DNA of 64,000 nt from Chiloscyllium plagiosum (GCF_004010195.1 NC_057749.1:9770728-9834727), one strand, 5' to 3'; positions 1 to 64,000 are shown, numbered from the stretch's first letter. The notes: a model not told the origin generated them from the sequence alone. Made by a program: numbers and translations.

Positions 1-214
1 CGCTCTCTCTCTCCCGCGCTCGCTCTCTCGTGCGCGCTCTCTCGTGCGCTCTCTCTCTCGTGCGCTCTCTCTCTCGCGCTCGCTCTCTCTCTCGCGCTCG
101 CTCGCTCTCTCTCGCGCTCGCTCGCTCTCTCGCGCGCTCGCTCGCTCTCTCGCGCGCTCTCTCTCTCTCGCGCGCTCTCTCTCTCCCCCTCCTCTCCCTC
201 TCTCGCTCTCTCTC
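1..214. repeat. Compound (CT)n/(CGCT)n/(CG) microsatellite
   Basis: Continuous CT, CGCT and CGCG units from the window start; produces the spurious ORF 30..233. Confidence 0.95.
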
Positions 215-219
215 CTGTA

Positions 220-1112
220 AGACACTGTTTTAGCACAGCCCTTCAGCCCTGTGAAACCAATCTGAAACCCATCTAACCTACACTATTCCATTCTCGTCCA
301 TATGCCTATCCAGTGACCATTTAAATCCCATAAAGTTGGCAAGTCTACTATTGTTACAGGCAGTGTATTCCACATCTCTACTACTCTGAGTAAAGAAGCT
401 ACCTCAGACATCTGTCCTACATCTATCGCCCCTCAATTTGAAGCTGTGCTCCCGTGTGCTAGCCATCACCATTCTAGGAAACAGGCTCTCTCTGTCTATC
501 CTATCTAACCCTCTGATTATCTTGTATGTCTCAAGCCACCTTTCAACCTCCTTCTCTCTATCAAAAATAGCCTCGAGTCCCTCAGCCTTTCCTCATAAAA
601 CCTTCCCTCCATACTAGACAACATCTTTGTAATCTCCTCTGAACCCTTTCTAAAGCTTCCACATCCTTCCTATAATGCAGTGACTAGAACTGCCACAATA
701 CTTCAAGTGCAGCCGCACCAGAGTTTTGTACAGCTGCAGCATGACCTCATGGCTCTGAAACTCGATCCCTCTACTAATATAAGCTAACACACTGTGACTT
801 CTGGACAGCCCTATCAATCTGGGTGGCAACTTTGAGGGATCTATGTACATGGTCACTGAGATCTCTCTGCTCAGCTACACTACCAAGGATCTTACTATAT
901 GCACAGTAGTCTGCATTCCTGTTACCTCTTCCAAAGTGAATCACCTCACACTTTTCTGCATTAAATGCCATTTGTCACCTCTCAGCCCATCTCTGCAGCT
1001 TATCTATGTCCCTCTATAACCTACAACATCCTTCGACACTATCCACAACTGTACCAACTTTAGTGTCATCTGCAAATTTACTAACCATTCTACACTCTCA
1101 TCCAGGTCATTT
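220..1112 (-). mobile_element. CR1 LINE 3' fragment (decayed RT C-terminus plus 3' UTR)
   Basis: Minus-strand ORFs give CR1 ORF2 peptides (FNAEKCEVIHFG, QRDL..HVHRSLKVA, MLQLYKTLVR.HL.YC); closely similar to the + copy at 25240-26443; frameshifted. Confidence 0.92.
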
Positions 1113-1400
1113 TGTGTCAAGGGGTGTTTATGGGGATTGTCGCAAGTATTTGGAACAGCAGCGTTAAGTTGGGATAATCTGGTTTTTCGGATAGGTTAAA
1201 TAATTCTATATTCTGTTCTCTTTTGTTTGTATTTCATTGGTAATCTTGCAAATAAATTCTGTTTTGTTTAAAACTAAATGGTTGGGCCAGTTGTATCACT
1301 CCTGGAATATCCATATTTCACCTGCTTAACACAACTAGCAAAGTCACAGTTGGGACTGCTTTCTTGAAATGTTTTGAGGGGGTCTGGCCTGATCCATAAC
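1113..1400 (+). mobile_element. Possible LTR 3' fragment
   Basis: Begins abruptly at the CR1 truncation, contains AATAAA near 1250 and ends ...GGTCTGGCCTGATCCATAAC, resembling an LTR ...CATAACA end. No partner LTR or coding sequence seen. Confidence 0.35.
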
Positions 1401-1591
1401 CAGTACCATACACTAATCATATTTTTGGGTTGGAATTTTATTTGTGTTCAACATAGAGCTAGAGTATAGTCAGAAAAATAGAAATGTTACAGTGCAGGAA
1501 ACCATTCAGCCCTTTGTCGCCATGCTGACTCTGTGCAAAAGCAGCTCAACTCGTTCCATAGATTATGAAATACTTTAGAGCCTGATAAATA

Positions 1592-2281
1592 CAGGGGAAC
1601 CTTGGTTATCCGAACGAAATTGGCGGGCAGTATTTCGTTTGGATAATCGACTACTCGGTTAGTTCATTAAATGCCTTCCCTCTGGGGCTTGGAGTTTTTA
1701 AAGCCTGCGACCCATTCAGGAGATGAGACAGTAACACACTGCACGCGAGCTCCTGCCCAACACTGCCCCTGCCCACCCCCAATACTGCCATCGCACGCCC
1801 CCAACCCCATCCAACACTGCCCCCCCGTCACTCCCAACACCAGCCCCTGCCCGCCCCCTACCTCCTCTCCGGGGCAGCCGGACTGTACACCAACAACAGG
1901 GCTGCTGCTGCCTTTGTGGCGTAAGTCTCCAAATAGTGTGTGTGCGCACGCACAAACAAACACACACACACACACATGTTTTTACTGCAACTTTTTGACA
2001 GGTTCCACCTTTGCCCTGTATAGGACAATGCTGCAGAGATTATCTGGGGAAGGGGGTGTTTAGGGTACTCTCCTCTGTAGAACTCCAGGGAAAGTGTGGG
2101 GAGAGAGAGGGTATGGGAGGTTAGTCATTAGGAGAAGGTGCCTGTTTAATTACTGTAAATAAAAGATGCGATCAATGTTGGAAACAAGTCTTTGATGTAA
2201 TGTTTCTATCGGGACCTCGAGATCACCTTCGGATAATCTGATTTTCGGATAATTGGTATTCGGATAATTGAGGTTCCTCTG
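1592..2281. mobile_element. Non-autonomous Tc1/mariner (pogo/Tigger-like) DNA transposon, MITE
   Basis: TIRs CAGGGGAACCTTGGTTATCCGAA and TTCGGATAATTGAGGTTCCTCTG (19/23 match), TA on both flanks (1590-91, 2282-83), repeated subterminal CGGATAAT motifs, no transposase. Confidence 0.88.
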
Positions 2282-2759
2282 TAATAGCAATACAGACTAC
2301 TGAGCCTTATTTGTCAGATTAAGGCTTAGTTTTCTTCAAATTAGAAGTGAATCTTGAAAGATTAGAAAATTCATCTTTTACTTCTGTCCCATTCCTTGAA
2401 ATCCCTGTAAGCTGGATTCCCTAAGTACATTAAACTATAACAAAAGTCTTGATTCAACACGTTTTACTACTTTGTCTCTTTAACTATTTGTTGTACCAAA
2501 GGACTTTATGCTCAGCAATTTCATTTCAGTTTAGCAGTTCATAAAAGTGATGAAAAGTCTCTTTAATATTGAAGTAATAAAAATATATCACTTTTTATAA
2601 TTTATCATTCAAAGTCCAATTTGCTGTGTTTTATGAACCAACATAATGTAGTGTGCAGCTGATAAAGGCTCCAGTTTTCTCTCCATGGCATTGTGTACCG
2701 GGTTTATTTCCTGCTCATGCTGCTTGCCAATAGCTTAGGTTTGAAGGATTTGGAGGTGG

Positions 2760-2898
2760 ATACTTAATATGTTTGACCACTTTATGAATGAACTTTCCAT
2801 TGCCATCAGGTTCTGAAGTGGGTCTCAAACTAGAGCCGATGATTCAGAAGCAGGGTCTTTTTGGAGGTCTTTTAACTCGTTGTGTTAAAAGACCTCCA
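2760..2898 (-). mobile_element. Short tRNA-head SINE-like element (decayed)
   Basis: Reverse complement starts GGAGGTCTT... and resembles the ~120-bp units at 18470-18590 and 62490-63065. Confidence 0.45.
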
Positions 2899-3536
2899 AA
2901 ATAGCTAACACTGACGACTTTTGTTTTGAAAAAAAAAACAAAGAAAAACAACTCTTAAAGTCGAAGGCCTTGAAACAAATCTGCACTTTTCCCCATTAGA
3001 TTTATTTTTTTCTTTGAGCTTGTATGACTTATTAATTGCCATTTATTTTAAGAGAAAAACACACATGTTTGAATTTGAGTCTCACAGCGTCATGAATTTA
3101 GTTTGTGGGCTGATGGGTGTTTAATTATAGTGTGAAACAGCAGAAAATTACAAGGTGTCAGTGTGACTCTTTATAATTGAAGCAGAAGGTTCTGATTCAG
3201 TATATTGTATAAGAATTTATCTTACACTTCCTGGAACAACGTTAAAACGTATCTGCAAGAGATGGCAGAGTGCCATGTTTTTGAGGGGTTTAAGACTTCT
3301 CATCTGTTCCGATGATTGCGATGATGCTTCAACAATGGCAAAGTCATTTTCTGTATCTTGGTCGATGTTTATCCTTTCAGCAAGCACTGCAGAAACAGGT
3401 TGATGAATCTTGCTAGGTGTGTGCAGTTTATCGTGCTGGTCAGCAATTTATGCAGGCACATTTCAGAAGTAGCTTACTGACTGAAGTGCTTTGCAACTTG
3501 CTGATGGGAATGGGAATTATCCCACTCCCTGAGTGT

Positions 3537-3685
3537 CTCTCCTCCTCTGTGCTCTTTCTCCTCTTCCTCTTCCTCTTCTCCCTTCTTCCTCCTCCTTGCT
3601 CCTTCCTCTCCCTTCCTCCTCTCCCTTCCTCCTCTCCCTTCCTCCTCTCCCTTCCTCCTCTCCCTTCCTCCTCTCCCTTCCTCCC
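3537..3685. repeat. Polypyrimidine/polypurine tandem repeat (CCTCCTCTCCCTT-like units)
   Basis: About 150 bp almost purely C/T, with reiterated ~13-bp units; source of several low-complexity ORFs. Confidence 0.93.
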
Positions 3686-4337
3686 TGCAATCCACATGGC
3701 TGTAAAGGCAAGCACCTTAAATATACGTTCAAATACCACAAACATGCTGTTTCCAATTGGTTTGATTTGTCATGCACATGTTGAAATAAGCAGGAATATT
3801 ACCATTTGCAGTTCTGAGTATTCCATTTTTAAACACTGCAGTTCAAAAACATTTTTTCAATTTTCTGTGCACCCCTCTCAAATATTGTGTGAAGTAATAG
3901 TTTTGTGCATTGCAATTGACTACCTACACCCCACAACTCCCCTGCCACACCAAATGACCATTAATTACACTAATTTGATATCCCTCTACAAAGCTATGTA
4001 ACGGTGAGAATTTGTGGATAATATACGTCTCAAATGACTGTGGACAGCAGTTATATTTCTGTTGAAACTAATCATTCATTCAATAGTATCAGTTAACATT
4101 GAATGTTGTAGGTCCCTTGGGAGTGGATCTCTCTGGAAAGAAGTTTAGTATCTGAACAATGGTCTGAATTAGATGGCCACAGTCTAAATTCGAGGTGGTC
4201 CTTATGTTCCTTAGTGGAGCTAGTGGGCAGCTCTTCCCAGGTCCATTCTGAAGTTGTTGAAGGTTCTCCATATTTTCAGTAAAAGGTTGAAAGCTGGGAT
4301 TTCACAACATGGGTCAGTTGACATTTTGGCATTTGTG

Positions 4338-4462
4338 AAAGTGAGGACTGCAGATGCTGGAGATTAGAGCTTAAAAATGTGTTGCTGGAAAAGCGCAGCA
4401 GGTCAGGCAGCATCCAAGGAGAAGGAGAATCGACGTTTCGGGCATAAGCCCTTCTTCAGGAA
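4338..4462 (-). mobile_element. Penelope-like terminal fragment with 11-bp TSD
   Basis: TSD TGGCATTTGTG at 4327-4337 and 4463-4473; same family as 20935-21105 and 58575-58669; carries a hammerhead-like core at 4432-4459 (-). Confidence 0.8.
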
Positions 4463-5100
4463 TGGCATTTGTGGTCAACAAGGAGCTATGCCATTGAGAA
4501 GTAGGAGTATCCTTTTGAGATGCAAGAGTGTATTCCAGTAATGTTTGCGATTTCAGATCGGTGCATGAGAATTCTTCAAATCCCATGTTTGTTGAAGTAC
4601 TTTTTAAGTTCTTGACTGATGGTGTTCTTTGAGGAGGATTCTTTCTTGCAGGTGTCAGGAGGTTCAGTGTGTGCCAGCTTAGAAGCTCACTTGAGCTGTG
4701 ATGGTCTCAGCTTTCCAGAAATAATCCTCTTGACTTCCTGAGGATGGATGTAGAGGCTCTTGAACCAGAGTTGAACAGCAACACTGCCTTGTTGAATAGA
4801 CTAGAGTGAGGTATGTGTGTGATCTTGCTACCAAACAACCAGAAGAATGGAACACAAGTTCCTGGTTTGTAATGGAGGGGTGGTGTATTTTTTTCCTTTT
4901 CCACTTGTGTCAAGTGCGCTGTGACTAACTCTTTCAATACCTAAGGTTATGATCGTATACAGACATGAGATTGTATTTGTGTTTGTGATCACCTTTGAAC
5001 GTTTGGCATAGCGAGTCACTGTGCTTTGGAGAACCATTACATGACTTTTAAGAAACATTTCAGAGTGGTTAGATTCCCATTGCATTAATTTTGAGTAAAC

Positions 5101-5225
5101 CAAAGGGGATCACGACCTGAAACATGAGCCATGATTTTTCTTCATTGATGTTGCCTGATCTGAGTGTTTTGAGCATTTTTAAATTATTTAGGATCTCTAG
5201 TTTCCCCACTGTTTTGCTTTTTGCT
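5101..5225 (+). mobile_element. Decayed Penelope-like terminal fragment
   Basis: ...ACCTGAAACATG...GATGTTGCCTGATCTGAGTGTTTTGAGCATTTT resembles the tail of the other copies; the CTGA core is missing. Confidence 0.45.
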
Positions 5226-7289
5226 CAATGTGGAAGTTGGATTTCCAATCCTGTTGTTGAATTTTGTAAACGTGTACCACCAGTGCTTAGGATCTGGACA
5301 GCCAGTAGCTCAGAGGTTTGTTTCTCATTGTAAGTATTCATCATAAAAGTTAATGTATATTTTCACTTTCAAACTCTTCTACATTTCAATTGTTAAATTC
5401 TTGATCTTTTGTTGAATTTTGACTGTTAACAAATTTTAGGGCAAAATCATCGACTGTAGGTGAGCATTAAATATAGCTGTAAGTTAGGAATGATACTTTG
5501 GGAACTCATGACTACATGACCCAATCAGGTTTCTGGTAGTTACTGAGCATTTGGAATGCAGTGCATTGCAAATGGAATTTGTCCAAGGGCATTTCATGAT
5601 GGGTAGTGATTACTTTATACAGCTTATTTGAACTGTGATGCAATCTGCTATTTGACTTGGATGTGACATAAATTTTCCCCTCAAACTTGTTTTTTCCACA
5701 TGTGATTTAGTGATGTTGTAACTGGTTGAGTTGCTGAAACTGTTTTCTGTAGAATCCCTGAGTCCTGTTTGGTTGGGCTTGATAGGTGCTGTGTAAGCTG
5801 AGTTTAACAATTTGATTGAGATCTTTACAGCTTTTAACATAAAATCAACATGGGTATTTATTCTATCATCATATGTTCAAAACAGTATTTTAACTTTCTA
5901 CCCATGTCCAGTCATAGAAAATTCACCCTGTAGCATTATGTAATACAATTGGAAACTATGTTCAGAATGATTAAAGTCAGTCTGTAGGTGTGTGGGATGG
6001 ATTCCTTTGACAAGTAAACTAGGACAGTAACTCCACAAACTTGTACACCTACTGAGTCTGTATTTTACTTGTTTAATTTGCACTGAGCTGCAGTAAAATA
6101 TTAATGTGCAATGACTCTTTATAAATGTTAGCTGGAATTTAGTGAAGTTTCAGTACTGAAATTTCACTAAAGCCGATTTTTGATTGTTTGCATTCTTTTT
6201 AAAGAGACTGCTGGTACACATCTGTATTAATGTTATGCAAGTTGAAGCTGGAACTTTTTGCACAGCAATGTTTAAGGTTAGAACAGTGAATGGCATATTT
6301 CAGCATTGCCAATGTTGAGAGTTTGTCACTTCTGGCAGTCTCTGCACTGCTGCTGATTTTGTTTTTGCCAATTTCCTTCACTTGGCCTAAATAATATCTG
6401 GCCAGACTGTTTGGAAGCATGTTCTAATCTGAATCTTGTGTATGATGTGAAAGCAATTGAAAATGATTTGCATATGGTGCAATGTGAATGGCACTCCACT
6501 CCTTTATTTTCTCCACTCAGTTCCTGGCTTTGATCCTCCCATCACCCCAACAAATGAAGTATTTATCTTGTAGTATAAATTAATGTATAACTAAGATTAA
6601 ATGAAGAGGAGAGTTCAGGATTTTCATTGAGGACTCCATCAGTGCTGCTTTTGCATCTAGTTGAGTGCTCAAAGGTTTCAGTAACCTTTCAATTTTGGTC
6701 TATCTCTAGGCTTGCCCTTTGCTATAGTAGTATAACTGAAACAAGGAGCATCAAACTTTCAACTTTACACAAAACTTTTTTTTAATACAGGAGTAGCACT
6801 TTCTAGTAAGTGATGCCCAAATGTTCTGAAATACCTTTGCTTGACTTGAAATCAGATTGCGATAGTATATACTATGATCTAGAAAGACCAATGCTTCAGT
6901 CCTGGTTTCATACTGAGATAACTGACCATGAATGGTAGTGGTAAATTTAGCCTAATTTTTGAATTGATGGTGCAGAAGTGATTTGAAATTCTTGCTAGTT
7001 TACTCTCCATTGTCTTCTGTCATAAATGAACTGTGAAGTTGTAATTTTATACATGTTACACAGTTGCAAGTTTAATTTGAAGGAACTATGCAGAGAAAGT
7101 ACAAGTTTTTGCAATGTAGGAATTTTGGAACGTAGGACTTCAGGGCAGGGAGCCATTTGCCACTTTGAGTCTGGTTCCACATTCAATAAGAGAACTCCAT
7201 TTTGCTATCTACTTCTGAAGCTATTTGACTCCCTGTTTACCAAAATCTGTCCAAGTTGGCATTCAATGACCCTGTTTCCATTGGTTTCT

Positions 7290-9450
7290 GGGCAAGAGAA
7301 TTGCACATACTTGCAACCATCTGAGAGAGAAAAGAAATTCTCTTCCTCTCTGCTTTGAAAGATAGGTCTCCTATTTTTGGTGTCCTCCAAGAAAGGAAGC
7401 ACTATCCCCATATTCATCCGTTAAGTTCTCTCAGGATCTTGAATTTTCAATAAAATTATATCATTTTTCTAAACCCCAGTGATTATCGTGCCAACTTGCT
7501 CAATCTTTCTTATGATGGGGCCGCTGCCTTCTCTGGAATGAAGAATGAGTTGACTGAATCTCCTTTGAATTGCTTTTGTCACCATTACATCCTTTTCACA
7601 CAAGAAACCAAAACTGGTCTGGTAGGTCAGAATATTGGGCAGATTTAACCATATATTGGCTTGCCGAAGCCTTGTGTGGCTGTAGTAAAACGTTCTTACT
7701 TTAGTATTGCATTCCCCTTGCAATACACAATACCATTGCATTTGTTTTCCTAATTGTTTGCTGTACTTGCATGCCAACTTTGTGTATCAAGGCACCCGAG
7801 TCCCTCTGTGATGCCACATTCTGCAAACACTCTCCAGTTAAATAGTGTTCTACTCTTGCTGCCAAAGTGGGCAAGCTCACAATTTTCCATATTACCCTCT
7901 GTCAATGATTTCCTTATTCATTTAATCTACCTGCATGCTTTTGAAACCCTTTGCCTTCTCTCGACAGCTTACTCTCTTCCTCTATCTTGGTATTATTGAC
8001 AAATATAGTTATTCCTTCATCCAGGTTACGGGTGTAATTTGTAATTAATTGAGGCCTTGGAACTGACCATTTTACGAATTTCTTTCAACTCCTCATCATT
8101 CTCCTAATCCACTCAGATCTGTAGTTCTGAGAGATTCATTGTATCTTCTTTAATAAAAACAGACACAAATTAATCATTTAAGCTTCTCTGCCATTTCTCT
8201 ATTCCCCATTATAAAATTTCGTGACTCTGCATGTAATGAACTTCCATTCAGCTGAGCAAAATATTTCCTTTTTAGATTAGATTACTTAGTGTGGGAACAG
8301 GCCCTTCAGCCCAACAAGCCCACGCTGACCCTCCGAAGTGCAACCCACCCAGACCCATTCCCCTACACCTAACACTACGGGCAATTTAGCATGGCCAATT
8401 CACCTAGCCTGCACATCTTTGGACTGTGGGAGGAAACTGGAGCACCCGGAGGAAATCCACGCAGACACTGGGAGAACGTGCAAACTCCACGCAGACAATT
8501 GCCTGAGGTGGGAATTGAACCCAGGTCTCTGGTGCTGTGAGGCAGCAGTGCTAACCACTGTGCCACCATGAGTTTTTACAGTTTGTTTTAGCTTTTGTTT
8601 TGATAGGTTGCATTCATATTTAAATCTCCCTTTCCTGACCTGTTTGTTGGTTTTCCTTTGCTGTATTCCTAAAAGCCTCTCAATTATCAGATTTCCAATA
8701 ATTTCTGGCAACTTTGTCGGCCTTTTCAGGGTTGTACACGATTAAAAGAATTTCCCTTGTCAGCCATAGTTAACTGACTTGTGGGATTTTGCACCCTGAT
8801 TAGTTAGTGTAAACAATGTAGTAGGCAATGGATGGTCTTTGAAGAACTATGTAAAGTGGTGCCCTTTGTTGTATACTTCCCAATCCACTTCTACCAAGTT
8901 GTGATTTATACCATCATAACTTCCCTTATTCAAATATAACACCCTTGCTTAGGATTAACCTACCTCCCTGTCAAAAATAATGTAATATCTATCACATTGT
9001 GATGACTTGCTGCTAAATGTTCTTTTACAACAACAATATTAATTAGCCCTTGTTCATTACATAATACTCATCTGAAATAACTCCTGAATATGTGGTCATT
9101 ACTTTTATACTTAACCATAGATCCAAACTTTGCACGTTCAAACTGGAGTGTGACATTGTATATTGTTACATTGACTGTCGTGAAGAGGCTTTCTTCAATA
9201 AGATTTTTTGATTTAGTTCTGTCTCATTGCACATTGTCAGGTCTAGAATAGCCTACTCTCTGGCTAGCATGAAAACATAATATTCAAAGAATGTGTTGAA
9301 TAAACTCCATAAATCATTTTCCAGGTTGATTGTGATTTGCCCTGTCTCCATGTGGATTGAAGTTACCCATAATTATCACAATACCTTTTTTTTTACAGAT
9401 CCTATTAATTTCTGTCTATATACACCCTTCTAAACTTAAGCAAAATATTT
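7290..9450 (-). mobile_element. Old, internally deleted CR1 LINE (endonuclease to RT), interrupted by an HE1 SINE
   Basis: Minus-strand remnants: IIMG(N)FN-like APE motif near 9350-9385; IQQRKTNKQVRKG..YE.NL near 8600-8700; IMGNREMAEKL near 8180-8215; RT C-terminal peptides at 7469-7777. Confidence 0.75.
8272..8570 (-). mobile_element. HE1-type (V-SINE) shark SINE
   Basis: tRNA-derived head (TGGCACAGTGG A box, GGTTCAATTCC B box), V-domain-like core GTGGA(T)TTCCTCCGGGTGCTCC, (TAATC)n tail. Confidence 0.92.
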
Positions 9451-10919
9451 GTTGCACAAGTCTCTGTTTAGAGACCACAGTGACTGGTTTCCCAGCAACA
9501 CATTCTCTTTTATTTTACCCAGGCTAGATACACCATATAAATGTGAGTGTCAAAATGCATGTCAATATGTTACAGGAAATGCCCAACCCCTCTAACAATT
9601 GCACTTTTAGAAATCGCAAGTAATTTGTTAGCAATTATGCTGCCACTTGAACTAAGAAATATAATGACTATAATTAACTGGAATGTATCTTGTTTAATGT
9701 AGAAATTTGTCTAGCATTCTCCCAGTTATCTCAAATGTTTTAAACTGTGTTTTAGAGACTGCCTATTGTACCAACTTTTCTCTTGAAATATACAAGTCAA
9801 GGCATGAAATGTTTATTAAGGTCTTTTTGCGGGAGCGAAGCTATTGTGCAAGTATTTGAGGTTCAACGTGATTGGAAAGCGTGTTGAAAAAGCATTGTGG
9901 AGGTCACATTCTTAGCAAGCCTAAATATAGAGGCTTTATTGTGTATGAGTAAAGAAATTAGTTAAAAAAAACTATTTCCAATAATTTTGAGACAGAAACC
10001 AGGATGTAATCTTTTGCATTTAATGTATGTAATACTGTATAACAGTTAACTTGTGATTGCACAAGTAAATGAAAAGAATGGATTTTTGCGTTGAGCAACA
10101 ATTAGTTCAAATGCTAAAGTTATTTGTCGAATTGGTCTGTCTGTTGAAGCTTTAACATAGCAGTGGTTTTCAAGTTTTGCAGGTGAGGGAGACTTACCCT
10201 TCAGATATTGTCTCATGTAGATCCCAATTTATAAAGCATGTCCTCATTTCAGGAAATATTAAATATGTAGAAATGTGGATGCAAAGATATTTTAAAAATT
10301 ATTTGACATTGTGAAATATAAGTTTGGATATGGATGTTATCTTGTAGATTATTTAATTTAAAAATCTGGAATCAAAATTATGCCTTTTACTTCACTCTTG
10401 AGCAGTCAATTGCTAAAAAAGTTATTTTTGAGACTGAAATCTTGCTTTTGTGATTTTACAAATGCTTGGTTATTTAATGTGTTCCATGATGTTGAATCTG
10501 CAGAATTTGTCTGACCAAGGCAGCCATTATCTAAGCATTTCCTTTTCCACTTGTCTCCCTGACGGACTGTTCAATTGTAGTACATCAGCTCAGAGCTTCC
10601 AATCAGTATTGGAATTTTTGCATCTGATGCTGATCAGTCAGAAAACTTTTCATTTATGGTGACACTTAGAAGTGTCTGACTTGTGCGATAAAGTAGTCAG
10701 AAGAGTCACTCAGTGCTGAAACCCAGGGAGACTTTTGAAGAACGTCATTGCAGAAGCCATGCTCCCTTTTGCAGTTCATGCGACCGGAATTGATACTCCA
10801 GCAGGTACAAGTGTAGCCTACCCACCGTTTTCTCATATTTGCATCCTTCCCTAAATCAAATGTCCAGGAATGTGTATGGTACTTAAGATGCAGTCTCGTT
10901 AGTGCCTTGTAAAACTGTC

Positions 10920-11135
10920 GGGTTTGGTTTAGCTGTTGATTGGATCATTGATTTGTGATACAGAGTAAGGCCAACAGCATGAGTCCAATTTCCACATTGA
11001 CTAAGGTTAGTATGAAGGAATCTCCTCCTTTCAACCTCTCCCTTCACGACGGTATGGTGACCCTTAGATTAAATCACCACCTTCTAATGAGAGTGCAGTC
11101 CAATGGGTCTGGTAAGACTATAAAGACTATTTACT
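10920..11135 (+). mobile_element. tRNA-derived SINE, same family as 52417-52608
   Basis: Shares blocks with the reverse complement of 52417-52608 (GATACAGAGT..G.CAA.AGC, CTAAGGT, TGGTGACCCT, CTAATGA, GACTAT...TTTACT). Confidence 0.6.
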
Positions 11136-12777
11136 GTATAGCTGAATCATAAGCATGATTCAAGGCTTTCATAATACTTGGGGTAGAAAGGGATAAAGGA
11201 AATGGTTCTTGAAGAATCTGGAGAAACTTGACTTGAGTAATGTGGAAGCAGTGTTCAGATAACCAGTCGTTTGTTCATTGCATTGCCCATGGTCAGTTGA
11301 TATACAAGATAACTTCATAAACTCACTACATTGAGCCATGTTACTAGAGCTTGCAGTTAAATCACAACTGTTGCAATTGCATCGATAATAGGAAATGTTA
11401 ATGTAAAATTGTGAGCAAAATGTTGAACAGGAAACTGGGTTGAGAAGAGGAAGTATATACACCAAATGAAAAACTGTTAGCATAAATTCTGTAACCTTAG
11501 TTCCCGTGTGCATGTTTTTGAAAATCTGAGTAACAGCTACTTTTGTGTTCATATATATCTCTTCCCATCTAAATAATGTAGCTTTTACAGACAATGGCCA
11601 AGGTACCAGCGTTGGCCAGTTGGCAGATAGTAAGATTGAGGGAAGAATGATATTGTCAGCTCATGAAATCTTTGGGATGGTTTGGAAGGCAAGCTGTGAT
11701 GTGCCAATGGATAAAAAGTAAATTGAAAGGAAGGATGAGGGCATTTAGGAGGACTGGAATAAGTGGCTGAGTTGGGTCAAAGAAGGAATGCCTGATCAGC
11801 CAGACCAAATATGAAATGATGAAATGGAGTCTTTGTGAGGGGGGTAGTTGGTCAAAGTTGGGACTGGAGCAATTCTCAAATCACTGAGGGTCAATTTTGT
11901 CAAATCAATGATGGAAAAGGGCAGCCTTTCAGTGTGATAAAACCTCTGGTAAAGTCCAATTTGGCCAACTCTGGTTAACCCAGAACTGTTGTGCTCAAGC
12001 ATTTTTAGTTTCAGTCTTTGTATAGGATGCTCTATGCCTAAGAGTACTGTGAAAAACTGATTCAGAGACTTTTAAAAAATGTTCAAGAATGAATGGAATT
12101 TTCCAATATTTTAATTTTTTAAAAACTCAAGAAAGAATTTGGATGCTTCAAAATAATTTAAATTTCAAATTTTGAGGAGTACTGGCTGCATGTATATACT
12201 GTCCATGGTGTCAAAGAATATTTGGTGATGTGTGGTTTCATGCAAATAAAGCAACTTTTGGTTATTATCTCTGGTAAGAAGAAAATGAAAGGCAGTCGGG
12301 ATTTTAGTTTCACGTTTGGGTACTGGCTGATTTGTAATGTTTTGGATATTTTAGATTGTGTGGCTGGTTGAGTTGTAAGAGTGATTTAATGTCAGTATGT
12401 TAAGACAGTACTGATGATATGGGCAATTATGGATGAGGGAATGTGCTGAATCTGGGTTGACGACTGCTTCTCAAAAGAAACTGCTGTTGGTTATTTTCAA
12501 TTTATGCAAAGTGTAGTGTAACAGGTATTGCGTGGCCCATTAGTGCTAAATTTTGCTTGTGGTATTGCATTGAATTGAAAAATGACATGACATAATCTGC
12601 AAAGTGATAGTGTCATTTTTAACAGGAATTGAGCTCGAAGCATGAAAACAGTGTTATACTAATGAATTGAAATTACAGGTTTTGGTGTCTTATATTGTTT
12701 GAAGTTTTTCTCCTATATTGATTTGGTTTTGGCATCAGAGTTATGCTTTTGAAGTTCACTAACATAGTCTACCAGGA

Positions 12778-13419
12778 TAAAAATCACACACCAGGTTAAA
12801 AGTATGCGTTTTCTGAGCATCGCTCCTTTGTCAGGTAGCTGGGTAGGGGTGGGGGGTGTGAGGGCTGGATACAAGATCAAAGTGCCATATAATTGATGCA
12901 ATTGCTGCTAAATCTTTAGTCACTGTGAATGGGGATGCAAGTTTCAATTGATTATTGTGTAAATCCCAGAACTGCTTTCAAGTCACAGACCTGAGATAAT
13001 TTAAGGTTTTATCAGATTATAAATGTGACATCTCAGCTCTGACAATGCATTAAAGGTGTGAGGTTAAGTCTGACTGTATCCTAACCTTGAGTCTGACTGG
13101 TTCTCTTTCCAAAGTAGGGATTTATAAAATGTCATATTGACTGCCTACAGATTTGTGTTTTTTGAACAAAATAGAATGTATCTGCAAATTCACCCCGTAG
13201 ACTGACTGACGTACGTGTGTGTGTGTATGAGAGAGAGAGAGAGAGAGAGAGAGTCTGTGATCTTGTACTATAAATTTTGAGTCCCATGATCCCGCCCCAC
13301 TAGCTTCCTGGTGAAGGTGTAGTGCTCCAAAAGCTTGTACTTTCAAATAAACTATGACCTGGTGTTGTGTGATTTTTAACTTTGTCCACCCCAGTCCAGC
13401 ACCGGCACCTCCACATCAT
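12778..13419. mobile_element. Penelope-like element remnant with inverted terminal arrangement
   Basis: Minus segment about 12778-13253 followed by a plus segment about 13254-13419; termini AAAATCACAC..ACCAGGT and ACCTGGTGTTGTGTGATTTT are inverted; same family as 41391-41559; both hammerhead-like cores are mutated. Confidence 0.75.
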
Positions 13420-13442
13420 AGCCGACTAGGCCATAGGGTAGC

Positions 13443-13584
13443 AGCAGAGGCAAACCACTATAAATGCCGGAGGAAACAACACAGAAGCGCTTCACAGGAG
13501 GCTCCCAAGCACTGAGGATGTCACCTAGACAGGGGACGAAACGTCTGCAACACAAATTCCCAGCTCAGCGAACAGAACCACAAC
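13443..13584 (+). mobile_element. Penelope-like terminal fragment of a second family
   Basis: TATAAAT (13459-65) followed by an intact hammerhead-like motif at 13509-13548; CpGs are retained, suggesting a young copy. Confidence 0.65.
13509..13548 (+). ncRNA. Minimal type I hammerhead ribozyme-like motif
   Basis: GCA-CUGAGGA-U-GUCACCU(AGAC)AGGGGAC-GAAA-CG-UC-UGC: stem I GCA/UGC, 6-of-7-bp stem II, palindromic ACGU at stem III, GUC triplet. Confidence 0.7.
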
Positions 13585-14292
13585 TGTAAGAGTAGAAAAA
13601 CACAATGCAAGTTGGGAGGGTAAGGAGGTTTTCCTTTCTCACTGATCAAATTAGTCAGATATGGATTCTTGTTTTTTTCCTTGTTTGTAAAAAGTCACTT
13701 TCTGGTATGAACCTGTTATTGATCGAATGGATATTACTATCTTTATAAGCCTCACACTTTGCATAACCAAAGTATGGAAGGGCTCAAGCATTTCATCCTC
13801 AAAAATGCTAAGTTGGTCAGTACTTTGTATATCTTGACAGTCTATTTCAAAAATGTGCTGTTTGTTTGGTGTGTTTATTAGTTGCACCTTTTACAAGTAA
13901 TCTCTGATTGTGATCCTTATTCTTTGTCCCACACGGACACCATCATACAGACCCAACAAATGCACTTTAATCTAACTTTATTAGCATGCTTCACCAACAA
14001 ATGTGTGTGCATAACATACTCATTTTCAGAGGCACAGGTGGGAGTATATGAGACTGTTACCAGAAGTATAATTATTGTGGTAAATGGCTTTTGTAATATT
14101 TTAACTCTTAAGATTGAGGTATCAGTGTGTTCTCAAAATGCTGAGAACTTTGTATTATCTTTCCAAGTTAAAGATACATTCTGTGTTGTGACTTTTAAGT
14201 TTTTTTAGAAAACAAATACTTCCAAATGGTTTGATTTGACACAAATGGATAGATGGATGTGTGTTTGGCAGCCAAGGGGTTTTTATGATGTA

Positions 14293-14819
14293 CTTTTCGG
14301 CCCCATGTCTCAAGAAGGATGTACTGGCCCTGGAGCATGTTCGAAGGAGGTGCAGGAGATTGGCCCCAGCAAAGCCAAGCTTAACATATGAGGAATGTTT
14401 GAGGATTCTGGGTCTGTACTCTATGGAGTTTAGAAGGATGAGCGGAGAATCTAATAGAAACTTACAGTATACAGAATGACCTGGACAGAATAGATGTTGG
14501 GAAGGTGTTTCATTTGGTAGGAGAGACTTCAGACCTGAGGGCATAGCCTTAGAGTAAAGGGAAGACCTTTTTAGAATGGAGATAAGGAGAAACTTCTTCG
14601 GCCAGAGAGTGGTGAATCTATAGAATTCATTGCCTCAGAAGGTTGTGGAGGCCAGGTCATTGAATATATTTAAGACAGAGATAGATGGGTTCTTTATTAT
14701 CAAGGGGATCAAGGGTTATGGGGAGAAAGCTAAAGAATCAGTTTCTCATGATTGAATGGTAGAGCAGACTCGATGGGCTGAATGGCCTGATTCCTGCTCC
14801 TGTGTCTTATGGTCTTATG
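14293..14819 (+). mobile_element. CR1 LINE 3' fragment
   Basis: Peptide APCLKKDVLALEHVRRR..LTYEECLRILGLYSMEFRRM; 3' UTR GGGCTGAATGGCCT...TCTTATGGTCTTATG. Confidence 0.9.
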
Positions 14820-15129
14820 ACATCATTCTTGAGCTATCACTTCTCATATTAACATTCAGGTTAACATGTAAAGGGATAATTTGTGACCATTGTTTGTCAG
14901 ATTCCCAAGTTTACTGCGGGAAATGCATAATTTAGAAATACAAAAAAGCTTGTGTTTCAGTGACCAAGATGGAGCAGTTTTGAGACCACATCTTTATTTT
15001 CTGAATCTCACCTGAATTCCAGTTCTCTTGTGGTGGTGTTATATTGGGCAAGATAGCTATTCCCCACAGGAATCCACTTGTAGGACAGCTTGAAGTAACA
15101 AAGTTAGCAGTTTGTGTATTGGGAAGTTA

Positions 15130-15850
15130 GTAGCGACAGGAATGAATAAGCATAGAAATTTTCTTTCACCTTTATTTAATAAGAATAAATCCACCTTTTC
15201 CAATCAATCCATGTTACTGAAACTTCTCTACTGGAATCATTTTCAGAACTCTTCTTCACCTTCTCTCAAGCCTTATCATCTTTCTAAGGTATCAGGTTCG
15301 TTATTGGACATACTGGTTTGCCCTGAGCTGGAGAACAAGTATTGTCATAAACATTCTTCATATGCTGCTTGTTTTTGTTCTCAATATCTCAGTTTATCAA
15401 GTCCTGGATTCCATTTGTTTTCCTACACCATTTCAACTTGCCTTGCCTCTATCAACAGTTTGTGAACATATGCCAGCAAGTCACTACGGTCCCTCTCAAA
15501 ATTGTTCCCTTTTATAACTGTCCTTTTCACCTTCCTACCAAAATGCGTCACTTCACACTTCTCTGCATTAAATTTAATCTCTCATAAATATGCCCTAGCT
15601 ACCAGTGCCTCTTCTCTTGAATCTACACTATACTGCATTTGACATATTTATCAAGTTTTGTGTCATTGCAGATTTTGGCATTGTGCATTTGGTATACCCA
15701 AATCCACGCCATGAATATAAATCAAGTAAAGTGGTGCTTAATAGCACTGATCCCTGAAGAACTCTGCTGTAAATCTTCTTTCAGTTTGTGAAACAACTCT
15801 TCACCATGAATGTTAACTATCACTTAGTCAATCTCCTATTCTTCTGCCAT
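15130..15850 (-). mobile_element. Highly decayed CR1 fragment
   Basis: Remnants such as ACTTCACACTTCTCTGCATTAAATTT (FNAEKCEV on -) and GTTTTGTGTCATTGCAGATT (FADDTK-like on -). Confidence 0.55.
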
Positions 15851-15904
15851 TTTTTTCTTCGCCTTCACCTTCACAACTGTTAAGTCTGTGTGCAGATTTT
15901 CAAT

Positions 15905-16200
15905 GATAAAGTGCATTCGTGCCTATTGGGTGTTCCAAAATGTTTCATAACCAATAGAAGTACTTTTCAAATGTTAATCAAAATGGAGATGAAAAAAAAA
16001 TCAGACAGCCACATTGCACAGTGCAAAGTCAACTAACAGCAGTGAGATGATCAGGTAATCGGATTTGGCACTCGGTCAAAGAATACACCCTGCTTTTTCT
16101 TTGAAAGATGTTGAGAGTTCCCCATCTATTAAGCCAGACAAGACCTCAGTTTAAAATCTTATTTAAAAGATGACATCTCTAACTGTGGAGTTCTGCTATG
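15905..16200 (-). mobile_element. Deu-domain SINE (SacSINE1/AmnSINE1-related), decayed
   Basis: Reverse complement follows Deu-domain order: GATGTCATCTTTT..ATAAGATTTTAAACTGAGG, AAAGCAGGG, TGCTGTT, TGTGCAATGTGGCTG, AAAAGTACTTC.ATTGG.T.TGAAACATTTTGG. Confidence 0.6.
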
Positions 16201-18469
16201 TGAAACTTATTTCAACCCAAGCCACGTTCAATCATTGTACCAACACACTGATTTGCAGATGGCTCAGCAGCACTTCATTTAAAAGTCTCACGTTTTGTCT
16301 GACTTTAGCCATCCCTCCTTGCATACCTCCCGAGAAGTTTGTGTTCTTCTGAATTTGACTTTTTGAGCATCCCAATTTCACTTGCCCCTCCAATTAATGG
16401 CCATATATTGAAGGTCATTGGCCCTTAGCACTACAATGCTCTCCATAAACTTTATCGTTACCTCTTTTCATGTAGTCCTGAAAACCACCATCTTTTGACT
16501 TGAGCTAACATCTTATTGTCTTGGTGTCATTGCTTAATGCAGAGGTTTTGCAGGGCTTTTTATTATGTTAGAAGCACATTTACAAATGTAGTTTGCTATT
16601 GAAGCACTGTCTCAATATTGTATTGAAACATTGGCCAAGTTTATACGCCGCTTTACAGAAGAACTCGAACCAATGGACTGACCAAAGTGAGATCTTTCAC
16701 AGACCAAAAGCTGATGCCTTTGGCTATGTTGTATTTGGTTTCCCAATTTTGAGATCTTCTACTTTTAAACCTGTGAGAAGAATACTCTTATTTTATGTAC
16801 TGATTAAAATAATGAGCTTCTGGAAAACATGAAAATTGCCATGACTTTAAAAGAGTAAGTGTTTGTTGTATTTTATTTCAGAATCAACAAAATGGGCGTG
16901 TTATATCATGCTTGGATAAGGAACTGATTAGCTGAGTCTGAAGTGGCATGAAATTGGATTTTAATGAAAACACTTTGGGATGAATTATCGTGTAATGACT
17001 GCAAATATGTTTTGTTTTCATTTAATGAAAAGATGGTATTTTCAATTGATCAGTTCCTACTTCTGTTGAGCAGTGAGGCATTCATAAATTCTATCCATCT
17101 TAGTGAAATAGATTTAGCTCATTATGATTTAGCAGTGACAGTAGAATCCTGAAACTAAATGCTTGGCCACCAAAGTGTGAAGTTTCCAAAAATCTGTGAC
17201 CAATGTGTAAGTTGTAGATATAAGATCCAGCCATTTTAGAGATAAAAGAAAATCACATATATAAACTGGCAAAGATACAGACATTGATTTTTCCGTCTTG
17301 CATATTTGAGAGGCAGGAACAAGATATTCATTGCATCTGTTTGATGACGTTAGGGAGAGGTATGATCCATTTTAGGTGTTTGTTGGAACTTATTTAGTTT
17401 CTATCAACTGCTGAAAAGACATTCACTGTCTAAACTCAGGGTCCAGAGAATCCAGCAGTCTTGCTACTTCATACTTGCTTGCTACCTCCCAAAAGGAAGG
17501 TCTGCTGTTCATTGGTGTATGAGAAATATGTCCCTTGAGCAATGGTCAGTTGGCAATCCTCATTGTGATAGTAACTGGATGCTGCTTCTAAGCTGTAAGT
17601 TGTCCAGGCAACAACTGCACTTTGTTCCTCCCATTAAACACAAAACTACAGAAGGGACCAGGTACAATGTGTTGGCTTGGTTTTGAAGCAAATCTGTCAG
17701 ACTCTCTTCCACAGTGAACTTTAACCAGTATTCTGCTTTATTGTGAAATCTTTTCCACCTGGATGTTCAATTTGTACTGTTCACAATAATGTTTGCTGTA
17801 CTTCAACTTTGTTTTAATTCTACTTGTTCATGTTGATAAAGCATCCATTTGGTGATGGTTTACACCTGAAGTAATCCCAATTTAGCCCAGATGGTATAGA
17901 ATCAGATACATCAACTCAGGGTCATGTGTTCAAATGTCTGATCAAGTGCTTTTTTTTTAAATATCCTCATGTCGTGGAACCCAATGTTACAATACAGGAA
18001 GGTTCACACTAATTTATTTTGTGTTCTTAGGGCGCAGTGCTAATTGCCCTACCTCTTGGTCAGAACAGGAGTTGAAATTTCATTTGCTGTAACACATCTG
18101 GGCTGGTTTATTAAAAGGATCTGTAACTGAGGTCAATTTGCCTAAAAAGTAAAGGTAAATAAGAATATCTTGGAATGAGAATTTAGGTTTGTTTTTATAT
18201 TTAAATTGACACTTTTGGAGTTATTTCAAAGATGGATATACAAGAGTACATGTTTGGAGGGAAATGAAACATAATATCTACTATTTAATTAGTGTTGAGA
18301 CTATGTCTATCTAACCAAGGTAATTTACTTGATGCAAGTTGAATTTAATTGTCATTCCTATGAAAATAAAATGTCTTTGACAGCAATAGTTTGTACCAAG
18401 ATGTCACTACCCATATTAGATTTGTAGAGGTATTTAAAATATCCTTGGAGCAAAGTGAGGACAATAGCA

Positions 18470-18590
18470 ATTTGATATTTTCCTCTGCAACCTATTCACA
18501 TATGTTATTCCACATCTCGGGGGCATATCGGACTTGGACCTGGACTTCCTGGTCCAGAAGTAGGGACACTACCCTAGCAGTTTTGGGGCT
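18470..18590 (-). mobile_element. Short tRNA-head SINE-like element
   Basis: Reverse complement GGTAGTGTCCCTACTTCTGGACCAGGAAGTCCAGGTCCAAGTCC matches the units at 62830-63065; a + copy lies at about 18030-18115. Confidence 0.6.
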
Positions 18591-19849
18591 ATGTGTAGCA
18601 TCCATTCTGTTGCTTTAATCTTGAGTGTGAGCTCAAGATTAAAGAACCAAGGATGAAGTTTGGATACAGATAAGCCAATTCCCTGAATGGCATAATGTAT
18701 TGAGGGTGCCTATTTCCGTCCGTATGTTTCAACACTTGTGCAACTTGCATTTCAAACGGTTTAATGAGCATAAGGCATCGATCATTGTTACTGGAAGCAG
18801 GTGTTTTCTGGATGGCTGGTGAATTGGAACGAGCACTTGGAGCAAGCAGTGCGTCCGATTCACATTGTAAACCTAAGTAACATCATTTCCTCCTGCTGTG
18901 TGGTTTGAAGAAATCACTAGCACATTTTATCTAGTTTCTTAGTCTGTCTTTTTTAAACAAATGACTTTATGTAGCCATGCTTCAAATTTTTGTGGTTTAT
19001 TAATGATGGCGTGCCCGTTTATGCGTGTTCTCACATGTACTGTTCTTAATAGATCGCACTCATCAGTATAATTGCAGCAAATTCTAGTTCAAATGAAGAT
19101 CATACCTGTTCAGAAATTTAAAATAAATTTAGTTTTATTAGAAAAACTGGAATACACTTTTACTGCTCTGCATTCCTTCCCTCTTTAACTAGCATTAACT
19201 TTGTAAAACTTGCATAGATGGTGGTAAGCAGGAGATAAATAAGTAAAATTTGGTTTCTTTCTGGAGTAAGTTGACTGTACAGTAGCAGGAAGTTCTTTCG
19301 AACTTTAGAGCCTTCAGTGAGCCGTGTGAATCTTGAAACAACAGTGTGTGGTTGAAGTGACTTCAGTCTAATCTATTTATAAATCTGCTGACTCTTACTT
19401 CCAAATTGGTCTGGGTTCCATTTTGGGCCTGAATTTGAGTTCTGACACTATTACAGTAAGCAAGTTAAGGAATGGCATAGTGTTGACATCCTGGGAAATA
19501 TTGAGATGATTTCACAAGTAGTGGTTTAAGGATGAAGGAAAGTTATTGCAGGTGGTATAAATTTTGAAGCTTGCTGGCACTCAGGAAGCAGAGAAGAACT
19601 GAATGGCACAATTCTGTAAAAAAATTTTTAAAGATTGAAACCAGGAAGTTTGAGGCAAAAATAATTGAAATGAGGAATTTCCACTTTTCTCCTGTAATCT
19701 GCAACATTTTGACATTGCTTTTTGTGTCAGCTGACCAGAACAGGACAGTAAAAGAGTGATCATAACTTATACGTGTCTGCCAAATTGAATGCTGACTCTT
19801 GGATTTTAGACAGTGAGATATTGTTAATTGTCACAACCTAGAAAATAGC

Positions 19850-20480
19850 AGGAACCAGCTGTTCAGCCCTTTGAGTTAGTTCCATCAAACATTCTGTCCA
19901 TGATTATCCAAGCCATCCTGCAATTGCTTTGCCCTCTTATCTTTTGATCCTTTTAGCCCCAAGTGTTGATTCTAATATCCTCTTGAAACCATACAATATT
20001 TTGGCCTTGGCAGCTTTCTGTGGCAATAGATTCACAGGCTCAACTCTTATGGGTGAAGGAATTTCTTCTTATTTCAGTCCCAAAGCATTTATCCTTTATT
20101 CTTAGATTATGACTCTTGGTTCTGGATTCCCCCACCATCAGGAACATCTTTCCTGTATCTATTCTGTCTTGTCCGGTTAGAATTTTATGGCTTTCTATGA
20201 GATTCCACCCCTGACCCCCATTCTCTGTACTCCAGTGCATATAGTCTGAATTAATTCAACCTCTCTCTGCACAGCTCCTGCCATCCTAAGAATCAGTCTG
20301 GTAAACCTTTGTTGTACTCCCTCTATCGCAAGAATGTCCTTCAGCAGATGGGACCAAAACTGTACACACTGTTCAAGGTATGATGTAACATTGGCCCTGT
20401 ATAATTACAGCAAGCCATCTGCTCTTGGATGTGAATCTTCTTGCTATGAAGACCAGCACACTGTTGGGATCATGAACAAT
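19850..20480 (-). mobile_element. CR1 LINE 3' fragment
   Basis: Peptide NLIESHKILTGQDRIDTGKMFLMVGESRTKSHNLRIK..F.TEIRRN.FT and VQFWS. Confidence 0.88.
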
Positions 20481-20934
20481 TTGTTGAATGGGTATCAAAT
20501 CACAGGGTACCAGATTTAGCTCGGGGTGAACTAAGTGAAATGCTGTATTATGAAGATATGAGGGGGGGAATGTAGAATTCAATATTTAATAGCTGTTTAC
20601 ATCAGAGGATTGTCAGTTATTGGTTTGAGTTGTTTGGATTCTCAAACCTAATTGCTTAATAGGTTAAAGTGGAATTCATATTCAACACAGCTGTATTCCT
20701 ATATCCCTCATAATGTTTTGAAGCCAGAAGGTGCTTCACAACAGCCTTATCAAGCAAGTAGAATTCTTAGAGTGTATTTGTTAGCACATTTTGTCTTGTG
20801 GCAAGAAGATTTGTAGTTTATTAGCAGCATTTCCACTTGAAATAATAAGGATTTAAGAATGACAGTGACTTCTACACAATCTGATATTACAAGAGATTAC
20901 AAGTTTCTATGGATGTTTCATCAATGTTAGGAAA

Positions 20935-21105
20935 AATTGAGGACTGCAGATGCTCAAGAGTCAGTCGAAAAGTGTGGCGCTGGAAAAGCACAACTGGTCA
21001 GGCAGCATCCGTCCTGATAAAGGGCTTATGCCCAAATGTCGAATCTGCTGCTCCTTGGATGCTGCCTGACCTGTTGTGCTTTTCCAGCACCATACTTTCG
21101 GATAC
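20935..21105. mobile_element. Penelope-like inverted terminal pair
   Basis: Arms 20967-21010 and 21057-21099 are inverted; between them is a decayed core CTGATAA-AGGGCTTATGCCC-AAATGTC; same family as 4338-4462. Confidence 0.78.
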
Positions 21106-23989
21106 TTAATCAATTTTCATGATTTTGAGAGAATTCGGTATTTGTTGAATGAATTGTTTGACATGTTTAAAAATCATCCTCTAAATTACTGGCCTTGTTT
21201 GAATCAAATTTAATATTTTCAGATGAGAATTTGTTTAATAATTCACAATGCTACTTCATATAGTATTAATTTTAACATGTTTCTTCATTTATTGCTCAAA
21301 TATATAGTGAACAATTTCTAAATATGGAAATCTAGTTGATGTACAGAAAACTGGGACAAAAGCAGTTTGTCAAGATAACTTACTGCTGATTCCATTTGGT
21401 TTTGACAATTGTGTCCTAAGCATTTGGGAAATAGTTTCTAATTGTTTTCATCTGTTCTCACTCCCCCAACCTTTAAAATTGATGCAGCATAGTTCCATGG
21501 TTCACTTAGACAACATATAATAGTGGATTGGTTTAATTATGAAGAAGGTTAATTTCCTATCCTGTAAGGCATGCAGATTGATTACTTTTAAGAGTTTATG
21601 CTCCTCATGCTTCTGCTGGTTGAGGGCAGGGGTCCACAGTGTACTCACTCTCTTTATTGAAGGGTTCAATGACACCTGAATACTTCTCAAAAAATAAAAA
21701 TTAACAAGCTATTAGAACTTTTCTAGTCTTGGTCAGTTGACGTTTTCCAAACTCTTTCAGCAAATGTGAAAATGTTTTGTGTTTTTGATGGTGACCACCA
21801 AGTGTAATATTGACCAGAGACATTGGTTTATTCAAGAAATTTCTTACTTGCACAAGTTCACAGGACCAAGTGTAATCTTATGCACATGTGCTGATAGGCT
21901 ATCAGAAACTGAGTATTTGGTGCTAATTTAAAAGAAGTTCTCAATACTAATTTTTCAGTTCCTCATTGTATATGTATTTTTAGTGACAACATGCAGCTGT
22001 ATCTTCTATTACATGGATGTGGACTATGTAATTTATTTATGCTTCAAATATATTTCAATAGTTGCTCAGTTTATGAATCATACTCAGTGTAGCATGCAGC
22101 CTAATTTTATTTGTAAATCAAGTATTAATAGCTTTAACATGAAGCATTTTAAATCCAAATCAGATTTTAACCAACAGATTGAGAAGCCATATTAACAGAG
22201 GCTGTTCATTTGGTTTGTAATCCTACAATTTCTTAATACTAAATTCATTTACCCTTTATGTTTGTTGTAAAAGACCCTATCATTCTTGTGTTTGCTATTG
22301 ACTTGAAAATGAGCCATTGGGATTGTTTGTTTACAATTAAATTGCTTTTCTCAGTAAATGAAATCACTTTACCCATGTAGTTATCTCAATTGAAGAGGAA
22401 GTGTACATATGAAGAGAACTTTAAATGGCAGTTTGTGTGAATTCATGGGGATTTGAACCTTAATTTTTAATTTCAATCTGCTTCTTTGTTAACAGTTTTC
22501 GCCTTTGCTACGAATAAGGCATAGATCATGAAATTTATTCTCTTAGACGGTTTTATTTTATCGTTATGCTTGGGTACTGTAACTGAATGCTGATCATTTG
22601 TCACTTATGAAATAGTCGAGCAGGCTCAAGGTACTAAGTGTCTTATTTCTGTTTTTTTTGTGTTCTTAATAGAGAAAATGAGTAAAATAATCTTTTATGT
22701 AAAAAATTATTCATGCTATTTGTGAATTTCAAACAGATTATTGACCATCTTTATTTTTTAAACTGTAGTTTGCTGGACTATTTCATAATGCAGTTAAGAA
22801 CCAGCAAAATTGCTCTCTGTTTGCAGACACTCAAACCAGATTAGGTGAGAATGGCAGATTTCATTCCCTAAAGAATATTAGTGAACTAGCTAGATTTTCA
22901 TGACAAGTTAGTAATTACATGGTCACTGTTCCTTGTACCGATGTTTTTTTGTTTCAAGTTTTATTTATTAGCTGTGTTTGAATCTTGTGTTCTGTGGTGG
23001 GATTTGTACTTATGCCTGTGTTATTTTGTTCGCCCTTGGGCCTGTGTTTTACCAATTCAGTAACAATAGCATATTCAACCCATGATTTAATGAGGGGGAC
23101 TGTGAGACTTGCAGTTATGCAAAGAAGAGGGAAGAGTAGCTGATGTGTAGGTATGTGTAGAATGAAATTGTAAAATTGCATGTCTTTGAATTCATTTACA
23201 TTATTGCATTATGGAGCAACCCATTTTCTCACCTATCCATCATCTCACCTATCCATGAGTCTAAAGCAACGTAGTTCCTTGAATGGGACTTGAGGCTTAA
23301 ACATTGTAAAAGCATGTTTTAGATATAGCATGTTTTTAAATAATTAATCCATTGATTAACTTTCCATGATGTACAGAATTAAAGGAATAAAATTGATCTA
23401 TCTTTTCCCTAACCCCCACCATAGCTGGTGAAGATTTATTAGATCTGCTCTGCACCTTTTCAGATGGGTCCAAAATTAGTCTACAGAATTGGATACTGTA
23501 CTGTGTGGAATAGTGATATACAAAATAGTAATCAATATTTGCTTGGGGGGAGGGGAAAACCTACTCTGAATGCCCCATGCCACTTAAGATACTCATGCAA
23601 TTAGTTGGGTCATTGGTCACATCGATGAAAGTATTCCCTGCTTCCGTCTATATTCTGTAATGTGTAGTACTTGCAATTTGCTGTTACGGCCCCTTTGAGT
23701 AAGATGATTCATGTGCACACTTTAATTTGCAGTTAGCTATGTAGTATAATGTGGAAGTAGAATGTTGTCAGTGCTGTGGGGAGGGAAGAAAATGTTGTTT
23801 CGCCATTACATTTTGCATTCAATTGCTGCTATACAACTATAAGTTAACGTGATTGGCTACCACTCAACAAACTGCTGAATTGCTAGCATTTCTTGCCAAA
23901 CTTTTATTTCAACAGTAAATGATTTTGAAGTTCGCTACTACACCTGCGTGATGCAAGTTTCAAATCAGCTTTAGGCAGATGGGAAAGCA

Positions 23990-24790
23990 CAAGAAAGGTT
24001 TGTCTATATTCAAGAACTATGTTGTCAGCTGATTGGTGGCATCTTGGTGATGGCAAGGTGTGCTCCAGAATCTGTCCTTTGCCTCTACGTGGCTGAGATG
24101 GTTAGATTCTCTTGTTTGAGATTCTCATTGCCTGGCACTGTCTAGGGTGAATGTGACTTGCCATTTTATCAGCACAAGCTTGGTGTTATTCTGGTCTTGC
24201 TGCATAAGGACATGAACTGCTTCAGTATGAGAGTATTGCCAAATAGTGCTAAACATTGTATAATCAGTTAACCGCCCTCATCTGATAATATGATGGAGTG
24301 AAGATTGTTGATGAAGCAGCTGATGATTGGGCCGGGGCGCCCAGAACTCCCGAGGAACTCCTGCAGAGATGTTCCTGCTGAGACGATGGACTACCAACCA
24401 TCATAAGTATCTTCCTTTGTGCTAGGTATGACTCCAAACAGCAGAGTTTTCCTCCTCTTTCCTGTTTGTCTTCAATTTCTTGATGGCATACTTGTCCAAG
24501 TGTCTTAATGTCAGAGGCAATCACTCTTGCCTCACTTATGCAATTCAGCACTTTTGTCCATGTTTGGACCATGTAATGAGGTCATCAGCTGAGTGGCCCT
24601 GACAGAACCCAAACTCAACTTGTCAATGAGCAAGATATTGCTGAACAAGTGCCACCTGATAGTACTGTTGAAGATGCCTTCTGTCCCTGTTGACAATTTA
24701 GGGATTCCAGGATTGAGAGTTGACTGTGGTGCTTGGCTGCTTCAGATTTGTCCTGCTTTTGTGAATGGGGACTTCTAATGGCGACTTTGG
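23990..24790 (-). mobile_element. CR1/L2-group LINE RT fragment (decayed)
   Basis: ORF 24264..24572 has RT-like LESYLAQRK..MMVG..SS...LG..; related to 32215-32760 and 33085-34230. Confidence 0.7.
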
Positions 24791-25239
24791 CTAACTGGAA
24801 GCAGAGACATATGGCTGAATGTTTGCTTTGCCATGATGTCCTGCTTTGAAACTATCACATGCTTTATAGAATTCATATCTATAACCATGTCGGAGTTTGG
24901 GCAACATGCAAATCGCAGGTGAAGCTCAAGGTTTTTTATCGAAGTCACTCGTTTGAACATTTTTCTCTGCCATTTTCATTATAGAATTTGCTGAATTCAG
25001 ATTAGAGATTTCCCAAATGATAAGGAATAATTTCCTCATTTTTCGAGTATTGAAGTTTCACCGATTTCAGTTGGTTTGAAATGGACAGAAATTTTAATAT
25101 TTGATGTGATGGCTATTTTGTCAGCGTTATTGTTGATGGTTTTAGTGAAGAAAATACTGTTGTGCAGTCATAATGACCTTGAATTACTTGGCAAAATATA
25201 CATAGTTATTTTTATTTAGAAGTTAATGTTCAACCGATG

Positions 25240-26443
25240 TACAAGATTGGAGGCTAGCAAATGTTGTTCCCTTGTTCAAGAAGGGGAGTAGGGATAACCC
25301 TAGTAACTATAGGCCTGTGAGTCTCACTTCTGTTGTGGGCAAAATCTTAGAGAGAATTGTAAGGGATAGGATTTATGAACATCCGGATAGGAATAATGTG
25401 ATCAAGGATAGTCAGCATGGTTTTGTGAAGGGCAGGTCGTGCCTCACAAACCTTATTGAATTCTTTGAGAAGGTGACTAAGGAGGTGGACGAGGGGAAAG
25501 CAGTAGAGGTGGTGTATATGGATTGTAGTAAGGCGTTTGATAAGGTTCCCCATGGTAGACGACTGCAAAAAATACGGAGGTATGGCATGGAGGGTGAGTT
25601 GGAGGTTTGGATTAGGAGTTGGCTGGCTGGAAGAAGACAGAGGGTAGTAGTTGATGGCAAAGGTTCATCTTGGAGTGCAGTTACTAGCGGTGTTCCGCAA
25701 GGATCTGTTTTGGGACCATTGCTGTTTGTCATTTTTATAAATGACCTGGAAGAGGGGTTAGAAGGTTGGGTGAGAAAGTTTGCGGATGATACGAAAGTCG
25801 GAGGAGTTATTGACAGTGAGGAAGGATGTGGCAGGTTACAGCAGGATATAGAGAAGCTGCAGAGCTGGGCAGAAAGGTGGCAAATGGAATGCAATGTAGC
25901 TAAGTGTGAGGTGATTCACTTTGGGAAGAATAACAAAAAGATGGGGTACTGGGCTAATGGTCGGATACTTGGTAGTGTGGATGAGCAGAGGGATCTTGGT
26001 GTCCATGTACACAGATCTCTGAAAGTTCCCACCCAGGTAAATAGTGCGGTGAGGAAGGCATATGGCGTACTGGCTTTTATTGGTAGAGGAATTGAGTTCC
26101 GGACTCCTGAGGTCATGATGCAGTTGTATAAGACTCTGGTACGGCCACATCTGGAATATTGTGTGCAGTTTTGGTCGCCATACTATAGGAAGGATGTTTA
26201 AATTAAGGGGGGGGGTAGGTATAGGACAGATGTTAGGGGTAGATTCTTTACTCAGCGAGTCGTGAGTTCATGGAATGCCCTGCCAGTAGCAGTGGTGGAC
26301 TCTCCCTCATTATGGGCATTTAAGCGGGCATTGGATAGGCATATGGAGGATAGTGGGCTAGTGTAGGTTAGGTGGGCTTGGATCGGCGCAACATCGAGGG
26401 CCGAAGGGCCTGTACTGCGCTGTATTCTTCTATGTTCTATGTT
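25240..26443 (+). mobile_element. Young 5'-truncated CR1 LINE with open RT domain
   Basis: 309-aa ORF 25272..26201 with NYRPVSLTS, QHGF..GRSCLTNL, SKAFDKV, GVPQGSVLGP, KFADDTK; ends in a CR1 3' UTR and (TTCTATG)n tail. Confidence 0.97.
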
Positions 26444-26804
26444 CACGGGCAATAATTGGCAGTAAAGCTGTAACTGAAGGAGTAATAATCCAAATTGTTG
26501 CAATGCACAATATGGTTTGCAACACATGGCATTAGGAGTTTCTAATGAGAAAAATCAAGATGTAATCAGGAAACTGTCATGGTTGAAGCATAATGAATGT
26601 ACAGCTAAATTGAGAAGTAATGGTTAGATACCTTAGGTTTGACCTGAAATATCTGATAACATAAAATGGATGTCAAAATTGCATGGATATTCAAAAACTG
26701 ATTGGGATAAAAATCATGAGATCATCAATTGAAGGTTGTCTTCAGTATTTTATTGTGCCCTGGATCTGTATCACATAAAGCTTGTCTCATGCCAAGGTTT
26801 TATG

Positions 26805-26915
26805 ACATAATGAAAACAAGTACTGTGAATCACAACAGGTCAGGTAGCATCCATGGAGAGCGAACAAGCTAATATTTCGAATTTGATGACTCTTCATCAG
26901 AGCTGAAGCGAAGTG
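26805..26915 (-). mobile_element. Penelope-like terminal fragment (another family) with hammerhead-like core
   Basis: On -: AGCU-CUGAUGA-A-GAGU(CAUCAA)AUUC-GAAA-UA-UU-AGCU, then the GGATGCTACCTGACCTG tail shared with 4338-4462. Confidence 0.7.
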
Positions 26916-27179
26916 AACACTTCCTCCAATGTATCTGCAAGTACATACATGGGGTAAAGGCAAGTTTGCAGGGTCAAGTGTCACTACCTAGTCTGAGTCA
27001 TAAGAGAATAATTTTTTTTTCATGGTTTTTAAAATCAATTATCATAGTAATCTGGGCAACAAATGTACCACAGGGTAGGCCTTGGAGGGAATTAGAGTTA
27101 ATTCCTTTTCAGGCTGCTTAATAGAATACCCCAAGCCTTCTGTTTTGGATACTGCACTTCTGTTTCAAGACGTGTTCAT

Positions 27180-27430
27180 TTTAGTGGGGTGAAATGGCTG
27201 GGCCTTTATTGCCCATCCCTCGTTGTTCTGGAGAAAATGTTAATGATTAGCCTACTTGTGCTGTTGAAGCCTTTGGGATGCATACAGCCACAGTGTTATT
27301 GGGAAGGGGATTTCAGGATTTTAATTCAGTAACAGTGGAGGCAAAGTAATATAAGTTCATGCGTGTGTGGCTTGGGGGGGAAACTTGTGCATAGTGATGT
27401 CTCCATGTCTGTTGCCCATATCCTTTGAGA
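27180..27430 (-). mobile_element. CR1/L2-group LINE 3' end (decayed)
   Basis: TTTATTGCCCATCCCT..., GGGATTTCAGGATTTT, shared with 32215-32760 and 33085-34230. Confidence 0.6.
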
Positions 27431-27619
27431 GAGCAATGTTTTAAAAGTTGATGTTTTACTTACAATGACAGGAGTAATATGGCTTGTGTAGGGTTCAGGA
27501 GCGACAGCAGTGAGGTCATAAGGAGTAATGAAAGCGGAGAGGGCCCAGGAGCAGGCAGATGGATGGCAGAGATGTTTCCACCAAATCAGCAAGTAGAAAA
27601 TTGAGTGACTGTAGGGTGG

Positions 27620-27800
27620 TAAGTGAATGGAATGCGCTGCCAGAGGAAGTAGTGGAGGCATTTGGATGGGTATATGAATAGAAGAGGTTTGGAGGGATAT
27701 GGGCTGGGTGCTGGCAGGTGGGACCAGATTGGGTTGGGGTATCTGGTCGGCATGGGCAGGTTGGACCGAAGGGTCTGTTTCCATGCTGTACATCTCTATA
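27620..27800 (+). mobile_element. CR1 3' UTR fragment
   Basis: GGAGGGATATGGGC..GCTGGCAGGTGGGAC...GGACCGAAGGGTCTGTTTCCATGCTGTACATCTCTAT, nearly identical to 31001-31183 and 55047-55212. Confidence 0.88.
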
Positions 27801-27949
27801 ACTTATTATAACTCGATAAATAATAGAGAACCCATTAAGGACTGTAAAATGTGGGCACAGTCCTCAATGAGTACTTTGTATTGGTCTTCACAAGTTTAAA
27901 AAAAAAGGATATAAGGATAGAGGATTTTGAAATATTAGGAAAAGTTAAC

Positions 27950-29420
27950 AGCGAAAGAAGCTACTAATGGGTTTAGCAATGTTAATTTTGGATAAATCCA
28001 TAGGCCTGACTGAGATATAACCCACATTGTTAAGAGAGGAGATATCAGGGTTCACTCAGTAATTTTCAAATTCTCTTTCAGGTGAGATGCCAGAGGACTC
28101 CTAAAATTGTCCCATGACTTAAAAAGAGATGAAGGGATAGGCCAGTTAATCTAATCTCAGGAAAATTATTAGAATGTTGAGGAACAGGATATATTTGTAC
28201 TTGGAGTGATATCGATTAATGAGGAACGAGCTAAGGGCAGGGTTGTATTTGACACATTTGATCGGATTTCCTGAAGCTGGAATGTTAATGAGGATTACAT
28301 AATGCATTTGATGTCGTCTGCGTGGACCTTGGCAAGGCTTTTGGCAAAGTCCCTCATGGTAGGCAAGTCAAGAAAGGAAGAACCTTTGGGATCCAAGGCA
28401 AAATGGCATGTTGGATCCAAAATTGGCTGAGGGGCAGGAAGCAGAGGGTGGTGGTAGGATGTTTCTGTGACTTGATGACTGTTTTTACTGGGGTTCTGCA
28501 GCATTTGAAGCTGATGTTCTTGCTATTTTTAATGTACATTAATGATGTGGGCTGAAATGTAGGGAATATGATCAAGACGTTTGCACTTGTCACGAAAATT
28601 GGTAGAGCAGTGAATAGTGAGGCAGATTGCTTTCAACTGTAAGGGAGATAAATCGACTGATCAAGTGGGCAGAGCAGTTCTAAATGGAATTCATCCTGGA
28701 AAGGTATGAAGTAATGCACTTGGAGGGGACCAATCAGGTAAGTGATTACACTATAAATGTTGGGATTCTGGAAAGAACTGAAGATCAGGGGACCTTGATG
28801 TGCATATCCACAGATCCCTGAAGGTATTAGGGCAGGTCGATAAGATGATTATGGGTGCATTAACTGAGACATTGAATACATGAGCAGGGGGGTTAGGCTG
28901 GAACTGCATAAAACACAACACAACTGCAGTAGTGAGTGTAGTTCTGGTCACCACATATCAGAAGGATGTGATTGCCATAAGGGAGGTGTAAAAGGGTTTT
29001 ACTGAGATGCTGCGTGGGCTGGAGGGTCTGAGCTATGAGGAAAGATTGGCTAGACTGCGATTGTTTTCCTTGGAGCAGCAAAAGCTGAGAGAGATGTTTA
29101 AGATTATGAGGGGTGTAGACAGAGTGGGGGGGAGGTTCTTTTTCCTTTAATAGAGAAAACATGGGTTTACGCTAAGAGGTTGAACACTAAGAAGCAACAG
29201 AACAGAATTTGTTTCCACCAAAAGTGCAGTGGGAGCCTAGAACTCAATGTTTCAAAGAGTGGTTGAGTCAAACACAACTTGTAAGCAATATTTAGATATT
29301 CACTTGTTATAGTCTTCAAGGCTATGGATCAAGAAATAGAAAATGGGATTGGTGTAGTCAGAACTGTGGTGGACAAATGAACTCAGTGGCCATGTCCTCT
29401 GCTGTAAATGTCGTCCAGAC
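27950..29420 (+). mobile_element. Decayed CR1 LINE (RT to 3' UTR)
   Basis: DLGKAFGKVPHGR, WIQNWLRGRKQRVVV, LFLMYIND peptides; many stops and frameshifts. Confidence 0.85.
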
Positions 29421-30935
29421 TTTAATCTCCTAATTGAAAGATGAAAAAATATTTGCAAGTGCTTTTGGTGTCATAGCTTGACAGATATTTAAAGCTGAGT
29501 TTTTGGCCCACAGAGCTGAGTACACTGACATCCAATTATTCCCATTTTTCATAAACTGCTAGCAGCTGTGCATTTATTCCTCCCCCTGCAATTTATCATG
29601 ATTTTGGCACACAGTTAGCTTTTATGAAATTACCTGCACTTCGATAAAATAATCTGCAAGATGAAATCCATACACTAGCTTCTAGTCAAAGCTATTGGAT
29701 CTCATTAATTAATACCTTGAGGTAAGCAGCATGCTTTGTTTACAAACAGATATCGAGTGCTTCAATGCTATTAACTTGAGAAACACGATTGTCAAAAAGC
29801 ACAGTACAGTAGAGGTCAGAGTCTACATCCTCAGTAAATGCTGCAGAACAATTAATATTCTGAAAAACAAATCTCGACATCATAATCCATTGTTTTGTTT
29901 CACAGTAGGATGTCTTAAGATTTACAATAATACTGTCTTGTTTTGTTTGCTCCTGTCATTTTCAATACTGGATTTGTTAACAGGTGTAGATTAGACTGTA
30001 AGAATTCCTGTACACTTAAAAGTTTCTCATGTATTTTGTGACCCTAAGTTTCCACTGTTGCAAAGGGCCTTAGTGTTTTTAAGTGATTTACACATTTTCA
30101 CTTTTTATGCTTATTATCAGTCTAAAAGTCTAAATAATTACTGACCCCATGATAAAGCAATTTCAATGGTCATTGACTTTGAAATTAAAAATAACAAGTA
30201 TCTTTGTTTGAATGGTTTGTGTACTTTAATCGATTTTTTTGAACAGCCATAATTGCAGAGCGACAAATGTGGTTGATTTTCAACTTTGCACAGTTGCTTT
30301 GATAAGTTGAATCCTTGATATTTGCATAACTCCAATTTGAATTTTACAAGAACCATTACATTAAGAAACAACATTTGATGAAAATGCTCTGCCTGGATTT
30401 TAGTTTAGCTTGCAGAGTGTTTTTACACACCCATTCTCACCCAAGCTCCATTTTTGTTTTGGGATGTACTTCAGTTGTCCCTTTCCTCAAGCAATTAACT
30501 GAGATCACAATACAACAATGAAGGCTGAATCTTATACTATACGTGTTTCGTATTGGTACAAAACCAATGTGATTAGAAGCCGGATGAAACTTTGTTTTCA
30601 GTTTGAACATCCTGTAATGACTCTGTAGTCACAGATTGCTGAATCGAGTCTGCAAAGTGTTTTAATGTGAAGGCACTTTGTGGTTGGATCTTTCATTCTT
30701 CAGTGCATGATTATATCTTTAAATGCTGAGCACTGTAAATTATCTAAATTGCATCATGATATGTGCCTCGAGGAGCCAGTGTTTAAAAATATCTAAATTG
30801 AATTCCTGAGAATTTGAGTTTCTCTTTGTTTGATGGTGCTCACTACCTTCCTATACGGATGCAGTATCACCTTATCCAAACCCAATCAAATTGAACATGG
30901 ATTAGCATAAGCTATATATTAGGTAAAATACTGCA

Positions 30936-31900
30936 GAGTCATAGAGATATCCAGCATAGAAACAGACCCTTCGGTCCAATTCGCCTATGCCAACCAGAAA
31001 GAGGATGTGGTCGAGGCTGGTACAATTGCAACATTTAAGAGGCATTTGGATGGGTATATGAATAGGAAGGTTTTGGAGGGATATGGGCCGGGCGCTGGCA
31101 GGTGGGACTAGATTGGGTTGGGATATCTGGTTGGCGTGGACGTGTTGGACCGAAGGGTCTGTCTCCATGCTGTACATCTCTATGAAGCTATGTACCAGCC
31201 ATTGACCCATATCCCTCAAAAGCCTTCCTATACCCATCTAGATGCCTTTTAAATGTTGTAATTGTACCAGCCGCCACCACTTCCTCTGACAGCTCATTTC
31301 CATGCATGCACCACCCTCTGTTTAAAAAAAAAGTTAACCTTCAGGCCCATTTTAAATCTTCCCCTCTCACCTTAAACCTGTGCCCCCTAGTTTTGGACTC
31401 TCCAACTCTAAGAAAAAGACCTTGACTATTCACCCTATTACAGCCATCATGATTTTTAAAATCCCTCAGCCTTCGACGCTCCAGGTTTAAAAAAGAGCCC
31501 CAGACTCTTCAGCCCCTCCCTATTGCTCAAACCCCTGAGTCCTGTCAACATTCTTGTAAATGTTTTCTGCACCTTCAAGTTTAACAGCATCCTTCGTATA
31601 GAAGGTGACCAGAATTGTATGAAGTATTCTAAAAGTGGTCTCATCAATGTCCTGTAATGACATTGCAACTCCTTTTTTCCATGTTCTGAACAATTAAGTC
31701 AAAAGTGCCAAATACCTCTTTCATTACCCTGTTTACCTGTGACTCCACTTTCAAGGAACTATGCATCTTCTTCCCTTGGCTTCTCTACTTGGCAACACTC
31801 CCCAGGGTCCTATCATTAAGTGTACAAGACCTGCCTTGACTTGTCTTACCAAAATACAACACCTCACATTTAACTAAACTTCATCTACCACTCTGCCCAT
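30936..31900. mobile_element. CR1 3' fragment (-) containing a same-family 3' fragment (+) at 31001-31183
   Basis: The minus-strand 3' UTR starts at 30936, is interrupted by the + copy, and resumes near 31190 through RT peptides (YRTLMRPLLEY.IQFWSP). Confidence 0.85.
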
Positions 31901-32214
31901 TTGCCTATTTAAGGCCTGCCTCCAATACGGCAGTGATATGTCTGACCATACCCTAAGACATTGAAAGCCTTCATCTACACTGCCTGTCAGTCACATCATG
32001 GAGGCAGAACCTGCTCCATTGACTCTTCACTCAGGATAGTATCTTACCTTGAGCGCTGATCTGCCTCCACTTGGCTGGCCAGGCCAGGAGAGCGGAGAGA
32101 ACCCAGACACACGTGCTATTCCTCTTTCTCAGCCACTTCACTCCCACCTTCCCTGAGCTCACCCCAGCTCTCAACTCCATGAAATTTCAACCTGATTTTG
32201 ATTTTTTTAAAAAT

Positions 32215-32760
32215 TCAGTCATGGAACATGGGCATAGCTGGATCAACCAACATTTATTGCCCATCCCTAGTTGCCCTTGAGAAGATGGTGATGAGCTGCC
32301 CTCTTGAATGTTGATTCACCCGCAATGCCCTTATGGAGGGAATTCCAGGATTTTGACCCAGAGGCACTGAAGGAGCAGCAATATATGAATGGTGAGTGGC
32401 TTGGAGGGGAACTTGCAGCTGCTGGTGTTCCCATGTGTCTGGTGCCCTTGCCCTCCTCGATGGAAATGGTTGTGGGTTTGGAAGGTGTTGTCTGAGAATC
32501 TTTGAATTTCTGCAGTGCATCTTGTGCATAGTAAACACTGCTGCTACTTAGCGTCAGTGGTGAGGGGAGTGGATATTTGTGGATGTGGTGTCAATCAAGC
32601 AGCCTGCTTTGTCTTGGATGGGGTCAAGCTTGAGTGTTGTTAGAGCTGCACTCATCAAGGCAAGACTTGGGGAGTCAGGATGTGAGTTATTTGCTGCAGA
32701 ATTTCTAGCCTCTGACCTGCTCTTATATCTACTGTACTTATGTGGTGATTCCAGTGCAGT
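32215..32760 (-). mobile_element. CR1/L2-group LINE 3' fragment
   Basis: ORF-track peptides (TTLKLDPIQDKAGCLIDT.STNIHS.HH; KMHCRNSKILRQHLPNP) and the TTTATTGCCCATCCCTAGTTGCCCTTGAGAAG end. Confidence 0.75.
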
Positions 32761-33084
32761 TTCTTGATATGCATAACAAAGAAAGCCAAACATAGTTTGT
32801 TTGTACAGTGAAAATATGTAATGTTATACAAAACAGGTATTGAATGTTGGCATTTATATTAAGTTTAAATATACCAATCATATAAAATTAAGATTCACTC
32901 CTACAGAATCTTGGTCTAATCTTATTGGCATTGTTTTTACCACCTCAGTGAATATCCACAATATACATCAAGGAATCAACAGAAAGTTAGAAGGCAAGTT
33001 GTATGAACTTGGAACATTGGGAGGGTGATCCCACTGAAGTGCCTAAAGTGATGGAAACCTTTGGTACACTGAAGAGAAACTTAG

Positions 33085-34230
33085 TTTATTCATTCAAGGG
33101 ATGTGGACAGCCTTTGTTGCCCATCCCCAACTTTTCTTCAGGTGAGTGCAGGGACACTCACAGTGATGTTAAGAAAGGAGTTCCAGAATTTTTGGCACAG
33201 TATTTTTCCAAGTCTCTTGGAGAGGAACTTTCAGGCAGTGGTGTTGCCATGCACCTGCTGCCCATATCGTTTGTAACAGTTGCTGATTTGGAAGATCCTG
33301 TCAAGAGTCTTGGTGAACTGTTGAAGTATGTTTTGTGGATGCCTACACATAACTGCCTTTGTCCATTACTTGTAAAATTTTGAGTGGTGAATGGGGGACC
33401 AGTCAATCAAGTTGCTTTGTCCAGGAGGAGTTGAGCTGCTTGTTGTTTAAATATGCATGCATCCAGGCAAATGGAGAGAATTTTGTCACACTTCTGATGT
33501 GCCTCATAGAGACAGACAGAAGGTGAGCTACAGAATTCCCACCTTCTGACCTGCATTTGCAACCATAAAATTTTAAGTGGCTTCTCATTTGTCATTTTCA
33601 GCATGTGGATAGGCAATTTATCATTGATAATGATATTGAATGACAAAAGGGCATGGTTAAATTGTGCCTTATTAGAGGCATCATTGACAGGTACTGTTGG
33701 AGAGCAAACCGTACTTACCACTTGTCAGCTTGAGTATTGATGTTTTTCAAGTCTTGCTGCATATGGACTTAGCTTTGTTATGTAAAGAATAGCAAATGGT
33801 GCTGAACGTCATGCTCTATCTGTGCATATCCCCATTTCTGACTGGATGATGGGAAGGAAAGTCATCAGTGACGAAGCTGAAGATGATTTGGGTCACAGGC
33901 AGTTTCTGAAGTGATATCCTGTGGCTGAGATAATTGACCTCCAACAACCATAATTATGTTCCCTTGTGTTAGATATACCAACCAGCAGTGACTGCTCCCC
34001 CAATTCCCAGTAAACGCAGTTTTGCTGGGGTCCTTGATGTCACACTCAGCCAAATGTTGCCTTAATGTCAAGGGCAGTCACTCTCTTACTTCCACTCTAG
34101 GGTTCAACTCTTCTAGAACTCAAACTGAATTAAGAAAAAAGGTTTTAAGTAACTGCTGCTTGGTAGCACAGCTAATGAACGCTTCCATCATTCAGCTGAA
34201 GGTCAATCCACAGCAGCGACTTGTGGAAAT
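33085..34230 (-). mobile_element. CR1/L2-group LINE fragment (decayed)
   Basis: RT-like YLTQG..IMVVGGQLSQPQDIT and DIK..; same family as 23990-24790. Confidence 0.7.
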
Positions 34231-34802
34231 GGAAGCCAATTCTGCAAATGTTCTTGGCATACTAATTGCTGGTCGTGGACCCTCAGTACAGGTGTACCTT
34301 AAAGGCAACATTGCTAGATAGATACCTATGCTGTAGCCAATTTGGGAAGCTGTCCAGTTACGTTTTTTATGAACCAGACCAAATTCCCTCCAAATAAATC
34401 AACGAGAAAGCCTAGACCCATATTTTTTCTTTTATTTAAAGGCAAGTGTAATGCACTGTGTTCCAGATGTGATTCGACTGGTCCATCACTAGGCTTTAAG
34501 TAAAACACATTTTTCTTGCAACAAACTTAAATTACAAGCAAACAAAATGAAGAATTGGCATAACTATTGAAATACTTAATAAAACAATATATTATTTAAA
34601 TACTAATCATCATCTGTTCCAAGAAAGCAGCATGCCATAGACATACTTCTGGCCAAGGCAAGTTCGGGAAAACAGATTTTCCTCGCATGCTATCATTCTT
34701 CCAGTCCAGGAGAAAGAAGCACTGAAAGAAACTGATAGGATGGTAAATGGCTGGTTTGGAATTATCCCTTTTGCAGAACATTGTGTTGATACCACTTAAA
34801 GT

Positions 34803-35125
34803 GGGTGGCACGGTGGCACAGTGGTTAGCACTGCTGCTTCACAGAGCCAGAGATCCGGGTTCAATTCCCGCCTCAGGCGACTTACTGTGTGGAGTTTGCA
34901 CATCCTCCATGTCTGTGTGGGTTTCCTCCAGGTGCTCCGATTTCCTTCCACAATCCAAAAAAATATGTGCAGGTTAGGTGAATTGGCCATGTTAAATTGC
35001 CCGTAGTGTTAGGGGAGGGGTAAATGTAGGGGAATGGGTCTAGGTGGGTTTCGCTGCGGTGGGTCGCTGTGGATTTGTTGGGCCGAACGGCCTGTTTCCA
35101 CACTAAGTAATCTAATCTAATCTAA
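34803..35125 (+). mobile_element. HE1-type (V-SINE) shark SINE, full length
   Basis: GGTGGCACGGTGGCACAGTGGTTAGCACTGCTG head, B box GGTTCAATTCC, V-domain core, TAATCTAATCTAATCT tail. Confidence 0.93.
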
Positions 35126-35414
35126 AGAGAGATTTATTCTGTGCTTTTTCTCTTGTGAATCAGTGTTGCCACAGTGGTAGTGGAATATCTGCTTCAGAAG
35201 CAGTGGGTCAATAGCTTTGAGCTTCCTCAGTGACTTTTTTTAAAATTAGTGGGTGGAGTCAGGCTCACAGGCCCAGGGTTTTGGTTTTGCTTTCAGTTGG
35301 GTTTTGGAGTTAACTGTTGAAGGTAATAGATATAGCTGCCTGATGCACAAAAAGCTTGAGTTCTCTCTCTCCTGCTAGATTTTTTTTCGGCTCTGGTTAT
35401 CTTCTTTGAAGCAG

Positions 35415-35765
35415 AGAAGGCTGAGGGTGTGGGGCCTGATTGAGGCATACAAAATTAGGAGTATCATGGCATGTACTGGGTGGATAGCGAATGGGTTGTC
35501 TCCCTTAGTTGAAGGGTCCATAATGAGGGGGCATAATTTTAAGGTTTAGAGGGGATTTGAGGAAAACCTATTTCACCCAAAGGATGTTGGCATTCTGTAA
35601 TGCACAGCCATGTAGAGCTGGCAAACTTCAGATTTTAAAAAGTGCATGAATGAGCATTTGAATTGTCATAATCTTCAAGACTAAGGGCTAAATAACGGAT
35701 TGGTATAGATAGGTTGGCATGGACTCAATGGACCTAAGGGCCTCTTCTGTGCTGTATGATTCTAG
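35415..35765 (+). mobile_element. Decayed CR1 3' fragment
   Basis: GAAGCAGAGAAGGCTGAGGG..CTGATTGAGGCATACAAAATT...GGGCCTCTTCTGTGCTGTATGATTCTA. Confidence 0.75.
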
Positions 35766-36499
35766 ACTTTAAAGGAGCAGTGGAAATCTGGAACGTGACT
35801 TCTTAAACGTTGTGAATGTTGGGTCAATTTATATTTTCAGCGCTTGAGCAGATTGATACACATCCCATGAGATACACAAATAATACAAAGGCATATAAAT
35901 AGAGATTAAGCACTCATCAATCATAATTTGATTGGTGGAGTAACTTTCGTTCCTGCATGACACCAGGTAAATGAATCAGATGTGTACAGTTAGAAATTCA
36001 AGTTTTGAATGTACGCTAGATTAGTAGAAATAAAAGTGGGCTTGTACTTTATCCTTGGATTATCCCAAGAGTGAATTGCTTTCGAAAATGTAATCACTGT
36101 TGTGTAGGCTAAGATGACATTTATATTTGGCTAGCAGTTAGTGCAAATTCCAGAATGGCTTTTTTTCTGTTGATGGCCTATCTTGTACCTTACCAAAATT
36201 TAAGAGATTGAAACATCAGTTGTTTAGGTGAACTGAAATAAATTAAGCCTCTCATAAGCACCTCTGCGTGCCCCTCATTTGTAGGGCACTCCATAAACCC
36301 TACGTCTTTGACAGGTGTTTGGTTATCTGTCCTAATATGCAGGTTCTTGTCAAATTTTCTTTTATAATTCTGCTATGACGCACCTTTAGACAATTTGCTA
36401 TCTTAATAGAGACCGTATAAATGGTATGTTTTTGAAAAATAAAGTACTACTGAGCTGCACTACGCTCTGTGATAGGCAGTTTTTACAGTGCATTATCTC

Positions 36500-36860
36500 A
36501 TAGAGTCATATAGCATGGAAACATACCCTTCAGTCCATGCTGACCATAATCCCAAACTAAACTAGTCCCACCTGCCTGCGTTATGCTTGTATCCCTCCCA
36601 AAATTTCTTATTCATATACTTATGTAATAATTGTCTTTTAAATATTGTAAATATATCCACATCTTCCACTTCCTTTGGAAGTTTATTCCATATATGAACC
36701 ACTGTTTTAAAAAGTTGCCTCATGTCTTTTTTCAAAATGTTTCTCCTCTCACCTTAAAAATATGTCCTCAGCCTTGAAATCCCCCACCCAAGGGAAAAAC
36801 ACCTGCTATTTGTCTTATCCATACCCCTTGTTTATTAATGTTTATAAGGTCCCCTCTCAA
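36500..36860 (-). mobile_element. CR1 3' fragment
   Basis: CATAGAGTCATATAGCATGGAAACATACCCTTC... is the reverse complement of the CR1 3' UTR. Confidence 0.8.
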
Positions 36861-39448
36861 TCATATTCCATTTGATAACACAAATTCATTTCTGGTGGTA
36901 ACATTTTTCCTTAAAATATTTCATGCAGGGAAATGTAGGCACCAAATTGTTCGTATTTTCCAGCCTGTGTATTATGCCTATGTTTTGCCACTTGGGTAAC
37001 ATTGGTAAAACTGGATGATGAGAAATTGTAGTTGCACTGTTTTGGGTGCATTTTACTTGCCGTTAAATTCGCAGTCATGATGCACTGGATGAAATCTATG
37101 TGGTTTATGTTCTAATTTCTAACTTGTGCAATTGCTGCTGATTGATACATGCAATATCAAGTTGTCATTTCCCTCAATATTATCATTTTAACTTGAAGTT
37201 AATTCCAAATTTTCAAATTTTTCAAGAATTAATTTTGAAGGAAGAACTGAAACCTATTCATTTATTATGATTTGGATGAGGCAGACATTTAATTCAGACC
37301 CCACCCATGCTCACATTTCTTTCCTGTGCAGGCGTTGAAAGCAATCCATATCCCAGTTCAGTGACCAGCGAATCATCTTGAAGTGTTTTTATGTATCATC
37401 TGTAATTCATTTATATTGTTTTAGATCTCGGTTTTCATTTGACATAAGTAAAGATGTAGAAAATGATTGCTATTTAAAGTTACATTGCAAAATGAGAATA
37501 GAATGCATGAAACAATTTTTGTACGTTCAGCTGCAGACAGAAAATGTTAATGACTTCAGCTAGACTGTCTTCATTGGCCAAATGGTTATCAGTTGTGGAG
37601 GGAGAACTGGATTGTTATTGGTTTAGGAATTTAACTGGAAGACAGAGTGCTTGATGGCTGCATCAGAATCTGCCCACTGATGTATGTGCAAAATCTGCAT
37701 TGCACATAGTTTTTCCAGCACAGGCACCATGAACAGTTGCACTGGACTGAGCATATTGAAAAGACTTAGCAACTGAAATAATGCATGCAAAATCCCAGAG
37801 ACTTGCGGAGATTTTGTTGTTCTTGATCTTCCTTTGTGACAGCAGAAGTGTAGTACTCGCCTGTGCTCTGACAGACAGCCAGCTACAAGGATTTGCAGGC
37901 AAGTATTGGTACCAAAACTCTCGACCAAATGTGCGCCCTATCCCTTTTCCGCAGTATTTTGCCATTTAGCCTGACACGTTATAAAACTTACGAGGGATTC
38001 CCTGTATTTACTGTCAATTTTGTTTGCATAACCATGTGAGTACTGAAATTATTCTGAAGTGCTCAGGTCAGATGCGTCTCAAATGAGCTAGTTAAGCGTC
38101 ATGACGGTGGTTTCTTTTAGTAATTTAACTTTACAGCACTGCTATTAGAACATATTGATCATGGATGTCTTTTGTAGTTACCATTTTGTTGCTTTGGGGT
38201 GAGAGGGGCAGCAAATTTCATCAAGCTTATTGGAAAATGAGATTGCAGTCTGGTTTTTTATTAAGCTTTTTGGCGAATAAGCAATTAAAATGAGCTACAG
38301 AGATATTCTGACTTGTGTTTAAGATCAGAAAGTTGTCTTTTTTTTGAGCAGCAATAATGAGTACAAAGCATTAGTCCTCCTATGTTTTGGTGCTGTGACT
38401 GCAGAGTACTGCTGTTTTGTTTGAAGGAGTCAGTGCATACCCTCGGTACTGCATCAGTCTGCAAAAAAGGCCAGCCTAACTGCCTATGGTAAAACTGTGC
38501 ACTGGAGCGAGCTGTAATGCGATCAGCAGCTATCATTTGTGCACTGACGTATTGTTGGTGTTCTGCTAATTAGCTCTCTGCTGTGTGCTGCTTTACTTTG
38601 AAGGCTGGCGCTGTACATATTGAGAGGAATTTCTTGGTTGAGTCACCCATATTACCATCACTATAGATTGATTTAGCATCTTTGTCTCAAACCACTTTAT
38701 AAAAAGATTTTATAAATATACTAATGCCATGCAGAAGTGTTCGCTGTTTTCCCCTAAAAGGGAAAGTTACATTTTAATAATTCTGCTCTATAAGCCGAAA
38801 ATAATTGCTACTGTTTGGAACTTAGACTTTTTCATTTGGGGCATGACTTGCAAACCTCGCTGGATAGACCTTTGGGGGGAAAAGACAGGCCAGTCTAGAA
38901 CAATTGGTTTATTTAGGCTAAGATACTGTGCTGACCACTGAGACTGTAAATCTTGGTATCTCTTTGGAAATATCGAATTGCTCACGCAGCTCTTTCTAGC
39001 TTAGTGACTCCACCCGTTAAGTTCCGTGGGAGGACATATAGCAGCAGCTGCTCATTATGCTTTTTATATTGGTGTGGATCCAAAATGTCTAGTTTTTATG
39101 TACATCAGTGCACTTCAGGTTGGGTCCTTGAACAATACAGGGGAATTGAGGCTCTGTTAGAATGGGTATGCTGTGCTTGGCTGATTGAGAGCTTTGCTCA
39201 ATTTTCTGTGCATTTAGCACACAGAGGTACCAGCTGAGCTTGCTACCCTGAGATTTGGAAATAAGTACTCAAGGGCTTAAACTTGTAACTGGACAATTTA
39301 TGTTGCAAATTGTTATCAAGACAGACTGGTGAACAGAACTGTTTTACAAAATGGTAGAATTCTGTTTCGTTTTGTACTGAAAGTCAGTCCAGATCACAGT
39401 CAGCCATTGTGAGCAGTCACTAAATATGGCTAAGTGTCTTACCATATA

Positions 39449-39578
39449 CAGTACAGCCTTGATTATCCAAACAAGATTTCAAGGTCCCAATGCTTGGGTA
39501 AACTGTAATACCGGAACGTTCGATAATCCGAACAAAATACTCCCTGCCCGTGTTGTTTGGATAATCGAGGTTTCCCTT
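39449..39578. mobile_element. Small Tigger-like MITE related to 1592-2281
   Basis: TA-CAGTACAGCCTTGATTATCCAAACAA ... TTGTTTGGATAATCGAGGTTTCCCTT-TA; imperfect TIRs with the same ATTATCC(G/A)AAC motif. Confidence 0.7.
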
Positions 39579-39617
39579 TACAATAATGAAAATTGTGAAA
39601 GGTTAAACAATAAAGGG

Positions 39618-39907
39618 CTCAGTGGTTAGCACTGCTGCCTCACAGTGCCAGGAACTTGGGTTCAATCCATTCTCTGGGGGCTGTCTGTGCAAAGTTTGCA
39701 CACTCTCTCTGTGTCTGTGTGGGTATTCTATGGGTGCTCTAGTTTCCTCCCACTGTCCAAAAACGTGCAGGCTAGTTGGATTGGACAGACTAAATGCAGG
39801 GTGATTGGGCAGGTGGGTGGATCTGGGTGGGATGCTCTTCAGGGGGTCAGTATGGACCCAATGGGCGAAACAGCCTGCTTCCACACTGTAAGGATTCTGT
39901 GATTCTA
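39618..39907 (+). mobile_element. HE1-type SINE (diverged)
   Basis: CAGTGGTTAGCACTGCTGCCTCACAG head, GGGTTCAATCC, V-core remnant, CCACACTGTAAGGATTCT tail. Confidence 0.85.
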
Positions 39908-41390
39908 ATAAAGAGTACTGGACATAATTGTTTGCTATAGGATTATTTTGACACCCATTAATTGGCCTTGGCTTGTCCTACGAACTGTATTTAATGTTTG
40001 CCAGGAAGACACTTTTTTAAAAAAATAGAGGCAAAACACATTTAGTTAGTGTTGAAAGTATCCAAACTTTTCAGATAATTGTGCAACCCAGTCATTTTGC
40101 AATATATTCAGATTTTTTGGACTATAGCATAGGCCAGGTGACCATATCCTACTTTTCATACTTGGTTTTTACATCTGATTTGAGTATACTTGGGGAAAAA
40201 TTCATGTAGTCTATTATTTTGATTTTAGGATATTTTGTTTTGGAAATTGTATATTACTTTTAAAAGCGTGGTTGTGATGTGCCTGAATTGAGAATTGATT
40301 TATGCCATTGTAAATGGATGTGGACTGAAGTGCTTAGGTTGGATTAGAAGGTATATGTTTGCAACATGCAACTGTAAGTTAGTATTTTTACAAATATATA
40401 AAGATTGGCTCCAGTTCTGCCCTCACCAGTTGGCTTTCTGGAATACTCACGCCTTGTGGGACTGCCTTTTCTCAGAACATTAATTAGATTTTTAAATAAG
40501 ATTGTTGTGTCACTTGAAAAGAAAAAAATGAATGAATTGAAATTGGTATATCACGTGCTGTTTATTTCCTAAACAGACTGCTACAATTTCTTCCCCAGTT
40601 AAAAGGATGTTCCTTGCTTGTTTTTAGGTTTCAGGGGAGGCCCTCCATTTTAGGTATCTACTCTGATCATGGGTACTGTAGCTTGGACCAATATTCTTCT
40701 CTACTTGGTAATTAATTAGCTGTAAAGCACTTTGAGAAACTCCGAGCACACACTGTGCTGCTACAGCAATATAAATTATACGAGGATTGGCTCCAGTCTT
40801 ATCCTAGGGCTACATTATTCTTGAAAGATGACTCCTGACTGAGTATTCAGGCAGTAAAGGCAAGTCCTTGTTGTCGAGGTTTGAATTGGCACCCACTTTG
40901 TAAGTTAAATTTTCCATGTAGAATAACAAAGCTGTTTCAAGATGCATGCGGGACATTCTGTAACTCGGAAAAGTTATTGCCTCTCATTATGGAGTGCCTT
41001 CTTCCATTCAAACACCCGACTGTGCTTCACGCTATGAATTTTAGTGATATACAACAATGCCCTGTGGGGGCAATATTTCTCAGAGCCATAGATGATGTGG
41101 CTGGCCAGTTAATTTATTTGATAGTACAGTATTTGTCCAATGTTCTTTGTTATCTTGGGAAGGCTTATAGTAGTTTTCCACTTGAATTTCGTCAGGCAAG
41201 AAATGTTTCTTTCAAAAGGTAAAAGGTGGTCTACTTAGACTGTTTTGACATTCTTTTGCCTGTGCATTGTTGCTAGGTTTAGATTCTTTAGTAGTATTTG
41301 CTCCTTTGTGGGTTTGATTTCAGGAAAACTGTTACATTGTCGTCCCATTTCCTTATCCCCGCATCAGTTGAAGCAAACACTCAAAGAAGC

Positions 41391-41559
41391 TAAAAATCAC
41401 ACAACACCAGGTTATAGTCCAACACTGATTGTCACCTGATGAAGGAGCGTCGCTCCGAAAGCTAGTGTGCTTCCAATTAAACCTGTTGGACTATAACCTG
41501 GTGTTGTGTGATTTTTAACTTTGTACACCCCAGTCCAACACCGGCATCTCCGAATCATG
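41391..41559 (+). mobile_element. Young 169-bp Penelope-like insertion with inverted terminus and 12-bp TSD
   Basis: TSD ACTCAAAGAAGC at 41379-41390 and 41560-41571; perfect 34-bp inverted repeat at 41391-41424 and 41484-41517, plus a 42-nt 3' extension. Confidence 0.88.
41433..41467 (+). ncRNA. Minimal type I hammerhead ribozyme-like motif
   Basis: CAC-CUGAUGA-A-GGAGC(GUC)GCUCC-GAAA-GC-UA-GUG: stem I CAC/GUG, 5-bp stem II, palindromic AGCU, CUA triplet. Confidence 0.7.
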
Positions 41560-42089
41560 ACTCAAAGAAGCAGTATGGCTCTACCTTTTTTACCTTTATT
41601 CCAAGCCATGGAGACAGAGCGACCACCCATGCGCACAAAGATATGAGTTCTCGATCTTCTCTCGAGTAGCAGATTCTCAAGGAATCATATAGTCACTTAC
41701 AGGGAGCAGCGTCCAAATAAGGCAACATCCAGCAAGCATCAACAGTAAAGATTAAGCCATCTGGCATTACGCAATGGATGTTCTTTACCTCTGTTAAACT
41801 ACTACCTTTACCTCTAACACCTCATTGTTTATTGCAAGCTCTTATCTGGTCAGTCATTTTAGCTGAGCCTTTGTTAAGCAACCCTAAACTTAACTCTTTC
41901 CCTACCTGCTCGTACCTTATACCCATTCTCAACATAATTACATATGTTTGGGTGTAATACTAAATAATTTTGCCACATTTCACTGTATATTTAAAGACTC
42001 ATTGATTTGTTACTGTCTTTTTAATGCAAAGTACATGGATTTAGTTATTCAACTCTGATTATTACTGTCATTGAGATTCCATTCATGAA

Positions 42090-43975
42090 CAAATGCTCAT
42101 TGAAAACTACACAAACTCTTAATTTCTCTCTCATCTTCGATTTGTACTAGTGACACGAATCTGTTGCAATTGTAAACTTTACTAGACTTTTGTTCCCAAC
42201 TCTGGTATGGTGTTGTATAATCAGTATGTATTTTTCAAATGAATTATTTAATCCTGCAGTTCTTTGGTTCATGAATAACTTGTTGATCTTTTAATTGATT
42301 ATCTTGAGGGCTTCCTATTCTACCATAATGATGCTACTTGCCTTTTTGGCTGTTTCGCAGCTAGCTCAATGCAGTGGCACCGCATTAAAAATACCTGAGG
42401 ATGAAACAAAACATAAAGTTTGTTTAAGGGGATGAAGTAAAATGTGGGGCCTATTTATTTTATGGTGGATAGCATGATGCTGAAACTGTAGGTCATAACA
42501 TCCAGAAGTTATGAACTCTGATGTTTGAGTTTGAATAAATATACAGCAATTCCTATTTTAGTCTTTTAGTTTTTTTTGTTGAAACTTTTAATTTATTACT
42601 TCCATGGTCTCCTGGCAACTGTCATTATAGTGGTTTCACGTGAGTGAAATAACCAATGAGTGAAGAGAATGAGCTGGTGTTACAGTGGGAGTTCATCAAC
42701 AGCTTTTTTTTGTGGCCTTTTAACATAACTTCCCACAGTGCTTTGTGGCAAAAGTATGGGGAATGACTAAAAGTTGCTTTCAATCTGTTAGAGTATTAAA
42801 GTCAGAAAGAATTTTTGGGAGGGAACTACACACCGGAAACAGGCCTGTGAATGGTTGATTACTCAGGTAATGCATGTGAGGGATGCCAGGCTGGAGCTAT
42901 GGAATGCAGAATTTCTGAAGTGCTGCAAGAGTGGAGGCTTTGGGTGGAGGTTTTCAGAGTGAAGGTTTTCAAGATGAGGATGCAAATGTTAAATTGTTTT
43001 CAATCAAATGTGATCTTTGAAATACCAAATACAAAATAAAAATAAATCCCTTTGCAGGGTTCCAGAGCCATCCATCAGACGAGTATTCTGCTAAGTTTGG
43101 TTATTTTCCACAACAGTGCTGTGACATTCTTTTGAACTATGGCGAGGCAGGTTGTGGGGACAGGAAGGAAAGTGCAATTGAGACTGAGATCAGATCAGCT
43201 GTAGTCTTGAATGGTGGAGCAGATTCAAGGGCCTTTGCGTCCTCCTATTTTTTTCATCCAAGAGTTGTGTTAATGGCAACATTTGTGGATCCCTGGTAAC
43301 GCTTGTATTGAGTGTTGAGAGCAGTTAAGAGTGAACTTCATTGCTGTGAGTCTGGAGTCACATGTAAGAATAGCAGATTTTGTTCCTTGAAGGACATTGG
43401 TGAACCAGATAGATTTTTGTGACATTTGGTAGTTTTGTGACACCATTACTGAGGCATGCTTAGAATTACAGATTATATTAATTGAGCTTAAATTCCACCA
43501 GCTGTCACGGGGCTTTAAACCCATCCTGGACTTGTGGATTACGAATCCAGTATCACTAATAGTGCATCACAATTTCTTATTGAGTTTAAATGCTGTTCCT
43601 CGCACCGTTTGAATGTTCTGACCCATAGTTCCAGCAGCATGTTACTGATCCATAAAATAAAATGACTTCATGTTGTTTCATCCTCTGCTTTTTTTTAATA
43701 TTGTGCCAATTCATTGAGCTGGCTGTGAAACAGCCAAAACAGCAAAAGTCTCCATAGTGGTAGAATAGAAAGTCCTCAACATAATCGCCATTAAAAGTCC
43801 TACGGATTGTTCATGAATTCTAGAACTCGGGGATGAAAGAATTTATTTGAAAATACATACTGATTATACAGCATCTTCCCGAGTCAGTAAAGTTTACAAA
43901 ATGGAATTGATTCACATCACCAAGTACAAATCGGAGATGTGTCTGCAATGACGAGCTTGTGTAGAATTTAGTTAG
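42090..43975. repeat. Long diverged inverted repeat (arms about 42090-42510 and 43600-43975)
   Basis: Multiple collinear blocks, e.g. GTATAATCAGTATGTATTTT vs AAAATACATACTGATTATAC; TTTTGGCTGTTTC vs GAAACAGCCAAAA; GAGGATGAAACAA vs TTGTTTCATCCTC. Confidence 0.85.
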
Positions 43976-44148
43976 GAATGTGCAAAATTACTACTGCATT
44001 ATGCCATAATATATTTTGGTCAAAGCCCTCTGGTCCCTCTTCCAACTTGCAAAAGAATAAACCAACCGTGAAAAATTCTGAAGTCATATCTGTATGACAT
44101 CGAAGTAGTTATTGTATTGAAATGTCAGCTACGATCTACCTCCTTTTT

Positions 44149-44475
44149 TTAGATTTTAGATTACATTACAGTGTGGAAACAGCCCCTTCGGCCCAACAAG
44201 TCCACACCGACCTGCCGAAGCACAACCACCCATACCCCTACATTTACCTCTTACCTGACACTACGGGCAAGTTAGCATGGCCAATTCACCTTACTGCACA
44301 TCTTTGGGCTGTGGGAGGAAACCGGAGCACCCGGAGGAAACCCACACAGACACAGGGAGAACTCCACACAGTCAGTGTGCAAACTCCACACAGTCAGTCG
44401 CCTGAGGTGGGAATTGAACCCGGGTCTCTGGCGCTGTGAGGCAGCAGTGCTTACCACTGTGCCACCGTGCCACCC
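44149..44475 (-). mobile_element. HE1-type SINE, full length
   Basis: Reverse complement of the 34803 copy; contains an internal duplication of AACTCCACACAGTCAGT. Confidence 0.93.
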
Positions 44476-47400
44476 ACGCACTGTTAAATTAAATAATGTC
44501 ATCCTGCAGAACTCTGGCTCTCAAATTTGGCATGAGAATGACTTCAAAATTGTTGCCTATTTTGTATCATCTGGTACACAGATTGAAAGTGTTTGTTGTG
44601 TTTTATTCTTATGGAGCACTCTGGATATGACGTGTTGGGAGCAGTTGGAAAATCTGGGAGATTGATGGGAGAATGCGAATTTGTTCATTCCACCATCCTT
44701 TAATGAGACATTTCCAAATTGTACTTTTCGAATGGGAGACTTCTAGTATTCTGGACTATTCCTGAAGGCAATCTGGTCTGTTTCTTCACTGTTGTTTGCA
44801 AGGTGAATTCCCAGCTATCTAGTTTCCGTACCCTTGTAGAAGGTTTTAGATAACAATATCCTCATTTTCATTTTGCTCTTCCGTTGTTCATTAGTGATAG
44901 GGAGGTGGGGTGAAAGGAAGATGTATTGAAAAGATTTGTTTTTGATTTTTTTCACCCTCTTAGTATGCGGACACATTATATAACAATTTCTTGTTGCTTT
45001 TATGTTTAATTTGAGATGTTTCAAATTCCAAACATTCATGGCTGAAGGGTTAAACCTCAGACCGCATTATTGCATACACCAGATGGTAGCACTTCATCAG
45101 TGTATTAATAAACTGCATTAATGAGTTTTAAATACTTGATCTGTATCAATTTATTTTAACACATCGTAAAAACAATTTATCACTACTTTCATCTTCTATA
45201 TAATGGTACAATCAGTTTTTTTTTCCCAGTTGGTTTAAAATGAGCTTGCAATTTGAGGTTTTCTGTTACATTTTCGTGAGATAGTGCGTTGTTTGATTAA
45301 GTAGTTTCTTGTAGTTCTGTACAAACGTCTTTAGTATTTTTCTGAATGTAAAATCTGATCTAGCAAATGGCTGTACGACATTATTGAACCCTTTTCACTG
45401 TCGATGGTTACGAGGTTTCCTGCAGCACGTGGTGATCAAGCACTGTTTGGCAATGGAATTTTTTTCTCATGCTGGAGCAGTTTGGAAATGTGCTCTTAGG
45501 AAACAGTGTGCAAATGTGTTCCTTAAAGTGTCCTCTAAGCCTGGCTGCAGCAACAAAGTAGATTCAAGGCAGGAATTATGAAGTGATGAATTTTCCTCCT
45601 CCACTTTGGTATCTTACTCTGGGAGAGACAGAAATGAGGATTGTTCTGCATGTTTTAAGCCATGCACGGGCGAAGCTAATTTTATAATAGAACCTGATGG
45701 AATGATGATTTGAATTTTCCAAGACATTACTCCTAGATACTTGGCATTATAATTCCAGTGAATGAATGTAGGTGCGTCAAACAACCAACAGCAATATATA
45801 AGCTCCGGTTGGGCTTGAAACCTAAATAACTGGAGCTGAATCTCTTGGGTTAGTAAATTTTATTTTATTTAGTGTCTTTAGTTATATACTATTTTTTATC
45901 TATATTTTGTCAGAAAATTTGTTGTCATTATTAGGAGTTAAGGATATTTGCTGGGGAACTCCGTTTTTCTCTCTCTCTCTCACTCCCCACTTTCCTGTGG
46001 GGCAACATTTCTGCATTCATCTAATAAGGGAGGCAATTCAGCCTTTCATTTTATCAGGTTTTCCCCTGCTGTTGGCAGTTTCTCACCACATGCAATTAAT
46101 CTGAGTTAATTTCCTGTATTTATCTTTATTTCATTTTAAATATTTCTGCTTTCTTTAAACAAATGCAAACTCCTTCAGGCAAGGTATAAAATTAAAAGAA
46201 ATATCAAAGCTTCTGTTTGTGTTTTGTTTGCTGCTTGGAAATTAGGACAATTTTCTTTTGTAATTTGTGTGGCTAGTATGCATGCAAGTAAACCTCCCTT
46301 TTTAACAGTATATTCCCCTCCTCAATTCCGAAGACTCTTGCAGTGACTTTTTCCCCCTCTTGGATATTTTAGTAGTCAAAAGATGCTATGTTTGCGGTAG
46401 TATGGTGGCTTCCTCAAGAAAATTGTTCCAGATTTTAAGGTCTTTTAGTTCACAACTCCTGTATGAGCAAGAAGAAGTTATATTTATATAACATCTAAGA
46501 CACCACAATGGAACAACAAAATATGCTTCACATCTAATTAAGTACTGTATTTGGAGTATAATAACTAATCTGATGTCAGAAATGGATCTTAATTCCTTGT
46601 CGGTCTGTACCGGGTTCAAGCTGAGTTGACACTGGTGCAGTGCAGATATGCCCTTTGCTGCTAAGTTCTCATGTGGACCTCAAAAATGAAAGTCTGTTTG
46701 TCTACTGTTTAACTCTGAGGACCAAGACCATTGTATCAAACTAACCTGAATTCAGGGATTCCCTTTAGAGTGTCCGTATTTTAAATTGAGAAATTTATAA
46801 TTTGCAGTCTAAAATAATTGCTTTTCTATAACATGCGTGGTCACAATAATAACGGAGACCAGAAAAATGTTTTGTAAGACTGCATATTCTTATTTCCTAA
46901 ATGAATTTTTATCTGTTTTTTTTTTGTAACTTGTTTCAGTGAAATCTACTTTCGGGTTTGCTAGTTTGGTTCATGAAAATGTCATTATGACTACTCACAT
47001 CTCTGGATTAGAGTTAAAATCTCCACGAATGAACTTTTTAAAAAATAACTCAAAGGGCTTGATTTTATTTGGTGGATCAATAATGTTTTCATTTGTTTTG
47101 GCACTTGGGGGGGAAAAAAAATGCTTGTTTTCCAAATTTTGTTTGAAAATGTTAAAGCTGTTTTCTATTTTGTTGAGGACGTGACACAATCAATCTCACT
47201 AGATACTTTTAAAAATACTGTGTAGGAGTGAATAGTAATGGATTATACACATTGTCTATGTGGTGAAATCTTCAGTAAGATCAGAATGGATGGCCCAGAC
47301 TTTACAGAACATTGCAAATCTTGTACTGAATATAGGCTTCAAGCTGGTTAGAGTACCAGCATTATTGGTTAGTGATGTCATAATTGCTCTTGTATAGGTA

Positions 47401-48939
47401 ATAAAGGAGTTGAGAAAAGCAACTTAATTGCGTTTCACAACCTGGACAACTACTGTGAGAACTTTAATTGATGTAAAATGTCAAGTTCATCAGTGTTTGT
47501 GCAGCCAGTATAAGGGAACTGATATCAATGATGTTAATTCAAGAATTGACATTTGGATGCTGCTTTCCTGTCATCCGAACTAAGCAAGTGCTAATATTAA
47601 CACCTCTTCTGGTTTTTTTTTATTTTCTATGCTCTGATTTCACTCGTGCAAAGAGAAATTATCAATATTAGAATGTCAAAGAGATTGATGAGATAATTTA
47701 GAAGTAACTTCACCCAGAAAGTAAAGAGAATGTGGAATCTGTTATCGCAGGGAGTCACTGAATCGAATAATTAGTTGCGAGAATCCTTGTGACGATCAGA
47801 GGAAATTTATTAGAACAGTTCCAAGGCTGAGAGAGTTTATCTATGATGTTAGGAGCAAAAGAGATTGCAGGGAGATTTGATAAAGGTGTGCAAGATTGTG
47901 TTAGATTTCACTAAGATCGATAGATAGATCAATTGATAGATTCTTCATGATAGCTACTAGTACGAGACCGACAGTTTCAGATCTTGACCAAGGGAGGCAG
48001 GAGATGTAAAGGAGACGTTTTTTTACAAAGTGTGTGGTATTGTCCTGGGTGCTTCTGTCTACATCCAAACCTGGTAGATGTCGAGACACTTGATGTCAAA
48101 AGGAGATGTGTTGGGCCCTCCATTCACTAAGCTTGCAGGGCTAGGGAATTAAAGTAGGGGAATGGGACTGACCTATGGTGTTCCACAGAACCAGTGTAGT
48201 GTCAATTGTCTGGATAGTGCTCTTCTGTAGCATAAAGCATTGAGCAGAGAATTGAAACTGATCTATAGGAAATCCTTCCATACCATAACCTCGGAGTGAG
48301 GATTTTAGTGGATGTTAAAAGACTGCAAAAATAATGGAATTATGCTGATTGACTCAGGAGCAACAGAAAAGGTGGAATTGAAGCATATTTTTGGAATGAA
48401 GTGGTGGACTGAATTTTTGTTTCTCTATGCTATATATCCTAAGTAGTTTTGAGTATTTACTGTCTAAGCCTATATTCAACCAGCTTGTTTTAATTGAGTC
48501 TTTCTTTTCCTTTGGATTCATTACATGGTTTGTTCAGGGTGTCAGTAGATCAAGGTGCTTTGTCAGACAGAATTGTTTCTTCAAAGTTTGTGATTCAATT
48601 TCTGGATTCACATACTGGCACTCTTCCAAGATTAAACCTTTGAACATTATTTACACACAATTGGGTTAGTGGGTCTAAGGTTGAACACTCATAAAGATTG
48701 TCCTGCATCCTCAAGGAATTCTACTTTAATTTTCTGTAAATACTCCTATGTTGCATACAGCAGGGAAATGTAATTTTTATTAAAATTTTATTTCAAAATT
48801 TTTCTTTAAAAAAAAATTGGAGATGAGAATTGATTTGACTGGGAGAAGGCTTTGAGAGGTTGTTAGTTATTTGATGAAGCCTCCAGAAATATATTCACTG
48901 TGGTCTGTAATCTAGGACTGATTTTTTTTAAAAGGAGAA

Positions 48940-49335
48940 GCTAGTGCTTTTCACAACTGCCAGATGTATCAAGGCACTTTTTTTTTGATATTTTTGAGTT
49001 GCAGTCACTGCTGTAGTCCAGGAAATCAGGCAGCCAAATTGCACATAGGTCCCAAAGAGTACCGTGAGGTTTTGTTGAGGTATCCTTTTTTTGGGGGGAT
49101 GGTTGATGGATAAATATTATCTAGGGCAATGGAGATGACTAATCAATTCCTTCCTTGAAATTAATATTCTGAGATCTGTTACATCCACCTCAGCAGAAAG
49201 TTGGGACCTGGTTTAATTTCTAATCCAAAACATTATATATCCAGCTGTGAAGAACTTCTTTATTGATGTGGAATTGGACTTAAACTGGAAACATTGTGAT
49301 TTGACACAAGTATGTTGTTACTGAGCCATGGCTGA
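48940..49335 (-). mobile_element. Deu-domain SINE (SacSINE1-like), near full length, decayed
   Basis: On -: tRNA-like head TCAGCCATGGCTCAGT, TTAAACCAGGTCCC..CTGAGGTGGATGTAACAGATC, AATATTTATCC.TCAACCA, GTGCAATTTGGCTGCC, CAGTGACTGCAACTCAAAA, TGTGAAAAGCACTA. Confidence 0.7.
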
Positions 49336-49599
49336 ATGGCAAACAATGAGGTGCAGAGCGCTGGACAAACTCAACATTGGTGAAGAGATCTCTGTTTTTG
49401 TCTCCATGCATGCTGCCAGACCGGCTGAGTTTCTCCACCACCACCTTTTTGTTTCAAATCTCAAGAAATCCACAGTTCTTTGTTTTAGAATATGACTTTA
49501 AAAATGGAGTAACATGATGGACTAAAGTTTATGCCAAATATTGTTCTGGCCTCAAAGGGTTGCAAAGGTTAGATTCCAAACAACAGTGGCTGCATTTCA

Positions 49600-50850
49600 A
49601 CTTTGTGTTACAGAATATGCTGGCTCAAACTGTTCCAATTTGAGCAAAGAGATTTTGTCAAAGATTTTTGGCTTTGACTCATCTTGGCAATTTGCAAGAA
49701 CACTAACATGAAGTGGAGCAGCATGTTTATACAGTTTATACAGAGTGCTGAGTGGTTAACAAATGGACTTTGGTGGAGTCACTGCTAAGGTGATTTTAGT
49801 AGTTGGATCGCAATAACTGTTATCTGCCAATCTTTGTTTAAATTTAAGCAGGTTGACTCTGGGCAAGGTATTGCCATGAGGAATCTTATCAATTGTAAAT
49901 GATTATTGCCTATTTTGTTCTATTGAAACAGGTACAGTTTATGAACGTGTTAGGTCTGCCTGCAAGTTGTCCGCACTGCAAATCCATCTGCCTTAAATTG
50001 GTTGCCAACCTATTTCTTGGCACACTTAGGATTATTTGACAAATGTTACCCAATCTCAGAATTATATCTGATACCTGTTTGCAGTTTTGCAAGCAGATTC
50101 ACTATGGTCTATATCTTTCATGTCGTATACATTACTGTTTGGTATGATCCACTAGTCTGAGAGGCGCACAGCCTAAATACCTTTCATTGTTTTTGCACCA
50201 AAATTCATATGCTGTTTTACCATCCGTATGATAGGCAGGGCGTCATTTGAGCTTGATTACATCATGCTGTTGTACCAAATGCATTGCTGCTGCCTAGCAG
50301 TAGCAATAAGCAGTAGGCTTCATCTGTTACTCAAACCTTTTGAGGTGCTCTTCCAGGCTAATCTAAGGTATTCTAGGTACTTTTTAAGAGCAAAAGTAGC
50401 AGACATTGGCCCAAAGTGCAGCAAGAGATTATCTGATCAAGGGAGCCATTATCTCGTAAGATAGTCTTGTACATTAGTGATTCAGGTTTCCATGGTAGCT
50501 CAGGTCCTATTTACAAAGTGCAGGTAGTTTTTCTATCACCTGATCACCTTCTATCACCAAGGTTCATCCCTTGGTCATGTGTTGTGCTGTCAGTCAACCT
50601 GCCTGCTTTAAATTTAAACACAGCTTGACAACTGTTGGTCATTACTACTGGTGCGCTCCTCTTGGCAACCCATCTACCAATTACAGCCCACTTGCAACCA
50701 ATCTACAAACTCTGCTTAAACAATAGGAACATGTTGTTCCCCTTCACATAGATGTCCTTGCGATTTGTCCTGATGTGTACAGGTTGAAAATATTGGGCAA
50801 AATATGTCTTTTTCAGCAGTACTTAAGTTCTGCATTGCCAACTGATTATT
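49600..50850. mobile_element. Decayed Penelope-like retroelement (GIY-YIG region on -) with inverted terminal copy (+)
   Basis: Minus strand about 50135-50215 reads AYEFWCKNNERYLGCAPLRLVDHTKQ (GIY-YIG-like), then IG*HLSNNPKCAK near 50015-50055; terminal block about 49620-49880 (-) is inverted relative to about 50590-50850 (+), e.g. GTTTAAATTTAAGCAGGTTGAC vs GTCAACCTGCCTGCTTTAAATTTAAAC. Confidence 0.7.
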
Positions 50851-50910
50851 CATTCATTCCAATTTGTTTGAAATTTGGTCTCAGTATTGTTTTGTGTTCT
50901 GTCTTGACAG

Positions 50911-50983
50911 GTCTGATGGTACCAAGCAACCATTGAACCGTTGTGAGGCCTCCCACCCACATCACCAAATACAGCCGTGCAAC
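50911..50983 (+). other. CSK: CSK 5' UTR portion of the start-codon exon
   Basis: Acceptor TTTTGTGTTCTGTCTTGACAG ends at 50910; the exon continues to the donor at 50999. Confidence 0.75.
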
Positions 50984-50998
50984 ATGTCACAGCCACAG
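50984..50998 (+). CDS. CSK: CSK first coding exon (MSQPQ)
   Basis: AACATGT start, 5 codons, CAG|GTAGAT donor, phase 0 into the next exon; matches the 15-nt MSAIQ coding start exon recalled for mammalian CSK. Confidence 0.8.
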
Positions 50999-52416
50999 GT
51001 AGATGAACCTCCCTTCCTGGTTCAATGGACTCTCTATACTTCATTTTTCAGTTGAAATGTGAAACATCAGAGTATTGCACAAAGATGGCAAAGAAACTCA
51101 ATGCAAATCTGTTTGTATTTGATGAGATTCAAGTTGTCTTTTGGCCATTTGTTTTTTGATAACCATGTGTGTAGTCAGGGTCACTTGAAGGAATACTAGT
51201 ATTACTGAATTAGAGCTAGTGTAAATGCTTGTGACAGACCATAAAAATGTTTTTGTACATTGCAGGTTAATAACTTCTGGTATTTTCAGTATGGGGTTAC
51301 ATTTGTAGAGAGTGGTCTCATGCATAAATAATATAACCAAAAATGCAACCAAATTAGTTGTAAAATGGCATGTGTGCAGGTGTTAGAACATGTGGAATGT
51401 TTTGCTTAAGTGTAGCCATTTTATACTGTTAAGGCAAAATGAGGTGGGTAAAATGACAATATTAGCTTTTGCTTTATGTTCTTGAATCTATCTACCTGCC
51501 CTCTCCTTTTTCTCTCTTTTAACTTCACCAATTTAAAGGTCTAGTGTTTTCATTTGGATTTGGTGTGGTACAATGAAAAACACAGAATTTAAAAAAGCAT
51601 TTTATATAACATGGATGTTGGAGTTTTCCAAAGATTTTTTATAATTGGATTTTCTATAGCATTTTTTGATCTGATGCAACTATTAAATTATCTTACTCCC
51701 AATTGAAAATTGTAATTCTTTCCCTCAGTAGTAGTATTCATAAAGCGAGGCAGCTTAAACTCAATATTTCCAGTTCATACAAAATTTGCTCGTGCGTAAC
51801 CATCCCATGAAGTACTGTGTCACAGAAATTTGTCTTTGCAATATTTTGCTGTTAACATCTAGTAACAGGAACCTTTGTCTGTGCATGTCCATCGATGGCT
51901 TCTACAGTTCGATCTGTTTTGCATGGTCTCTAGTAGTTTGGACTTTATATTGTCTAAAAATGTGTCTTGGAAACTGAAAATATTTTTGTCTTAAATTGCT
52001 CCTATGTATAAAAGTACATTGGGAGGCAAAGTAAAGGAAGTAACTGATGTTGATGGAAATATGCAGGGGAAAAAAATATGTATTAAAGTGGAGGGAGAAT
52101 TCCAGGAAAGAAGGACAAGCCTGATCAGTGCTCACTTTTCATTCAGCTGTTTTTATCTTTTTGTCTCTCTCCAAGTTTGAACAAATCATGTGTTAAATAA
52201 TGGCACAATAGTGACGGCTTGAATAAGCCATTGTACATAGAATATAGTGGGAAAATTAAGTTACACCAAAGACAAACATGTCCTATTTCCTTGTATATTC
52301 TTTGTCCTGGTTTCTGAGGTGTATAGGGAAGTGACTCTAATGTAGTTAACAACAAGCTGCCTTAATTTACATGCCACTATTGCAACAGTGTAGCCCTTTA
52401 CATCGTAATTTGAATA

Positions 52417-52608
52417 AGTAAAGTTGCCATAGTTCTAGAGGACCATGGTGTGCTGCTCTGTCATTAGAGAGGCAGCTATTGGTGGTGTGACAGAGGGTCA
52501 CCACGCCTCAGGTGAGGTTGAGAAGGACCTCAGTTGGTATGAGAATTGAATCCACGCTATTGACATCACTCTGCATCATAAACAAGTTGTCCAGCTAACT
52601 GACACTTA
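52417..52608 (-). mobile_element. tRNA-derived SINE with 12-bp TSD in a CSK intron
   Basis: TSD GTAATTTGAATA at 52405-52416 and 52609-52620; B-box-like GGATTCAATTC on -; related to 10920-11135. Confidence 0.75.
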
Positions 52609-53436
52609 GTAATTTGAATATGAGGATATTGAAAGGCATCTGTGTAACAAAATCATAAAGGCCTGTAGCACTTCTTGGAAAATAGATTGAATGTGGTTCA
52701 TTGTTGGCTATTTTTCTATCCTATTTTAGCAATTTATATTGTATTGTCTATTCTTTTTGTATGTTATCTTGCTATTCGACTTCCTACTCCAGTAGTTACT
52801 GTCTTCATTCCTGAATCAGTTCGTATACAAAGATTGAACAAATCACATTGTGTTCGACATTACAATGATTCAGCCATTTTAGGAAACATTGAGTACACAT
52901 TTGGAGCTTAAATTTTGATTTTGTAAAAGGGCAAGTTATATAGAATGATTGGACATTCAGCAGTCAGCATGTGGCAATTTTTGAGCTAGCTGTTTGAATG
53001 AATATTTCAGGCTTCACTGAATTAAAGTAGAACAATTAAATTGATTTTGACTTCTGTTCGAAAGCTCAGAGTTCAAAACAGATGGCGTTTAATTTGTAAT
53101 GCATCTACTGAAACATATCCATGAACTTGTCATTAATTTACATGCCCTCCTGAAAATGAGTGGGACATGTCTAGTTGCAAAATTACAATGACAAGTTACA
53201 TTTTCAAATTGGCGTGACAAAATCATTAACCGTTGTCATAACTATTATGGAAATTCAAAGTTTGAGATCTTACAAATTAATAATAGCAAGAAAAAGCAAT
53301 TTCATCATAATATCTATGTTTACTATATAATATTTTTCAAAACAACCTTTAAAGCAGATTTATTTATGTATTTCATAAAGAAATTTGAAACATTAAAATC
53401 CTAATTTGTTGTGATAAATGTCCTTTTCCTTTGCAG

Positions 53437-53550
53437 ACAATATGGGCATCCGGCACAGAATGTATAGCCAAATACAACTTCAGTGGAAGTGCAGAACAAG
53501 ACCTTCCCTTTAACAAAGGAGATGTTCTCACCATTATTTCAGTCACTAAG
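53437..53550 (+). CDS. CSK: CSK exon, SH3 N-terminal half
   Basis: TTTTCCTTTGCAG acceptor; [47 protein letters not shown] donor; 114 nt, phase 0/0. Confidence 0.97.
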
Positions 53551-54193
53551 GTAATAATATTTGTTTAAGTCCACGTAGAAACAGCATGAAGTGACATTCT
53601 ACAAGATTTGTTCAATCACTAAAATATTTTTGTCATAGGAAGTGTGCTCACACATTGCAATATTATATGTTTTAATAAATTAAGTAATGTAAATCTTAGC
53701 ATAAAATGTCTGCTTTATTAACTACATTGTGCACATTGCCCTTCATGAACCACTTTCCATAAAAGATGTGCAGGAAAGATCTGAGGAGCAGCTAATTGTG
53801 TCATGCATGATTTACCATCCAAAACCATTTCTAACTATTTGGCTCATATGCAGTAGTCATATCCATTTTCTTTTCTCCAAACATAATAAGAAATTGTGAC
53901 CACCTTATGCTCAAAAACAAACTGCAGTACTATTACTGCTTCATTTGATCCTAAGCTGATTTATGTCAGCATCCATATTGTTTTATTAAAATTATCTGCT
54001 CATTTCTTGGAAGAATAATATGCAAGTTTGATTTTTAATACTTAATGCAAAAAGTGTTTGTGATGCAAGGCTTTAAGGAAAGAGCAAGCAGTAGTATGCA
54101 CTTTGTAAAAATTACACTTGGTATTCACTTTTGTGTTTGTCACTGTGCACCTCTTAGTTGCTTTACCTTTTACTTCTGCCTTGCCAATTTTAG

Positions 54194-54306
54194 GATCCAA
54201 ATTGGTACAAAGCAAAGAGCAAAATTGGTAAAGAAGGTATCATTCCTGCAAACTATGTCCAGAAAAGAGAAGGAGTCAAATCTGGTGCAAAGCTTAGCCT
54301 TATGCC
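54194..54306 (+). CDS. CSK: CSK exon, SH3 C-terminal half and SH3-SH2 linker
   Basis: TTTTAG acceptor; [37 protein letters not shown](P); CC|GTAAGT donor; 113 nt, phase 0/2. Confidence 0.97.
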
Positions 54307-55046
54307 GTAAGTATGTGCTTTGGTTTAATAGCCACAGACCATAGAAAACACAAATGCTATATGCAAACGACACAGTTACTGTTACTATTATAGGCCTCCA
54401 AAATTTGGAACAAAGAAACAAGGGAGAATTCTCACCAAATGTTACAGGAAGTGCTTAAATATAAGATTTTAATTTGGGGACTTCCTGTGGCCTGACTAAT
54501 TCAAGTGCACTCCATTAATTGATTATGCCAGAGCTGTTGTATTCAGTTGTGTTGGTCTTGATTTCGGTGTTTTGTTTTTAAAATACATTATTTGGACACA
54601 GCAGTAGAAATTTGTATGGATCTTGTCTAGATATAAAACAGTTGAAGTGTGTACCAATTTCTTGATGTGCACTGCAGCATGAATATCTGTCTTCTTTTCT
54701 GCCCTCCAACCTTATGCTACTAAATCTTGTATATGAAGTAGCTTAATATTGATGCAGATTGATGGTGCAATAGGACTGACAATAAGACTAATTTGCTTGG
54801 TGCTGGAGAGCGACCAAGACGCAATCTGTATCAAGGCAGTTGATCTTCCTTGTCTTCAGCTTTGTGTTTGCTGATGGACTACTGCAGCTTTTCTGCCAAT
54901 GATTGTTTGGCTGTCCCGACTGTTCCTGTGATTCACTTGCAGAAATTGCAATTCTAATTTATCAGCCTATTAACTCGAATGGAAGTGAGTGCAACCACTG
55001 AGTACTAGAAAAATAAGTAGCTGTTATAACAGCTTTTCATTACACA

Positions 55047-55212
55047 AGTCATAGAGATGTACAGCATGGAAACAGACCCTTCGGTCCAACTCGTCCATGC
55101 TGACCAGATATCCTAATCTGATGTAATCCCGTTTGCCAGCACTTGGCCCATATCCCTCAAAACCCTTCCTATTCATATACCCATCCAGATGCCTTTTAAA
55201 TGCTGTAATTGT
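55047..55212 (-). mobile_element. CR1 3' UTR fragment
   Basis: AGTCATAGAGATGTACAGCATGGAAACAGACCCTTCGGTCCAAC..., the reverse complement of 31001-31183. Confidence 0.9.
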
Positions 55213-57334
55213 TCTCTTATTGATTATTATTTATTTGCAGACGTTTTCTCAGCATGATGAAGATTTAATGGAGCATGATGTAGAGTGCTTTTAAGGTTAT
55301 AGTTCAGATTCACCCCTTAATGGTCATTTAATCTTACTTTGGGATAAAAGAAAACTGATTCACTACCCAGCCAGGTTGTGGAAGAAATCTCAAGGGGAAA
55401 GAAGGTTTGAGATAATCTTGGGAAAATTTGTTAAATGAGTGGTTCAACTGAGTATTGACAATGTTGCCCTGGTCATCCATCTATTATTCTCCTCTTGTCA
55501 GAAGGACAGTCAGAATTGATTTTGTGAAAGGGTTGCTATTGTTTTCATTCAGCCAGCTTTTAAGAGACCAAATTGAACCATTAAGCTGATAAGTATACCA
55601 TAAAACTAATTACTAGGCTGCAGGGCCAGATTCTTTCTGTTGTAATAGCTGCTTTGAGCGAGATGTTGCAATTGATTTTTCTGGCATTTGCCTAGAACAA
55701 ACTACATTTGAAGGGGAAAACATGATATCTTTTGCTTGTCTTGTGCCAGTTTTTAATGGATAAAATCCCCAATCCACGTGCTCTCTGATAATATGATATC
55801 TTATCCAAAGATCTTCCATCAACTCTCTTGTTCTAGTAGATAATTTGAGAACAAAGTGATATAAACGCATGAGTTTCTTTCATTTGGAGAGGAATAATTG
55901 GTCAGTGTTTTTTGAAACACAAAGCCTTTATTTTAAAAATATAGATCCCATATCAGTTTTAAACAGTGCTTACTGGACTGAGACTTTCAGGAAAGGGAAA
56001 TTCCTCATACATATTCCTTAATGAGGGAACAAACCTTACCTAATTTTAAAGTTACATTCCTTCCTCCCTTTGCGAAAGACATTAAAGTTGAAAACAGTGC
56101 AATGTTCTTAATCAGGGTCACAAAAGAAATTTGTATTTGGCATGTGCCCATTGCTGGCAGTAATTCTGTGCATTTTTAATGACGTTACCCTTTTGCAAAT
56201 TTCGATTTTGACAGCAGCTGAACTTCAGTTATTATTTCGTTTGCCAATGCGAAGAATTATTTCCTTTCTCACTGTCTGCCAATGTGTACTAAAGAATTGA
56301 ATATGTCAAATAATATGGAGGAAACTGTTCTTTTGAAACTAGTGCCACAAAATGCAACAAATGAAATATTCTGAATATAGTTTCCAAACTGCTGTTGGCA
56401 GTTATAGACCCTTGAGGATCATTTACAAAGGAATGTATCCCTTTTAAATATTCATTGGTCTTATCATGCCAAGTGTCTCCTGATATTTCATTTGATGCTA
56501 GGTACGTTAGTTGGTATAGAGTTTTGTTCCTTGCAAACTTTGACTGCCCAGATGAATACTGGATTAGCCAAATGCTATGTTTACTGAGGTAAGCGGAGGT
56601 AGCAATTGTTATGAGTAGAAACTAGGTGCTTTTGTGACGAGGAGACTGTAGAGTCACATGAGTATTGACTGTGGTTCAGTTAAGCAGCTTTATTTAGTCT
56701 GGAATAATTGTCAGAGAGGACTATTGAACCACAGGTAAGGCTGAGGGGTTTGAGGCAGTGGCTGAAAACATGGCTTTTATTTTCCAAAATTTTTGATTGG
56801 ATAGTGGCCCATCCAGTCCTGGAAGCTGAGAAAGGAGTTTGACAACACAATTTAATAGAAACGTCATGCTAGATCATTAAGAGCTTATCTGTATCTTGTC
56901 AGTCGATATCTGGAATTTACTCTTGTGAGATAATGTTACTGAGAATGTTAGCTTGTGAATGAGAAAAGGTAGGGAACCAGAATTTGAAAGATGGTGTTTG
57001 GACTTCGAGTGCTAATGCGGAAATAGTTGGAAAAACCAATGATTTGTCCTCTGGCTCCAGTTAGCAAGGCAAATATGATACACAGAAGAGGAAATTGAGG
57101 TGCATTGCTGGTTGTTCCAAAGACAGCACAGGATTGAAGAAAGTCATAGTCCAAAAGAGTACAATATGAGACTCTGGTTAGGGATTTTTAGTGTCATTGC
57201 AAGCATTGTTTTCGTGATTTAAATATGGAGTCCATGAGAATTTGCCAAATTGATATTTATTAAGGGTCCTTGGAGAGGTTTAGTGGGTGGGAGTATTAGT
57301 TTGCAAGGATTGCAAAGTTAAAGATGTTTAATGA

Positions 57335-57447
57335 TAAATGCAGGGTTGCTGGGATAAGCTGTGGCAGGGGTGGGATGCTATTTGGAGGGTAGGTGCAGAC
57401 TCGATGGGCCAAATGGCCTCTATCTGTACCGTAAGGATTCTATGATG
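57335..57447 (+). mobile_element. HE1/CR1-type 3' tail fragment
   Basis: GGGTGGGATGCT..TTGGAGGGT.GGTGCAGACTCGATGGGCCAAATGGCCT...GTAAGGATTCTATG, similar to the end of 39618-39907. Confidence 0.7.
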
Positions 57448-58059
57448 AGGTTTAAGGGGCAATATAGTGGACGTGAAAAAGAAGTATGTTATTTGATAAA
57501 TCATTCTTGAATTTCTAGAAAATGTAATTGTGGATTTTTGTGTCTTGACTATCTTATAACAGACTACAAAACTAGGGTAACAATTTGTTATAAAAGTATC
57601 AGTCACCCTATATTTTGCTGCTCAGAAATTATAAGACAACAGCACATGAGCTTAATAACCTGAAACTATTTAAATTACAGAAAGTTAAAAATTGGAGAAA
57701 TAGTCTATCTGATCGTTTGGAGCCAGCTTGTGTATGACAAAATAGAATAGTAATGGCTTGACCCCTCCCAGGTTGACACAGCAACACAAATATTGAGTTG
57801 TTGCATCAAGGGATTGTATGGATAAACTAGGAAAGGGAATGAGCATGTAAAACGGTACATTAAACCGATCATTTGGTGACTTCATAACTTGAGCGCTCGA
57901 GGATAAAATCAAGGAAGGGTGATGTGGTTTCATCCTCACCCTCTGTCCAGATAGTTTGTGATGAAGTACATATGGTTCGAAATACCCTGCAATGAAAATA
58001 TTCTGATTTTGTGCTTTATTTTCATATTGCTTTCTGATTTATGCTGTTATTTGTTGCAG

Positions 58060-58279
58060 CTGGTTTCATGGAAAAATTACTCGTGAGCAAGCAGAAAGGC
58101 TACTGTATCCTCCTGAAGATGGTTTATATTTGGTACGGGAAAGTACCAACTATCCTGGGGACTATACACTGTGTGTGAGCTGTAGTGGGAAGGTGGAACA
58201 TTACAGAATCATTTATTCTTCCAGCAAACTTAGCATCGATGAAGAAGCCTACTTTGATAATTTGATGCAATTAGTAGAG
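58060..58279 (+). CDS. CSK: CSK exon, SH2 domain
   Basis: TTGTTGCAG acceptor; (P)[82 protein letters not shown] donor; 220 nt, phase 2/0. Confidence 0.98.
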
Positions 58280-58574
58280 GTCAGTTTGATTTTAATTTTA
58301 TATTTTGTTTTAAACACCTTGCTCTCTGGGCCTAGAGTGCTTTTCATTATCACCTCAGTGGATTGTTATTGGATTACAGGGGCAATTTGTAAAATGTATC
58401 TGTAATATTTGTTATTTAACCATTATTATAGAATCAAAATTTGAGTCTGCTATGGTCAGATTAGAAGAACAGAGGTAATGCAGAGAGTTTCTCTTGCATA
58501 TAATGATACTCTTTTTCCTAACTATTTTGAAGCATTGTTCTGGTTATATACAAACCGTTTCAGACCCACTGCCA

Positions 58575-58669
58575 GTTTCCTGAAGAAGGGCTCATGCCCG
58601 AAACATCAATTCTCCTGCTCCTTGGATGCTGTCTGACCTGCTGCGCTTTTCCAGCAACACGTTTTCAGC
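58575..58669 (+). mobile_element. Penelope-like terminal fragment with 15-bp TSD
   Basis: TSD TCAGAC(C/T)CACTGCCA at 58560-58574 and 58670-58684; core CTGAAGA-A-GGGC(TCAT)GCCC-GAAA-CA-TC with CG changed to CA. Confidence 0.8.
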
Positions 58670-61471
58670 TCAGACTCACTGCCACCAAGCAAATTCATCA
58701 CTTAAGCAATAGACTTCCAATCTGCCTCGCACTGGTAGATTTAAATATGCTTTGTGCCTAAAACGTTGCTTCTGTTATCTATAATGTTTCCCCAAGTCCC
58801 CATATTGGCCGCTATATGGAATCTAAATGATGAGCAGCATTTTTTTAAAAATTGGTTATTTTGTTTGAGAGAACCAATCAGGACTTCATTCTGCTTGTCA
58901 AATTGATGAGCTCTGAATCTGTGAATGTAATTTTTAAGTTGAATCAGCTTGCTGAATTTAAGGATTATTTGATTTGCATCTCCCAAGTGTGCTGTAGATG
59001 GCAGGTAACATTTTTTACGATAATATCATAAGCAGTGCACTGTGTCTGTGGATTAATTAATGCTTCAATTTGTTTTAATCTTTGTGTGAAAATAATATTT
59101 AACATTCCTGAAAGCTTTCTACCCACCTAGTTTTATTTAGCAATTTCAAATTAAGAATATCTCCTAAAATGCATTGTTTTTTCAAAGTTATTTACTGTCA
59201 AGTTTGGGTCAATTTTGGCCCATTCCTGGGGTTAACTGAATGTTGAAGTTGGGGTAATTTTCTTATCTACACATCTACATTCAAATACAACCTAATAGCC
59301 ATTCATCCAAATGCATGTTACTATTTCAAAGGTTTCTCCCAAAATTGACTCTTTTCCCTCGGTTGTAAATTCTGTTCTGCATAAAACCCTTTTTTGAATG
59401 TCCCTATAGAATTACTGCTTGTTGTGGGTTGCCTATCACACAAGTAGAGTCTAGCTCCAGACCAGCATGTGTCAATTCAACATCTTAGCTCCCAAATCTT
59501 TTCCAGTTGGATTCACTTAACATGAAACTGGCTGATCATTAGAAATAATGTCAAGAAAAATAAACAATGTTTTACTGTCATGATAAAAGGCTTGTCATTA
59601 TATTACACTTCAGTTTCAAAAAGTTTTAACAGGAAGTTCTGCCATCTCTCAAACATTTGAATGATCTACAATGCCATTGATCATGCCTTTGGTTTGAAGT
59701 ACAGATTATATTTTCAGGAAATTTTCTTATTTACAGAGGCTTTTTTCAGGTAGAAAAGATGGTTCTACCCTGACAATGAATTAAAAAGGCACCTCTTACA
59801 AGTGTATGCGTTCTTTTGTTCCCTTCTCACCACCCCAAAACAAAGTCAGGTTTTGTGCTGTCTTGACTTGGAAGTTTTTCATCCCTTCTTTCTATTGGAT
59901 CAGAATCCTGGGACTCACTCTCTAATAACATGGCTAACATAACTTCACCGTACAGTTTACAATTATTCTCAAAGGCAGTTCACCACCACTATCTGCCAGT
60001 GGTATCCATGCCCCATAAAATAAATGAATGAATAAATAAATTGACTGAAAGTCAGTAAGACTTTTTTTTACAAGGGTCAGGATTACTTAGCTGTAGCTTT
60101 TGGAAGCATGTTCTGCTGGTAGAGGAAATCTCACTTTGAGGTTGCCTTCTGTTTCCTAAGACCAAGACAAACTGGGACAGAATAAAGTGTAGTCATTCTG
60201 TCCCAAACAAAAGGAAAGATTGATTGAGCTTCCAGATCTTCCTGTCCCAATTTGATGGGATTGAGTGCTGTAGTTGGAAAGCTACACCCAGTGCAGTCCT
60301 ATTTCATCTTCATTTGATATCTTGGCTCTAGATAATTCAGTCTCATTTTGTAAATGGGGTCTTGTTTTACTGATAGTGCACTGATGCTGCACATGCTATT
60401 TTTATTGAAAGCTACCTTAATTTTCGTTTTGGGAAAGTGTTGTTGAAGTTCAAATCATCATAGCTGTTGCTATGAAAGGGAAGTTCTGCTTTGTTCATTT
60501 TTCTTGAGTTTCTGTCTTCTCAATAAATAGCTTAGGCTCGTGAAGACTTTTGAAAAATTTTGGTCGGATAGAACAACTTTATGTAAACCAGTCACTCGGC
60601 AATTGTTTTCTTGTCATGGGTATCTCTAGCTCAGAATGCTGGCAGCTTCTGCACAAAGCTGGAAGAACGCTATTTAAGGACTTTGTATGTACTTTTTTAA
60701 TAGAATTTATCCGTATGGTTCAATTTAAGACAATAAGTGGATTGGTCTAGCCCTGGTGAAAATTGCTTTGCCTTTTTGGTAGTTCCTTTGTTAGAAGGAG
60801 GTTGAACAAATATAGAGAAATGGGATCTTGTACATTCAACAAAATCATTGAAGGCTGCCAGCTGCTTTTCTCAGGCTGATACAGTCATGGCAGCTGTGAG
60901 CAATGTTACATTGAGTATTAGTCCAGTGTGTTCTTTTTAGTTGCTTTGTAGTTCTAACCAATGTTTGTTGGAGCTATTAGTGTTGATATAGTGTGCTAGT
61001 GTATGAAGTGTCAGTTGCGTTGTAATTTGTGAATGCTACACAAATGCCTTTTTCTAATAGTTTTGGCATGTTGGATGTGAGTACTTCAAGTCTCTTACCC
61101 AAACTGTTCAGAATACTACTTGGGGTTAAATGGAAGAAATAAAGGATTGTAAATGCCAGTTTAACCCAAATGTACTTGTTACTAGATTAATGATAAATCA
61201 ATTTACCAGTTCTATTAGCTGTTTTACTTATTCTATACAGAAGGATGTTTGGATATGTGGCCAAGCCCAGCTCTAGCTTATATTTCATTTTAAACACCAA
61301 CTTCACGGGCTCTCAGTACTGATTCACTAACAAGTAATTGGCTACAATTTTCCTGATCAAATGAATTGTGAGAGCCTTTTTTGAATAATTGTTTCTTACA
61401 TCTTAAAAAAAAGAACTGACCAAATGCAGACTAGATGATGACTTGAAAACAGGCAGTTCTTTTTTTCTTGG

Positions 61472-61545
61472 TGGGGGGGGGGGGGGGGGTAGAGGAGAGA
61501 ATACTTTCTGTGGGGGGGGGGGGGTAGAGGAGAGAATACTTTCTG
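61472..61545 (+). repeat. Tandem duplication of T-G(n)-TAGAGGAGAGAATACTTTCTG
   Basis: Unit 1 61472-61510 (G17), unit 2 61511-61545 (G13). Confidence 0.9.
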
Positions 61546-62489
61546 TAGATTGGGTCATTTTACTGAATGAAGCCAAAGAACTAGCTTTGTCAGAGAAAAA
61601 AATGTAGCCATTCACTTAGTAAAATATTTCCCTGTTGCTTTCTTTGAGGAACTGACGGAAGGAACATCACACTCAGGCTGAAAGAGCAACCAGATAATTT
61701 ACCTCCCAGTGTCACTTCCTCAATAATTGGCTATGCAAGAGCACACTACTGCTCTTTCCCTCCTGTATTTCCTACATTTAAAAGAATAGTGTAACAAAGG
61801 TTTTGTCACTAGAGCTTCAAGAATTCTAGTGAGAAATCTGCTGGTGATGGAAAAGTGTTTTAAAATGGCACAGCATTATACTAGCAGAAATCTTGGATAA
61901 TCATTTGGGCACAGACATTTTCAAATGTATCTCTTGGCATACAAGGTAACTAATTTGATTGTATCTAGTCTATGTACCTTTTACTTGTTTTGCAAAGAAA
62001 AGTGCTCAAAAATAGTCAAAGATGTGTACATCTAGGTGCAATGAAAGGAAGTTTTGCAATGATTTCTTGTACTGATAAGTTGAAATCTGCTTTCAGACTG
62101 TTAAAATACATCAGCTTTAAAGTGGAATTTCAAATATTGCAGCATGAGAGTGGCTTGAAATGTCCACACTTGAACTAGTTTAAAGTATCAAAGAACGGAA
62201 GGTATTTGGATTCTGACTCAAATATGCTCCAGAAATGGTCTGCTAAAGGACAAGTGGAGGTCTGCTTGCTGGAACGTTGGCAAGAACCATGTCACATTCA
62301 TTGGGGAAGGCCTGCCATGTTACATGCTGGCAATGATGAATCTTGTTTAACAGACTGGTATTCATATGTTGAATTCAGCAATGAAAGACTTTGAGATTTG
62401 CAAGAATGTTAATCAATGGTTAAGCACAACCGCCAGTTTGCACCTTTCCCTGTCCAGAAGGTAACTTCCCCAGGGAAGAATCCTGTTTT

Positions 62490-63065
62490 TCTGTAAAACC
62501 ACCCTATTCAGACATGTCATGACACATGTTTGGAGCAGATGGTTCTTGAACCCAATCTTCCTGGCACAGAGGTAAGGACACAACTGCTACACCATGACAA
62601 GGCCTAACAGCTGTTGTATATTTTAATCAATCTATTCAAGCAGTTAAGATTCTGAACTTTTTTTTAAATCAGTCTGTTCAGGTGGGACTTGAACCCAGGA
62701 TTTCTGTCTCAGAAGCAGAGTTGCTATCTCTGCACCAGAAAAACTCCTAAATCCCCAGCCTGTTATAAAAGTTCAATGAATATCACCTGCTCTTAATCAA
62801 CTCTGGAGCTTTCCTAGCTGCTTTTATAGGGGAGTTTTTGTGGCACAGTGGTAGTGTCTCTATCTCTGGACCAGGGGAGATCCACATTCAAGTCATACCT
62901 GCTCCGGAAGTGTGCAATAACAAGTGAAAAGGTGGATGAGAAAATACTTTCTGCTTGACTTTTGGGATTTTTGTGGTCCAATGGCATTGGAGCTACTGCT
63001 GAAGTAGGAGGCCTGGGTTCAAGTTCCCCATGCCCCACTGAACAGGTTAATTAGAAAATATGTTC
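62490..63065. mobile_element. Cluster of short tRNA-head SINE-like units (two on -, two on +)
   Basis: CTTGAACCCA on + at about 62545 and 62690 (minus-strand B boxes); GTGGCACAGTGGTAGTGTC...TTCAAGTC at about 62840-62895 and GGGTTCAAGTTCCC at about 63015. Confidence 0.6.
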
Positions 63066-64000
63066 TGATTTGACCTTTAAAGGGACCTGCGATTCTAATA
63101 GGCTTTCCTCAGGACCACGTGTCCCCACTGGCAGAGGGCCTAATCACCTAGAGATGCCAACTAATCAGAAGCTGGTAGGTCTTCTCTGATTTGAGGTGCC
63201 ACCAGGGAGGTAATTGCTGCTGCCTGTAATATAACCACCCAAGACCTTGGATCATGACGAGCCAAGGCTGGAGGTGAGCAATGGTGGGAGAGTGGATGGA
63301 GAAGAGCATTATGGGATGCAGCTAGCTCATTCTTCCGGAAGTCTGGTCTTGAATCTTTGAAAGTGAATAATTGATAGCACAGTATGAAGTCAGTCCATGA
63401 ACCTTTCCTCCAATAGGTCCCTGGTAGGAGTGATAGGAAGGCAGTAGGATCCTTCCCCTCCCACTGTCACCAATTCTATGATGGTACAGTGTGAAATGTA
63501 ATTGTCTTTTTTCCCCAATACAGATGCTGCGAGATTTGAATATCTTCAGCATCTTGTTTCTGATTTTCCAGTATCTGGAGTACTGTCATTTTTGTGGAAA
63601 ACTCAAGCTTTTGTCTTCTGTAAAAATATTAGTTACAGTTGTATTAAAATGAATTATTTCTATTCCGTCAATGAATGAATTTTTTTAAAAGAAGCTATAG
63701 TTTCATTATTAATGCAGAACAGATGTGTAGATATACTTATACCAAGTCAGAATGCTGCCTGTCCATTTAGAGGAAATAAGAAGAATGTTTTTCTTGGTGA
63801 AACTGTAGTTGAATGCTACTGCTTTTTATTTGATAAGTTGGGGTTTTTATTGTGATATTAGTCAGTGAGTTCAGAGTTGAATGGCTTTTTGTCCCTGAGG
63901 ACAGCATTTAGTTAAATGCTGAACCAATGCTTTAAAAGTATAAAACATTTAAGGGGCATTGCATTGCATATCCTCTTGTTATAGTGCTCCATTTCATAAC

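What the first reader, a model, noticed from the sequence alone, without database searches (positions are those of the whole stretch)
4432..58610. Minimal hammerhead-ribozyme-like cores in at least four different Penelope-like families, with co-varying stems
Seen: one layout, stemI-CUGANGA-(extra A/U)-stemII-GAAA-NN-UH-stemI', recurs with different arm sequences. 4432-4459(-): stem II GGGC/GCCC, ACGU, GUC. 13509-13548(+): stem I GCA/UGC, stem II GUC.CCU/AGG.GAC, ACGU, GUC. 26867-26904(-): stem I AGCU/AGCU, stem II GAGU/AUUC, AUAU, AUU. 41433-41467(+): stem I CAC/GUG, stem II GGAGC/GCUCC, AGCU, CUA. Decayed copies lie at about 12805-12836(-), 13305-13336(+), 21011-21042(+) and 58579-58610(+). 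The core is fixed, stems I and II change compensatorily, and stem III is always a 4-nt palindrome (ACGU, AGCU, AUAU). Established: Penelope-like elements carry minimal type I hammerheads reported to cleave mainly as dimers through a palindromic stem III. Inference: shark genomes hold very many such motifs, here with an extra base between A9 and stem II; I do not know whether these shark families have been characterised.
Basis: partly seen in the sequence, partly recalled or inferred. Interest (0 to 1): 0.78.

Follow-up and report, generated by a model that had tools for sequence, protein, structure and literature searches.

The report
Penelope-type minimal hammerheads in shark repeats
The motifs are real minimal hammerhead-ribozyme sequences sitting near the tail ends of broken Penelope-like jumping genes, a kind of element already described in other animals, here amplified to a very high copy number.

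Summary
A relaxed minimal-hammerhead descriptor finds exactly the four reported motifs in the window (4430-4461-, 13509-13548+, 26867-26904-, 41433-41467+), against a mean of 0.04 hits in 200 dinucleotide shuffles. The four decayed copies are also there.

Each motif lies in a 5'-truncated retroelement insertion with target-site duplications, an inverted partner arm or an optional tail of about 35 nt. These are the published signatures of Penelope-like elements (PLEs).

- Family C runs from a GIY-YIG endonuclease reading frame straight into the hammerhead.
- Long family A copies carry a GIY-YIG-like frame upstream.
- Family B looks like a discrete non-coding unit of about 330 nt.
- Family D is an old relative of A. 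Its "AUAU" stem III is decayed ACGU.

The unpaired base after A9, the G10.1-C11.1 pair, the palindromic stem III and the co-varying families were all reported by Cervera and de la Pena in 2014. This is therefore a new member of a known kind.

New here is the scale: about 230,000 intact cores in this genome against about 2,000 for the reversed control. Short family A copies also start 2-5 nt upstream of the core and pair head to head. Cleavage was not tested. This scan reached the same verdict earlier on other DNA of this genome.

The parts
4337..4463 (-). Family A PLE 3' fragment (127 nt) with tail, flanked by a 9-bp target-site duplication (GGCATTTGT at 4328-4336 and 4464-4472). The element begins 4 nt upstream of the hammerhead core.
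   Evidence: (94% to a family A reference over 128 nt)
4430..4461 (-). Intact-looking minimal hammerhead, family A: CUGAAGA, unpaired A, stem II GGGC/GCCC, GAAA, ACGU, site GUC.
   Evidence: the 29-mer (up to 2 mismatches) occurs 134,508 times in the genome, reversed control 0
12775..12840 (-). Decayed family B fragment; hammerhead remnant at 12805-12836 (CUGACAA, damaged GAAA region); B-type 3' end (aacctggtgtgtgattttta).
   Evidence: read by eye; below the blastn threshold
13268..13418 (+). Decayed family B copy (74% to reference); hammerhead remnant at 13305-13336 (CUGGUGA ... AAAAGCUU). It forms an inverted 5'-to-5' pair with the 12.8 kb copy.
13437..13584 (+). Family C PLE 3' fragment (148 nt, 93% to reference), 5'-truncated 72 nt upstream of the hammerhead, without tail, lying next to the B copy.
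13509..13548 (+). Intact-looking minimal hammerhead, family C: stem I GCA/UGC, CUGAGGA, unpaired U, 7-position stem II with an A.G mismatch, ACGU, GUC. In long copies the endonuclease frame ends at the TAG in the stem II loop.
   Evidence: the 37-mer (up to 3 mismatches) occurs 20,924 times, control 0
20929..21092 (.). Family A hairpin insertion: inverted arm 20929-21010(-) joined to arm 21012-21092(+), which starts 2 nt upstream of a decayed hammerhead (21011-21042; CUGAUAA, GAAA box damaged).
   Evidence: the long hairpin also gave the weak chance-level Rfam mir-1791 match
26812..26906 (-). Family D fragment (old relative of A). Hammerhead at 26867-26904 with stem I AGCU/AGCU, stem II GAGU/AUUC, and stem III AUAU derived from ACGU by CpG decay. 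The left boundary is approximate.
41391..41559 (.). Family B hairpin insertion: inverted arm 41387-41424(-), short filler, forward arm 41432-41557(+) (99% to reference) with tail. It is flanked by a 12-bp target-site duplication (ACTCAAAGAAGC at 41379-41390 and 41560-41571).
41433..41467 (+). Intact-looking minimal hammerhead, family B: stem I CAC/GUG, CUGAUGA, unpaired A, stem II GGAGC/GCUCC, AGCU, site CUA.
   Evidence: the 29-mer (up to 2 mismatches) occurs 28,020 times, control 0
58575..58673 (+). Family A copy (91% to reference) starting 5 nt upstream of the core, flanked by an imperfect 14-bp duplication. The hammerhead at 58579-58610 has an intact core but ACGU>ACAU.

Best explanation
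These are minimal type I hammerhead ribozyme motifs (min-HHRs) of Penelope-like retrotransposons. Each lies about 60-70 nt from the element's 3' end, or about 95-110 nt when the optional tail is present.

Every copy in this window is a dead by-product of retrotransposition: a 5'-truncated 3' end, often joined head to head with a second truncated copy.

The following steps are inferred from published work on other PLEs and are not shown here. In the active source elements the motif is transcribed as part of the element RNA. Because stem III is only the A15.1-U16.1 pair around a 2-nt palindrome, one motif cannot fold alone. Two motifs pair through ACGU or AGCU to make a shared 4-bp helix III. 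Each then cleaves 3' of H17 (GUC or CUA), probably slowly and with help from the element's protein.

Selection on source copies keeps the 11 core bases, the G10.1-C11.1 pair, the unpaired base after A9 and the pairing of stems I and II. The stem sequences themselves drift, which gives the covariation seen between families.
For: Chance is excluded.
- The window has 4 descriptor hits against a mean of 0.04 in 200 shuffles.
- Genome-wide, the core-only pattern gives 230,350 matches against 1,952 for the reversed control.
- Family motifs occur 134,508 (A), 28,020 (B) and 20,924 (C) times, each with a reversed control of 0.

The same design occurs in unrelated lineages.
- References for A, B and C share no similarity beyond core words. 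All three pairwise comparisons give best blastn E of 0.024 or higher.
- All nevertheless place the cleavage site 94-110 nt from the tail end.
- All carry the unpaired base (10 of 10 representatives).

The stems stay paired while their sequences change. In 10 representatives, stem II positions 10.1-10.4 are paired in 39 of 40 cells, with 2-6 pair types per position. Stem I positions 1-3 are paired in 26 of 30 cells. Lineages that are homologous by their flanks show two-sided changes:
- A GGGC/GCCC versus D GAGU/ACUC;
- C stem I GCA/UGC versus E UCA/UGA.

The elements are Penelope-like. I saw target-site duplications, 5' truncation, inverted partners and an optional tail. Family C has a GIY-YIG endonuclease C-terminus, and its homologues have an RT plus GIY-YIG architecture. 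Family A has a GIY-YIG-like frame.

The features match the published description of PLE min-HHRs point by point (PMC4209133, main text).
Against: - No Rfam hammerhead model matches any of the motifs, even at E up to 10 on 101-nt stretches.
- No cleavage evidence was obtained. The only raw RNA reads available (poly(A) single-cell libraries) show no pile-up of ends at the predicted sites, which is no test.
- The reverse-transcriptase part of the elements could not be seen, because those stretches read N.
- Pfam GIY-YIG scores are below the curated cut-off: 14.7 and 17.7 bits against 22.6.
- Eight of the 10 representatives in the pairing table were found with a descriptor or pattern that already demands some pairing, so the table leans towards the structure.
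- Published PLE hammerheads cleave poorly in vitro, and catalytic mutants did not affect insertion in vitro (PMC4209133; PMC11167929 passages). Self-cleavage as the selected function is therefore itself unproven.
- In family A, tandem (same-strand) neighbours that could form a cis dimer are rare: 22 head-to-tail junctions against 7,898 head-to-head sites.
Confidence: 0.8

Rival explanations
1. The motif is conserved in these elements for a job other than self-cleavage. It could be a folded or dimerising RNA signal that the element's protein recognises, or one that marks where reverse transcription ends. Cleavage would then be incidental or vestigial.
For: - Even the shortest mobilised copies keep the whole motif, and they start just upstream of it. 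Of 12 family A loci taken without regard to their flanks, 4 begin 2-5 nt upstream of the core, 6 have an inverted junction at or next to the motif, and 2 run on further.
- There are 7,898 head-to-head A sites with 30 nt or less between the two cores. Of the first 50 listed, 30 have spacers of 10 nt or less.
- Literature passages: hammerhead catalytic mutants did not change insertion in vitro; no RNA-seq reads ended at the cleavage site in Anolis; cleavage needed the protein.
- Cervera 2014 reports low in vitro activity.
Against: - The bases kept across unrelated families are exactly the catalytic ones (C3-A9, G12-A14, U16.1, H17). That is hard to explain by a purely structural role.
- Family C shows no 5'-end cluster at the motif: 0 of 12 loci.
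- The 5'-end cluster could have other causes, such as a short non-autonomous RNA.
Confidence: 0.25
2. Some of the carriers, family B and the short form of A/D, are not truncated autonomous PLEs. They would be separate short non-autonomous elements (retrozyme- or SINE-like) that borrow PLE enzymes and share only the 3' module with the hammerhead.
For: - Family B: 4 of 4 copies fetched for their upstream part share one 5' boundary about 225-230 nt upstream of the motif, giving a unit of about 320-360 nt with no reading frame seen.
- Family A short copies have a sharp 5' end at -2 to -5.
[quoted passage not shown] It reports them in the one chondrichthyan it sampled, with a mean consensus length of 363 bp.
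Against: - Retrozymes are defined by tandem arrays, but head-to-tail A junctions number only 22.
- Other B copies start at varied points.
- In one B locus a withheld stretch lies directly upstream of the B copy (L077), so an autonomous B partner cannot be excluded.
Confidence: 0.3
3. The motifs are chance look-alikes multiplied by repeat amplification, with no ribozyme ancestry.
For: - Rfam models do not recognise them.
- Copy number alone reflects transposition, not selection.
Against: - Three lineages without flank similarity share the full core, the unpaired base, G10.1-C11.1, a palindromic stem III and the same distance to the 3' end.
- Shuffles give 0.04 hits per 64 kb.
Confidence: 0.02

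Closest known systems
Minimal hammerheads (min-HHR) in the terminal repeats of metazoan Penelope-like elements (Cervera and de la Pena 2014, PMC4209133; dimer cleavage in Lunse, Weinberg and Breaker 2017, which I could not read, and know only from a review, PMC6765202)
   Same: - Type I layout and the same core.
- One unpaired base between A9 and G10.1, and a G10.1-C11.1 pair.
- No real helix III; a palindromic 15.2-16.2.
- Short helix I, with helix II of 4-7 bp.
- Many sequence families per genome with compensatory changes.
- Most copies are single motifs in truncated elements, and pairs on opposite strands are common.
   Different: - The host group: the main text and the 2 searchable supplement files name no cartilaginous fish.
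- The scale: about 230,000 intact cores here, against about 9,000 in Xenopus and about 4,000 in coelacanth in that paper.
- In family C the endonuclease frame ends inside stem II.
Poseidon PLE of Anolis carolinensis (PAc; Frangieh et al. 2024, PMC11167929, passages read)
   Same: - An EN+ PLE with a hammerhead.
- An optional 30-40 nt tail explained by two internal start sites of reverse transcription.
- Both target strands are cut and extended, which fits the head-to-head insertions seen here.
   Different: - In PAc the reading frame starts in stem II of the hammerhead. In family C here the frame ends in stem II, and in family A the frame ends about 300 nt upstream.
- No biochemistry exists for the shark elements.
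Animal non-LTR retrozymes (de la Pena et al. 2020, PMC7229834, search listing only; Li et al. 2026 preprint, abstract and passages)
   Same: Short non-coding units with a type I hammerhead, thought to be mobilised by PLE enzymes. Family B (about 330 nt) is of similar size.
   Different: Retrozymes carry canonical hammerheads with loop-loop contacts, sit in tandem arrays and give circular RNAs. Here the motifs are minimal, and head-to-tail junctions are rare (22 for family A).

Membership tests
PLE minimal hammerhead (min-HHR, Cervera and de la Pena 2014) | Catalytic boxes CUGANGA and GAAA, followed by U16.1 and H17 | tested here: met
   4 of 4 intact motifs. The 4 decayed copies each have 1-3 core changes or a broken stem III.
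PLE minimal hammerhead (min-HHR, Cervera and de la Pena 2014) | One unpaired nucleotide between A9 and 10.1 | tested here: met
   4 of 4 in the window. 10 of 10 representatives: 9 A and 1 U.
PLE minimal hammerhead (min-HHR, Cervera and de la Pena 2014) | G10.1-C11.1 closing pair; helix II longer than helix I | tested here: met
   10.1-11.1 is G-C in 7 of 10 representatives and G-U in 3. Stem II is 4-7 bp against stem I of 2-4 bp.
PLE minimal hammerhead (min-HHR, Cervera and de la Pena 2014) | Helix III reduced to A15.1-U16.1 around a palindromic 15.2-16.2 | tested here: met
   ACGU in A and C; AGCU in B. D's AUAU is palindromic only by decay of ACGU.
PLE minimal hammerhead (min-HHR, Cervera and de la Pena 2014) | Self-cleavage, mainly as a dimer | not testable with these tools
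   RNA reads gave no test. Cofold predicts stable dimers, but the minimum-energy dimer is not the hammerhead dimer.
Penelope-like elements with endonuclease (EN+ PLE) | Single ORF with a reverse transcriptase followed by a C-terminal GIY-YIG endonuclease | tested here: inconclusive
   Endonuclease part:
- Family C fragment P0002 is 57% identical to the C-terminus of proteins with RVT_1 plus GIY-YIG.
- Pfam GIY-YIG is the only hit but scores below the cut-off, in C (E 0.04) and in A (E 0.0044).

RT part: not seen in this genome, because the stretches read N.

B and D: no ORF seen.
Penelope-like elements with endonuclease (EN+ PLE) | Insertion anatomy: strong 5' truncation, an adjacent inverted 5'-truncated copy, an optional 30-40 nt tail at one end, and target-site duplications | tested here: met
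   Families A, B and C in loci. Window insertions at 4337-4463, 20929-21092, 41391-41559 and 58575-58673.
Rfam hammerhead families (type I, II, III, HH9, HH10; names recalled) | Match to the family covariance model | tested here: not met
   No hammerhead match at gathering scores, at E up to 10 on the whole window, or on 101-nt stretches around B and C. This is expected for motifs without helix III.
Animal non-LTR retrozymes | Head-to-tail tandem arrays of short hammerhead units | tested here: not met
   Family A: 22 tail-to-core junctions within 12 nt, against 7,898 head-to-head sites. Not counted for B or C.

The most novel reading that the evidence does not exclude
In these shark PLE families the hammerhead may mark the 5' limit of the smallest unit that can be retrotransposed. 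The template RNA, or the point where reverse transcription stops, would lie 2-6 nt upstream of C3. Two such cDNAs, primed from the two cut target strands, would meet there and give the thousands of head-to-head pairs.

On this reading the palindromic stem III serves to hold two template RNAs together at the integration complex, and cleavage is secondary.
Probability: 0.12. Interest if true: 0.6.

Novelty: new member of a known kind. Interest (0 to 1): 0.25.

Why it matters
Mostly this is a sound annotation. It adds cartilaginous-fish families to a ribozyme class known since 2014, and it shows that the class can reach about 230,000 intact cores in one vertebrate genome.

Such numbers matter for anyone scanning genomes for ribozymes or hairpin RNAs. 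In this window the long inverted pairs mimic microRNA precursors in weak Rfam matches.

The sharp 5' ends at the motif, and the 7,898 to 22 excess of head-to-head over head-to-tail pairs, are a cheap and testable handle on how PLEs integrate and on what their hammerheads are for. Both questions are still open in the literature.

Tried and rejected
- **Rfam.** There was no hammerhead hit at any threshold. The listed weak hits (mir-1791, mir-305 and others) are chance matches to the inverted repeats.
- **Pfam GIY-YIG search of the genome.** It was unhelpful: 150 of 14,403 candidates were scored and 1 weak hit came back.
- **Long 'open frames'.** The frames of 704 and 887 aa next to family C motifs are artefacts of N runs. 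I did not pursue the hidden stretches.
- **The window's own RT frame.** The frame at 25227-26201(+) hits RVT_1. By recalled motifs it is LINE-like (FADD box) and lies on the other strand, so it is unrelated to motif D.
- **RNA evidence.** No RNA holder was listed for the stretch searched. Laying two raw poly(A) single-cell runs, one 'RNA?' contig run and one DNA-like contig run showed reads over the A and C copies on both strands in one raw run. It showed none in the other, and no places where molecules begin or end. This is no test of cleavage.
- **Rolling-circle or tandem model for short A units.** Only 22 tail-to-core junctions were found.
- **Dimer folding.** Dimers are favoured over two monomers for all four motifs, but the minimum-energy dimers are not the hammerhead dimer.
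- **Covariance model.** I did not build one. MAFFT misaligned families with different stem II lengths, so pair counts were made with my own parser. R-scape was not run.
- **Papers.**
  - Lunse et al. 2017 is not held.
  - Only one paper holds 'hammerhead ribozyme', 'shark' and 'Penelope' together, and there 'shark' refers to the shape of the fold.
  - The 2 searchable supplement files of Cervera 2014 name no cartilaginous fish; file 1 could not be searched.
Full report
**1. The observation**

My own descriptor required CUGANGA, 0-1 unpaired base, stem II closed next to GAAA, N-N-U-H and then stem I.

- In its relaxed form it returns exactly four hits in the 64-kb window on both strands, at 4430-4461(-), 13509-13548(+), 26867-26904(-) and 41433-41467(+). 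Each has one unpaired base after A9.
- 200 dinucleotide-preserving shuffles gave a mean of 0.04 hits (maximum 2). The reversed window gave none.
- The strict form (stem I at least 3 bp, stem II at least 4 bp, palindromic 15.2-16.2) keeps B and D, against 0 in all shuffles.

The four 'decayed' sites are true relatives with one to three damaging changes. No Rfam hammerhead model reports any of them, even at E up to 10 on 101-nt stretches. That is expected for motifs with no helix III.

**2. What carries the motifs**

The window's genome (3.56 Gb) could be searched. The motif strings are highly repeated, with a reversed-pattern control of 0 in every case:

| Family | Matches | Mismatches allowed |
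|---|---|---|
| A | 134,508 | up to 2 |
| B | 28,020 | up to 2 |
| C | 20,924 | up to 3 |
| D | 9 | up to 3 |

A core-only pattern (CTGANGANG, 6-28 free bases, CGAAANNTH) matches 230,350 times, against 1,952 for the reversed control.

Flanks of sampled loci show one anatomy in A, B and C:
- The motif lies near the 3' end.
- Copies are cut off at varied 5' points.
- A second 5'-truncated copy often lies head to head.
- Short target-site duplications flank the whole insertion.
- An extra tail of about 35 nt is present at one end only.

Craig et al. 2021 and Frangieh et al. 2024 (passages) describe exactly these features for Penelope-like elements.

In the window:
- The A insertion 4337-4463 has a 9-bp duplication.
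- The B hairpin 41391-41559 has a 12-bp duplication.
- The A copy 58575-58673 has an imperfect 14-bp duplication.

**3. Coding evidence**

*Family C.* The frame upstream of the motif reads as the end of a GIY-YIG endonuclease and stops at the TAG in the stem II loop.
- 137 of the 150 scored genome matches to its last 79 residues have no stop, by my count.
- A visible 380-residue remnant (P0002) is 57% identical (E 2e-69) to residues 520-697 of a 705-residue protein that carries RVT_1 and then GIY-YIG.
- All 7 proteins returned have RT-type or GIY-YIG-type Pfam domains precomputed.
- Pfam on the shark fragment itself gives GIY-YIG as the only hit, but below the cut-off (E 0.04).

*Family A.* Two visible decayed long copies align over 561 nt. 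One carries a GIY-YIG-like frame about 300 nt upstream of the motif.
- Pfam gives E 0.0044, below the cut-off.
- tblastn to the RT plus GIY-YIG proteins gives E from 2e-4 to 3e-3.

The stretches that should hold the reverse transcriptase read N in every long copy I fetched. The RT was therefore not seen, and I did not pursue it.

*Family B.* It showed no frame, and 4 of 4 copies share one 5' boundary about 225-230 nt upstream of the motif. It may be a non-autonomous unit.

*Family D.* It is an old relative of A; the tails are 73% identical over 73 nt.

**4. Covariation**

A, B and C references share nothing beyond core words. Yet the cleavage site lies 94-110 nt from the tail end in all of them.

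In ten representatives (four from the window, six from loci):
- Stem II positions 10.1-10.4 pair in 39 of 40 cells, with several pair types per position.
- Stem I positions 1-3 pair in 26 of 30 cells.

Lineages linked by flank homology show two-sided changes: A GGGC/GCCC against D GAGU/ACUC, and C stem I GCA/UGC against E UCA/UGA.

The caveat is that most representatives were found with tools that already demand some pairing.

Among the first 100 core-pattern matches, the abundant A subfamilies differ at N7 and in loop II. The six stem bases left free by the pattern stay GGGC/GCCC (read by eye).

The 'AUAU' of D is not a third palindrome type. Its relatives read ACAU. In the same 100 matches I counted 66 ACGU, 25 with a single CpG transition, 1 AUAU, 6 AGCU and 2 other.

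**5. Comparison with what is known**

Cervera and de la Pena 2014 (main text read) list as hallmarks of PLE minimal hammerheads:
- families full of compensatory changes;
- the G10.1-C11.1 pair;
- palindromic 15.2-16.2.

They also note pairs of motifs 100-700 bp apart on opposite strands.

That paper names bony fishes, coelacanth, Xenopus and reptiles, but no cartilaginous fish in the main text or in the two supplement files I could search. PLEs as such are reported in whale shark and elephant shark (passages). A 2026 preprint found non-LTR retrozymes in the one chondrichthyan it sampled.

Earlier notes of this scan on the same genome, and on another shark genome, reached the same verdict.

**6. 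Mechanism**

*Shown here:* sequence design, genomic anatomy and copy number.

*Inferred from the literature:* dimer formation through the stem III palindrome and cleavage 3' of H17, with low intrinsic activity and possible help from the element's protein.

The window's copies are relics. Several are inverted pairs whose transcripts would fold into long hairpins rather than hammerheads.

**7. Seen beyond the finding**

Short family A copies have a sharp 5' limit.
- Of 12 loci taken without regard to their flanks, 4 begin 2-5 nt upstream of the core, 6 are joined to an inverted arm at or next to the motif, and 2 run on.
- The three A copies in the window begin at -4, -2 and -5.
- Genome-wide there are 7,898 head-to-head sites with 30 nt or less between the two cores. 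Of the first 50 listed, 30 have spacers of 10 nt or less. Only 22 tail-to-core junctions were found.
- Family C shows no such cluster at the motif: 0 of 12 loci.

This fits the published finding that a PLE protein cuts and extends both target strands. It also suggests that either a short template RNA starts just upstream of the hammerhead or reverse transcription tends to stop there. I could not tell which.

**8. Verdict**

This is a correct catch of a known kind, with new family members in a cartilaginous fish at an unusually high copy number. Cleavage is untested.

Noticed in passing
Family C loci, e.g. L022:1278-1520; window 13509-13530: The endonuclease reading frame of family C runs into the hammerhead and ends at the TAG in the stem II loop, so the core box CUGAGGA is also coding (Thr-Glu-Asp). 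In the Anolis element the frame instead starts in stem II (literature passage).
   Followed up: partly
Genome-wide; window 4463, 21012, 58575: Short family A copies begin 2-5 nt upstream of the hammerhead core. There are 7,898 head-to-head sites against 22 head-to-tail junctions. The cause is unknown.
   Followed up: partly
Family C loci L022, L023, L029, L031, L033: 5 of 12 family C copies start within about 25 nt of one point, about 265-290 nt upstream of the motif and inside the endonuclease coding part. This may be a second preferred 5' end.
   Followed up: no
window 8272-8570: Another repeat, unrelated to the hammerhead families, has the highest read and contig depth of the 10-kb stretch laid (tables 2 and 7). 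It was not identified.
   Followed up: no
window 25227-26201 (+): A 324-residue open frame with a reverse-transcriptase domain (RVT_1, E 1.4e-37). By recalled motifs it is LINE-like, not Penelope-like.
   Followed up: partly
window 58007-58405 (+): An open frame with an SH2 domain (E 6.3e-24), probably an exon of a host gene. A family A copy lies about 170 nt downstream.
   Followed up: no
G000 contig C1, 0.24-12.2 Mb: Of the first 100 exact family A motifs listed, 82 are on the + strand and 18 on the - strand (my count). The genome totals are equal (67,314 against 67,194). This is a local strand bias without explanation.
   Followed up: no
window 20989-21077 and 41408-41500: The inverted PLE arms form long hairpins that draw weak, chance-level Rfam microRNA matches (mir-1791 E 1.1; mir-305 E 4.2). 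This is a likely source of false microRNA calls in this genome.
   Followed up: no
L048, L063-L066, L070-L072, L077: Runs of N (23 to 2,450 bases) lie upstream of hammerhead motifs: about 100-300 nt upstream of family A and C motifs in L063, L065 and L070-L072, and further upstream of a family B copy in L077. They made false 'open frames' of 351-887 residues in the genome search table.
   Followed up: no
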